In this document: positions 1-57,827 of the stretch, piece after piece
How positions within the stretch are numbered: the first letter of the stretch is position 1
Layout of the letters: the number at the start of each line of letters is the position of its first letter
Origin: Oopsacas minuta
Lineage: Eukaryota; Animalia; Porifera
NCBI GenBank assembly: GCA_024704765.1
Contig: JAKMXF010000010.1
Location: 1 to 57,827, forward strand
Length of the DNA stretch: 57,827 nucleotides
Direction: 5' to 3'
Notes under the pieces: model-generated
What the model saw: only the letters and a program-made list of their open reading frames with translations
Told to the model about the DNA's origin: nothing
The model's database searches: none
Translations under genes and position numbers: made by a program

Positions 1-84
1 AGCTTAGATATAGCGGGAGGTGTCTGTATATAGGAATTGCTTTAGCAAATAATCTTAGAATTCAAATAGCAAAAGAATACTCAC

Positions 85-2901
85 ATTTCTAACTCGTTTT
101 GCATTGTCACTTGTTCCAATCCATTCCCTGGCTATATGATCACTGAATGTAATTGGAGAGTCTACGCTTCTTTGATGCAAATGAGTTTGTCTAATAGGAA
201 TAGGAGTAGTGTTGTCTTGATACCGATCAGTAACAAAATCGCCCTCATTTTTAGATATATAATAGCAAGCAGTATTTGTAACATCAACATCTACATCCAA
301 ATTGTGTTCGGGGAGAGTTACAAAACTGTCAGAGTTTTGAAGAGGGGTCTGTTCAGGTGTCTATAGGCAAAATTAAATAAATCGACCCTTGCTAGCGTAG
401 CAACTAGATGTGAAATAGGAATTTGAAAATAGCTACATACGTACTTAATACAATTAACTTGAGTGAATAACTTATTAATTAATGACGAATTCAATGATTA
501 GCTACAGCAAGCCTTATTATTAATAAATAAATATTTATTAGTTTAGAACAATCTGAAACTAACATAGCATTCTCGCCTTTATATATATGGCCTAACTCTA
601 ATGATACACATGGAGTAGCGAATTATGTTGAGGGTCCGTAACCGTTCTATTATTGTATAAAGATATTACATATTCAGTCTGTGATGCTTCTCTTGTATAT
701 TTTTTTGAAGCCGATGTGATCTTGGAGATAACTGGATCATGAGAACGAGAGCATAACATGTAATCTGTTTCTTTAGGCTCACGTTGGTTACCATCAGGTG
801 ATCCTAAAACACAATTAAACCAATATTCCAAAAAGTATAATTAATAGTATGGAATTACCTGAGCGAGATCCATAATTACCTCGAGCTCCTTGACAGCTAA
901 GTAGAAGATAAAACGAATGTTAAACACAGAACAGAGATCGTTAAATATTGTAAAAAGATAAATTATAGAAAGGGAATAATATGAAAAAAAAAATATTCAA
1001 CAACTAACCGCTCTATATCTTTTGTTACCTGTGGAAAATACGAATATATAATTATTGCAATTATAAAAGGATAAATTTCACAGTGATATACTAGTTACTT
1101 GATTAGTGTATTCATAATTATTATTACTGTTAATGTGATTGAGTAGAATTAACGTATATTTGTATTTGATAGGCCAGTGTAGTTTATCATCATAACCTCC
1201 TTTCATAATATAAATGGAAACACCTACTATATCTGCATTCCAACTATTCCATAGAACATTTCCCTGACACTTGTATAAACCTACATAGAATGGATCACTG
1301 AAAGTATTCTCTTTGTTTTCAATCTTCTGTTTAACACCTGTAATAATCCGTTCCAATTGTCCTGGAGATAGAGGTGTATAAGAATAGAGTACTTCCAGTA
1401 GCGTAACGACGGGGTGGCAATGGGGGCACGTGCCCCCAGCGGCATTTTGACATATTGGTCCACACAAATATGATAAATCTCATGTGATCCCATGATAATT
1501 TATATCCGTTCTAACCAGGGTTGTCTCTTTAAAGTTTAAACCCACCCCTCTAGATTAAACCATTGTTTAAACCGGTTAGAGGACTTACTGAGGCAACTAA
1601 CTTCACCTATGTGATCGATAAGTTTGCGAGAATCAAAGCACGAAAGGTCAGGTTGTGAAGAAGAGCTACTAACGACCCGAAGCGTAGTATTATTGTATTT
1701 TCGGTTAAAAGTTTCAAACATATATGCGTAATCACATATTATGTAAACAATAACTAAACATGGTATCTAATGAACCAGGGCAGGGGCAAGGGAATTTTCA
1801 AATAACACCCTTCCCGGGAGTTGTTTAAGATAACTGCTCATAAAGTTACGTTTTAGGAGGCGGCGTTTAGACATCGTTACGCCACTGAGTACTTCTACAA
1901 TTGATTTCAGTTCTGAATCCTTCTCAGTAATTTGTTTTTCTAAAATCTCGATTTTGGTATTTGCTGTAGTCAGCTCTTTGGTTTTACTTTCACTTTCATT
2001 TTCCAAGATTGAAATCCTCTCAGTTGCTCTATCCAATTCTTGAGATGTTTGAATTTGTTTCTGTTTCATATCAGTCATTGACAATCTGAAGTGAATATGG
2101 ATGAATTCTCTTTCATGAAGATCCATCTCTCTCCTCTCCATCTCCTCTCTACATCCATAGACCCAATAAGGACACTCTACTTTCTGTAGAGGACACACGT
2201 CAGTTAGATGGACAGGAACATCTCTCCTCATCATTTGTCTGGTCACTTCCTCTCCTTCCCTCACACATTCATTCGGACAAGGAACTGGAAAGTGCTCACA
2301 GTCTTCCAAATGAGGATTCATCTCACAGGCCTTCACTGAATTCAGACAGAATTCACACACCAGTTCTCTTAAGGGACACGAATCTCTCTGGTGTTCTGGA
2401 ATCCGTCTCTTCTCTAGTTTCATAACTTTCCCCTTCCTCTCTCCATCTAGACAGACACAACCCAGAGGACACAGTACAGGAAAGAACTCACATTCTTCCA
2501 GGTGGTGTATTGCTGTAGTCACTGTGTCACTCCATTCACACCCTCTCTTCTTTAGGGGACAACTAATCTACAAATAAATAACTCATCTGTAAATGCAAAC
2601 AAACACTTGTAAATAACAACAAATAAACTACCATTTTATCGGAGACTATTTCACGATTCATCTTTACTGGTTGCCATGCTACACCCTCAGGAATGCACAC
2701 ACCACACCTGAATTCTTCTTCATAGAGACAAGCATCTCTTAACAATCCATTACAAAAAGCACATACTAATAGTTTCAGTTCCATTTTGCTTGATAAGTTA
2801 TCTACCAACAAATCAACCCTCCAGCCTCTGTAACTACCATCCTCTGTCTTCATGTACACCAAGCCCTCTCTCCCTTCTGAGTCTGTTATCTTCTCTGCCA
2901 T
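85..2901 (-). pseudogene. TRAF: TRAF-like gene (degenerate RING, TRAF zinc fingers, coiled coil, partial MATH), interrupted by a hAT MITE and continuing off the left edge
   Basis: Exon 2901-2632 has CAFC..RDAC..RCGVC. A 64-bp GT-AG intron (2631-2568) joins KM to ISCPLKKRGCEW. Zinc fingers include CPLRELVCEFC and CPLQKVECPYWVYGC. Removing MITE 1396-1887 plus one TSD restores IVEVL-YSYTP in frame into MATH-like FSDPFYVGLYK...WPIKYKYTLILLNH. Further phase-compatible exons: 1028-1009, 896-859, 803-610, 360-85. Confidence 0.85.
1396..1887. mobile_element. hAT-type MITE (492 bp)
   Basis: TIRs cagtagcgtaacga / tcgttacgccactg; perfect 8-bp TSD agtacttc at 1388-1395 and 1888-1895. Confidence 0.92.
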
Positions 2902-3085
2902 TATACAATCTACGTATGTTTTGCTGAATAGAATTATTATATAAATAAGAGGAACTTAAGGAACTCTTAGGAACTGCCCAGCCTGAGATTATAAATCCAA
3001 GAATAATTCGACATCGTCTATATCTTTCTTTCATATATAATCAATTGATCATCTCGTTACAATGTTAAAATGTTAATAATCAGTT

Positions 3086-3360
3086 AGGCCATGTAAAATA
3101 CATTACTTATTTCTCATCCATCTTTATCTGCGAATAGGGGCGGGGGGCGGCATTTTATTTTTATTTTTTGCTTAGCGTCATTTTACTAATTTATTTAAAC
3201 TATCTCGTTAATACGAATTTCTGATAAGACAAACAATATTCGTACATAATCCGGTCTCTACAACCGTACGGTACGTTGGTGTTCGTATTAAGCTTACACT
3301 GTATATGGGAAAACTAATATTCACTTCCTCTCTATAATCTGAATTATTGTACAATTTAAA
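3086..3360 (+). mobile_element. Truncated copy of the aggccatgtaaaa MITE family
   Basis: Near-identical by eye to the left part of 24620-25308 and to the reverse copy at 20260-20766; a short fragment also lies at about 9700-9770. Confidence 0.75.
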
Positions 3361-3553
3361 TAACAAAGGTATAACTCTGCCCAGCGATGTCCTTATTTTC
3401 CCCTTTACTTGTCTACTTAATGCAGCCAATAAAGCCCATGCATACCTTCACAGACAGAATTTCTCGGGCCCCGGGGTAATTACCCCGCCTACCCCCCCCC
3501 CCCCCCCCACCAGCCCCCTCTCGACGGCCCTGTCCTCGATAGGGTATACGTAA

Positions 3554-3790
3554 TTACATTAATTCTAGAGTTAAGAAGAGAGTTTTGTATATTGTTTGAA
3601 ATTGTGTGTTTTCTAACTCCACTCCATCAACAATATTTAAGCTTAGTTTTAGTTCATTCTTTAATGATTCTAGCTGAGTTATCTGTAATTGTAGCTGTGA
3701 TAAATGAGTGTCTAATTCTATGTTATTATGTCTGAGAGTAGTTAGTTCATTTTGAACAGATTCCAGCTCTTTCTCTTTCTCGCATAACTG
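3554..3790 (-). CDS. Probable coiled-coil exon of an unidentified gene
   Basis: Acceptor tccttacag precedes a heptad-rich frame LCEKEKELESVQNELTTLRHNNIELDTHLSQLQLQITQLESLKNELK; no phase-compatible link to neighbouring exons found. Confidence 0.4.
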   Translation of the reverse strand, partial: QLCEKEKELESVQNELTTLRHNNIELDTHLSQLQLQITQLESLKNELKLSLNIVDGVELENTQFQTIYKTLFLTLELM

Positions 3791-3993
3791 TAAGGAAAAG
3801 TAATAATTATATGTCATATCTACAAATATATTAGATAAGTATAATGTACCTCTTGTTGTATTCTGTCAGTCAGGAGAACTACCTCGAGAAGAAGGAGGGC
3901 TCATATTCAGAGATTCTTCGAATTTCTAAATCACAAAATATTTATAATAACAATAATAAGTTATTTAGCTATCTAGTTATATGTGAGAGGTTA

Positions 3994-5757
3994 TTAAAGG
4001 GGAAATACTTCTTGAGTAACACTAGTTTTAGCATCAGCCCCCCGTCCCAGCTTAAGAGTATCAATCTCTTTACTCAACTCATCGATACGAGTACGAGCTT
4101 GTTGTTTAACACGAGGAGGAGAGAGAGTGGGAGAGGAGGAGGGATAAATGGGAGGATGATCACTCTCAATGTACTTGTGTTCCTGACTATCTGTCAAATT
4201 CACACTCTTATCCTCAGTCACAAACTGACGGTGAGTGTTCTGTGTCCCAGAGGCGAGTGCGTCATCTCTAGCCTGATCTCTCATGTCTCGTTCAGAATTT
4301 TTTTCACCCTCACAGGCCTCACTTCCACTAGAAATTTCTAATGAGTTGGAAAGAGTGAGGAACTCCTGTGTTATTAGGTGATTGATATTTTCTAACACCT
4401 CTATCCCGCAATCACTCAGGTTCCGAGAGATGTAACTAGAAAGAATGTCATTCAAATCTCTACCTAGTGTACTCTGGACACGTAACACTATTTCCTGAGG
4501 GAACAACTGTGACACCAGCAAAAGTATACCTTGATGTATCGTTTCCAGGAGTCTAGGCTTAAAACATTCATCATTGTGTTTGTACAAAAAAGCAATGATA
4601 TAATTCTCAACTTCATGAAATCGTTTGTTCCATGGAGATACATCACCCTCACTCAGATGGGAAGTGACCTCTGAGATGTCATTCTCATCTTCACCAGAAA
4701 CAGCTATGTGTATTGCCTCAAAGTCTTCAGGTTTGCCAACTAGAGGGTGGATATAGTCTACGGCTTCAGACACCTGATAAGCTTGAGAGACACTTCGCTC
4801 ATCAACGTTCTCACTTGATCCGAACAGGTTCGTGTTCGGGCAGTGTCTGAGGGGAAAATTCTTGGTGGGAGAGTACACGGTCTCTTGTCTCCTCACCACC
4901 TGCAGTCTCTCTGACACTTGTGTAGAAGGTATGAAAGATGAAGGGGTGGGGGGAAGTTGTGGAATAGCAGAGAAGCCTTGAGCATCGAGCAGATCAGGAT
5001 TTTGAAAATCTTTAATCACACGCTTCAGAGAACTCAGACCAGATTCTCTCAGATAATCAGTATTGAGTAATTGAGCTACACGAATAAGCTCCAGCATGTA
5101 GTAGGGATATGTTTCATTCTGTGTTACCAGAGAGGCTACCTCTGAGAATATTCGTTCCCTCACTTGATCCAATACAGGAGACTCAAGATCTGGGGAAACC
5201 CTCTTCTGTGAATTGTTACGAGTAACATGAGCAGATTTCCTTCTGGGGGAAGCAGGACCAGCATTAACTTGTTGTTGTGATTGTTTTCTGTAAGAGTGTA
5301 TAGGAGTGACCTCCCGTCCAGAAAGATTATCACGAGCTGAGAGCAGGCGGTGTTGAGATGATATAATTTTATCTGAGAAAGTTAGATCAGTCTGAGTACA
5401 GCTAGTAGATACAGGCACACGAGGCTCATGTATCCACTGGCTAACCGGGTGTAAAGCAGGACCAGGACCAGGACCAGGAGTAGGTAAGCTCTGGTACATA
5501 TTAGCATGAACTGAAGAGGGATAGAAACCAGGAGTAGGTGTAGGGTAGCTGAGAAGGACAGGAGGAGCTGTTTGGTAGTGAGGAGTGACTGGAAGGGAAT
5601 AAGGAGCACTAGGGAGAGTAGTACCGCGAGGAGTAGTACAGTAGTGTATAGGAAGATAGTATGTAGGATAACAGCTACACTGTTGATATAAGGGAGTAAT
5701 GGGTACAAAGATGTGAGGCTGTTCGGCTAAAATACAAATGTGTGAAAATATACACAT
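3994..5757 (-). CDS. PCM1: PCM1 C-terminal-domain protein, copy A (587-aa ORF; the first ~10 codons derive from a repeat)
   Basis: VRERIFSEVASLVTQNETYPYYMLELIRVAQLLNTDYLRESGL resembles recalled vertebrate PCM1 LRDTIYSEVATLISQNESRPHFLIELFHELQLLNTDYLRQRAL; second block FLYKHNDECF...LSDCGIEVL resembles FLKEHMDEVC...LKDCGEDLL. Confidence 0.8.
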   Translation of the reverse strand: MCIFSHICILAEQPHIFVPITPLYQQCSCYPTYYLPIHYCTTPRGTTLPSAPYSLPVTPHYQTAPPVLLSYPTPTPGFYPSSVHANMYQSLPTPGPGPGPALHPVSQWIHEPRVPVSTSCTQTDLTFSDKIISSQHRLLSARDNLSGREVTPIHSYRKQSQQQVNAGPASPRRKSAHVTRNNSQKRVSPDLESPVLDQVRERIFSEVASLVTQNETYPYYMLELIRVAQLLNTDYLRESGLSSLKRVIKDFQNPDLLDAQGFSAIPQLPPTPSSFIPSTQVSERLQVVRRQETVYSPTKNFPLRHCPNTNLFGSSENVDERSVSQAYQVSEAVDYIHPLVGKPEDFEAIHIAVSGEDENDISEVTSHLSEGDVSPWNKRFHEVENYIIAFLYKHNDECFKPRLLETIHQGILLLVSQLFPQEIVLRVQSTLGRDLNDILSSYISRNLSDCGIEVLENINHLITQEFLTLSNSLEISSGSEACEGEKNSERDMRDQARDDALASGTQNTHRQFVTEDKSVNLTDSQEHKYIESDHPPIYPSSSPTLSPPRVKQQARTRIDELSKEIDTLKLGRGADAKTSVTQEVFPL

Positions 5758-6065
5758 TAGAAAACTTTAAAATTTGGACCACTAGAGGTCACTACAAGTA
5801 CACATGCCAAATTTGGTGTCTTAACTTAGAAAGGTGTGAACAGTAGAGCGCAAACATATACGTATATATTATATATACTCAACCATTTTAGAACTGAGCC
5901 ACTATACTATGCAATAGTATTAGTCGGCATAACAAAAATAGAATATACAATTACATACTCAGAGTGCATTATTTAGATCTCAGCAGCTTGGTATTTGTTT
6001 CGCTTAGCCAACAAAAGTAACATTGCAATACCATATAAGTAAAATTGATCATTTGGGATTCTTAC

Positions 6066-6883
6066 TGAGTACTTGAATAGATACGAGCCTTGAATAGAGA
6101 TATCTATTTGCTACAACGGAATTATCATCTATAGTTTCTACGATACACTGGTACTCTAGTGCGTCTAACTCCTGGGTGTCTCTGAAGAGTAAAGTTCCTT
6201 GGTGGGGAGATACGTAACTCACTCTGTTGCTAGTCTGATGAGGAATATACGTATATACATTTTTAGCGGGGATAAAGCATTATATTCACCTGCAAAGGAT
6301 TCCATCTACGCTAGCCTGACATACCAGATAGTTATCTTGTGCTAGTGCAAAAGAGCCAGAAGAAGGCTCATGTGTGAATCTAGTACCATCTAAATGAATA
6401 AGAATTATTCTTGATTGATATTTTGGTAAACAAATGATCGATATGTTTACCAATATACATAACTATACAAATAATAATTACTTAGTATGGTGATGTAAGT
6501 ACTTTGGTGTATTAAACCTAAAGAGTTGGAAACGATACAAGTGTAATTTCCGCTATCTTCTTTAAAGAGGGAATTCTTCACAAGAATACCCGGTGAGGAG
6601 TGGAGAAATATCTGAATGAATGAAAATTAAGTTCTTATAAAACCTATCACTGATAAGATATTTCATATTTGTAATCTCGTTGTCAGACCTACCCAAACTA
6701 ATCAATAAAATACAGCTAAACAATGAAACATCAATTTACCCTTGAGTAATAGGATCATTAAGAGGAATAAAGTCTCTGTTCCAAGAGTATTAGGGGGCGG
6801 GAACTGAGTCACCTGAGCAATTGAGTGAAAGAGGAGGATAAGTGAATATAATTACAGATGTCAAGTGTTCACAACCCAGAAAT
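6066..6883 (-). pseudogene. Multi-exon immunoglobulin-superfamily (I-set-like) pseudogene
   Basis: GT-AG exons 6883-6740, 6611-6482, 6389-6325, 6234-6066 encode LSLNCSGDSVPAP*YSWNRD (in-frame TAA at 6792-6790), KEDSGNYTCIVSNSLG and GTLLFRDTQELDALEYQC. A phase clash between exons 1 and 2 implies a frameshift. Absent from the ORF track. Confidence 0.75.
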
Positions 6884-7070
6884 CTGGGAGAATAACCGAA
6901 ATGTAGTTGTGACGTAATCATAGTACGTATACGAAAGTTTAGTCGAGATATACACTTTTATCACTATCAACTTATAACTTTCCGCAAGTTCTAATCACCG
7001 AATTTATCGTTACAAAAGTATTTCCATACGAATATTCACAAAATTGATACAATTACGTATAGATTGCATA

Positions 7071-7343
7071 CCGTATTACCGCGAATAATCGCCGGGGCGA
7101 TTTTGAATTTCAAGCACCCTTCAGAGGGAAATTTAGATTTTTGGTAAGCACGATTATTCGATATAATCATATCTATGTTTATGCAATATAATATGTATAT
7201 TTATCCTTACAAACTGTAGATTGACCAAAATAAAGGGGAATAATGATTCACTGTATGTAGTGATATATTTTTAGGACCCTCAGGGGGGCGAATAATCGAG
7301 GGAGGGATTATTCAATGAGAGGCGATTATTCGAGGTAACACGG
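7071..7343. mobile_element. Tc1/mariner (pogo-like) MITE
   Basis: TIRs ccgtattaccgcgaataatcgcc / ggcgattattcgaggtaacacgg, TA on both sides. Confidence 0.85.
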
Positions 7344-8005
7344 TAATTTGATATCTAGATGGAAACCTTAGGGAAGATCGAATTACTGTCATAATATACA
7401 ACAATTTTAAGCAGAAAAATGTCCAGCCGACAGACTGGTAGTGCACCTCAGGGTCATGTATTTTTGTTTTTCAAGGGGGCAGCCCCCCTACCCCCGAGTA
7501 AATGCCACAATGCACTGGACCCGACTGATTATGGGATCCTGGATCAGATAAATATTTTTCAAATATTATAAATATAGATTTGAAAATATCAAAATTATAA
7601 TTCCCTTACTCGATTACTCCTTACTAGAAGTTGAAATGAAACCTCTAGCTGATTTTGATTAATTTGCAAAAAGCTGTGAATTGTAATTAATGTTAGATTA
7701 GAAAACATCTACAAATATATTATTAAATCTCGATTGCTGTGTGTTTGTTAGTCCGGTTAGTATTATAGTATTAGCGAAACAGAACTTAGTGAATGGGTAA
7801 TATGAGTAAAGTACACAACTAGGTGGATAGATTCCAAATTTCGCATTTCAAGATTCTCATATGCAAATGCACTGTTGTTATTATGAATATAAAGTAAATA
7901 AAATATCGGAAGAGACTTGCTTTCAGCGCCTATATAGAGGGAGCTAAGTGTGCTGTGTCATATAGTGTCAGGAGGAGAAGGTGAAACTGTATGGAAGGTA
8001 GCGGA

Positions 8006-8568
8006 CAGAAATGGAACCGGTCGGGTCGGGTACCGGTCGAAGATCTCGACCGGCCGGTCATAATTTCTGAATATGGGCAGTCTGAATTTGATCTAGTTGT
8101 GCTAAAGGAGGCAGCGTTAAACGGACTTTGGCCGTAAAATTCCGTACATATTCTATATATTCAAAATTTCTTTATTAGTCTACATTTCAATATTTCTATC
8201 TTTTCTACATTTCTGTATTAAATAGGATTTATGTGTATAATCATCCATTATATACTGCCTGGCCAAAGTATTCGAACGCCAGAGCTACAATTAGCACATA
8301 GCACCAATATAAATGCCACATTAGTTATAGACAAATTATTGAAAATTATTTCATACATTTTATAATAAATATTAATTCATCAACCTTGAAGAAAAGAGAT
8401 TTTCTACTTTCTGCAATATCCACAGAATATTCAACATATTCTCGCCGTGTGCCACTTGTGTCACAAGTGGCAGGGTGTTCCAATACTTTCGGCCAGGCAG
8501 TGCATAGTCAAAGCTACCAGTCGGCCGGTCGGGTGAGGTCATGAAAAAGCTGACCGGTTCCATCTCTG
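8006..8568. mobile_element. hAT-type MITE with a nested Tc1-like MITE
   Basis: TIRs cagaaatggaaccggtc / gaccggttccatctctg; 8-bp TSD gtagcgga at 7998-8005 and 8569-8576. Confidence 0.92.
8253..8502. mobile_element. Tc1-like MITE, same family as 26198-26444
   Basis: TIRs tactgcctggccaaagtattcgaac / gttccaatactttcggccaggcagtg. Confidence 0.85.
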
Positions 8569-8587
8569 GTAGCGGAAGAATTCAGAT

Positions 8588-9172
8588 CAGTGCTGCAAAT
8601 GGGTCAGATGGGTCACTTTTTTAAGATGGGTCAGTGGGTCATGGGGCATGCGTTAATGGGTCATGACCCATCAAAATTGTATTTATATACAATGTAGGCT
8701 TAAAAGAGTTATTTGTCAATTAGAAAACCTTCTAAATAGAGTTAATAGAGGTGGTCATTATACTAAATGTTTGGAATACTACAAGTAAGAGTTTTAATCT
8801 TCTTGATTTGTGGAAGCAGAATAACTTAAGTTTCCATTATTATCAATAATTGCCATGAGACTATTGGTAATTCAGGCATCCCCATCCGAAAGCGAGAGAC
8901 ACTTTAGTGCCTTTGATGCTCGGCATATCGTAACATCTCAATGGAATGCAATGTTGCCAGAAACTATCGAAGCTGTCTCTGTTGTGTTGGAAGATATAAA
9001 ACAACTTGATATAATTATTGTGTTAGACTAAATACTTACATTATACTTGTTCCTAATAATGAAATACATAATGGGTCAGAATGGGTCAGGAAATAATTAA
9101 TGGGTCATGGGTCACTACTTCGATGGGTCACATGGGCCATGGGTCACTTCATGTGACCCATTTGCAGCTCTG
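8588..9172 (+). mobile_element. Non-autonomous hAT deletion derivative retaining the C-terminal dimerization region
   Basis: TIRs cagtgctgcaaatgggtca / tgacccatttgcagctctg; 8-bp TSD attcagat (8580-8587, 9173-9180); remnant LVIQASPSESERHFSAF...LPETIEAV; atgggtc subterminal repeats. Confidence 0.92.
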
Positions 9173-9279
9173 ATTCAGATGCAGTAGAGGTTTCATACAA
9201 AGCTTACTATCTTCGAGTGCTGCTCGCTGCTCTTGTCTAATCAGATTCTCTGAAGAGATACAGCACTTATGGCCGCTAC

Positions 9280-9690
9280 CAGAGCTGCAAATGGGTCACA
9301 TGAAGTGACCCATGACCCATAACCCATGTGACCCATCGAAGTAGTGACCCATGACCCATTGACCCATGGGTCATGACCCATTTATTATTTTCTTACCCAT
9401 TCTGACCCATTATGTATTTCATTATTAGGAACAAGTATAATGTAAGTATTTAGTCTAACACGATAATTAAATCAAGTTGTTCTTATATCTTTCCAACACA
9501 ACAGAGACAGCTTCGATAGTTTCTGGCAACATTGCATTCCATTGAGATGTTACGATATGCCGAGCATCAAAGGCACTAAAGTGTCTCTCGCTTTCGGATG
9601 GGGATGCCTGAATTACCAATAGTCTCATGGCAATTATTGATAATAATGGAAACCTAAGTTTATTCTGCTTCCACAAATCAAGGAGATTCT
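9280..9690 (-). mobile_element. Inverted, truncated second copy of the same hAT derivative
   Basis: Starts cagagctgcaaatgggtcacatg; ORF 9467-9676 carries the same dimerization motif; the other end is missing. Confidence 0.88.
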
Positions 9691-11420
9691 ACATTTCACA
9701 GCTACAAATTAGTAAAATTACGCTAAGCAAAAAATAAAAATAAAATGCCGTCCCTCGTCCCTATTACGCAGGACCACGTGAACAGTGTGTGCATACTACG
9801 AATATCTTGGACGTCTTGGAATAATACTTATTTTTCTTTCATGTACAGACTCACTGTACAGCTACTTCTGTGGTATTCAATGTAAGTGTTTATTGTAACT
9901 TGAATAAATCTATTCAGAGATTATGAAGTTCAGGGTTTCATACTTTTTCTGGGGAGGGGGTTGAAATTTGGGAGTCCAAGGGCAGCCAAAAGCGAGAGAC
10001 AGTAAGGGGGACCAGGGGGTTTAACCCCAGAAACATTTGAAACTTATTACCCCAGGCCCAACTATTGATCTCGAGCTATTCTTGCCACCCATGGAACAAT
10101 TGTTGAAACATGCATTTTTCAGCAAAATTAGTATTTTACATAAAATGGAGCAGGACACAAAGCCACAATCACAGACCACTGGCAATAACTCAACATTACG
10201 AGAAGCTACAGAACGCCAGACCACTGTACGACCCCTCCTCTCTCCCCCAGAGGTCTAATTCTGTAATGACCGTGAGCTCCATTCCTCTTCCCTCTATTAC
10301 CAATCACAGCGCTAGTTTCACAACACAAGCATATTCTAATAATCAGCCTGTATATCCTCCTATCCTCTCACAGGGCTCACAGAATGAGCATAGTTCGTCT
10401 CAACATAACATTAGCTCTTTGACAGTATCTGTTCAAGGTACAGACTTACGTATACTAACAATTATCGTGTGAACTATCCTCAGTTGCGGAGTTGGCCAGC
10501 CGTTACTGGTGGGGCACAATTACGTCACAGTTGGGGTACAGGTTATTAAGCTGGGGCATGCTTACCTTAATGAGGTGGGGCGCATGCCCCTGGCCCTCCC
10601 TTGTGCCGCTTCTGGCTATCTTTCAGCCCACTATTAATATATTGCTGTTTCGGCAGATGAATCCATCTAAGCATGAGGTCGGGCAGTATTTCATTATCAC
10701 TATCGGGTACCTGTGGTTTTAATTCCCACTATCTAACACCTATATTGGCTGACATTGCCCAATCATGTGATTTATCATACTTCCGTCTTAGGTGTGAATT
10801 TTAATCCAAGAATCGGACTTGTCCGTGCCGGGTCAATATACATCTGTGTTCAGAAAATCCGTCCTGGGGCCTTCCAGTTTCTATAATCAATTCTGGGCAT
10901 ACATACATGTATAGAGTATATTTTATTTCTTCTTATGTTTTCACATATTTTGTATTGGACAGCTGGTGTCGGCTCATGAGATGTAGAATAATTGAATTTG
11001 TTAAGTGTCAGGGGAAATTAGTTTGATTCATAAAATATTACTAAAGTCATATTTAATACCTCCACGCTAGACCAAGAAATTCCATTTCTATTTTCCTATA
11101 TTATCAACTTTGTTTACACCTTTGTAGCTGAATTACATGGAGTATTACTGTAATAGTAAAATTCATTAGAAAGAACTATACAGAGTTAGGAAAGTCGGGT
11201 TTGACTGTGCTTTACTTGACTCAGAGTTTTGTATAATGAAAACTCAATACTCATGCAAATATTCAGTTTATGACTATTTCAAATATTTTTTTGTGTGAAT
11301 ATTCTGAATTCTAAGTAGGGTAACAAATTTCTTAAACTTACTGTATTGTGCACATAGTACTCATATTTTGGCAGGTGGATGATTATGGAATCTGTACAAT
11401 TAGAGATACCCCACTATAGT

Positions 11421-11477
11421 CAGAGGGGCGGATGACTCCAAATCATAATCCAATCCGTAATCCATCCGGTCCCTCTG
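11421..11477. mobile_element. Minimal 57-bp hAT-type MITE
   Basis: TIRs cagaggggcggatg / catccggtccctctg; 8-bp TSD actatagt (11413-11420, 11478-11485). Confidence 0.75.
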
Positions 11478-11534
11478 ACTATAGTATATATTAATTATAT
11501 GTGCATGTGTGTCATATATATATATATATATATA

Positions 11535-12075
11535 TACGAGGCTTTAGTCGTCGCTTCGCGATGAACTCGACGCATTGCGCCTCACGGTATCCATTTTTCT
11601 CCAAATGACGGCCCGTTTGAGTATTTTAATATAGATATATTTAACACAATGTAATTCACAAACATACGTATATGACATATATGTTATTGAAGTATTTTTA
11701 TGATCAAGCCCCTTTTTAGCTGTTGAGGGACGTATCTACCCAAATTTTGAGATTTGGCTAATTTGTTTACTTTATTTTCATAAAAACAACAATAAATTTA
11801 TATATGATTATTCCAAAAGTGTGAAAATCGGATTCATCATGTTCGCTATATTTAGTGAAGTTTTATTGAATTTTATTTACTTCTTTGAATTCAACACAAT
11901 AAATACATAATTATGCGACAATTTAAAAATTGCATACCGTAAATCCTTGTCTTGACAACGGACAAACAAACAGACAATAAACAAACAAATAAACAAACAA
12001 ATAAACAAACAAATAAACAAACAAACAAACAAACAATAAACAAACAAACAAACAACAATTGAGATTTACAAATAT
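11535..12075 (-). mobile_element. Dispersed repeat, tentatively non-autonomous Helitron/Helentron-like, with an internal (CAAA)n microsatellite
   Basis: Reverse complement of the family at 26010-26590, 41455-41890, 41950-42330 and 46880-47125; no TIR or TSD; ends in gcgaagcgacgagccaaaggctcg with a short hairpin. Confidence 0.5.
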
Positions 12076-12555
12076 AGATGTATTTATTGTTGTCTAATTC
12101 CTATATAATTTTCACTGTCGTTTCACAACGCTTTCAAATCATCACATGATGTTACCCCACCCCTAGCAACACTATTTTCCCATCAACTCGTAAACGCAAT
12201 TGTTCAGACTCAGATACTCCCGGGTCTCCCTCCCAACCCTACACCACACCCAAATCAAGGGCCTCCGGTACTGCTTCCAACAGTTCTGACCTTCCGTCAC
12301 TGAAGGTACAGAAGCTGGTTATGGAGCACCTGCTGCTGCAAAACTCGGCACGGGAGAGGGGACAAACTAGGCACAGGGGGCTGTCCCCCTCGTGATTTCC
12401 TTATAATTACTTTAGTGTATTAAATAGCTCCACTAAAACGGGTATAAAATGTGTGATCCCGAACTTGAATATTCATAACTACAGAACTGCGTAGGGATTG
12501 AGAAATAATTAGAGGTAGAAGTTAGCTGCGAAAATTACAGTTCAAATCAGCTGTA

Positions 12556-13854
12556 CAGGGTAGGGTGTTCAATAAGTTCGTGGAAAAGTATATTTAGAGT
12601 AAGGAGTACTAAATGTTAGATTTAGCTATCCATTTATCAATCATATATTTATTGATTTGCTTAAACTTTGTGATACAAGCAGCTATATTCAGAGCAATAA
12701 TCAGATCTTTCCGCCAGTTGTTTGAAAAATAATGAATTTTGAGAACTTAGAGCATCGAGCAGTCATTAAATTTCTCTGTATAAAAGGACTAAGCGCTACT
12801 GAAGCGTTCAAAGAGATGAAAGATGTCCTCAAAGACAATGCCCCTAGTCAATCTATGGTTGCAAAATGGCATGCAGAATTCAAACGTGGAAGAAGAAGTA
12901 TTACAGATGGCCCTCGCTCAGGAAGACCCACATTTTCTCTCCATCCAGCAACAATCCAATCTATTGGTGGTATGATAGAGAACGATCACTGTATATCGAT
13001 CAGAAATATAGCTAATAGGGTAGATTTATCAATTGGAACTATTCATTTGATCATTCATGACCATCTTGGGCTCAAGAAATACAAAGCAAAGTGGATACCA
13101 AAAACCTTATCTGAAGATCAAATGATGGCTAGACTGGAAACTAGCAAAAGCATGGTTGATTTGTATATGTCTGACCCAGAAGATTCCATGCGAGACTGAT
13201 TACAGAAGATGAAACCTGGATATACTACCATGACCCTTGCACTGTTAGCGGGGCTGCGGAATGGAGGCATGAAGATTCTCCAAAGCCCATAGTACCCCGA
13301 CTTGGTCACTGTCCAAAGTCTAAGTCAAAGCTGATGCTATCAATATTCTGGGATTCTAAGGGACCATTACTATTAGATTATCTTCCAAAAATTCGACGGT
13401 GACTGGAGCATATTATGCCAATCTAATGACGAGGTTACGCGAATCTTTAAAGAGGAATAGGCGAGGAATGCTAAAATAATCCCACTCATTTTACATGGTA
13501 GTGCTCATCCCATAAAGTCACATTGCACAGGAGGCAATAAAAGATTGTGGCTTTAAACAGGTTCAACACCCACCATACAGTCCTGATGTAGCTCCCAGTG
13601 ATTATTATCTATTTCCAATTGCCAAGCAAGCACTTCGCGCAAATATTTTTGGCGATGACGATGCATTAGAATCGGGTTTTGAAGACTGGTTAGACACTAA
13701 AGACAAAATGTTATTTCATCATGGCATAGAAAAGCTGAAAGATAAGTGGCTTAGATGTATTCTATTACAAGGGGATTATGTTGAAAATTAAACTCTAGCC
13801 ATTGCTATACAAAACGTCTGTATACTAATTTCCACGAACTTATTGAACACCCTG
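12556..13854 (+). mobile_element. Mariner (DD34D) element 1, full length, transposase frameshifted
   Basis: TIR cagggtgttcaataagttcgtggaaa at both ends (left has a 5-bp duplication), TA TSD; HTH ORF 12732-13199, then EDETW, WVPK-like WIPKTL and HPPYSPDVAPSDYYLF in other frames. Confidence 0.93.
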
Positions 13855-14246
13855 TATCAGAGACTCCTTAAATAGAAGGACTAGTATCTCCTATGCTCGG
13901 GGCCTGGAACTTGGGTCCCATCATATCTTGGGTTGTACACATGCTTAGACCTTCATCTTGGTGTCTAACATGGGGTTTTGAGGGACAAGGAATTAATTTT
14001 TTATACTTTTGACCATCTAAAAGGTCATTTGAAGGTTAAAACACTCAAAATAGCAGGAATTTATCTAAAATTTTGTGTATTCTTCTAATCAAATGCAGGG
14101 TAACGAGACAAACACAGTCAAAATGGTATACATTGTGATTATATAAGTCAAAATGACTGTTTAAATGCTAAAATTAGCACGAATGAATTAATAAGGTCAG
14201 TATACAAAGCAAACAAAAGGCAAAAATTGCATGTATACACGGATAT

Positions 14247-17052
14247 CACTGTGAACAGGGATATTACTACAACTTAGTTTTGAGATGAGAGTTTTTCCTT
14301 CCTTCTCAAACAGCCAAATTGTCTTTCTTTATCACTATTATCAAGCACAAGGGACTTCAAAAGTATGTTTGACAAAGTAACACATGCTCCTTGAATAATA
14401 GACATTGCACTGTCAATACGAGATAAGGCTTGGCTGAGGTGAGCTCGACAGCAGTGTAAATTGCAATTAACAAACAGTTTGTAGGCTGAATGAACGAAAT
14501 GAACGAAATGAACAGTTGAGATTAGAGGTACAGTTAGTCCACCCCTATTTAAATTAGTGAGAAACTCCGAATCAGTTAGATTGTTAGCATCATCTTCAGC
14601 TTCGGCCGTTGAAATATTAGTTCGGAATTTTCGTTCCAAATATCCAGCGATAAATATTACTTTATGTTTGATTGTGTCATTACTTTGAACAAGATCTTCA
14701 GTCTCTAAAATAGTGATATCAAATTGATCTTCTTCTATGTGAATGCTACAAGTGCAAGGTACGTCACTATGAGGCTGTGGGGTCGAATCGTATTTCAAAA
14801 GTGCGCGAAGATTCTTGGTTTCTGCAGCTGCCTTGATGTCAACAACGTCTATATAGAAATTTCCTGCACTGCGTTGTCTGGCTTGGCCAAAAACTTCTCT
14901 AGAGCTTCATCCGCGAACACTCCAGGCAATACATAACTGAAGTTGTGGTGTGTCAACAACAACTCTGCTGCATGGACATTTGCTCTTGTAGACAGTACAA
15001 ATGCATATGCAGTCTGCTTTGTGAGTTTCTGTGTCGACCCTGTCCACCTGGCCATGCACAAGACGATATGACATCACAAGTTTCATCGAGTTTTTGAAAC
15101 TTGTGCAATTCTTGGTCCACGGTTGACGACACTCATCACGCGTATTTATACTAGAAAACCTGTCTTTGACATTCATCATATGGAACCAGTCAGTGATGAG
15201 TTTAACAAAAATAATGGTCCCTTCACTAATACTGAGCATATATTTTAAAGTTGAAAGAGCAGCAACAGTTTTGTCATTGAATATCTGACAAACAAAAGGC
15301 ACACTTTGTCTTTGCAAAGGCTTGGGATACACAGCTGTGTATGTAATCTTGGTCAAACGGATGCCGTTCTTCCTGTCTTCAATGTAAAGTGCTTCTATGT
15401 CTTTCCAACGTGCTATGTGTGATTTACCATCTTTTGTGAATGCGAGTTCCTTATGAGGCACAGTTATCCAGTTATTCCTAATGTTTTTGAATAAATGGAC
15501 ATAGTCATAAACGAGAAAAGCGTGAGAGTTTAAGATGTCTATAAACCCTCTACCAGCTCCACCTAATTTAGCATAGACTGAGACATTTGTATTGCAATTG
15601 TCACATATACAAGAAATTGTAGTGCCACCAGCATTGCTAACTGCTGCGTGAGCTTCGAGTAATATACCCTTGAGTTGACCTGAATTGAGTTTCGCGACAG
15701 GATGAATGCGTAGAATATATTTAGCAACCTCGATCACTAAAGCATGTGTTGCGAGAACTTCAGCGTCACCAGATCTATTTTGAGCATAACCAACAACATG
15801 ACCACCAGAGTACCTAAGTGTTTCTGTTAGCTTCACCTCATCAAATAAAATGTTTACAAGACGCTGCTGGGGTTGAAGCTCTTGAAGAAGTTGCCTCAAG
15901 TTTTCATCATGTAGACTATTAGAAAGAAGTTTCTTCAACAGTTGTACTCGAGGTAATGCAATAGCACCAGATTTTCGTAGCATTCTATACGCAGCTGGCG
16001 AAATGTTATGAAGTTCAGCAAAACGACGGGCTTTTGGTGCAGTAAGTAATAACCCGAGCTGAGCATACAAGAATTGATAATGGGGAAGTTCAGAGCAACA
16101 CATACGACCCAATTCCTCAAGGGCATTTTTCACTTAGTCTGTGTCTTTGAATTCGTACTCTGGAATACTCGTTAAAATGCTATTGAATTGTGACCATTTG
16201 CTGATGAGGCTATTCTTCTGTAGGAAACCAGATTTGGAAAAATACGATTTGGGTATTTCCTTTCCATTTTTCTCAACACATTTAAGGAATCAAAATCCAA
16301 ATGGTGATTTCACAAGTTGTAAATGTAGAAACTGGACGACTGAACGTCCTTGTGCGTCAGTTTTGGACATGTAAACATCATCACCATCATGAATAATAAG
16401 ATGATTTTGGAGAGAGGCTGTTGGATGACTGTACAAAAAGAATCAAAGTCACCAATTTGATCAAGAGCGTTAGTTCTAAGGTCTTCATTTCTGGCACGTA
16501 CTTCTGCCGAAGAACTTGTACTCCTAGGGGTTGAAGAGGCTTGCTTTAAACAGGACTTTGGGACACCAGGAAAAATGGATGGAGGTTGGCTAGGTCGTTT
16601 ACCACCTTTAACTGTGACCCATTCACAGTCAAAATGATGATAACAAGCATATATTTGGCTGAGTTGTAACAGACTGGAGCGTTCATTTGGCATAGCATCA
16701 ATCCAACCATCTCGCTCATCTTCATCACTTGGAAATTGTACTACTTTTGTTTATGGTTCACACCTGTAATTTCCACGACATCCAAGTACGTTACGCTTCT
16801 TAGGCATTATAAAGTAAATACCAACACCACCTTTAAAATGCAGTTTTAAATTGGATGATTCCCAGCACCAGAAATGCTAGTAAAGCTACAATACAAACCT
16901 GAAAAAAAAACATAATACAGCAGCATGAGCTACGGACAGCGTCAGGTGACGCTAGGTGACGCCAGGTGACGCCAGGAGCGGCGATAAAGCGAAAGCTTTC
17001 CATGACCTGTCATGTTTATTACGCAATGACGTCATTGCGTCATGATACAGTG
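14247..17052 (-). mobile_element. P-element-superfamily (THAP + P-type transposase) element, degenerate
   Basis: THAP region from ATG 16807 (YACYHHFDC..PSIFPGVP; first Cys mutated, in-frame TAA); transposase LFDEVKL, YDYVHLFKNIRNNW, SYVLPGVFADEALEKF; C-terminal ORF 14274-14798. Ends share only cactgt/acagtg and no TSD was found, so the limits are approximate. Confidence 0.85.
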
Positions 17053-17253
17053 GGGCCCAAGTTCAGTAATCTAAGATTGCCAGATACTAGTCCTTCTATT
17101 TATGGAGTCTATGCCCTGTATGTAAAATGTATTGGGTTAATTCAAAATGAAAAAATGAAAAATATTAACTCATCATCGCTAGTACTGTAGGGTAGTCCTC
17201 CTACAAACATTTTCGATCGGTCGTTTATAAATGGTCTCGATTTGTACAAACCA

Positions 17254-17532
17254 TAGAATTATCACTTAATTCATATCCAAGTTCTAAAGAAGTACATAAC
17301 ATATCTATGCAGAAATCGTTTCCACTTATGAACGGTATCTTGGGGGCCTGAAGGAATGTGAAACACTGCAACATCAGTATGATCATGCTAGTATCCAGTG
17401 GTATATTAGTGGTGTTGCTGTGTTTCACATTCCTTCAGGCCCCCAAGATACCGTTCATAAGTGGAAACGATTTCTGCATAGATATGTTATGTACTTCTTT
17501 AGAACTTGGATATGAATTAAGTGATAATTCTA
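17254..17532. repeat. Long palindrome: 113-bp perfect arms, 53-nt loop, derived from a THAP coding segment
   Basis: 17254-17366 is the exact reverse complement of 17420-17532; the right arm reads VFHIPSGPQDTVHKWKRFLHR. Confidence 0.95.
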
Positions 17533-18493
17533 CGATTGAGGATTAATTTATCATTACGTAATTATGAATTATATTATAGATCTTCACACAATGAAAACAT
17601 TTTGGTTTCTGCTAAGCACTTTGATTCTGATGATATAGTTGACACGCAAACTCATCTTAAAATTGATGGTCAAACGAAGATACGATCAATAAAGGCTACA
17701 TTGAAGAAATGTCCAATTCCTAAATATCTTCCTGGTTACCCTGATCGTCTTAAAGATCACGCTATTAAATATCCAAGGCTTGATAGAGACCATTAGATCA
17801 TGATTACAGATCCAAGTATGTCAAGTTGTGTCAAATATTCGACTTGTAGTATTATATGTTTTATGGTATTGTACTATATAGGCAACTAAACAGTGCGTTG
17901 ATGGATATGAAGAAGAGCAGAGGAAATTCATCGTCTCTAGTTGATGTATTTGAGGAAGAGCAGAGGAAATTCATCGTCTCTAGTTGATGTATTTGAGGAA
18001 GAGCAGAGGAAATTCATCGTCTCTAGTTGATGTATTTGAGGAAGAGCAGAGGAAATTCTTCGTCTCTAGTTGATATATTTGAGGAAGAGCAGAGGAAATT
18101 CTTCGTCTCTAGTTGATATATTTGAGGAAGAGCAGAGGAAATTCATCATCTATAGTTTCGATGACATGAACACTAAATAATGTGACGTAGAGATCCCCCA
18201 ACAATGGGAAGTTTGGAATATGGCTGATGTAATTAGCATCGTCCATCTGACAACAAGAGTTATTTTCTGTACAAGATAGTTTCAAGCATTGCTCTACCAA
18301 AACTTGTAGAATATATGACTGGAGAATGTGGATTCTCTTATGCATTATCATCTTTTATGACAAATAATCCATTTGAACACCATTTTGGAGTACTTACACA
18401 GATGTCAGGGTCAAACTATGATTTTTCTGTATGTCAAGTACTAGAAAGTAAAAGGGGTACTAAACTGGCCGAATATACTCAATTTCTATCATA
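17400..18493 (+). pseudogene. Second, internally deleted THAP/P-type transposase remnant
   Basis: THAP pieces GVAVFHIP..KWKRFLHR and VSAKHFD..LKKCPIP; C-terminal catalytic-E region GFSY.LSSF.TNNPFEHHFGVLTQMSGSNY (open as ORF 36030-36305 in the duplicate). Confidence 0.7.
17912..18150 (+). repeat. 43-bp minisatellite, about 5.5 units
   Basis: Unit gaagagcagaggaaattcatcgtctctagttgatgtatttgag starting at 17912, 17955, 17998, 18041, 18084, 18127. Confidence 0.95.
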
Positions 18494-18589
18494 GGAAAAA
18501 TTGTGATCGTAGAGATAGAGGCTTCTTTATAGAATTTATCAGTACATTTCGAATCAACAAGAATCTGGGTGGGGAGAGCCTACTATAAC

Positions 18590-19140
18590 AGACTGGTAGA
18601 ACTCCCTCAGAGACCTATGTGTTGAAGAATTTTTAGTCAATCCTCAACCAATTGGAGGGCCTGGGCATATTGTAGAATTTGATGAATCAAAGTTTGGACA
18701 TCGAAAGTATTAAAGAGGTCGTATGCTATCAGGTCAATGTGTATTTGGAGGGATAGATAGAGAAACAAAGGATACCTTTATGATACATGTTCAGGACAGG
18801 TTGGCTGCAACATCAATCCCTCTCATCCAGAGATATATTCTTCCGGGCACTACCATACTTTCTGACGAATGGGCTTCGTATAATTCTATCCCTGCTGCAA
18901 GTTTCAGCATCCCACCGTCAACCATAGTTTCAATTTTGTTGACCCTACTACAGGCGTACATACATAAACAGCTGAGAGTATATGGGGTGGTGCGGAGAAA
19001 CGGCTGACGAATTGCATGACTACTAACCCCATACTTTTAGATACTCACTTATCTGAAGTTTGTTGGCAGAAAGACTATGGACGAGGTAGTTTCTCCAACC
19101 TTATCATGGAAAATAAGGAAACAATATCCAGTTGTCTAAC
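18590..19140 (+). mobile_element. Merlin (IS1595/ISXO2-like DDE) transposase remnant
   Basis: IGGPGHIVEFDESKFGHRKY*RGR..VFGGIDRET..ILPGTTILSDEWASY..TVNHSFNFVDPTTGVHT..ESIW, with stops and frameshifts. Confidence 0.9.
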
Positions 19141-20259
19141 ATTTTTGATAGTTATCAGTAACCTATAATTAGTATCATACTTCTGCTTTGGTGTTTCTTT
19201 TGTAGCAGTACTTGTTATATTGTAGATTTGTAGTTAAAGTAGTAGATAGAAAGCTTAATACTAATTAGTTACTCCAAATATAACGACTACCCATAGTATT
19301 ATATCCAGCCATGGGATGTAATATATATATATAATATTCTGTCCACTATTATAAGTAGAAATCCATGAAAACTTTGTTCCAACATTACTAAGGCACCTGG
19401 AGAGAAGCTGGATCAGTAACTATGCGATTAAATAGTACATGAATTGTTTCTAACATTGATACGAACACAAACGAAAGATCAAAATTGGTTTGGCAAGGCC
19501 GGAGTAATACAAATTGAACTACGATTAAAGGAAACAGAATATATGCAAATATTGCGTCATATCGGGAATTCCATTAACTAGGTTCGAATTATCGAGGTCC
19601 CACAGTAGAAAATATTCAATGCAATGTTGCACTGTAGAATATTTAGTGTTGCTGACAGCTATCTTGTGACCTGCTTTCCTTTAAAGTAACAAGAAAATTA
19701 CCTGCAGTGAAATACACTGAATAGCAAACAAATGAGCATGAAAGAGTCGAGTAACACGCGTGTATAACCGCAATATCAACAGTATGCGCATTCCTATGGT
19801 AATTGTAATGTATAAATCAGTGAGTAATGCAATTCAAAGTTTATATTTTCCATTTTTGGTAACTACATAGTCGTGTTATTGTTTGTTGGAGAAAATGCTT
19901 ACTGTTGCTTCGCCATCTTCTGACTTTGACTCTGGGAATGAAGGTTATTATTATCGAAAATCGAAACCATTTGTAAAAGACCCATCGATCATTTTTGTCG
20001 GAGGACTACTCTACAGTACCAGTGATGGTGAGTTCATTTTTTTCATTTTTTCGTTTTGTAATTAACGCAATACATTTTTTATACAGCTGATTTGAACTGT
20101 AATTTTCACAGCTAACTTCTACCTCTAATTATTTCTTAATCCTTCATGCAGTTCTGTAGTTATGAATATTCAAGTTCTCGAATCAATCATAATTCCATCT
20201 TTAATCGCCTAATTATTCACAAAATATATTTAGAAAATATGAAAACAATTATTATTTCG

Positions 20260-20766
20260 ATAAGGACATATAAATAATATCCTGGTTTATCATCCCCGCC
20301 CCATTTAATCTCCCTCCTCGGCAATTTATTATTTTATTACATATCTTTATTTAATACTTATAATCGCAGATGAGCATCTTCGAAACAAGCTAATTATTTA
20401 ACACTAGCGCCCTTCGCTTGCTAGGCCGCTGAGCAGTGTGGCTAATCATGTGATTTTTCGAAAATCCTAAAAGGTGGAATGGCATCACATTTTCGTCAAG
20501 TGTGAATTTCGTCAAAGACTCAAACCTGTCCGAGTCAGGCCCAAATACGCCTCCCTGTCTGGCACATTCACCAGAATTTCATTTTACATTTAAAGCATAG
20601 AAAGATAGTTTGAGTGTTTTATGTGAACTGCGAATTATAATTCTCTCATATAATTGTACAATAATTCAGATTATAGAGAGGAAGTGAATATTAGTTTCCC
20701 ATATACAGTGTAAGCTTAATACGAACACCAACGTACCGTCCGTACGGTTAAAATTTATTCGCCTTA
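20260..20766 (-). mobile_element. Reverse, internally deleted copy of the aggccatgtaaaa MITE family
   Basis: Reverse complement of most of 24840-25308; ends taaggac... / ...gcctta. Confidence 0.75.
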
Positions 20767-21031
20767 TGATAACTTATTTGAATCAGGCGTCAACTCCGTC
20801 ATATGTCAACTGACTTTTATTCTACGGAATCTCTAGTTTGTGAATTGCACCAAAGTTATTCTGATTATTTTGTCGTGATTACCAACAGTATTTCTAATTA
20901 ACACAATCCTTCAATCGAGTTCAGTTAGTGAGTATACTTCCATAATAAGAATGAAATTATTGCAAGTTTTGCTTAGCACTTTTTATGGAAACTTTCCTCT
21001 TGCGAACTTCATATTGAGTTGCTTATGCTTA

Positions 21032-21124
21032 CAGTCAACTCCAGTTATATCGATTATCGAACATGGATATATATCGAAGTGATTATCGTGGTCACTTAAG
21101 CTTCGATATGCCAGGAGTCGACTG
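21032..21124. mobile_element. pogo/Tigger-like MITE (93 bp)
   Basis: TIRs cagtcaactcc / ggagtcgactg, TA TSD; a related half copy at about 28045-28098. Confidence 0.8.
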
Positions 21125-23360
21125 TATATTTTGCTACTTATTGCCCGCACAACACAATTAAATATTTGTTATATTGATTCATTACCGCGAATAATTAGCA
21201 AATCAGTCTGTTTGCCTGTTGCCAAGGAAAGGTCGTATTGTCAAACATAAATTTCATAATACGACCTTACTTTGGCAACTGACAAACAGACAATTGCAAT
21301 TCAATAATATAAAATAATTTTGAATATCAACAAACGATTGAACTAATAAATTTCTAATCAACAAATACGTATAATAGTGATGATAGCAGTAATTACACAT
21401 CAATCAAATTTATTACTTACTACTTACGTAATGGTCATTTTCAATCATCTTTATATTTGATAGAGGATTCGGTTTCGTCACATTTACAGATGCTGCATCA
21501 GTGGATCGCGTGTTGAATGGACATGAGAGAGAGCCAATAGTGCTTAACAGAAAGAAGGTATGTCCAATATATCTCATTATACTATTATAATTGGTAACTT
21601 TCGCGGGGTTTGTTTGTGGCAGAATATTTCGAATTCGACTGTTTTCAATCAGAATCCTTTTACATAAATTGTCCCACTTAGGTATACGAATTGATCCTTT
21701 AGCACATAAATCCAAGTATTTGGATCTCGTAAGGACCGTGTTACGTCACCAAAGTGAGATTACCTGGAATAATACTAGTAATAATTATGACAGATGAAAT
21801 TATAGAAAACGCGGTGAAGTTCATCATGCTAGTATATTATTATTAATCATTTTTGTTGTCCATTCATCGCTCCCAACTTTTGTCCCATTTATGTCGAGTT
21901 TTATTGTATTAATTGTTATTTAAGCTTATCTGCTTGTCTATGAAATGTAATAATTTTGATTGCATTAAATATGCTGGTATGTCACTGTATATTTCATCAT
22001 ACAATAAAAGCAAGCCGTTTGCAACCTTTATCATGCATCACATATGTTCATATTAATTCAGTTATTTGAGTGACGTTAATAGTTTCCTCAGGAATTTTGT
22101 TAATAATCTTAATTCTATTAAGAGATTATTATTAAGTTATAATTGTGTAATTTGAAACACACACAAAAGCAATTGAGTTATCTGTAGTGACGATTTATTC
22201 TTTTCCAATATTTATTTAGATTGACCCCAAGAGAGCAATCCCCGAGAAAATAACTGCTAGAAGAGTGAGTAATATAATGTATTAAATCTGTGTATATATA
22301 TAGTTAATCCTGCTTGAGTATATTATTTGGCTATAAACGCAGTCCCATATGTCATCCACTACCTATTCAGTTGCGTTGTGCTGCTTGAAATCTTGTGAGC
22401 TCAAGCTGAATGCCCCGTGATTTAGTTGGGGTCTAGGAGTAATGTAAGTAGAAATATTGTAGGTAATCAGTCCAACACCAATATTCTAGCCAATCTGGTC
22501 ATAATTGCCAGTTTCGGAAGTGACCGCAGGTACTGTATCATTTTTCCATAATATGATGTGAATCTTAAAGTGACTTTCCTGAGTTCTCAATCGAATTAGA
22601 GCACATAGAATTCATCTAAAATAGTTCCTATTTGAAATTCAAATACCAAATTTAATTGGTTTCTATTGGAACTCTAATATCACGTTACTATTATTCACAG
22701 TCTATTAGTTCTATTACGAATTTGAAATCACACCAATCATTTTTGCTATCCTAATTCAATTATTACGCAACTCACCAATTATTCACCACCCACCTTACTT
22801 ACTATTATCAATGTCAAACTCTAATCATAAGTTATACTACAGGAGTAGACCACCTGCATAGTCTAGACATTTTCGTCATTTTTACATCACTTGCTACGAT
22901 ACCATACTAGCATAGATCTTTCTGATTTCTATGTTTTGTTTACACTTAACACCATGTTCTAGAATATTCTTTGAGAGTTGTTTCCATATTGCATCATAGA
23001 TATATTGTTTACTAGTATAGTTGACCTTTATTTCATGTGTCGAACGAATTTTCATTTCCCTCCACGTTCTGCATAGCCAGTTATCTCGAACATGATTTCC
23101 CTGAGGTTTGAGAGATACCGGATGTCAACTGTATTTGTAAATACAGAAGTTTTGTAGAATGTAGATTTTGCATTTACTGCAGACCAAATTATTATTTTCT
23201 ATGAATAGCGGGTTTATCATTCTAAAGCAATTCAGTTTGAACAATCTGTAATCACTCACTTGACCTGATACAGAGCTATGCGAATCAGGGGATTATCTAA
23301 GAGCGCCGGACACTCCTTTAGAGCGTGATTTTTGATGATATTCTATTTAGGAGCGTAAAG

Positions 23361-23460
23361 ATCCCTATACCCAAACACTAATATACTGATTTTAATCCCT
23401 ATACCCAAACACTAATATACTGATTTTAATCCCTATACCCAAGTACTAATATACTGATTT
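23361..23460 (+). repeat. 34-bp tandem repeat x3
   Basis: atccctatacccaaacactaatatactgatttta repeated. Confidence 0.9.
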
Positions 23461-23740
23461 ATGCGTATGGAAATTCGGGAGGAGCTTCGATCGTGCTCGG
23501 AAACCTGTATATCCCCCTGATGCGAATCGTGTTAAATAGCTCGGCTAATCAGTCTGACTCCAAAATCGCGCTTAATCGAGTCAAAATGGCTTGATCCAAA
23601 AGTGAACCTACTTATTAAATTGAGTCTACTGTACATATATACATCTACACAATTGACTTGGCAAATTTTGTAAGTTTGTCCGATCTTAATTAATCATGGT
23701 AGAGATTGTTCGTATTAATTCTATGGTCCCCATGGATGTA

Positions 23741-23925
23741 CAGTCGACTCCGGTTAATCGGACCACTTGTTAATCGGACAATTCGGTTAATCGGACCATT
23801 TTCTCCTGGACGGAATCTAATCTAATCCAGGATTAATATTTAACATTTTTCGGTTAATCGGACACTCCGGATAATCGGACCACTTTACTCTGGACAAAAG
23901 TGGTCCGATTAACCGGAGTCGACTG
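23741..23925. mobile_element. pogo/Tigger-like MITE (185 bp)
   Basis: Perfect 28-bp TIR cagtcgactccggttaatcggaccactt, TA TSD, internal ggttaatcggac repeats. Confidence 0.93.
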
Positions 23926-24105
23926 TAGTCAACTAAATTAATCTCAGAATTTCATATAGAATGTTTTCGATACTATTCAGGTTGTGGCCAGGGGCGAATC
24001 ACTCGTTTTAAGACGACTACCCTTTCACCAAAAAATTACAGCAATACTCATTTGAAATATTTCTTGAATTATTTCAGCTATCATATTCAGCACTGTTAAT
24101 TAATA

Positions 24106-24302
24106 CCGTAAACTGGGGCTACTTTGGCCCAAATATCAAAGTATCAAAGCAACTAGATTAGATTCAGTATTATACTTGAATATGACTAGCCAATTTTCAA
24201 TGAATTTTCTAATATCGGTAGGCAATTTCTAGTACAAGTACAATATCTATTCGATACGTAAGCTAATTTCAATATTTGGGCTAAAGTAGCCCCAGTTTAG
24301 AG
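24106..24302. mobile_element. Tc1/mariner-type MITE
   Basis: TIRs ccgtaaactggggctactttggccc / gggctaaagtagccccagtttagag, TA TSD. Confidence 0.85.
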
Positions 24303-24619
24303 TAATCAATTTCTTGGATTACATAAATCTATTATTAGACATGTATTTTAGTGTAAATTAATTATTGCTTTGTTACCACTGTTTTGTCCATTACTATTCT
24401 GTTGTAAGAAATGCTGCAGTTTACTCAATTAATTTGATATTCTTTCTATATTTATTTAATTCACATTTAATAATTTTATTATTTTTCAAATGTTCGCGTA
24501 TGGAATATTCTGCTTGAATTCCGTGAATATTCATAAACAGCCTAACACATTAATATAATATAATAACATATGATGTGAGGCGCACTAAATTCCGAAACAA
24601 ACAAACAATCATTTACTTA

Positions 24620-25308
24620 AGGCCATGTAAAATACATTACTTGTTTCTCATCCATTTTTATCTGGGGAATAGGGGCGGGGGGGCGGCATTTTATTTTTAT
24701 TTTTTGCTTAGCGTCATTTTACTAATTTATTTAAACTATCTCGTTAATACGAATTTCTGATTAGACTAACAATGATGGTACATAATCAGGTCCCTACAAT
24801 CGTACTTCAAAGGATATTATTCCGGTTTATGAACTCTGGAAAGGTGATTAAATTTTATCCATACCGACGGTCCGTTGGTGTTCGTATTCAACTTACACTG
24901 TATATGGGAAACTAATATTCACTTCCTCTCTATAATCTGTATTATTGTACAATTTAAATAATAATAATAATAATTTAGTGCACACTCCGGGGCTGATTTT
25001 TTCCATACAGGGAGGGATATTTGGGTCTGACTCGGACAGGTTTGATTCTTAGACGAAAGTTCACACCTGACGAAATTATGATGCCATTGCCACCTTTTTG
25101 GATTTCCAAAAATCACATGATTAGCCACACTGCTCAGCGACCTAGCAAGCGAAGGGCGCTAGTGTTAAATACTTGGCTTGTTGCGAAGATGCTCATCTGC
25201 GATTATAAGTATTAAATAAAGATATGTAATAAAATAATAAATTGCCGAGGAGGGAGATTAAATGGGGCGGGCGGGGATGTTAGACAAGTATATTATTTTA
25301 TATGGCCT
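24620..25308 (+). mobile_element. Full-length aggccatgtaaaa MITE (about 690 bp)
   Basis: TIRs aggccatgtaaaat / attttatatggcct flanked by TA. Confidence 0.8.
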
Positions 25309-26009
25309 TACCTGGAAATTGTTTGTTTGTTTGTTTGTTTGTTTGATTCAAAATTATATGAATTTTATCTTACTAATTACCAAAAATTATTTTAATTATG
25401 ATTGGACTTTAGTAAATCAGTTTAGTTAATTCAACCTAAGCTTTTGGTAATTATAATTCCATTAATATTACGTCATACTTATTTAATTCTTATTTAATTA
25501 TTTTGATGAGTAATAATTACTTTTGACACTTTGACTCGAATTGACTTATAACAATCAGATTCTAAATATTCCAAATTTTGGCAATCAAATACGTACGAAT
25601 AAACATTTACCAAACAAACAAACAAATATACACTATTCAATATATTCAAAATCTAGCTGTGAAACACGTACGAACAAGTGACCGACGAATATACATACAA
25701 AAAACATGTGAACAAACCTATGTATATATGATTATATATATATTTGGCTTAAAAAATAGTGTTGTGACGTCATATACGAATAATATATTTCAGGCCTTAC
25801 ATTAATTACTATAACATTTATTAATAAACATTCAGGGACACAGGGTTAAGTTAATAGCACCCCACAGGATCAATTGAATGTCTCATAGTGACTATTAGTA
25901 AGTTGAGAATTTTCTGTGTGATCTCCCTTGAGTGATTATTGCAGGAATAATTGAATTGTACTAAGCAACATTATTTTGAGGAAAAACTTGATTGACCAAT
26001 TCATCTATA

Positions 26010-26590
26010 TTATTGAATATCAATTGTTGTCTGTTGTTTGTTTGTTTGTCCTTTGATATGTAAATATATTGTTGTTTTATGAATATGAAGGTAAACAAAT
26101 TAGCAAGATCCAAAATTTACGTAGATACTTGCTCTCAACGGCTACGAAGGGGGTTGATATTACAAAATAATTCAATATTATATATGCCATATACGTACAC
26201 TGCCTGGCCAAAAGTATTGGAACACTGTTTACAACTTGTGCACAAGTGGCATTAGATGAGAATATGTTGAAAGATTCTATGGATATTGCAGAAAGTAGAA
26301 CAATAGCTTGTTATCATTCGTTTTACGATATATTTATGTTCAACATATTTTGTAATCATCTTTAGCTTATACAACTATGGTGGCATACCTTTGTTTCAGG
26401 TATTAATTGTGGCAGGGTGTCCCAATACTTTTGGCCAGGCAGTGTATATTTGTGAATTACATTGTTCTAAATATATTTATATTATAATACTCAATGAGAC
26501 CGTCAATTTGGAGAATAATGGATACCTCGAGGGGCAATGCGACGAGTTCATCGGGAAGCGACGAGCCAAAGGCTCGTGTACGAATTAAAA
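26010..26590 (+). mobile_element. Helitron/Helentron-like repeat copy carrying a nested Tc1 MITE
   Basis: Family sequence; the uninterrupted site atacgtatatttgtg is present in the copy at about 46985. Confidence 0.55.
26198..26444. mobile_element. Tc1-like MITE
   Basis: TIRs cactgcctggccaaaagtattggaacac / gtgtcccaatacttttggccaggcagtg; TA TSD supported by the empty-site paralog. Confidence 0.92.
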
Positions 26591-26933
26591 TGGATTGGTT
26601 TGTATGGGAGAGGTGATAAAAAATGACAGATCTTTTGATGCACTAATCCGATCTCTTAAATAATTCGACAAACAAAATACAAACTATTAATGCTTATACT
26701 TGTAACTATTTATATGTGTTTATGTTTCTTTTTAGACGAAGAAGCTATTCGTAGGTGGAATTTCATCTGACACGAGTGAAGATGAAGTATACTATTATTT
26801 CAAAGATTTTGGGAATGTAAGTAATAATCTGTTTAGTTTTATGACGTAATCTATTATACACATCTTCTAATATATCAACGAATTTGGAAATTAATATCCT
26901 CAAGACGAAAATATGCATCGTGTAACTCTAGTA

Positions 26934-27093
26934 TAGTGTAACTTCCACAAACGCCTGTAGTAACGGGGAACTTCTGGATATGGAGTGAGAAAATATACTG
27001 AATTCCTATTCCTATAGTTAGTAATGAATCTCCACAAACGAATCTCCAAATTTTTCGGCGTATCTGCCTCCCCCTTTTATGGAAGTTACACTG
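26934..27093. mobile_element. Tc1/mariner-type MITE (160 bp)
   Basis: TIRs tagtgtaacttcca / tggaagttacactg, TA TSD. Confidence 0.8.
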
Positions 27094-27576
27094 TATATCT
27101 ATTCCCGAATGGTCAGTCAGTTGGTATTTTCTTGCCCCGATTATTTAAATGTTGAGTTCTATTTTTATCAGTTTATCCCTCATTTTCATGGAATGACATT
27201 AAAGGAATGACCTATTTCGATGGTTTACGAATTTCATACCCCCATCTACTGAAAATATTTATTATTAATTTGATTATATTACACAGATAGTAGAGGCTAT
27301 GCTTATCTTCGACAAGTCAACGAACAAGCACAAAGGTATGTCACACTCAATGTATATTTATGTATGTATTCACCACGATAGCTGCTAACCAATGACAGTA
27401 GTATACTCGGATAAGAAGTATATTCGCTTGATATTTAATTCTTCTTTTAAACAACAATCACTTTCTGTACATTTTGATACTTTCACTATTCGGATTAGAC
27501 GTACGCTTAGATAGTGTGTATTCGTATTATCCGAGTTCTAGTGTATCCGATAATTATAGAATTGCTAGCAGATTAT

Positions 27577-27669
27577 CAGAGGCGGCGCGAGGGTGAGGCT
27601 CGTGCCCACCTAATTTATGTAAGTATGACACCGTTTAATAACCCGAGCCCACCAGTAGCGCCGCCACTG
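27577..27669. mobile_element. hAT-type MITE (93 bp) in a Musashi intron
   Basis: TIRs cagaggcggcgc / gcgccgccactg; direct repeat gcagattat at 27568-27576 and 27670-27678. Confidence 0.85.
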
Positions 27670-28795
27670 GCAGATTATATAACAAAATTTGTTAACCAAA
27701 AATCCATATTTCGAATAATGATACCTCAGGGAAATAACTCTACATTCTACAAAATCACAAAATGATTTTTACAATCAAGTAACACATAACCATATATGGT
27801 AATGTTTCACTTCTGGCATTTCTAGGATTTGGATTTGTGACGTATGACAAGTATGACACAGTAGATGAGATTTGTTATCAACAGTTTCACTTCATTAATG
27901 GCAAGAAGGTTAGTTTGTTTACATTTACTTATAGTCAATTCCTGTTCAATCGAACAAGCAAAAATTGAATACCCGCTTATATTGAAGTGTTGATTTGTAC
28001 AAATATGACTCAAACCGTAAATGTAACATAGATTACTTCGGTTATATCTAAGTAATTATCGCGGTCCCATGAGCTTCGATATAATGGGAGTTGACTGTAT
28101 ATGTCTGTTTGTATATTATACGTTACGCAAGTAATTTCATTACTCACTATAAATATCATTTTCATAACGCTGAATAGATAAGATGAGCTATTCTAAGTTT
28201 AAAATTATTAAATTACATATCAAACCGGTTAGACAGCAATTATAATCTATAATTACTGAATTAGTAAAACGTTCAATTTGACATTATTGTTATTGATATT
28301 GTGTTAATATTGTGTATACATTTATGAAATATATTTAGCGCGATAGCTTTGTTAGACTGTCTTTCATCACAACAACTTCGTTAATTTCTCCAAATCTCGA
28401 ACGGTGAATTCATCTAAATATATCAAAGAATAAATATATTACCTGTATTAGAATATATTCAGAAAATTACAATATTAATTATGTAATTTTTCCATAAGTT
28501 GACAGTTAGAGCTTTGATATTCTTAGAAAGTGATTTCTCGTAGTGGTAACCAGGCTATTCCTGGAAGTAATTTGTTGAGAAGGGGTTTTGGGATACAAAT
28601 TTGTATTAGCTTCTAAGGGAATTAACAAGCGGTTTATAATTAGATAGCTCTAAATCAGGGGGTGCCCAACTCGTTATAATTGTGGGCCACATTGGCTTCC
28701 TCAATAGCTTGGTGGGTCATATGGACCAATTTATAAATCTCAGATGTATTTTGAGAAAATTTGTTGGAATATCCAAATTTATACCCCTCGATATA

Positions 28796-29087
28796 AACAT
28801 TAGTCTCATTACTTATTAAACAACCCTTGTAGATGTAGAGATTGTTAAGATGATGAAAGATAAGATGAGTTAAAAGCCAAGGCTCCTCCAAAGGGTACTG
28901 ATGCTCCAGACATGTCCTATACAGAGAAATTGGCAATATTGCGTTAGGTGTATTCGTTTTGGGGGTATCAGCATGTACTGGGAATTCTAAATTAATGTCA
29001 GATTATTTGCGTCCAGCTCCTCAAACTCCGAGGAAAATTGGTGATGAAGAATTCAAAGAATACATCGAGCACTCCAATAATGATTAA
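28796..29087 (+). pseudogene. Mariner-3 TIR followed by a frameshifted C-terminal part of the AIG1/GIMAP-like gene
   Basis: cattagtctcattacttattaaacaacccttg|ta is identical to the junction at 57290-57324; what follows is homologous to 52020-52282 with a 4-bp deletion. Confidence 0.8.
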
Positions 29088-29126
29088 TTGTTTTTATCTT
29101 TGTAAATTTACTTTTATTAGATTTTT

Positions 29127-30851
29127 TTGCCAAATATGTACACCCCTACATACTACCCTCCTGTACACTACTGTACAACTCCTCACTGTATTACTCCACA
29201 ACCATTCCCTCTCTTCTGTCACTCCCTCCCTATTGCTCCTTACCACCAGACAGCTCCTCCTCCTCCTCCTGTCCCTCTCAGCTACCCTACGCCTACTCCT
29301 TACCACCAGACAGCTCCTCCTCCTCCTGTCCCTCTCAGCTACCCTTCACCTACTCCTTACCACCAGACAGCTCCTCATCCTCCTCCTGTCCCTCTCAGCT
29401 ACCCTACTCCTACTCCTTACCACCAGACAGCTCCTCATCCTCCTCCTGTCCCTCTCAGCTACCCTACACCTACTCCTTACCACCAGACAGCTCCTCCTGC
29501 TCCTCCTGTCCCTCTCAGCTACCCTACACCTACTCCTTACCACCAGACAGCTCCTCATCCTCCTCCTGTCCCTCTCAGCTACCCTACTCCTACTCCTTAC
29601 CACCAGACAGCTCCTCATCCTCCTCCTGTCCCTCTCAGCTACCCTACACCTACTCCTCCTGCCTTCTATCCCTCTTCAGTTCATTGTAATATGTACCAGA
29701 GCTTACCTATTCCTTGTCCTTGTCCTGGTCCTGGTCCTGGTCCTGGCCCTGCTATACACCCGGTTAACCAGTGGATACAGCAGCCTTATGTGCCTAAGAC
29801 TGCTAGCTGTACTCAGACTGATCTGACTTTCTCAGATAATCCTCTATCCTCTCAACACCGTCTGTCCTCAGCTCGTGACAATCCTTCCAGACGGGAGCTT
29901 TCTCCTATACCGTCTTACAGACAGCAGCAACAAGAAGATAATGTAGAGGTAGACTGCTCCTTGTTGCTACCTGCTGCTCCTGGAAGGAGATCTGCTCCTT
30001 TTACTAGTACCAATTCACAGAAGAGGTTTTCCCCAGGTCTTGAGTCTCCTTCATTCGATCAAGTGAGGGAAGAGATATACTCAGAGGTAGCCTCTCTGAT
30101 ATCAGAGAATGAAACACGTCTCTACCACATGCTGAAGTTTCTTCGTGCAGTTCGATCACTCAACACTGATTATCTGGTACAATGTGGTCTAAGTTCTCTG
30201 AATCATGTGATCAATAATTTTCAGAATCCTGATGTGATCGACTTTGAGGCATTACGAACAGCTATTTCTGATGAAGATGACATCTCAGAGGTCACTGCCT
30301 ATCCAAGTGAGGGTGACTTTGAGGAGGGTGTTGTGTCTGCCTGGCAACAACAAGTATATACCCTTGTAAGTCTTCTGATTCGTTTCTTGCGAAAGCATCT
30401 GGATGAATGTTGTGAGGCCGAACTGCTGCAATTGATTTATCGACATATAGAGGATCTGCTGTCAGAATTGTTCCCTGAGGAGATAGCGTTACGTCTCTGG
30501 AGAGTAGTAGATCTAGATGTGCAGGCTATTCTTTCTCGTTACGCGACTGAGAAGCTGAGGGATTGTATAGAAGACTTGTTGGTAGAATTGAGTGGCCTAT
30601 TCTCCTTACAGGATGTTATGTACATCGCTCTCTCTAACTCCTTGCAGCAACAACAACAACAACAACAACAACAACAACTTTCTTATGAGAGTGAGGATGG
30701 AGAAGGTTGTGAACGAGACATAAGAGATCAGGCTAGAGATGACGCACTCGCCTCTGTCACACAGAACACCCCCCCTCAGGTTGCGACTGAGGCTGAGAAT
30801 GTGACAGATAAGTCGTCAAAAAGTATCGCGATCGTGATCGAGCGATCCTAA
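29127..30851 (+). CDS. PCM1: PCM1 C-terminal-domain protein, copy B (574 aa) with Pro-rich repeats and polyQ
   Basis: VREEIYSEVASLISENETRLYHMLKFLRAVRSLNTDYL and FLRKHLDECC..KLRDCIEDLLVELSGL resemble recalled PCM1 C-terminal blocks; paralog of 3994-5757. Confidence 0.82.
   Translation: MPNMYTPTYYPPVHYCTTPHCITPQPFPLFCHSLPIAPYHQTAPPPPPVPLSYPTPTPYHQTAPPPPVPLSYPSPTPYHQTAPHPPPVPLSYPTPTPYHQTAPHPPPVPLSYPTPTPYHQTAPPAPPVPLSYPTPTPYHQTAPHPPPVPLSYPTPTPYHQTAPHPPPVPLSYPTPTPPAFYPSSVHCNMYQSLPIPCPCPGPGPGPGPAIHPVNQWIQQPYVPKTASCTQTDLTFSDNPLSSQHRLSSARDNPSRRELSPIPSYRQQQQEDNVEVDCSLLLPAAPGRRSAPFTSTNSQKRFSPGLESPSFDQVREEIYSEVASLISENETRLYHMLKFLRAVRSLNTDYLVQCGLSSLNHVINNFQNPDVIDFEALRTAISDEDDISEVTAYPSEGDFEEGVVSAWQQQVYTLVSLLIRFLRKHLDECCEAELLQLIYRHIEDLLSELFPEEIALRLWRVVDLDVQAILSRYATEKLRDCIEDLLVELSGLFSLQDVMYIALSNSLQQQQQQQQQQQLSYESEDGEGCERDIRDQARDDALASVTQNTPPQVATEAENVTDKSSKSIAIVIERS
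29230..29660 (+). repeat. In-frame 60-bp coding tandem repeat (about 7 x PYHQTAPHPPPVPLSYPTPT)
   Basis: Seen directly; copy A has a single unit. Confidence 0.93.
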
Positions 30852-30989
30852 TGCCCTACATGTAATCTTATTTACTTATATTGTTGTTTACTTTCGGACT
30901 ATGGCACCTTTAGTCCTTCATTTAGATCATTACCTCTCTTTTTTTGGTTTCTAAATGTGTCTCCTTATTTAGGGCTAGGATTCCTAATA

Positions 30990-31337
30990 ATGGCTCCTAA
31001 TCTGTGGGCGGATAAATACAATATCAAGGGACACTGGGGCTATACCACATCTACTCTAGACTGGTGTGAGGAGAACTATATCGTGTTATTTTATGTCGCA
31101 GAGTTCTGGAATACAATTAGCAATGTTTTATTAGTTATTCTTCCGTTATGTTTAATATATTCATAGTATATACAGAAATTTGCCTTTATTCACATTCTGG
31201 CTGTATTCTCAGTATTTACTGTTGGAATAGGTTCTGTTCTCTTTCATGGCACTCTCCTCTATCATATGCAAATGATGGAACATGGTTACATGTGTATTTA
31301 TTTACAATATTTTCGAATAGAGCAATATAATAAATAA
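30990..31337 (+). pseudogene. ACER3: Alkaline ceramidase 3 N-terminal pseudogene fragment
   Basis: [32 protein letters not shown], in-frame TAG at 31164-31166, then VGIGSVLFHGTLLYHMQM; the conserved DELPM is missing. Confidence 0.88.
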
Positions 31338-31449
31338 GTATGTTCTATATATATTGATAACAAACTTGATGCTATACAAACAAACAGCAATTTCCAAATT
31401 TTTATTTATTCACAATTAAGGTAGTATACGTATACTCATGACTTATAGT

Positions 31450-31720
31450 GGTGTGAATAGAAGCACCTCTGATCTCACGGCAGAAGACAATTACTATGGA
31501 GAGGGACAGGAGGCATATCAATCTGAGCTGAGACAGAGTAGCATATCACCTGAGGTATCTGAATTTCTTTACAACACAAGAGGAAGTACAAGATAAACAG
31601 AGGAAAGGAGAGCTATCTCGTCTCTATGATAACTACTTCTACCTATCTGATAAGTACTATCAGTTGTATCGCTGGCCGACAGTGGAGGAGGTGAGCAGAC
31701 ACGTGAACATAGACGCCAGA
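31450..31720 (+). pseudogene. EIF3L: eIF3 subunit L N-terminal fragment, frameshifted and cut by the hAT element
   Basis: ISPEVSEFL / (shift near 31570) ELSRLYDNYFYLSDKYYQLYRWPTVEEVSRHVNIDA resembles recalled eIF3L IPEVIKNFI..EIQDIYENSWTKLTERFFKNTPWPEAEAIAPQVGNDA. Confidence 0.65.
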
Positions 31721-33730
31721 ACTAGCAGTTTTGCTACTTTCCACAAATTGGGAAATTTATTTCGTCCTGCGATTGCAATCCAAAATCTTTCATACCCCAT
31801 CATTGTAAAATGAGCTTTTTCCTCGCAATCACTTTGCAAGTCCATCAACTCTTCCTGCAAATAGAGTGGAACTGTTGGGGCAGCCACACAGAAAGGGTCA
31901 ATTAGCCAATGAGGCGGTTCAAGTTCCAACAAGTCAGTGAATCGCTTGATCATATCCGCTTTCAGTACTTCAAGATGTTCACAATATGCTAGCAAATCGT
32001 CATCTGAAATTTGGAGTCCTGCTAGGTGAGGGAACTGGTAAAATTCTCGTCGAGCGATATTTTGTTTAAATAACGTTAGTTTCCCTATGAAGGAGCTGAC
32101 AACAGTTTTACACTTGACCAGAGTGACTAAATTGCCTTGTAGTTGCAAGTTGATTGCGTTGAACTTATCAAAAATGTCAGTCAAGTAAGCTACATCTGAT
32201 TTGGCTGCACTGACAAGCTGCATTAACTGCGGGTTCTCTTCCTCTAAAAATTCTAAAATCGTGTCGAAAAGACTGTAGAACCGACTGAGACACTTTCCTT
32301 TTGAGAGCCACCTCACTTTTGTGTGCAAAAGCAGACGTTCAAATTCAGTTTCGTTTTCGTGACATATTTGGCGAAATATTCTTTCCTTGACTGCGGAAGC
32401 TTTGATTTTATTAATAACAGTAATGACGATATGCAATGAGTTGTGCAAGCGACCACTTAGATGTTTTGCTACCAAATGTTCTCGATGGACGACGCAGTGA
32501 ATAGCGAAAACCTCAGGCACAGCATTTTTCCAGTACGAAATGAAACCACGATGCCTACCAACCATAGCTGGCGCCCCATCTGTTGCACAAGCAATGATAT
32601 TATTCATGGGAATTTCCTTTTCCTGAAAGAAATTTTCCACCACTTTGTAGATAGATTCACCTTTTGTATCAGTTACTAGTGGTCTAGCAAACAACATTTC
32701 TTCAACCATTATTCCTTCGAGAATATATCGGACATATGCAAGGAGCAGTGCTTCGTTACCTGGCAATGTGGATTCGTCAATTTGAAGAGAAAATTCCGTT
32801 GTTTTAAGTATAGTGTATAGTGTTTTCTCAACATCACTAGCCATCAAATTTATTCTCCTAGCCACAGTATCATTGCTTAACGGAATGGACTTAATCACAC
32901 TTCGCCCATCTGAATGCATAACAGTTGTAACTGCTTCCTGGATTGCAGGTAAAATGAGGTTTTCACCCATTGTATGTGGCTTACCAGATTTTGCGATTAG
33001 TAACGAAATGTTATAGGAGACAACCAAACCATCAATGTTTTGTCTATCTATTTTTCCAAATATTCCGCCCATTGTTTTTCGGCTGTCTCTCATTTTAATG
33101 AAGAATTGCACATCTTTCTCTACCTTATCACTGTGGCGCGATTTCAGATGATCAATCATTCTTGCCGGCTTCATTCCCTCATTAGAAAATACTTGTTCGC
33201 ACAACAAACACATTGGGAGTTGTTGATTGGAAGGAGATTTAACAAATCCGTATTTGATATAATCAGCACTATACTGTCTACACTTCTTTTTACTATTCAT
33301 TTCTTCGATCGAGTTTATCAATTCCTTTCGGTTTAGATTTCTACGTATGTATTTATATTGAAATTAAACAGATTACTAACTATTACGAAGTTTACATTTG
33401 TTTGAAGAACAATGATAATTATATTTCGATTAGGGAAGCCATAGACATTATAACAAAAGAATTCTTCATTAATTTTTAAGGATTAGCTGTTGTTAATAAT
33501 CACCAAGAGTATTACCACTGTAAAGGGCTTTGATAATTGAAGTATTTGCTAGCACCTATTGTTAATGAATAATGGGGAATATGATACCACTTTTTTTGAC
33601 CTGAGGTCGTATCTCTGTTTCGCTTTCTATAACCCACAGCGCCCCCCCAGCGCCCCCTTGCTGCGTGGCCGCCCCCTACAACCCTTCAGCGCCCCCCAGG
33701 GGGCTCTAGGGCCCACTTTGAGAAACACTG
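31721..33730 (-). mobile_element. hAT (Buster/Charlie-type) transposon, 5' end intact, 3' end truncated
   Basis: ORF 33321-31660 with BED finger (CLLC..H..H), FSLQIDES, CATDGAPAM, HCVVHREHL, RWLSKG; TIR cagtgtttctcaaagtggg at 33730; adjacent 8-mer atgtagac fits the nnnTAnnn target; catalytic E region absent. Confidence 0.93.
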
Positions 33731-36700
33731 ATGTAGACTATTAGAAAGAAGTTTCTTCAACAGTTGTACTCGAGGTAATGCAATAGCACCAGATTTTCGT
33801 AGCATTCTATACGCAGCTGGTGAAATGTTATGAAGTTCAGCAGCAAGAACATAAAGATTTGTATCAAAACGACGGGCTTTTGGTGCAGTAAGTAACAACC
33901 AGAGCTGAGCATACAAAAATTGATAATGGGGAAGTTCAGAGCAACACATACGACCCAATTCCTCAAGGGCACTTTTCACTTAGTCTGTGTCTTTGAATTC
34001 GTACTCTGGAATACTCGTTAAAATGCTATTGAATTGTGACCATTTGCTGATGAGGCTATTCTTCTGTAGGAAACCAGATTTGGAAAAATACGATTTGGGT
34101 ATTTCCTTTCCATTTTTCTCAACACATTTAAGGAATCAAAATCCAAATGGTGATTTCACAAGTTGTAAATGTAGAAACTGGACGACTGAACGTCCTTGTG
34201 CGTCAGTTTTGGACATGTAAACATCATCACCATCATGAATAATAAGATGATTTTGGAGAGAGGCTGTTGGATGACTGTACAAACAGAATCAAAGTCACCA
34301 AATGATCAAGAGCGTTAGTTCTAAGGTCTTCATTTCTGGCACGTACTTCTGCCGAAGAACTTGCTTTAAACAGGACTTTGGGACACCAGGGAAAATGGAT
34401 GGAGGTTGGCTAGGTCGTTTACCACCTTTAACTGTGACCCATTCACAGTCAAAATGATGGTAACAAGCATATATTTGGCTGAGTTGTAACAGACTGGAGC
34501 GTTCATTTGGCATAGCATCAATCCAACCATCTCGCTCATCTTCATCACTTGGAAATTGTACTACTTTTGTGTATGGTTCACACCTGTAATTTCCACGACA
34601 TCCAAGTACGTTACGCTTCTCAGGCATTATAAAGTAAATACCAACACCACCTTTCAAATGCAGTTGTAAATTGGATGATTCCCAGCACCAGAAATGCTAG
34701 TAAAGCTACAATACAAACCTGAAAAAAAAACATAATACAGCGGCATGAGCTACGGACAGCCTCAGGTGACGCCAGGTGACGCCAGGAGCGGCGATAAAGC
34801 GAAAGCTTTCCATGACCTGTCATGTTTATTACGCAATGACGTCGTTGCGTCATGATACAGTGGGACCCAAGTTCAGTAATCTGAGATTGCCAGATACTAG
34901 TCCTTCTATTTATGGAGTCTATGCCCTGTATGTAAAATGTATTGGGTTAATTCAAAATGAAAAAATGAAAAATATTAACTCATCATCGCTAGTACTGTAG
35001 GGTAGTCCTCCTACAAACATTTTCGATCGGTCATTTATAAGTGGTTTCGATTTGTACAAACCATAGAATTATCACTTAATTCATATCCAAGTTCTAAAGA
35101 AGTACATAACATATCTATGCAGAAATCGTTTCCACTTATGAACGGTATCGTGGGGGCCTGAAGGAATGTGAAACACTGCAACACCACTAATGTACCACTG
35201 GATACTAGCATGATCATACTGATGTTGCAGTGTTTCACATTCCTTCAGGCCCCCATGATACCGTTCATAAGTGGAAACGATTTCTGCATAGATATGTTAT
35301 GTACTTCTTTAGAACTTGGATATGAATTAAGTGATAATTCTACGATTGAGGATTAATTTATCATTACGTAATTATGAATTATATTATAGATCTTCACACA
35401 ATGAAAACACTTTGGTTTCTGCTAAGCACTTTGATTCTGATGATATAGTTGACACGCAAACTCATCTTAAAATTGATGGTCAAACGAAGATACGATCAAT
35501 AAAGGCTACATTGAAGAAATGTCCAATTCCTAAATATCTTCCTGGTTACCCTGATCGTCTTAAAGATCACGCTATTAAATATCCAAGGCTTGATAGAGAC
35601 AATTAGATCGTGATTACAGATCCAAGTATGTCAAGTTGTGTCAAATATTCGACTTGTAGTATTATATGTTTTATGGTATTGTACTATATAGGCAACTAAA
35701 CAGTGCGTTGATGGATATGAAGAAGAGCAGAGGAAATTCTTCGTCTCTAGTTGATGTATTTGAAGAAGAGCAGAGGAAATTCATCGTCTCTAGTTGATGT
35801 ATTTGAAGAAGAGCAGAGGAAATTCATCGTCTCTAGTTGATGTATTTGAGGAAGAGCAGAGGAAATTCTTCGTCTCTAGTTGATATATTTGAGGAAGAGC
35901 AGAGGAAATTCTTCGTCTCTAGTTGATGTATTTGAAGAAGAGCAGAGGAAATTCATCGTCTATAGTTTCGATGACATAAACACTAAATAATGTGACGTGG
36001 AGATCCCCCAAGAATGAGAAGTTTGGAATATGGTTGATGTAATTAGCATCGTCCATCTGACAACAAAGAGTTATTTTCTGTACAAGATAGTTTCAAGCAT
36101 TGCTCTACCAAAACTTGTAGAATATATGACTGGAGAATGCGGATTCTCTTATGTATTATCATCTTTTATACATAATACTCCATTTGAACACCATTTTGGA
36201 GTACTTACACAGATGTCAGGGTCAAACTATGATTTTTCTGTATGCCAAGTACTAGAAAGTAAAAGGGGTACTAAACTGGCCGAATATACTCAATTTCTAT
36301 CATAGGAAAAATTGTGATCGTAAAGATAGAGGCTTCTTTACAGAATTTATCAGTACATTTCCAATCAACAAGAATCTGGGTGGGGAGAGCCTACTATAAC
36401 AGACTGGTAGAACTCCCTCAGAGACCTATGTGTTGAAGAATTTTTAGTCAATCCTCAACCAATTGGAGGGCCTGGGCATATTGTAGAAATAGATGAATCA
36501 AAGTTTGGACATCGAAAGTATTAAAGAGGTCGTATGCTATCAGGTCAATGTGTATTTGGAGGGATAGATAGAGAAACATAGGATACCTTTATGATACATG
36601 TTCAAGACAGGTTGGCTGCAACATCAATCCCTCTCATCCAGAGATATATTCTTCCGGGCACTACCATACTTTCTGACGAATGGGCTTCGTATAATTCTAT

Positions 36701-37497
36701 CCCTGCTGCAAGTTTCAGCATCTCACCGTCAACCATAGTTTCAATTTTGTTGACCCTACTACAGGCGTACATACACAAACAGCTGAGAGTATATGTGGTG
36801 GTGCGGAGAAACGGCTGAGGAATTGCATGACTACTAACCCCATACTTTTAGATACTCACTTATCTGAAGTTTGTTGGCAGAAAGAATATGGACGAGGTAG
36901 TTTCTCCAACCTTATCATGGAATAAGGAAACAATATCCAGTTGTCTAACTGTTTTGATAGTTATCAGTAACCTGTAATTAGTATCATACTTCTGCTTTGG
37001 TGTTTCTTTTGTAGCAGTACTTGTTATATTGTAGATTTGTAGTTAAAGTAGTAGATAGAAAGCTTAATACTAATTAGTTACTCCAAATATAACTACTACC
37101 CATAGTATTATATCCAGCCATGGGATGTAATATATATATAATATTCTGTCCACTATTATAAGTAGAAATCCATGAAAACTTTGTTCCAACATTACTAAGG
37201 CACCTGGAGAGAAGCTGGATCAATAACTATGCGATTGAATAGTACATGAATTGTTTCTAACATTGATACGAACACAAACGAAAGATCAAAATTGGTTTGC
37301 CAAGGCCGGAATAATACAAATTGAACTACGATTAAAGGAAACAGAATATATGCAAATATTGCGTCATATCGGGAATTCCATTAACTAGGTTCGAATTATC
37401 GATGTCCCACAGTAGAAAATATTCAATGCAATGTTGCACTGTAGAATATTTAGTGTTGCAGACGGAATTATGTAATAACCAGCTTTCCTTTAAAGTA
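33731..37497 (+). repeat. Segmental duplicate of about 15909-19688 (P/THAP 5' half, palindrome 35064-35342, minisatellite 35722-35965, Merlin remnant about 36410-36950)
   Basis: Colinear and near-identical by eye; repeated ORFs in the track (16141/33987, 16966/34776, 17521/35331, 18723/36591). Confidence 0.95.
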
Positions 37498-38812
37498 CAA
37501 GGGGATTTCAAGTAGTTCGTAACCCTAGCTATTGCTATCATTGTTTATCCACATGTATTTACTATTTGCATCTAATTTATAGCTTAGATTTTCGTCTATT
37601 TAGGACACTATACTTTGTGGAAATTGATTTGATATTTTTTGAGATACACCCTTTTGAAGATAGGTTATAGCAACCACAGAGGAATTTATGGCTTCAAAAT
37701 CTAATGAATTTCTACTTGAACAAAGAGCATACATCAAAATCCGCTCATTACTCGGCGATACGCCAAGGAATATCCACCAAGATTTAGTACAGGTATATGG
37801 TGGGGAGGCCTGTTCGGAATCAACCGTTAAGAAGTGGAGTCTACGTTTTCGTGAAGGTAGGGTGTCGGTTGAAGATGACCCTCGGATGGGGCAACCTATA
37901 ATTGCTACCACTGCAAACAATATTGCTCTTGTAGCCGAAATGTGTGACTCTGATCCCCATATTACGATAGAGCAGTTAGCTACCAGCCTAACTTTGTCAA
38001 CGGGAAGTGTTCATGCAATTCTGACCAAGCATCTTGGTATGTCCAAGGTTTGCTCACGTTGGGTCCCATATTTGTTGAATCAGACTCAAAAGAAGACCCG
38101 GGTGAGAATTGCAAAAAAAACTGCTCGAAAAGTATGATCAATGTGATGAGAGGCGACTATTTGAAATATGTACCGGTGATGAGACGTGGATAAGATATTC
38201 AGAGCCAACTCGCAAAGAACAGAACAAGGTATGGATTGTAAAAGGGAGTTCTCCCCCAGCACTACCAAGACCGGATCATTGGGCCACCAAAGTAATGTAC
38301 ACCATATTTTTCGATGCACATGGTCCAGTCTGCCAAATCTGTACTCCTAAGGGGCAAACAGTTACCGGGCACTTTTATGCAACAGTTGTTCTTCCGGAAA
38401 TCGAAAAACATTACATTGAACGTCGGCCAGGGTCTTAGAGAGGAATCAAAATTTTGCATGATAATGCCAGACCGCACAAATCTAAGGAAGTCAAGGAAAA
38501 GATTGCTTCTATAGGTCTTGAGGAATTGGAACATCCACCCTATAGCCCTGACCTAGCACCTTGCGACTTCTGGCTATTCGATGGGCTCAAAAAGCACCTA
38601 GCAGGTACAGTTTTTGGAGAACGGATGCAAATTGGAAGGGCCATCCAACGGTACCTCAGAGACATACCACAAGAAGAGTATAAAAAAACATTTTTCAAGT
38701 GGATAGAGCGTTTAAAGCTTGTAGTTGAGCACAAGGGAGACTACTTTGAACATTTATAGTAGCATTTGAGGCTTATCTCACTTATATAATACAAATATTC
38801 TAAGAGTTACGA
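37498..38812 (+). mobile_element. Mariner (DD34D) element 2, near-intact transposase with two lesions
   Basis: Left TIR caaggggatttcaagtagttcgtaac after TA; ORFs 37688-38137, 38109-38438, 38454-38759 with WVPY, TGDETW, HDNARPH, YSPDLAPCDF; frameshift in the A-run 38113-38120, TAG at 38436; right TIR truncated. Confidence 0.93.
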
Positions 38813-38877
38813 ATTAACCCAGCTAAGACTATGTGAAAAAAGACCACGTAAATGGACTAGGTGGAGTAAAAAATCTT

Positions 38878-39742
38878 GGGGTACGAACATACCCCACTCA
38901 GTATATATTCGCACTTTGTATTTGGGGTACGAACATACCCCACTCAGTATATATTCGCACTTTGTATTTGGGGTACGAATATACCCCACTCAGTATGTAT
39001 TCGCACTTTGTATTTGGGGTTTGAATATACCCCACTCAGTATATATTCGCTCTTTGTATTTGGGGTACGAATATACCCCACTCAGTATATATTCGCACTT
39101 TGTATTTGGGTACGAATATGCCCCACTCAGTATATATTCGCACTTTGTATTTGGGTACGAATATACCCCACTCAGTATATATTCGCACTTTGTATTTGGG
39201 CTACGAATATACCCCACTCAGTATATATTCGCACTTTATATTTGGGTACGAATATACCCCACTCAGTATATATTCGCACTTTGTATTTGGGTACGAATAT
39301 GCCCCACTCAGTATATATTCGCACTTTGTATTTGGGTACGAATATACCCCACTCAGTATATATTCGCACTTTGTATTTGGGCTACGAATAGACCCCACTC
39401 AGTATATATTCGCACTTTATATTTGGGTACGAATATGCCCCACTCAGTATATATTCACACTTTATATTTGGGTACGAATATGCCCCACTCAGTATATATT
39501 CGCACTTTGTATTTGGGGTACAAATATACCCCACTCAGTATATATTCGCACTTTGTAATTGGGGTACAAATATACCCCACTCAGTATATATTCGCACTTT
39601 GTAATTGGGGTACAAATATACCCCACTCAGTATATATTCGCACTTTGTATTTGGGGTACAAATATACCCCACTCAGTATATATTCGCACTTTGTATTTGG
39701 GGTACAAATATACCCCACTCAGTATATATTCGCACTTTGTAT
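38878..39742 (+). repeat. 45/46-bp minisatellite, about 19 units
   Basis: Unit ggggtacgaatataccccactcagtatatattcgcactttgtattt; no unique spacers. Confidence 0.95.
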
Positions 39743-39929
39743 TAAGCTTTAGTGAACCCGACGTAAGCAGAGCTTAAATTCTTGATTCGTTTGGTTGTAG
39801 CCCTTGCATCCACAACTTGCATACAACTTGTTTCACAACCCTTCATTTGCAAGTATGATGTCCATGCAGAAGAACTTGTCCTAAAACATACAGAGAAAGA
39901 CGCATAATATACTGTCTGACGAACAACTT

Positions 39930-40200
39930 AACTGCTTGGCCCTGAAAGTCAATCAGATCGACTTGTCCTCGAGATCCAACTTTGTTTGTCAGTATTGGAT
40001 GAGTACCTTTATTTTTCAGCGATTTTCGGCATTTCTGAAGCTGGCCTTCCTGACAGATTCAGGCAAATGCCATAACAATGTTCCCCGAAAAAGCCTGCAT
40101 TAGTTGAGCAAAGAGTCGATCTCTTCCCAGATGTCTTCCTCCTTTCGAATGAACTATTTTACAGAGATCAAACAACTCCTCTTTAGCGATGGTTCTCAGT
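39930..40200 (-). mobile_element. Ginger2/KRBA2-like integrase remnant
   Basis: Minus frame VHSKGGRHLGRDRLF..FA*ICQEGQLQK..HPILTNKVGSRGQVDLIDFQ: zinc-binding region plus first catalytic D motif. Confidence 0.65.
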
Positions 40201-41454
40201 GGATTAGGTGAGTGTAATTCAAGCAAAAAATTGGTGTTCAGTAACTCTGAACATGAACTTCTTTTTGTTGCTATAGTATCTCTGTCGTTCTGCTCCTTTG
40301 TACTTGGAAAAAGTAAGAGAAAGAATATTCGAATTTCAACAATTTCGTCAGTTGTTACTACAGTTAAAAATGGAGTTGAAACTTCTTAAATACACTGATA
40401 AAATTCATCTTCCCGATGGCACATCTTCACTCAAATTTCGTTGATATGTAACAATGTAATACATTAACTTTCTTGTTGGGCCTCATGTATGTAAAACAAA
40501 TGCAGAAATCACTACCCACAATGTATTTACATATTTAATACTATTTTGGTTCCTTCACGAATTGTGAGTTTATTCATCCAAAGGTTTCGGCGTTAATAAC
40601 TGTTGACGCTAAACAAGTAGACACTTAGTTGACAGTTGACAAGTGTAATATTTTCGTCACAGTTTCAGTCATCACATTTGTAAGCGATCCTCCGCTTTAG
40701 ACAATTGTATCATTGTAAGGATATCGTAATCGAACATTAAAACCAACCATGAGACAGTAAGAAAGCACTTCGCCTGGCGGAACGCGTTTCAGGCATAACC
40801 CGTTTCGCATGCAAATCCATTTCGCCTGCAACATATGCACTAACCAGCTTAAATATTTCAACAAAGCTCAGTATACAATTATATATCCTGGAAATAATTG
40901 AAATCTACGGGTCTCTATCACCACGGTATGTATATTTTGAAATTTTCTGTAAATCCTTTTGATATATTAGCATTTTACATTTGTGCCACATGGCACAACC
41001 CAAATAATGTTTGAGCCACTTCAAAGATTGATAAATATGTTTAAAAACTCGTCATATTCCCAACTATACAAATATTTCCTAATTAGGTTTGAGAATCTCA
41101 AATGGTTTAATTCAGCTTCCCGTTCTGATTCTAGTGATGTGTCACGTCTGCCACAGTTGCACAAAAATTAACATGCAAATAAATCAACGAAATTCGAAAT
41201 TATAATCCTAAGCTAATACAGACCCATAGATTCGAATATACTATCAGAAATGTTCCACCTCATTTGTATCTTGTGCAATTACTAATTGGATATGGAAGTA
41301 GCACATTATCTTTTTAATGAGCAGAGTGTTACTAGAATATAAGTAAATTTCAAAGGCATTCAGAAATTAGGTTAGGATGATGTATACTACAGAGTTATAT
41401 AGTAATATCAGTAATTTTTTCGTATGCTTTCACAAAAATTCGCGTATAGCCGTA

Positions 41455-42330
41455 GTCTATATTATTAAATCTCAATTGTTGTTTGTTTGTTCGTCCGTTG
41501 TCAAGGAAAGGATTTACGGTATGCAATTTTGAAATTATCGCATAACTATTTTTACCGTGTTTATCAAGGAAGTAAATAGAATTCAATAAATCTTCACTAA
41601 ATATATCGAACATGCTGAATCCGATTTTCACACTTTTGGAATAATCATATTTAAATTTATTGTTGTTTTTATGAATAAACAGGAAACAAAATTAGCAAAA
41701 ATTTACCTAGATACCTGCTCTCAACGGCTACAAAGGGAGTTGATATTACTAAATAAGTCAATAATATATACGTATATTTGTGAATAATATTGTTCTAAAT
41801 ACATATATCTATATTATAATACTCAAAGTGGCCATCAATTTGGTGGAGAATAATGGATACCTCGAGACGCAATGGGACGAGCCAAAGGCTCGGAGGTATG
41901 TATATTTGTTATGGGTGATATGAGAAATTGTGGTACAATCATACTTTCAACGACTATACAGGGGTAATCGAGTATGCTGAGTCTGAATATGGTATTGTAA
42001 CAACATCAATATTATTAACTCTCAATTGTTATTTGTATATTTGTCCGTTGATATGTAAATATATTGTTGTTTTATGAATATACAGGAAATAATTAGCAAT
42101 ATCTCAAAATTTACGCTGACACTTGCTCTCAACTGCTACAAAGGGGGTTTGTCTTACAAAGTATTTCAATAATATATGTGCCATATATGTATATTTGTGA
42201 ATTACATCGTATTAAATATATCTATATTGTAATACTCAAAGGAGCCATCAATTTGGAGAATAATGGATACCTCGAGGCGCAATGCGGCGAGTTCATCGCG
42301 AAGCGACGAGCCAAAAGCTCGTATACAATT
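41455..42330 (+). mobile_element. Two adjacent Helitron/Helentron-like repeat copies (41455-41890, 41950-42330)
   Basis: Both carry ggagaataatggatacctcgag...gagccaaa(g/a)gctcg ends and shared internal blocks. Confidence 0.55.
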
Positions 42331-42843
42331 ATATATTTAGTGATGTTGTAGTACTCATGCTCGGGAAGTGTATTTATGAGTGTTCACACCTTTAGAGGCT
42401 AATACATAAATTTGGCATATGTACTCGTAGTGACCTCGAGAAATGCAGCTTACATTAGAAACTTCTAATGTGTATATTTTCACACCTTTCGGAAACTTAT
42501 ATTTTAGCCCAATGAGATTGTGGGGGTTTGCAATTAGGTATATAAATACAAAATCGGTTCTGGTGATGTGTATGTTATTGTATTAGCACTGTAATGTATT
42601 TGAATTTATTGTGGAGTGTAATTCTATAGGTTAATAAAATCATACTAGTGTAAATATACTACTTAGCATATGATTAATCATATTTTCACACCTCTTTATC
42701 AATATTTCGAAATTATCCTTGATATTAGATTTAGGGGTAAACTGTGGCGTAGAATTCGATTCCAGCACTCTCAACTGTATAAAATGATTATTTACACGTA
42801 ATATGATATTTCTTTCTAAAAATTGATATTTAGTAGAATAATA

Positions 42844-43275
42844 GGGGCGGATGCATTAGTCCAAATATTTGGTGATGCTTGCGTTAGTCCAAATCCCAAA
42901 ATCGGCAATATTACAAATTGTTGGTGAATGAATGCATGTATTCACGGGGAATTTCGCCGCGAGGCAATATAGTCATTTACTTTTGTTGTTTTGAATACTC
43001 CAAATACGCTCAGAAACTCACAGCCTGCTCCAGATCCAACTCGAATCCAATCAAACACCACGCCAGTTATCCAAATAGTCTACTGAAATGCTTATCTTCT
43101 CAGCTCAAGCCAATCTAGCTAGATAATCGATGAAAATTGCCAATTCTAGCACCTTCAAACGTGAGTTCTAAATACTCTCAGCAACTCACAGCCTGCTCCA
43201 GATCCAACTCACGCAAACATCACCCAAAGATTGTACTAATGCCGATTTTGATATTTGGACTAACGACGCGACCCC
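42844..43275. mobile_element. MITE with GGGG termini, superfamily uncertain
   Basis: Ends gggg-N8-ttagtccaaatat in inverted orientation; flanking direct repeat gaataata (42836-42843, 43276-43283). Confidence 0.7.
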
Positions 43276-43650
43276 GAATAATAGAGTGATAATAATCTAC
43301 TGAAATTATTTGGTAAAATTTTATTGGCAAAGAGGGTGAATTGATGCTTTGATATTTAGGTCTTAATAAATTTGTTAATCTTTCAAATATTGTCATTTGA
43401 CTACTTAAACATCGGTAGATTCTCCGCTGAGTCCAAATATCAAGAATTTCGATTTGTATAAAATAGGTATTGTATGATTTCAAATTGTATCACAGAAGGA
43501 CACATTAAAATGACAGCCACCGTCAGATGTCATATTAGTTATGGTCTTACATCTAAAAATCCTTAGATAACACCATCCATCTAGTTGTATGGCAAGTTAC
43601 ATGCATTCATGAAATATGGTACAATTCGATAATCGTTTACAAAATATCGC

Positions 43651-44715
43651 CTATATTGTTGGATGAGTAAATATATTAATTGAATTTCCCCAATTATCGC
43701 TAATTATAATATTATTATACAAATCAAAACACAGAAAAATCAATCCTTCTCCATTTTCTAAATTTATGAAACTTTTCAACAAATCACCTGATTTAGAGAA
43801 TATGTGTATATTATTCATCTCATTATTGTCTGCTGCAAATATTATATTATTATTTATTTTGACGTCACGCGGGTGTCTGAGTTTGTCTTTTCCCATTCCT
43901 CTAATATATTTTAAATCAGAGCTGAATACTGCAATTCTATTATTATAAGAATCTGCAACTAACACTTTTCCATTTGTATCAGTTGTTAGACCAACAGGGA
44001 CATTTACACCTTCCTTAACACTCTTAATTAATTTGTAATTTGTTTTAGAGAATTTAAATATAGTACGAAATATCCAATCACTTATAAACACCCATTCGTT
44101 ATGTAATGCTATACCGTATGGAGGATATAGCTGCCCCTTACCAAATTCATGAATGAACTTACCCTCTGTAGAGAAGATCTGTATACTATCATTGTTTTGA
44201 TATGCAGTATAGATCTTATCTCCATCCAGAGCTAGTCCATGAGGGAAATACATTTCTCCTTTCTTATTGCCATAACTCCCAATACTTCTGATGGGCTCTG
44301 TCTTGTTTCTGTAGGGTACAGCTATAACCTGAATAGACCCCAACTTCTCCAGCTGTTTTAGGAGAGAGTCTAGACCCTCAGTATTGAGGGAAGGGGTTGG
44401 GATAGGTGTTTCATTTTCACATTTCTGTATTTCAGCTCTTGTTTGCCTCATCTGTTCTTCTTGAAACTTTACTACTTCGTTCTGCTGAATGCTAGTTTCC
44501 ATTAATTGTTGGATTATCTTCTCCAAGTCTGCTACTTGTTTCTTTCTTGTATTCTCCTTTCTTAGATAGTCCTGCTTGATATCGAACAGCTGGACAAGCA
44601 GCTGATTTCTCCTCTCTGTTGCAATCCTAATTATCTTATCGAACGTGGAATGGATGAGTTGTTCCGCTAGTTCGAAATGGTTGGTAGGAATTTCATCTGG
44701 GTATTTGGTGGCCAT
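43651..44715 (-). CDS. Coiled-coil + NHL-repeat (TRIM2/3/71-like C-terminal) protein, last blade truncated
   Basis: FPHGLALDGDKIY, YPPYGIALHNEWVFISD, PVGLTTDTNGKVLVAD, LRHPRDVKI; diverges from its paralog after INIFT; tataaat about 45 bp upstream. Confidence 0.88.
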   Translation of the reverse strand: MATKYPDEIPTNHFELAEQLIHSTFDKIIRIATERRNQLLVQLFDIKQDYLRKENTRKKQVADLEKIIQQLMETSIQQNEVVKFQEEQMRQTRAEIQKCENETPIPTPSLNTEGLDSLLKQLEKLGSIQVIAVPYRNKTEPIRSIGSYGNKKGEMYFPHGLALDGDKIYTAYQNNDSIQIFSTEGKFIHEFGKGQLYPPYGIALHNEWVFISDWIFRTIFKFSKTNYKLIKSVKEGVNVPVGLTTDTNGKVLVADSYNNRIAVFSSDLKYIRGMGKDKLRHPRDVKINNNIIFAADNNEMNNIHIFSKSGDLLKSFINLENGEGLIFLCFDLYNNIIISDNWGNSINIFTHPTI

Positions 44716-45362
44716 TTGTTTGTTATTCTGTTTATGATTAGTCTCATCTACAGACTGTATTTATACAAATTGCACGTGAATAGAAGTTACAACTAATCCA
44801 ATTCCTTGAACTCTACCACGAGACTATTGTCTCACAGAATTACGGATGTGTTAGGGTTAGGTCAGATAGCTTTCAATGTGTATATTAGTTCCAGTTATAA
44901 CTACCCACATTCCTTGTATAGAATTAGTTGCTATGCTATATCAGCTATCAGTTTCAATTTGTTATTCTAATCATTTCTTGTATTTTCCTCCTTCAAATTT
45001 TGTCGGGAAAAATATGACAATATAGAGTTTCTTATATCATCGGTCAATAAGCCTTCTGAAGCTAATCTCAAATAACATTTCACTTTCGCCACTCTTATAT
45101 TCATCAGAAACTTGTTTCAGTTCCGCATTTAATACACCTGAACATGCATTTTGTCTGGCGGTTCTTTATCATTATCTCATCATTTTGTGAATTGGAAAAT
45201 TGGTTCATTGATTTCATTCACAGAAATATTATAACTGCTAAACTCAAGTTTTGCTATGAGAATTAGTTTTGAGTATGAATAATACTTCCATTGTATTCTA
45301 ACCAGTTTATACAACTTGTAGTTGAAATACATTGAGTAAATGGTGAAATATTGACAATAATG

Positions 45363-45531
45363 CAGGGCCGTATCCATGAAAATTCAAGTGGTCAGGTTGG
45401 ATACAGCACAAACAAGACAAAGTAGTCAGGTTAACTTGTATAACTGGACTAGTTGGTGACATATTGGAAAATAAGCCAGCAAAATCGGTCAGGTTGAAAC
45501 CTAACCAACCGGACCAATGGCTACAGCCCTG
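45363..45531. mobile_element. hAT-type MITE
   Basis: TIRs cagggccgtatcca / tggctacagccctg; TSD degenerate; another right end at about 45840-45870. Confidence 0.65.
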
Positions 45532-46879
45532 CAGTATAGTATATATTATATAAGTGTGACTATAGCCAGTGTTATAATTTTAAGGCGATGATATTATTAA
45601 ATATTGGTCCAGTGTGGGTTAAAGGTATACCCAGAACGTCAGAATGATCTATATCGATCTCAGATAGTAGTTACGTGTTGAGATCAGGTCAATAGTAGGT
45701 CGGAATATAATCATACTCATGTTGTAAAGAAATACAAGAAAAAGCTTGTTAACTAAGAACTTACAACATTACTATGCTCGGGTCTATGTAAACTGATTAA
45801 ATACCGTTAATTAACAATTCGATGAATCCCGAAAATAACCTAACCAACCTGACCAACGGCTACGGCCCTGTAATGACAATATTAGGGCGCTAGCCAAACC
45901 CGGAGTGAGACATATGTGTACAGCTTAGTGCACACTTTTCTGCGACATCTGTATACAAATTTCTGTATACTGTTTAGACATTCAGATCCGTCTATATCTG
46001 TTATACATTTACAAGTATTTTAGGATATCAAATTTTGTTTGAGATAACGAATTTTCAATTAACGGGCATTCGGGATAGCGGGTGTCTGCTTAAAAGTGTG
46101 AAAATTTGAATAAGAGTATATATTTATATTTTTGTGGACTACAGAAGATATTATCACATATAACGTGTTATAATATGATTATATAATTATAGGAGCAGAG
46201 CATTCTACACCTACACACATCTAGCTTAAATACTATCTCTTAAGATTGTAAATACAGGAATAATCTCCCAGGGAAAGATATTAAAGCTCACCGATATTGA
46301 ACACTGTCTCACGGATTGTTTAGGCGCCAGATTAGCATATACAGTGAACTCTATCTATTGGGTAAGTGCTTGGTAGTCGGTCTCATTAATTAGAGCATAT
46401 CAATAAATTTCTCAAGGTATATGTATTGGGGGGAAAATACTCACTATGTGATTGTATGTTCGGCAAAAATTAATAATCACAATTACATATTACATTATTC
46501 ATGGTTTAGGCCAAGGATGTTCAAACGGTAGCCCGAGAGATCTTTGCCTATGACCTTCGTAACATTTGCTTGTATTTTGGGATTGTTCTGTCCTCCAAGA
46601 AACCGTATATTAATTTGTGAAGAAATACTAAGCTTTTAACCTTATTTCTACAGTATTGTCATAACTCTTCTATTCTAGTAAATATAATGTGAGTATAACA
46701 GTTATCTTCAGTATATCAGTAATTACTAAGGATGTATGATGTATTAGGATAAGTAAATTAACATAAAGTCATACACGAACACGGTACTGTTATGAGCTAA
46801 TTAGTTTTTGTCTGATTTGTTTGTATTTCTATTTACTATTTCTTCAGTATTGCTTTAGCATTATTCTATAGTCTTGTAG

Positions 46880-47125
46880 CCGTTTAGAGCAAGCCTATTC
46901 ATAAAACCAACAATATATTTACATATCAACAGACAAACAGCGATATTGCTGATCTTACAATATAATTCAATAACATATATGCCATATACGTATATTTGTG
47001 AATTACATTATTCTAAATATATTTATATTATAATACTCAATGAGACCGTCAATTTGGAGAATAATGGATATACCTCGAGGGGCAATGGGCCGGGTTCATC
47101 GCGAAGCTACGCGTCAAAGGCTCGT
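46880..47125 (+). mobile_element. Partial Helitron/Helentron-like repeat copy
   Basis: Shared family 3' block. Confidence 0.5.
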
Positions 47126-48481
47126 GTATTGTATATTCTATAGAATAGCATTATGGTTATATTATACATAGATTAATATATAATTATAATATACCCATAA
47201 CATTATACACAGAATCAGATATAAGTAGTAGATTAGTTATTTCGTATTTGCTTTACAAACTTTTACTACAAATCTTCATAAAAAACTTACAGGTAAGTTG
47301 GCTTCTATGCCTTGGTGTCTACCCAGCACCTTATTATACAGAAATGAGATTAATTATTGCTTGTTTTCTTTATAAGATATAATTCCTACAAGAAGTGTGT
47401 TTGGATTTACCATAACCATCTTATTGTCATCGTTCTATAACACGCCTTTTTGAATGGCTACCGCTTCCCCATTATGTTTACATAACACCATTCCCTTAGT
47501 AGCATCGTAATTATCACATTTCTACAGGCCTACGAAGACAAATGTTCTGAATTAGCTAGCTATGTACTGGAAATTTCTGAATCTAGAGAGGCTCATTCAA
47601 AGAAATACGGTGTAATTATAGCAGTTGATGGTTACGTCACTTACATCTGAATAAAATGGGCTGAAGTTATGTTTATTCTTTAGATCACATGTGGGTAAAG
47701 TGCGGACCGCATGAGGCCCAAATAAATTTTCTGACACTCTTAACCATCATTGACTTGAGATGAGTATTGCATAGAACAATTCGTTAATGATTATTGTATT
47801 AATTATGATTAATCATATTTTGATAATGTAAATATTGCAGGGCTGTAGGAAGCAAAGAACATTAGTTTGGTGAAAAGTAAACGGAGCGAGCAAACAAAAG
47901 TGAGGTTCTGTGTGGTCTTTCCCTCTAGGGATTTTGACCCTTTCACACACTTAGTCGGAGGTTTAGATGCTGTTTTATGTATTGTAAACACATTCTATTA
48001 GAACATTTGTGTTATGAAATTAGTGAATATACATATATTTTGGAGGTTTACTATTCTACATCTTATCTCCAATGTCACACCTTAGAGCACCTGCTCCTAC
48101 GGCCCTGTATTGTATAACGAATGAAAATATATAAAATCTCGAATTTGTCTCAGTAAATTTCCATAATTTTGACAACAAAATTTCAAGGAAGAAAATACAA
48201 GAAATGATTAGAATAACAAATAGACACTGATAGCTAATATAGCATAGCAACTAACTCTATACAAGGAATGTGAGTAGTTATAACTGGAGCTAATTTACAT
48301 ATTGTAAGCTATCTGACTTAACACATCCATAATTCTGAGACAATAGTCTCGTGGTAAAGTTCAAGGAAATGGGATTTGTTGCAACTTTCTATTTCACCAC
48401 TTGACACCTGAATAATTAACCTACAAACTTGTATAAATACAGTCTGTAAATGAGACAAATCATAAACAGAACAACAAACAA

Positions 48482-49630
48482 ATGGCAACTAAATACCCAG
48501 ATGAAATTCCTACCAATCATTTCGAACTAGCGGAGCAGCTGAACTATTCCACGTTAGAGAACATAATTCGATTGCGACAGAGAGGAGAGATCAGCTGTTC
48601 GATATCAAACATTCCTATCTGAACAAGGAGATGACAAGAAAGAAACAAGTATCAGACCTGGAGAAGCTAATCCAACAATTAATAGAAACTAGCATTCAGC
48701 AGAACCGAGTAGTAAAGTTTCAAGAAAACAGATGAGGCAAACAAGAGCTGAAATACAGAAACACGAAAATGAACCACCTATCCCAATCCCTTGCCTCAAT
48801 ACTGAGGGTCTAGACTCTCTACTAGAACAGCTGGAGAAGTTGGGGTCTATTCAGGATATAGCTGTACCATACAGAAACAAGACAAAGCCCATTAGAAAGA
48901 TTGGGGGTAAGGGCAGTAAGAAAGGGGAGCTGGATATTCCTCGTGGACTAGCTCTAGATGGAGATAAGATCTATATAGCAGATGCAAAGAATAATAGAAT
49001 ACAGATCTTCTCTACAGAGGGTAAGTTCATTCATGAATTTGGTCAGAGGAAACTAGTTTATCCATATGGTATAGCATTACATAACGAATGGGTGTTTATA
49101 AGTAATTTGGGACTTCAAGCTGTATTTAAATTCTCTAAAACAAATTACAAATTAATTAAGAGTGTTAAGGAAGGTGTTAGTGTCTCTCTTGGTCTAACAA
49201 CTGACACAAATGGAGAAGTGTTAGTTGCAGATTCTGGTAATATAATTGCAGTATTCAGCTCTGATTTAGAATATATTAGAGAAATAGGAATGGCAAACTC
49301 ATAAACACGAGTGACGTCAAAATAAATAATAATAAGATATTTGTTGCAGACAATAATGAGATAAATAATATTTACGTATTCTCTAAATCAGGTGATTTAT
49401 TGAAAAGTTTCATAAAATTCGAAAATGGAGGAAGAGAAATTTTTCTGTGTTTTGATTTGTATAATAATATTATAATTAGCTATAATTGGGGAAATTCAAT
49501 TAATATATTTACTAAAGATGGACAGCTGATACACAAAATTAAATGTAATAATCCTACAGGAATAGTTGTTAATAATAACTTTGATATTATTTGTGCTAGT
49601 CATGATGATAATGTAATAAATATATATTAA
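48482..49630 (+). pseudogene. Frameshifted NHL-repeat paralog (inverted duplicate of 43651-44715)
   Basis: ATG at 48482 MATKYPDEIPTNHFELAEQL is identical to copy 1; frameshifts near 48570, 48725 and 49300; retains the full C-terminus ..HDDNVINIY*. Confidence 0.9.
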
Positions 49631-51555
49631 TTATATTGCTGTTTTAACATATTTGTTTGTAATTATAGTAAAGGCGATCTATGGTTTGAGGCCCGTGAGT
49701 GGAGTCAAATTTTTAATGTGGCCCGTAGGTTTAAAAGTTTTAGCACCCCTGCTATAGGCATTAATATTCATTTATTTCTGTTTTAGTTCAAAGCTCTATT
49801 ATTAACCCTGGAATTCCGGTTATATAATAATTGTATATCACCTTATTTTCTATATATCAATTACTTCAACACACTAACACTAACATTGATGGAATTTGGT
49901 CTACAAACTGATTAAAGGAATCAAACATACTTTGAAATGTTCCCACAAATGATAAGTTACATTTTTAATATTAACTTAGTGAATTCATTTTGCTATTTAA
50001 AATATATTATTTTCTAATAGAATAATAAGGAAATCTAATTAAAATCCACTCAACAGACTTTCAATAGAATCCAGATTGATAAACAGAATACATCTATCAG
50101 TTATCAAATGTTAATTGAAATTATGGAATATTTCGAAAATTTTTTGGAACTCAAATATAATAGAAGAAATACACTAAATAAGTGCTGTGTGTATGGAATG
50201 TAATATAACTATAACAAACTAGATTAAAGCATATACCAAATAAGGAAATAATGTATTATTAGATTTTAGGCGCTAACAAAGGTTAATTAGATTACAAAGA
50301 TTAACTAATTGGTTCCTATTTTGAAAATTATTCAAATTCCAATCTATTAAACCTGTAACTAAGTTAGTGAATATAATTACTGTAATTAGAAATTATATTA
50401 CCGCTTATAGTGAGTAGTTCAAATGTTAAGAAATACATGGAAATACATTATTGAGTAATTACATTAACGTTTCCCTAATTAGATTATGTGTAATTAATGA
50501 ATAATTTGTGATTAGTGTAATGCTATTATTAGAAATGTAAATGGTTGATAAGTTTATGTTCAATAGTAAATAAAAGAGAATTCAGTGGACACCCGAAGGA
50601 TGCCAACCCCGAACATAAAGTGTTCGCTTGCCGCGAAACGCAAGTAAGCATAGCTTGCTTGTATTTAATAGAATGTATTAACCAATAGAATTACAGTCTC
50701 CATCAATACAATACATTACAGTACTAATTAAATTACAAACACTTCATCAGAACTAATTTTATGCATTTATGCCTAATCAAAAACTCTACAATCTGATTGG
50801 CTAAAATATTCCTACAATCTGATTAGACGCGGGCGTTCAATGAATAACGCAATTTGGAGAATTTCCCGTTGATTTCCTATAATGTGGTTATCGTGTTTGG
50901 TGAATCTTGTTTAAATCAAGCAAAGTCTCAAAGTTATTGCGTGAATGTACATACTCGGGATTTATGAGTCTATTCCTTTTGTGTATAGAATGCACTATTA
51001 GTTAGTTGAGTTACCATAAACTACAGCAAATGACGCCTATAACTATTATTCGGTGAACTTTTTCCTTTTCTGTATAATGTTTTCCCAAAAATATCGATTT
51101 GACTCTTAGAATCGCCGGGTTTCCCCCTTAATTATTGGATATATCTGTAACTATTAACTTTTTCAAATGAATTCTCTGATATATTAATTTTCGTGAGGTA
51201 TGATGAATTTCCTCAAGTTTGACGGGTCACAAGGGTATATTTGCGAAAAATCATTTCTTGACAACGGCGGTGTGTGGTAACATTCCATGATGCTCAGTAC
51301 ATTCAAATCTCAATATTCCACAAGCTAAGAATACAAATAAATACGACTATATTATGATAAAAGTCTTTCCCCTGGGCTAGCATGATTCCAACCCTGCACA
51401 AGCTCTTGGCCCATCCGAGGAGTTAATACGTGAGTACAGAACTGGACAGTGGGCTTGATTGATCACTTGATAATCTCCATGCTGTACCCCAGTCTTGAGT
51501 TGAAATTATCACACCTTTTGAATTATTTATTATTGTTTGTTAACAGTTAAAAGAA

Positions 51556-51616
51556 GGTGTTGTCTTAAGACAAGGCATAGCTTAACTGATGAGTCCTAGC
51601 GGGACGAAACACCACT
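51556..51616 (+). ncRNA. Type III hammerhead ribozyme
   Basis: GGUGUUGU-C-UUAAG-ACAAGGCAUAG-CUUAA-CUGAUGA-GUCC-UAGCG-GGAC-GAA-ACACCACU: complete conserved core, stem I 5 bp, stem II 4 bp, stem III 7 of 8 pairs, GUC cleavage triplet (C51564). Confidence 0.85.
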
Positions 51617-51962
51617 ATAATATGTATATAATCAAAAAATATATTTTATGAATCTTTAATAGCATTTCCTCCAGCATACATTGTAGTGTTGTCACAAATT
51701 ATGTCATATTATTTTATATTAATTATTGATATTCCCTTTCATTTCTAGGTGCTAGCAACTCAAATACTTTTCCAAAGGATGATGAAAAATTACAATGTTG
51801 ATAACAATAATAATATAATAATAATAATGAATGCACTGCAACATATTTATTATGTTTAATTTCGTATTTAGTAAAGAACCAGAAGAGAACTTTTTATTAT
51901 GGCACGGCCATACACCAGTGTGCACACGTGCACACCAAGCACGTCCATACTGCAACATATAC

Positions 51963-52282
51963 ACAAGATTCTAGAAATATCACAAATTATCAAGCAGAAT
52001 AATGAAGGGAGAGAATACATAGATGTAGAGATAGTTAAGAAAATGGAAGATAAGATAAGTAAGTTAAAAGCCAAGCCTCTTCCAACGGGTGCTGATGCTC
52101 CAGGCATGTCCTATACAGAAATATTGGGAAATATTGTATTAGGTGTATTCATTTTCGGGGTATCAGTATCTAGGGGAAATTCAAAATTATTGACGGATTA
52201 TTTACATCCAGTTCCTCAACCTCCGAGGAAAATTGATGATGAAGAGTTCCAAGTATTTACCGAACACTTCAAAAATGATTAA
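51963..52282 (+). pseudogene. C-terminal fragment of the AIG1/GIMAP-like gene, without the mariner insertion
   Basis: 57 of 58 bp identical to 55946-56003, then an open frame EYIDVEIVKK..ILGNIVLGVFIFGVSVS..FKND*. Confidence 0.7.
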
Positions 52283-52737
52283 TTATTTTACATATTTTTC
52301 CTAACTGTACATTCATGATGTATCATGAATTTTATTTTATATTATTTATCATAACAGGTACATTACTATTGACTAATAATTATTCCTTACTTGTCGTACT
52401 TGTGTATAATCTGTCACTACACGGAAATGGGTATTATTACTTTTATATTGAACATTTCTCTTAACGTAATTGTATTGAATATTATTCTCTATTAAGTTTT
52501 TAGGAAACATTTCAAATTTGCTATGCTATCTAGTATTTTGTGTAAGTCTGAACTTAGTACATTTGGTGCGTACATTCCATCGGTCGTTTGTTTATGACTT
52601 TATATTGTATAATACTCACCAAACTATTTGTATATTTTTTCATATGAAGACATTTCTTGCCTTTTGAGGTTTAAAATACTTAGATAGTGCTACACATTGA
52701 TTTCATAGTTTCTTTAGTTGGTAATTGCTTCGTTGAG

Positions 52738-52853
52738 CAGGGCTGTATCAACTGATTGTTTTCTACCAACTCATTCATTTTTATTGCACCAACTCATTCA
52801 ACTCATTTCAACTCATTTCAACTCATTCAATAAAATGAGTTGATACAGGCCTG
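52738..52853. mobile_element. hAT-type MITE (116 bp) with internal caactcatt repeats
   Basis: TIRs cagggctgtatcaact / agttgatacaggcctg; TSD tcgttgag/tcattgag (7 of 8). Confidence 0.85.
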
Positions 52854-53398
52854 TCATTGAGTGTCGCGATTTTCCCAAATACTGTATTCATTTTACAGTA
52901 GCGTCGATGTCCCACAATTCGTTCCACGGCATTTTCACTATTTCAGAGGTAACTATCATTTCTATTCCTCAATGAGGTAGATTGCTTTGACAAACTACCT
53001 CACATTCGCATGATTTATCGGGAGATGCCGGTACATCATCTATGTAAGATATACGTGGATAAACCGTCCCAGAGATGCCAATTCTATAGGCCTTTTGACT
53101 CTCATGGATAAATGTCAAAGAATTTGAGTGATCTCACGATTGAATACTAAATTCTGATAAATTGTAGCCGTTCTCACAAGTACTCATGGATTCTTGAGAT
53201 ATCAGATTGGCATCTATATCTATCTATGTAGAATTGTAGATGTATCTCAGAATCTTCCAATAATAACATAGGGACTGATTTAAATGAAACCGTAGAAAAC
53301 AATTCTAGTGCAATAAATTCTTGAGGTAACATTTACATTGTTTGTTACAGTATATTTGTCATTACTGCTAATTACTGAAATTATTTGTAGCTATCTTT

Positions 53399-53535
53399 AT
53401 GGAACTTCTTGAATACGAATCGATTTCAAATTTAATTACAACAGATTGTTATCCATCAGGCTATACGAAAAATCAGAAGAGAGTTTTCGAAGAAGAGCTT
53501 CTAACTACCGACTATATAACGAAAACTGGTTGAAC
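53399..53535 (+). mobile_element. Possible Ginger/Gypsy-integrase N-terminal remnant
   Basis: YPSGYTKNQKRV/RRRASNYRLYNE with one frameshift resembles the YP.G..K..KR.IRR.A..F.L motif. Confidence 0.4.
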
Positions 53536-54223
53536 CCTCTACCTCAAGAATTCATTACACTAGTATTATTTTTCTAAGGTTTCATTTAATCGATCATGAC
53601 AATACAGTATACGGCAAGGGACAATATTTGTAGAGGGGACAATTTTTGACGAGTAACATGGATATTTTACAAAATCTGTCCCCCCGGACAATTTATGTAG
53701 GGGGACTATTTTTGTCAAACACTACCGTCTATGATGGCTATAATAAGGTAACAAAATAAACACTGAATCCGAATTTCGTGTTGTCAATTTTCTCATATGT
53801 AAATTAATTTACATTTTATGAATATAAAGTAAACAAATATTTGAAATCTTGAAATAATAGTAGAGACTTGCTCTCAACGGATAGATAGGGGTAACAAAGT
53901 ACGCTGAATCCGGTGACCTGAAATTACATCAGCGCAGACGGTGACTTGAGATTTTTCTATCTATTTGCACTGAAGCTGAGAGATTTTTCAGGGATTAGTA
54001 TAAATCCCTATTGTGAATTACATATTTGTAATTCTGAACTTGAATGAAATACATGATCTGACACTCCCAGTCTGTCTTGCTTGACATTTTTGGTTAATAA
54101 TCACTCTATTGTAATTGCTTCCTTACATTAATGTAGTTTCTTGGATTTCAAGTTGATTTAACAATTAGCATGGGAACTACACAGTCTATTCCTGCACATA
54201 GAAGTTTTGTACTTATTGGGAAA

Positions 54224-54829
54224 TCAGCTAATGGTCTTGAAGGTGCCATCAGCTAGCCAGATCTTGCTTTGCCGCAGCATCCTGAGGTTGCGTTGTGTCC
54301 CGAGGATGACAAATCTGTGTACATCATCCTCACCAGAGTCGTAGAGTAAGAACTGCTCTCCCTTGGCTGTCTGCTGGTATACTGGTGGTAGAGCTAGCTC
54401 TGCTAGAGTGGTAGGCTGTGCTGGAGCTGCAAGTACACTAGCACGTTGGCGTTGTATCGTCCGCTTCAGGCTGTCCAGTTTGGGGAGTTTAGCAGCAGTA
54501 CCCTCTGATGCTGTTTGCAAACTCTCGCCCACTATGTGGTGTGTGCTATCCTGGGACTCCCGTGCTTTCCTCTTCATGTCTGCCTTCGCTTCACAACAGC
54601 CCGCTGCCTGCTCGTCAGGCCCATGAGAGTGCTCATTCGTGCGCTTGACTATTACCATCTCTTTGGTATGGACTCTAGCTTTGCAGATTCCTCTTTGCTC
54701 ACACAACCGATGCGTCACATCTCAAACTCTCCTCTGTACTCCAAATAAATATCCACTCTCCAACAGCTTATCTCCTCCTCTTTGTGACTTGATCAGCCTA
54801 AACGTCAGCTGATTAAGAGGTTCTGCCAT
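54224..54829 (-). mobile_element. FLYWCH + MULE transposase 5' remnant
   Basis: ATG 54829, SQRGGDKLLESGYLF, in-frame TGA, LCEQRGICKARVHT..HSH, FLLYDSG..RFVILGT..WLADGTFKT, then truncation. Confidence 0.88.
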
Positions 54830-55293
54830 TAAGGATTGTTAAATTTCAAAGACACGATGTAATAAGTAAAATTGAGAAAACGAATCTGAGTTTGAACTAG
54901 GTCATTTTCTATTTATGTCCGAGAATTGCAAATATCACAGGTGATCACATCCTGTTTACTACATTCCTCTTTACCAAGTATAGCCCTAAGAGTATTTACT
55001 TCGTGTGTGTTTACTTAATACTTACTATAGCAATCTTTGGAATTCATATCATTAAATGGACTCATGGAATCATGTCATCTAAAATTAGAATTATCTACTT
55101 TCCGTGTGCAAAAATAATTTTTAGAAAATTGATTATTAACGCGTGTAATTAGATTAAATCAATTAACTAAAATCATATCAAATTGGTGCGAATTGTTGGT
55201 ATCCGCAAAAGAAAACTACAACTTCTTCAGTAATGCTATTATTGTATTTACACACATTGATGAAATTCAACTGGGACAGGGAATTGAATTGAA

Positions 55294-56004
55294 TTGAATA
55301 CTGACACTTTGAATACAAAACTAATGGAAATCATGACTCGAAAAAGTTGGAAGCAATTATCCGAGCTTCTACAGCGAGTTAATAACAGATATATGTTCGT
55401 AAATGCAATGAACAGAGAACCTGGTTATCGTGAAGAGATTCTACAGAAACTGTTTGAACTTTCTAAACCTGTTGTGAAGGCTACATTCCATGGAAGTACA
55501 GGCTTTACATGTGAAGACTTACAGACACTATTCAAAGATAACAGCTGTGATATATCACATCCCAAATGTCACCTACAGTGTACTTTTTGTGATTTTCAAT
55601 GCACACAGGACAATCCTAATTTGGAATCATTTATCTCTAGAGTAAGACAATTAACACACGGTATTTCTGTGATTGTACTCCAAATAAATCTTAATAATGA
55701 TCTGAGCGAGCAGTCATTGAGGTTAATAACTGGATTGCCTGAATGTTATAAGCTAGGAGGAGATGGAGAGAGTGAATTTTGGAAATACACATTTATCTTG
55801 TTTAAGTTTGAAGCAGAACAGGAGGATCCAATTGGGTATATTCATAAACAATGTGAGAGATACGGGTGTATCAGAGAATTATATGAGAAATCTGGAAAGA
55901 GAGCTACATGGGTGACTGAACACATGACACGAGATCAATGTATTAACAAGATTCTAGAAATATCACAAATTATCAAGCAGAATAATGAAGGGAGAAAATA
56001 CATG
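55294..56004 (+). pseudogene. AIG1/GIMAP-like gene, N-terminal part, interrupted by mariner 3
   Basis: HGISVIVLQINL..SEQ, FWKYTFILF, IRELYEKSGKR, KILEISQIIKQNNEGRKY resemble the post-G3 part of the AIG1 domain; no GxxxxGKS or DTPG. The apparent tail MQELFNK* is mariner TIR sequence. Confidence 0.6.
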
Positions 56005-57322
56005 CAAGAGTTGTTCAATAAATAATAAGACATTCTTTCATAATTCATACAGTAAACCTATACTTATCATAATTGATTATCAAATGTTTCGATACATTCC
56101 CCCTTTAACTTTATACATCGTTTCCATCGTTCTGGTAACTTTTCCAGCCCAGTGGTATAGAATTCTTTAGGGGTTCCTTTTTCCCACTGTTTATTTCGTA
56201 CTCTAGCCATTTGAATCCTCAAATCTCTTCCCTCGAAGAGGTCACTTCAGCTCTCCAAACAGCCAGTAGTAGCTGGGAGCCAGGTCTGGACTATACGGGG
56301 GATGAGGGAGGTATTCGAATCCTAAGTCGTCAATTGCAGCCATTGTCTTGGAGCTTACATGGGGGCCTTGCGTTGTCATGTTGCAACAATACGCCACGTG
56401 TCCACTTGCCTCGCCTCTCACGTTTAATCGCTTGACGCAATTCTTTCAATTTGTCAACATAATAATCACTGTTTATTGTTGTCTTCTTAGGCAACCAGTC
56501 GAGGTGTATAATTCCTTCCCTATCCCAAAATACTGTTGCCATTCTCTTCCCCTGCTGCTGATTGTGCGGCCTTTACCTTGATGGGTACAGGTTCATCACG
56601 TCTCTTCCACTGCTTCGATTGAGTTTTGCTCTCTGGTTCATAATAATGAAACCAAGTTTCATCTCCCGTTACTATACGATCCAAAAAGTCTTCCCCTGCT
56701 TTGTATCTTGAAAGTAATTCTTTGCTAACTCTGACCCTTTCGCGTTATTGTCCCACTGAAGGAAGTTTTGGGACCCAACGCGCAGTTACCTACGACATTT
56801 CCAGATTTTCAGTGATAATCGAGTGTAGTGTGGCTTTTGACATACCTACCCTCTCTTCTAAATCTTGCAGGGTTATTCGTCTGTCCTTGTCCAAAATTGT
56901 TTGGACCCTCTCGATATTACTGCGGGTTTTTGAGGAAGTCGGACGACCTGGACGAGGGTCATCGTGGAGGTCCTCATCGCCATTATCAAAACGTTCGATC
57001 CATCTATATATGGTGGCTATCGAAGGACATTCATCACCGACAATATCCCGCATTTCACGAAGAATGTTTGAGCCAGTCTTGCCCTTTTCCACAGGTACCA
57101 AATTATCTGTCGTTTTCCTTCTTTGCTAAGTCCATTAGTTGAAAAAAGTAGCGGATACAAATGAAACTTTATACTGAAGAATATGCTAGTAGAGTAAATA
57201 GCATATTGTGTATCGAAGTTAGACAATCAAGTTAGGCGTGTAATCTGTTATTAGGCTTAGAGCTGTATTAACTAGAATATGAATTCGATACATTAGTCTC
57301 ATTACTTATTAAACAACCCTTG
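56005..57322 (-). mobile_element. Mariner (DD34D) element 3, full length (1318 bp), degenerate
   Basis: TIRs caagagttgttcaataaataataagac / gtctcattacttattaaacaacccttg (23 of 27); TSD TG/TA; DDPRPGRP, WVPK, TGDETW, HDNARP, PPYSPDL across stops and frameshifts. Confidence 0.92.
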
Positions 57323-57827
57323 TAGATGTAGAGATTGTTAAGAAGATGAAAGATAAGATAAGTTAAAAGCCAAGGCTCCTCCAAAGGGTGATACAATGTG
57401 GTCTGAGTTCTCTCAATCGTGTGATCAATAATTATCAGAATCCTGATGTGATCGACTTCTCTGCTATCTCATCACCTCCACCTGCTTCTTTCCTACCTTG
57501 TGCACAGATGTCAGAGAGACAGCAGCAGGTGAAGGAGAGAAAAGAGGCCGTCTACTCTCCCATCCAGAATTTTCCCATCGACGGACACTATTACCTGAAC
57601 ACGAGCCTGTCCGACTCAAGTGAAAAAGTTGATAAGCGAAGTTTCCCTCGAGCTTATCAGCTGTCTGAAGCAGTAGACCAGCATTACTCACTGGGTGACA
57701 AACCTCACGACTTTGAGGCATTACGAATAGCTGTTTCTGATGAAGATAACATCTCAGAGGTCACTTCCTATCCAAGTGAGGGTGACTTTGAGGAGGGTGT
57801 TGTGTCTGCCTGGAAACAACAAGTAAG
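57323..57827 (+). pseudogene. PCM1: GIMAP-like C-terminal stub fused by deletion to PCM1_C copy C (runs off the right edge)
   Basis: 57323-57390 matches 28830-28897; from about 57394 an open frame QCGLSSLNRVINNYQNPDVID..DFEALRIAVSDEDNISEVTSYPSEGD matches copies A and B. Confidence 0.8.

Follow-up and report, generated by a model that had tools for sequence, protein, structure and literature searches.

Among opisthokonts, PCM1 is reportedly conserved in all lineages that have retained centrioles and cilia (Pachinger et al. 2025, PMC12094185). Flagellated chambers are present in the glass sponge Oopsacas minuta, as are multiciliated cells in its larvae. The species is without some metazoan core genes, among them CEP63 and CEP152, which act in centriole duplication; the report on these losses makes no mention of PCM1 (PMC10280926). 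The O. minuta copies described here resemble PCM1/Combover in carrying the conserved C-terminal region, which is part of the Pfam family PF15717 (PCM1_C), and their parentage is indicated both by sequence and by the synteny of the parent locus. They differ from PCM1/Combover in being present in many copies, most of them broken, and in lacking the N-terminal third and the native tail. Full-length orthologs of the sponge type were found in ENA assemblies of other species: P0004 (1027 aa), P0008 and P0009 (1061 aa) and P0010 (1097 aa). Each of these proteins, unlike the O. minuta copies, is encoded by a single long ORF (1030-1100 aa) in which both an N-terminal region of 315 aa and a C-terminal tail are conserved. 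Selection on them is purifying, with dN/dS values between full-length orthologs of 0.15 (0.11-0.20) and 0.26 (0.20-0.32). Their tRNA-synthetase neighbour is conserved. Their colinearity with the O. minuta copies A and C41a starts in the Pro/Tyr-rich region and extends up to the Ser/Pro motif that precedes the tail, with an identity of 42-49%. The PCM1_C model is covered in the same way in the O. minuta copies and in the full-length orthologs, at positions ~7-60 and 218-374 of 628; about 200 of the 628 positions are matched in the copies.

The stretch of O. minuta DNA analyzed here (the window, 57,827 nucleotides) contains three such copies, A, B and C, whose features are listed in Table 1. An earlier note, made from the sequence alone, had described A and B as long uninterrupted ORFs which carry the PCM1 C-terminal domain and lack the N-terminal part of the protein, and these points hold. 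Copies A and B reach 69.4 and 66.9 bits against PF15717 (gathering score 27.4), each with two matched stretches, and both are without the N-terminal region found in the 1030-1100-aa orthologs. Two other points had to be revised. The Pro/Tyr-rich head had been proposed to stand in place of the coiled coils, but it corresponds to the native middle of the full-length protein. Most neighbouring genes had been considered broken; they are intron-containing eukaryotic genes, together with transposon remnants.

Table 1. Features of the PCM1-derived copies and of their immediate surroundings in the window
Feature	Position	Strand	Remarks
Coiled-coil-like open segment	3557-3865	-	directly downstream of A; ~90% shared with the C41a locus
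A-type duplicon	3906-7661	-	88-92% shared with copies on contigs C302, C363, C55 and C332
Copy A ORF	3994-5757	-	uninterrupted, 587 codons; sole intact A-type member
Copy A tail	3994-4106	-	last ~37 codons; without homology to the native tail of PCM1
Copy A conserved block 2	4174-4605	-	PCM1_C model positions 225-374; four predicted helices
Copy A conserved block 1	5014-5172	-	PCM1_C model positions 7-59; three predicted helices
Putative Ig-like exon remnants	6052-6957	-	directly upstream of A, within the duplicon; sequence motifs only
B segmental duplication	23433-30803	+	spans at least 7.4 kb; identity to C41:60001-67465 is 97%; left end is a lower bound
GIMAP/AIG1-like gene tail fragment	28830-29094	+	ends ~40 bp before B; same fragment precedes copy C
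Copy B ORF	29127-30851	+	uninterrupted, 574 codons; first ATG at 29136 gives 571 aa; B-type
Copy B head repeat	29236-29657	+	60-bp (20-aa) Pro/Tyr-rich unit repeated 7.1 times in tandem
Copy B conserved block 1	30054-30218	+	PCM1_C model positions 7-61
Copy B conserved block 2	30348-30707	+	PCM1_C model positions 218-340
Copy C	57367-57827	+	B-type; 153 codons open to the last base of the window

In copy A, a Pro/Tyr-rich head is followed by the two conserved blocks, which a linker separates, and then by an acidic patch and a short tail of non-native sequence. The alignment of copy A to the full-length ortholog P0004 covers P0004 residues 337-873. The structure predicted for it with AlphaFold2 from a 9-sequence alignment has a mean pLDDT of 40, with helices at 194-252 and 375-472 and two short ones only; a sequence search against solved structures returned no relevant match. 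The tail is common to C41a, an intact copy on contig C41 (98% aa identity), and to solo fragments elsewhere in the genome, and the DNA homology of copy A to a native-tail fragment on C41 ends at ~4106. Copy B is a paralog of A (61% identity over 231 aa, E 1e-73, and 44% over 197 aa). Its 571-aa product is the database protein P0002, present in NCBI as a stand-alone protein and in UniRef. B is the only long ORF inside the segmental duplication that it shares with its twin C41a; compared to this twin it has lost a linker of ~82 aa in frame and differs in the last 14 residues. The number of Pro/Tyr-rich 20-aa units in the head is also variable, with ~4 in C41a and 1-2 in A compared to the 7.1 of B. 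Copy C matches residues 238-379 of A at positions 57394-57822 and is placed by the tree in the B-type clade. As it begins in the middle of block 1, immediately after the GIMAP/AIG1-like gene tail, it is a fragment without a 5' part, and probably a dead one.

The expansion of the family, announced as three copies, is confirmed, at a larger scale and with C as a 5'-less fragment and not a third gene. At least 14 PCM1-derived loci are present on 11 contigs of the O. minuta genome, in addition to ~5 solo 3' tail pieces. In a six-frame scan of the 61-Mb assembly, PCM1_C matches were restricted to loci of this family; besides A and B, C41a and eight others were above the cut-off. All 13 O. minuta copies included in the tree form one clade (support 100/100), which is split into an A-type and a B-type. 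Intact copies are limited to A, B and C41a, i.e. one of seven in the A-type and two of six in the B-type, and at least 10 other family loci contain stops, frameshifts or large deletions, of which A and B have none. The four copies that share the A-type duplicon (Table 1) also have in common a deletion of ~650 bp (4012-4656 in A) by which block 2 is gone. The DNA around the copies is prone to duplication and has many transposons as well as TRAF, GIMAP and NHL genes. The copies spread by segmental duplication at the DNA level. Non-coding flanks were duplicated along with the coding part, over 1.9 kb upstream in the A-type and at least 5.7 kb in the B/C41a pair, and this upstream homology of 1.9 kb to >5.7 kb argues against an origin as processed retrocopies, which was rejected for this reason. 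In both the A-type and the B/C41a duplicates, flank identity is the same as coding identity, so the coding DNA is no better conserved than what surrounds it. The recurring boundaries at 3906, ~7661 and ~4170 prompted the idea of a transposon cargo; the extents of the duplicated segments vary, rearrangements are common, and the orthologs are ordinary host genes.

Substitution rates were then compared between the copies and the full-length orthologs. Among the O. minuta copies, dN/dS is 0.97 for A-B, 0.85 for A-C41a (bootstrap interval 0.66-1.15) and 0.72 for B-C41a; a value of ~0.9 for the copies compares with 0.15-0.26 in the full-length orthologs. This tendency extends to the two PCM1_C blocks. 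In block 1, the A-C41a comparison gives a dN of 0.21 and a dN/dS of 1.46, compared to a dN of 0.007-0.028 between orthologs, and in block 2 a dN/dS of 0.82 compared to 0.07-0.20. Of the residues that do not vary among five orthologs, just 68-71% are retained in A, B and C41a, and identity between A and C41a is nearly the same at ortholog-invariant columns (64%) and at other columns (62%). In no partition is dN/dS significantly above 1. The reading frames behave otherwise. For the 409 differences between A and C41a, an analytic count predicts ~15 stops, and none is seen (P ~3e-7); the 23 indel events separating the two copies are all in frame. By comparison, 4 stops were acquired over 86 changes on the stem of the broken A-type copies. 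The reading frames thus stayed open even as the sequence drifted or diversified. The earlier note had taken wide divergence with open frames as a hint of selection, and had named a dN/dS near 1 among the copies as an outcome speaking against its view. The hint is borne out by the missing stops; the dN/dS values, which are indeed near 1, go against it. Neutral-like dN/dS beside strict frame retention makes an awkward pairing, and a mixture of positive and negative selection would yield equal averages. Near-neutral protein change points to a decaying or fast-evolving duplicate family, and the role as satellite or cilia regulators that had been suggested for the copies is not demonstrated by this sequence analysis.

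We propose, with a probability of roughly 0.6, that A, B and C arose, specifically in the Oopsacas lineage, by partial duplication of the PCM1 ortholog of the glass sponge itself, and that constraint collapsed in them and the frames of the founders stayed open. The ancestral gene would have been a single ORF of ~1050 aa comprising the N-terminal region, the Pro/Tyr-rich middle, the two PCM1_C helical blocks and the tail. In O. minuta, the portion from the middle to block 2 alone would have been copied by segmental duplication into duplication-prone regions. The A-type and B-type subfamilies would have arisen in this way, each giving several recent copies, mostly broken by now. After the duplications, amino-acid constraint would have collapsed (dN/dS from ~0.15-0.26 to ~0.85-1.0), while the frames of the two founder lineages stayed open. 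The sequences themselves show the homology, the number of copies, their truncation, how they were duplicated, the substitution rates and the retention of frames. A, B and C41a probably are, or recently were, translated into truncated and mostly disordered proteins of ~570-650 aa with two helical PCM1_C modules. In PCM1, self-assembly is driven by the N-terminal region; since the copies are without this region, they would be unable to scaffold satellites like canonical PCM1. At most, the truncated proteins could bind the partners of the C-terminal domain or compete for them.

A different reading of the same frames, which we consider unlikely, is that the truncated proteins form a neo-functionalised family, maintained by selection and diversifying, perhaps binding PCM1_C partners or competing for them, and maybe linked to the innate-immunity-like TRAF, GIMAP and NHL clusters. 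Besides the frames kept open through ~400 substitutions and 23 indels and the separate 571-aa entry of B in NCBI, it is favoured by the deep branch that separates the reconstructed ancestor of the A-type from that of the B-type, for which dN/dS is 1.15 overall and 3.3 in block 1 (small counts). A second species also has open truncated paralogs, which start within ~35 residues of the same point. These are P0007 and an inverted, near-identical neighbour, from the same sample as P0004, and they keep the head and the PCM1_C blocks. Their truncation is independent, as they group with P0004 and outside the O. minuta clade. Relative to the full-length copy, their dN/dS is raised to 0.54; block 1 has remained conserved in these paralogs (dN/dS 0.11), unlike in O. 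minuta. Against a new function stands the even distribution of substitutions: positions that used to be invariant have changed like the variable ones, a signature of relaxation and not of site-specific adaptation. The lack of any dN/dS significantly above 1, the death of the majority of copies and a coding DNA no better conserved than its flanks argue in the same direction, and the immune-type gene neighbours may merely reflect duplication-prone DNA.

It is rather improbable that all copies, A and B included, are now dead pseudogenes, with open frames left over from recently functional founders. On its own branch copy A has accumulated 31 non-synonymous and 8 synonymous changes (dN/dS ~1.2), and the recent B-C41a pair combines its dN/dS of 0.72 with a coding identity equal to that of the flanks. 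At the recent divergence of ~3%, the intactness of each copy is weakly significant (P estimated at ~0.1 each): only 2-3 stops are expected on the recent branch of A. The survival of one A-type and two B-type frames would fit a random process. Three long intact ORFs are however jointly less likely by chance, and frames remained open along the deep stems of both the A-type and the B-type, so a coding function persisted past the truncating duplication.

The N-terminal region is absent from every O. minuta copy. It had no match in the O. minuta assembly, either with one protein (E<=1) or with a five-ortholog profile of positions 1-314 (E<=1), and word searches of the protein database in two length ranges returned proteins with this region from other species only. 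N-terminal PCM1 exons were likewise not found upstream of A (8 kb) and B when two orthologs served as tblastn queries under a permissive threshold; copy A is preceded by the Ig-like remnants and by transposon pieces. The native C-terminal tail is present in O. minuta as three detached pieces only; a stop interrupts the pieces on C41 and C113, and the piece on C361 is open. A and C41a end in the non-native tail, and B in a different one. The syntenic PCM1 locus, identified by its class-I (1c) tRNA-synthetase neighbour, is C361:138610-141288, away from the contig of A. The copy at this locus is incomplete: it is cut by the contig end, has two in-frame deletions and is missing most of block 2. 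The earlier note had named copy A being the last large exon of an ordinary PCM1 gene as an outcome that would refute its view; this is not supported, given this synteny and the lack of N-terminal exons upstream. A candidate splice acceptor, ending at 5727, lies 30 bp within the ORF of A, which may thus not be a stand-alone single-exon gene. The assembly also breaks at several family members (the ends of C361, C16 and C97, the start of C113, and the 1.8-kb contig C246), and with stretches reading N a full-length gene could be hidden there. It is very improbable that A is the large terminal exon of an ordinary PCM1, or that the copies are side products of an intact canonical gene hidden in gaps: the splice acceptor, the C361 locus running off its contig exactly within the gene the contig breaks and the stretches reading N would suit this explanation, but neither the 8 kb upstream of A nor the whole assembly holds N-terminal homology, the word searches turned up no O. 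minuta protein that carries it, and A is off the syntenic position, where the copy itself is without most of block 2.

A broader possibility, which we regard as unlikely, is that glass sponges repeatedly made N-terminally truncated PCM1-derived proteins with frames kept by selection and fast diversification, which in O. minuta may replace the canonical scaffold altogether. If the canonical gene is truly gone, O. minuta would be a natural test of the PCM1 C-terminal domain without the scaffold part. If the family is decaying debris, it holds a lesson for annotation, as the GenBank models are stitched from broken copies. Two O. minuta proteins are named "Pericentriolar material 1 protein isoform X2" in GenBank, KAI6646087.1 (P0001, on C363) and KAI6659529.1 (P0005, on C55). 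Both are A-type relatives, 68-73% identical to A, and their loci have the block-2 deletion as well as frameshifts; the models splice past these defects and join unrelated downstream coiled-coil exons.

The three PCM1-like copies of the window, A, B and C, lie in eukaryotic DNA of about 36% GC in which long ORFs are scarce. As the earlier note had described, A and B are long uninterrupted ORFs and C is open to the window edge. The match of A and B to Pfam PF15717 (PCM1_C) was verified, with 69.4 bits for A and 66.9 bits for B (cut-off 27.4); about positions 7-60 and 218-374 of the 628 of the model are matched in both. These two stretches correspond to the conserved blocks 1 and 2. The paralogy of A and B shows in two aligned blocks, one at 61% and the other at 44% identity. 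Copy C starts inside block 1, directly after the tail piece of a GIMAP/AIG1-like gene which is also found 40 bp upstream of B, and is therefore a B-type fragment deprived of its 5' part.

Coordinates of PCM1-like copies, solo tail pieces and neighbouring features (window positions unless a contig, C, or a fetched stretch, L, is named)
Feature	Position	Strand	Remarks
A	3994-5757	minus	uninterrupted ORF, 587 aa; possible splice acceptor, ending at 5727
B	29127-30851	plus	uninterrupted ORF, 574 codons; 571 aa from ATG 29136
C	57367-57827 (edge)		open frame; 57394-57822 matches A residues 238-379; sequence past the edge is N
PCM1 positional ortholog	C361:138610-141288 (L034 7322-10000)		locally inverted vs other species
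Truncated PCM1_C ORF, other species	L045 6001-7443	plus	480 aa
Truncated PCM1_C ORF, other species	L045 7952-9274	minus	440 aa
Solo tail pieces	corresponding to window 3534-4176 (tail of A): L048 4218-4543; L049 4329-4632; L050 4630-5094; L051 3805-4392; L052 1672-2002 and 4264-4589
TRAF-type zinc-finger gene	1767-2522	minus	adjoins A
TRAF gene duplicate	C10:62239-63255 (L013 7239-8255)		89-92%; just past the window, near C
Immunoglobulin-like exon-like open segments	6052-6957	minus	Cys/Tyr-x-Cys strand motifs
Helix-turn-helix pieces	12732-13199, 56790-57101		judged mariner-like by eye
TNP/THAP9-like transposase ORF	14907-16133	minus	Pfam TNP-like RNase H and GTP-binding insertion domains
3.8-kb duplicate pair	15909-19693 / 33731-37501		95.8% identity
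Transposase-like ORF	31660-33321	minus	553 aa; directly downstream of B; no Pfam match at E<=0.01
Tandem array	38873-39743		self-matches at ~45-90 bp offsets and multiples
ORF overlapping the array	38916-39752		278 aa; no Pfam match
NHL-repeat ORF pair	43666-45024 / 48154-49513		inverted duplicate, 86% identity
AIG1/GIMAP-like pieces	e.g. 51899-52282 / 55294-56025		several

The O. minuta assembly (61,460,524 bases, 365 contigs) was searched with A, Pfam PF15717, the ortholog P0004 from another species and a five-species profile, and all queries led to the same set of loci. The expanded family proposed in the earlier note is real and larger than its three copies, with at least 14 PCM1-like loci on 11 contigs, but only A, B and C41a (a B-type copy of 653 open codons on contig C41) are intact, all others bearing stops, frameshifts or truncations. 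The loci are distributed as follows: three on C10 (the contig of the window), two each on C55 and C332, and one each on C41, C302, C363, C16, C246, C320 and C361. Detached pieces of the native tail are present on C41, C113 and C361. The 3' tail of A recurs by itself in about five copies, on C1, C55, C97, C111 and C302; the assembly holds no further PCM1_C match beyond these loci. All 13 O. minuta copies tested form one clade in a maximum-likelihood tree (support 100/100), divided into an A-type group (A, C16, C302, C363, C55a, C332a and C320) and a B-type group (B, C41a, C, C332b, C55b and C361); C246 was assigned to the A-type by identity. One deletion of about 650 bp (window coordinates 4012-4656), which removes block 2, is common to C302, C363, C55a and C332a. 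Two O. minuta proteins in GenBank, KAI6646087.1 and KAI6659529.1, are paralogs of A and B. Many family members are located at or near contig ends (C361, C16, C97, C113), and C246 is a contig of 1.8 kb. The assembly is probably broken by repeats at family members, so that the copy number and structure given here are to be taken as minimum estimates.

The A-type copies share the stretch 3906-7661, including 1.9 kb of upstream non-coding DNA, and are mutually 92-97% identical along rearranged multi-kb stretches. B and C41a belong to a duplicated stretch, at least 7.4 kb long and 97% identical (23433-30803), in which B is the sole long ORF. Flanks are as well conserved as coding DNA: between A and C363 identity per bin is 88-96% in coding and 90-98% in upstream sequence, and between B and C41a it is 97-99% in both coding DNA and flanks. 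This homology, reaching well past the ORFs, indicates that the copies spread by segmental duplication at the DNA level and argues against an origin by retroposition.

The architecture of the parent gene was deduced from homologs found by word searches in ENA assemblies: P0003 (841 aa), P0004 (1027 aa), P0008 and P0009 (1061 aa each) and P0010 (1097 aa), each a single uninterrupted ORF on a eukaryotic contig with ordinary host genes around it. Their alignment (A1) opens with about 315 aa of conserved N-terminal sequence, followed by a Pro/Tyr-rich middle, block 1, a linker, block 2, an acidic patch, a Ser/Pro motif and a conserved C-terminal tail. The stretch of these orthologs from the Pro/Tyr-rich middle through the Ser/Pro motif has a colinear counterpart in A and C41a; the Pro/Tyr-rich "head", which the earlier note had taken for a replacement of the coiled coils, is thus the native middle of the protein. 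Homology of A to the native tail ends past ~4106, and a native-type tail fragment is retained on C41.

The P0004 locus is colinear with C361:123253-137234, including a tRNA-synthetase gene at 78% identity which also adjoins P0009 in its own species, and this shared gene order designates the neighbouring PCM1-like copy of C361 as the positional ortholog. The contig stops at block 1, within this copy, and what is present of it carries two in-frame deletions (linker and block 2 core) and an early stop, and its last tail exon is about 2 kb away. At E<=1 the assembly has no match to the N-terminal 314 profile positions, several copies being at contig ends and some stretches being N, and database searches found no O. 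minuta protein with the PCM1 N-terminal region; given these contig ends and N stretches, the N-terminus is to be described as not found in this assembly rather than as proven absent. Absence of a canonical PCM1 from O. minuta would match the gene-loss pattern of the species and be mildly surprising, but the case for it depends on an assembly broken exactly at the parental locus. The paper on the published genome of this hexactinellid (365 scaffolds, ~61 Mb, 36% GC, BUSCO 91-93%) makes no mention of PCM1; the chambers of the species are flagellated and its larvae have multiciliated cells, yet it is without CEP63 and CEP152 (PMC10280926). PCM1 orthologs are reported across opisthokonts retaining centrioles and cilia (PMC12094185).

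Open frames in widely diverged copies had been read as a hint of selection. At the amino-acid level this hint was not sustained: dN/dS is 0.97 for A-B, 0.85 for A-C41a (bootstrap 0.66-1.15) and 0.72 for B-C41a, against 0.15 (0.11-0.20) for P0003-P0004 and 0.26 (0.20-0.32) for P0008-P0009 over the same region. In block 1, dN reaches 0.21 for A-C41a vs 0.007-0.028 between orthologs, and in block 2 dN/dS is 0.82 vs 0.07-0.20. The branch of A itself, polarised with the other copies, carries 31 non-synonymous and 8 synonymous changes (dN/dS ~1.2), and the reconstructed A-type and B-type ancestors give 1.15 over residues 1-364. Columns invariant in the five orthologs are kept at 68% in A, 71% in B and 70% in C41a; A and C41a are 64% identical at these columns vs 62% at the rest. 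No constraint on amino-acid sequence is detectable since the origin of the family.

Retention of the frame itself, on the other hand, exceeds chance. The alignment of A with C41a covers 1674 bases, of which 409 differ; as a random substitution would yield a stop in 3.7% of cases (computed from the codons of A and the observed transition share), about 15 stops are expected and none is present (Poisson P ~3e-7), and all 23 indel events are in frame. This expectation is realistic: 86 changes on the stem leading to the four deleted A-type copies produced 4 stops, and C246, at ~87% identity, carries four. The bulk of the A-C41a divergence lies on two deep stems, so both founder lineages remained protein-coding once the truncating duplication had occurred. 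For the latest ~3% of divergence an estimated 2-3 stops are expected, and intactness is only weakly informative for each copy.

We give a probability of about 0.6 to the reading in which A, B and C41a belong to a family that arose by partial duplication from the PCM1 ortholog of the sponge itself, relaxed and mostly dead, with few open survivors. Partial duplicates would have been amplified through segmental duplication, selection on their amino-acid sequence would have been relaxed and most copies would have died; the three open members would formerly have been, and maybe still are, translated as truncated, largely disordered proteins. PCM1 self-assembly is the job of its N-terminal coiled coils, and truncated copies without that region could not serve as a scaffold. 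An AlphaFold2 model of copy A (9-sequence alignment) has low confidence (mean pLDDT 40), with helices predicted only for residues 194-252 (block 1), for 375-472 (block 2) and in two short segments; the remainder, of very low confidence and without predicted secondary structure, is probably disordered. A sequence search found no related solved structure.

A selected, diversifying family, which the retained frames favor, is unlikely. Truncated but open paralogs that arose independently in another species (P0007 and its inverted twin) also speak for it; they start within ~35 residues of the O. minuta truncation point, with a dN/dS of 0.54. They are the truncated ORFs of L045 (ENA sample ERZ26869290, source of P0004), near-identical and inverted, and both begin at P0004 residue 312. 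That every copy is dead at present would agree with the weak information carried by recent intactness and with the many broken copies; beside the frames kept open in A, B and C41a, we hold it for still less probable. That A forms an exon of a full-length PCM1, whether ordinary or hidden, is very improbable.

Six ORFs of 200-500 aa from other ENA assemblies (P0011-P0016) have the sponge-type PCM1 N-terminal region without PCM1_C; three of them sit on contigs all 10,421 bp long. Partial duplication of the PCM1 gene may be common in the group.

The surroundings are full of transposon remnants and multi-copy genes, including TRAF, NHL and AIG1 copies, and multi-copy genes of immune type make a patchwork of the window. 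The N-terminal Cys/His pattern and overall look of the ORF downstream of B suggest a relative of hAT/ZBED-type transposases. The 3.8-kb duplicate pair adjoins the TNP/THAP9-like ORF, and the immunoglobulin-like segments, which share the strand of A, immediately precede it within the A-type duplicon. TRAF and PCM1-like pieces were duplicated close together, with differing relative orientation. The tail of A and C41a, with downstream DNA, is also dispersed as short solo fragments between unrelated genes. These pieces comprise the last ~60 codons of A and 150-460 bp downstream, at 88-94% identity on five other contigs, and their 5' ends cluster at ~4168-4176 (window coordinates).

Follow-up and report, generated by a model that had tools for sequence, protein, structure and literature searches.

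The window analysed here, a stretch of 57,827 nucleotides from contig JAKMXF010000010.1 of the assembly GCA_024704765.1, carries at positions 51556–51616 what its letters support as a genuine-looking type III hammerhead ribozyme in an animal, the glass sponge Oopsacas minuta. On balance, we favour the view that this motif genuinely belongs to a small type III family carried on dispersed O. minuta repeats, and that the copy in the window is a stranded and non-autonomous one, lying in a 2.65-kb patchwork of sequence that would either interrupt a repeat, here termed Q, or have been deleted from the commoner short form of Q. The class of motif is well known, and the O. minuta copy adds a member to it. 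In the literature searched, the hammerheads of animals are of type I and belong to retrozymes and Penelope-like elements, and type III motifs come mainly from plants and also from viroid-like RNAs and prokaryotes, in agreement with an earlier reading of the same DNA from its letters (the sequence-only reading), which had stated that animal hammerheads are mostly type I and that type III is typical of plants. The same literature yielded no hammerhead connected with sponges and none linked to a DNA transposon of a eukaryote. The presence of a multi-copy type III motif in a glass sponge broadens the picture of animal hammerheads, almost all of which are type I and are associated with retroelements.

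As RNA, the letters of 51556–51616 run, in order, GGUGUUGU-C17, UUAAG-(ACAAGGCAUAG)-CUUAA, CUGAUGA, GUCC-(UAGCG)-GGAC, GAAA and CACCACU, and the opening of the motif before stem I, that is, the stem III 5' strand together with C17, reads GGUGUUGUC. The parts of the motif are as follows.

51556–51616, plus strand: type III hammerhead, whole motif (letters read; full-length match to Rfam Hammerhead_3)
51556–51563 and 51564, plus strand: stem III 5' strand and the cleavage nucleotide C17 (U51560 stands opposite C51612)
51565–51585, plus strand: stem I hairpin, UUAAG/CUUAA with the 11-nt loop ACAAGGCAUAG (letters and Rfam alignment)
51586–51592, plus strand: core CUGAUGA, C3 to A9 (letters and descriptor scan)
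51593–51605, plus strand: stem II hairpin, GUCC-UAGCG-GGAC (letters; pair probability 0.8)
51606–51616, plus strand: core GAAA, G12 to A15.1, and the stem III 3' strand (letters and Rfam alignment)

Every canonical core nucleotide is present: C3–A9 occupy 51586–51592, G12–A15.1 occupy 51606–51609, U16.1 is 51563 and C17 is 51564, and the G10.1–C11.1 pair (51593, 51605) is found at the base of stem II. Stem I consists of 5 bp under an 11-nt loop and stem II of 4 bp under a 5-nt loop, the cleavage triplet is GUC, and stem III comprises eight positions with a single U/C mismatch (51560/51612). Loops cap stems I and II and stem III is open, and the order of helices is therefore that of type III. 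The sequence-only reading had claimed a complete canonical core and three stems in type III order, and both the core nucleotides and the helix order bear this out; it had also counted a single copy in the stretch, and a descriptor scan, a repeat finder, BLAST and a pattern search give no second one. The descriptor, which combined CUGANGA, stem II and GAAA, was run on both strands and met only this site. If the plus strand is transcribed, three helices would form around the CUGAUGA/GAAA core, and the predicted cleavage site would lie after C51564, the RNA presumably cutting itself between C51564 and U51565 to leave a 2',3'-cyclic phosphate and a 5'-OH.

The covariance-model check called for by the sequence-only reading came out partly in its favour, in that a search of 66 nt (51552–51617) gave an Rfam Hammerhead_3 alignment covering model positions 1–54 of 54, in the same register and with the U/C in stem III as its sole non-standard pair, at a score of 28.6 bits (E-value 6e-5 for the 66 nt searched) that does not reach the gathering score of 48.5. 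The type III alignment emerged only in this 66-nt search; an E-value search on 401 nt returned only a type I alignment in the wrong register, at 16.8 bits, and the whole 57.8-kb window searched at Rfam gathering thresholds gave no match. By our own scaling, to Hammerhead_3 alone over approximately 61 Mb, the E-value becomes roughly 0.01. The number of motifs at least as good that is expected by chance, computed from the base composition of the window, is 3e-6 per window and approximately 0.004 per genome of approximately 61 Mb, and it rises to approximately 0.85 over 250,000 windows, so that one such motif alone is unsafe evidence at that scale. It could be argued from this last figure, from the Rfam score under the gathering threshold, and from the weakness of stem I and the position of the motif outside the predicted minimum free energy (MFE) fold, that an AT-rich genome has spelled the core with pairable flanks by accident. 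We consider such a chance look-alike very unlikely, as only about 0.004 are expected in the O. minuta genome, the stretch is multi-copy with a variant, T51560G, that mends the single mismatch, and the letters of stem II, GUCC/GGAC, are those of at least 120 natural type III hammerheads.

The evidence for copies comes from Logan contigs of four runs of one sample, placed on 50300–53300 at 80% likeness, whose depths are summed values and not copy numbers. Over 51512–51612 the summed contig depth is 1138–2831, against approximately 190–445 for single-copy contigs, a difference of approximately 3–8 fold; it is approximately 2–3 times the single-copy value in the bin 51613–51713, lower farther on, and mostly near the single-copy value across 51714–54202. 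We conclude that the motif belongs to repeated DNA, because the read contigs stack there at several times single-copy depth, and this copy thereby contributes read-level evidence for a multi-copy state. Among the 40 best-supported differences shown, T51560G is the only variant inside the motif. It is carried by two to seven distinct contigs per run and turns the U/C mismatch of stem III into a G-C pair; by our own count, a stem III pair would be regained by only 3 among 183 possible single substitutions. As judged from these letters, T51560G would offer modest but real support, from one variant position only, for selection on the fold within the family. By depth, T at 51560 is commoner than G in three of the four runs, and the T and G versions are therefore both multi-copy.

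The same contigs differ from the assembly in other ways. At single-copy depth they show 1-nt insertions or deletions relative to it at 51292, 51343, 51369 and 51413, and there are many substitutions elsewhere in 50300–53300. These differences are either long-read errors kept in the assembly or the result of the reads having come from another individual; in view of the insertions and deletions, reading frames in GCA_024704765.1 need care.

Whether this copy could act as a ribozyme was judged from predicted folds. With T51560, as in the window, the hammerhead fold has a predicted energy of -7.3 kcal/mol against -15.5 kcal/mol for the MFE fold, and the pair probability of stem III is approximately 0; with G51560, the corresponding energies are -14.0 and -16.0 kcal/mol, and the stem III pair probability is 0.7–0.9. 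In the best fold with T51560, stem III is slid by three positions and A14 and A15.1 are swallowed into pairing. Stem I, which is short, AU-rich and absent from the predicted MFE fold, is weak in both versions, with pair probabilities of 0.02–0.03 for T51560 and 0.15–0.21 for G51560. The competing structure involves one further feature.

51560–51573, no strand assigned: 14-nt perfect palindrome TTGTCTTAAGACAA, a competing hairpin (self-match on the opposite strand; part of the MFE fold)

The palindrome is centred on TTAA and spans the cleavage site, and a perfect palindrome of 14 nt is expected approximately 0.01 times per 150 nt by a rough estimate of our own. Its hairpin is longer with T51560 and shorter with G51560, so U51560 facing C51612 would both break stem III and lengthen the palindromic hairpin over the cleavage site. 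The palindrome might serve as a switch in the RNA or as a protein site at the level of the DNA. Because its predicted hammerhead fold (-7.3) loses to the misfold (-15.5), this copy is probably slow or dead as a ribozyme, and a functional role for this copy alone is unlikely, while copies with G51560, for which the correct fold is predicted, should be the better ribozymes. The T/G51560 difference provides a natural pair with broken and intact stem III that is well suited to a comparison of cleavage.

The surroundings of the motif are made up of repeats and fragments, of which the principal ones are the following.

51364–51548, no strand assigned: left part of repeat Q, multi-copy, abutting the hammerhead segment (border placed from the end of a local duplicate at 51363)
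51549–54206, no strand assigned: 2.65-kb mosaic, missing from the abundant short form of Q (join in a 205-nt Logan contig)
51963–52289, plus strand: GIMAP/AIG1-like gene-family fragment inside the mosaic (98% to 55946–56003; 83–86% to 28830–29094 and 57323–57390)
54207–54232, no strand assigned: right part of repeat Q (exact match to 26 nt of the 205-nt contig)
54233–54718, minus strand: FLYWCH-MULE transposase fragment, truncated at ...DGTFKT (158 relatives; alignment)

Immediately upstream, 50868–51363 has a 497-bp local duplicate of 97% identity at JAKMXF010000010.1:60689-61178, 9.8 kb downstream. The homology to this duplicate ends exactly at 51363, and the foreign block therefore starts at 51364. 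The left part of Q has a summed depth several to tens of times that of single-copy contigs, and a breakpoint among Q copies lies within it at 51434/51435. A 205-nt Logan contig with a depth of 1745 (single-copy contigs in that run, approximately 190–445) joins 51370–51548 to the match of 54207–54232; this join of 51548 to 54207 implies an abundant short form of Q that is without 51549–54206. The hammerhead begins 8 nt into this mosaic. The letters AGTT stand at 51545–51548 and are repeated at 54203–54206, a pair compatible either with a 4-bp target duplication left by an insertion or with microhomology at a deletion. A spliced junction was rejected as an explanation of the 51548/54207 join, because none of the five registers allows a GT-AG, whichever strand is read. 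A reading of 51430–51547 as a GT...AG intron was unsupported. A Helitron reading of Q was rejected, since its flanks lack the A|T pattern and there is no hairpin at the 3' end.

The mosaic contains small hairpin repeats, a short dispersed repeat found at four further places in the window, and stretches of single-copy depth, and no transposase, reverse transcriptase or partner ribozyme was found in 51549–54206. Its GIMAP/AIG1-like fragment begins with 51963–52020, which shares 98% identity with the end of AIG1-domain ORF 55294–56022 and is fused to a 270-nt piece that occurs also at 28830 and 57323; in two other copies a conserved intron-like tail (...CCCTTGTAG) stands before this piece. The fusion point lacks GT-AG borders, and in the neighbouring gene a mariner-like ORF separates the two fused parts. 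The GIMAP-like fragment that had been reported approximately 350 nt downstream of the motif on the same strand is thus real as DNA, at 98% identity, and lacks a GTPase domain: the ORF 51899–52282 has no Pfam domain and no protein relatives in a search covering proteins of 0.55–1.75 times its length. The link of the hammerhead to the GIMAP-like piece looks incidental. Beyond the right part of Q, the FLYWCH-MULE fragment has 158 relatives, many of which bear the names of O. minuta FLYWCH or MULE proteins. At three paralog loci the match starts only at 54234 and no hammerhead is present, and the paralogs run on normally past the point, after DGTFKT, at which the window copy is cut; the fragment is a neighbour of the hammerhead unit and not its host. 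Many of its relatives, at 60–74% identity, come from one ENA assembly.

Upstream of the motif, no ORF longer than 47 aa was found in the 1.9 kb of 49630–51556, and the frames there stay closed after the four 1-nt corrections supported by reads at single-copy depth. Seven small ORFs of the repeat have no entry in the protein collection. Neither the motif, nor repeat Q, nor the 2.65-kb segment is bordered by terminal inverted repeats above the level of shuffled controls.

What kind of element would have carried such a hammerhead can be asked of Q itself. The motif could be native to a small non-coding mobile repeat, a long form of Q consisting of Q-left, the hammerhead unit and Q-right, and not to a Ginger-type element (discussed below); the abundant short form would then have arisen from the long one by microhomology-mediated internal deletion. 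At least one contig, of approximately 90% identity over 51482–51659, holds Q-left and the hammerhead contiguously, contigs with G51560 extend at least 63–69 nt on either side of it, depth continues unbroken across 51548/51549 in two runs, and AGTT at both breakpoints suits a microhomology deletion. The 90% contig is of low depth, however, and may be a divergent haplotype of the same locus, as similar low-depth contigs of 92% lie on the nearly single-copy flank 51007–51323; the mostly near single-copy depth of 51714–54202 means that no long form shares this interior; and no poly(A) tail, terminal repeats or other repeat hallmarks were found around the hammerhead and Q. We regard a long form of Q as a doubtful host. 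SINE-like carriers of hammerheads do occur in other animals, for example Sm-alpha of Schistosoma, and a long form of Q, if it exists, would resemble these.

Less likely still is spread by way of self-cleaved, possibly circular, RNA, as a retrozyme or Penelope-like retroelement, which the sequence-only reading had raised and which we hold to be improbable here. The motif is multi-copy, the hammerheads of eukaryotic repeats have so far been tied to these two kinds of element, and the fused two-exon piece of a nearby gene family in the mosaic could hint at reverse transcription, but the fusion does not respect GT-AG borders, and the two strands of the 57.8 kb together contain a single hammerhead, which is not bordered by direct, tandem or LTR-like repeats. 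A Pfam scan of the 20 ORFs that are 110 aa or longer gave no reverse transcriptase or GIY-YIG ORF; the earlier remark that no reverse transcriptase is visible is thereby upheld, and the Penelope-like family suggested alongside it is left without its expected coding sequence in the window. Moreover, cleavage of a type III motif placed at the 5' end would remove the motif's own 5' strand, so that it would not be inheritable through the cleaved RNA. Plant LTR retrozymes resemble the present case in having a type III hammerhead on a non-autonomous, multi-copy genomic repeat, but they carry one in each of two LTRs, approximately 600–1000 nt apart, and give rise to circular RNA, whereas the hammerhead here is single and has no direct repeat. 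Animal non-LTR retrozymes and Penelope-like elements share with it an animal genome and an AT-rich repeat setting, but their motifs are type I, often minimal, in tandem units or pseudo-LTRs with an adjoining reverse transcriptase/GIY-YIG ORF, none of which is seen here. A regulatory ribozyme domesticated on a host transcript, for example that of the GIMAP-like ORF 283 nt downstream, is highly improbable. That ORF (51899–52282) is on the same strand, and there is a precedent in the discontinuous type III hammerhead of the mammalian Clec2 3' UTR, which likewise has type III topology, lies in an animal nuclear genome and, by analogy, might limit a transcript by removing its tail. Yet the Clec2 hammerhead has a very large helix I and a conserved host gene, whereas the present one is compact, repeated and surrounded by transposon debris; the downstream ORF is a fragment, with neither domain nor relative in the searches described above; the intact neighbouring gene 55294–56022 is without a hammerhead; and the motif is multi-copy and mismatched in this copy. 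The suggestion of a domesticated self-cleaving RNA thus does not sit well with a motif that has a destabilising mismatch and stands in a patchwork of repeat fragments. With a second hammerhead, tandem unit, LTR, reverse transcriptase and transposase all absent in cis, the retrozyme, Penelope-like and domestication readings are unsupported here. This copy exemplifies how hammerheads orphaned in transposon debris can be mistaken for domesticated ribozymes.

Returning to the favoured reading, that of a stranded member of a hammerhead family on dispersed repeats, the likely parent of the stranded copy would be a cut-and-paste transposon of the Ginger type with the hammerhead in its 3' UTR, where it would trim or limit the transposase transcript. 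Such a parent for this copy is suggested, weakly, by what may be the end of an element.

51686–51696, plus strand: weak candidate for a Ginger/Gypsy-type element end, ...GTGTTGTCACA, compatible with YNACA (terminus rule TGTNR; PMC2836005)

Ginger elements have 4-bp target duplications and TGTNR/YNACA ends (PMC2836005). The resemblance consists of the 4-nt repeat that borders the mosaic and of the sequence ...GTCACA, which ends at 51696, 80 nt past the motif, and whose last five letters, TCACA at 51692–51696, are compatible with YNACA, a type of 5-mer that by our own estimate is common by chance; contig depth has already dropped in the bin 51613–51713, in which this candidate end lies, and declines further past it. 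On the other side, no match to an integrase-type (rve) DDE transposase was found among the window ORFs scanned with Pfam, the candidate end has no partner inverted repeat in the window, and the AGTT-flanked unit 51549–54202 does not have the ends TGT...ACA; the paper that describes Ginger (PMC2836005) mentions no ribozyme. We put forward, as a tentative possibility and one that may well prove mistaken, that the stranded copy represents a ribozyme module of Ginger-type DNA transposons in an early-branching animal, operating through a cut in the 3' UTR and a switch formed by T/G51560 and the palindrome. Cutting of the transcript would yield a tail-less and hence self-limited transposase mRNA, or else a defined 3' end, and the T/G51560 polymorphism together with the cleavage-site palindrome would switch the ribozyme on in some copies and off in others. 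If true, this would be a partnership of ribozyme and DNA transposon that is undescribed for eukaryotes in the literature searched.

Comparison with known type III hammerheads shows a close likeness in architecture. The members of RF00008, which come from viroids, satellite RNAs and plant genomes, share with the O. minuta motif the core, the order of helices, the capped stems of 5 bp and 4 bp and the GUC triplet; the motif differs from them in its score (28.6 against 48.5 bits), in its 11-nt loop 1 with eight inserted bases, in the one mismatch of stem III, and in its host, a sponge nuclear genome. A scan of metagenomes with a pattern built from the motif's own letters gave at least 120 loci, the majority of which are compact type III hammerheads. 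These have the same core and stem II, CUGAUGAGUCC...GGACGAAAC, and the same UGUC/GAAACA base of stem III, but mostly have a GC-rich stem I of 6 bp, a loop of 4–6 nt and a total length of 45–48 nt, and none of the metagenome matches listed has a stem I or flanks like those of the O. minuta motif. We take these compact hammerheads to be mostly bacterial or phage in origin. A covariance model made from the metagenome loci was set aside as circular, since the loci had been selected with the motif's own letters. On several of the metagenome contigs, compact type III hammerheads occur in twos or threes, at spacings from a few hundred to approximately 1300 nt, and presumably resemble the arrays of phage and bacterial genomes.

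Elsewhere in the window, the neighbouring genes are eukaryotic in kind, with NHL-repeat, TRAF/MATH and AIG1/GIMAP members, and are accompanied by mariner, P-element-like and MULE fragments. A 553-aa ORF at 31660–33321 on the minus strand is without a Pfam match. An inverted duplication of 1.3 kb, at 88–90% identity (43666–45024 and 48154–49513), carries two NHL-repeat ORFs, which lie on opposite strands in divergent orientation, approximately 3 kb apart. A segmental duplicate of 96–99% identity, with its two copies (16019–19622 and 33865–37429) 17.8 kb apart, holds P-element-like (TNP-like RNase H) and THAP ORFs, together with 43-nt tandem arrays and a 131-nt hairpin.
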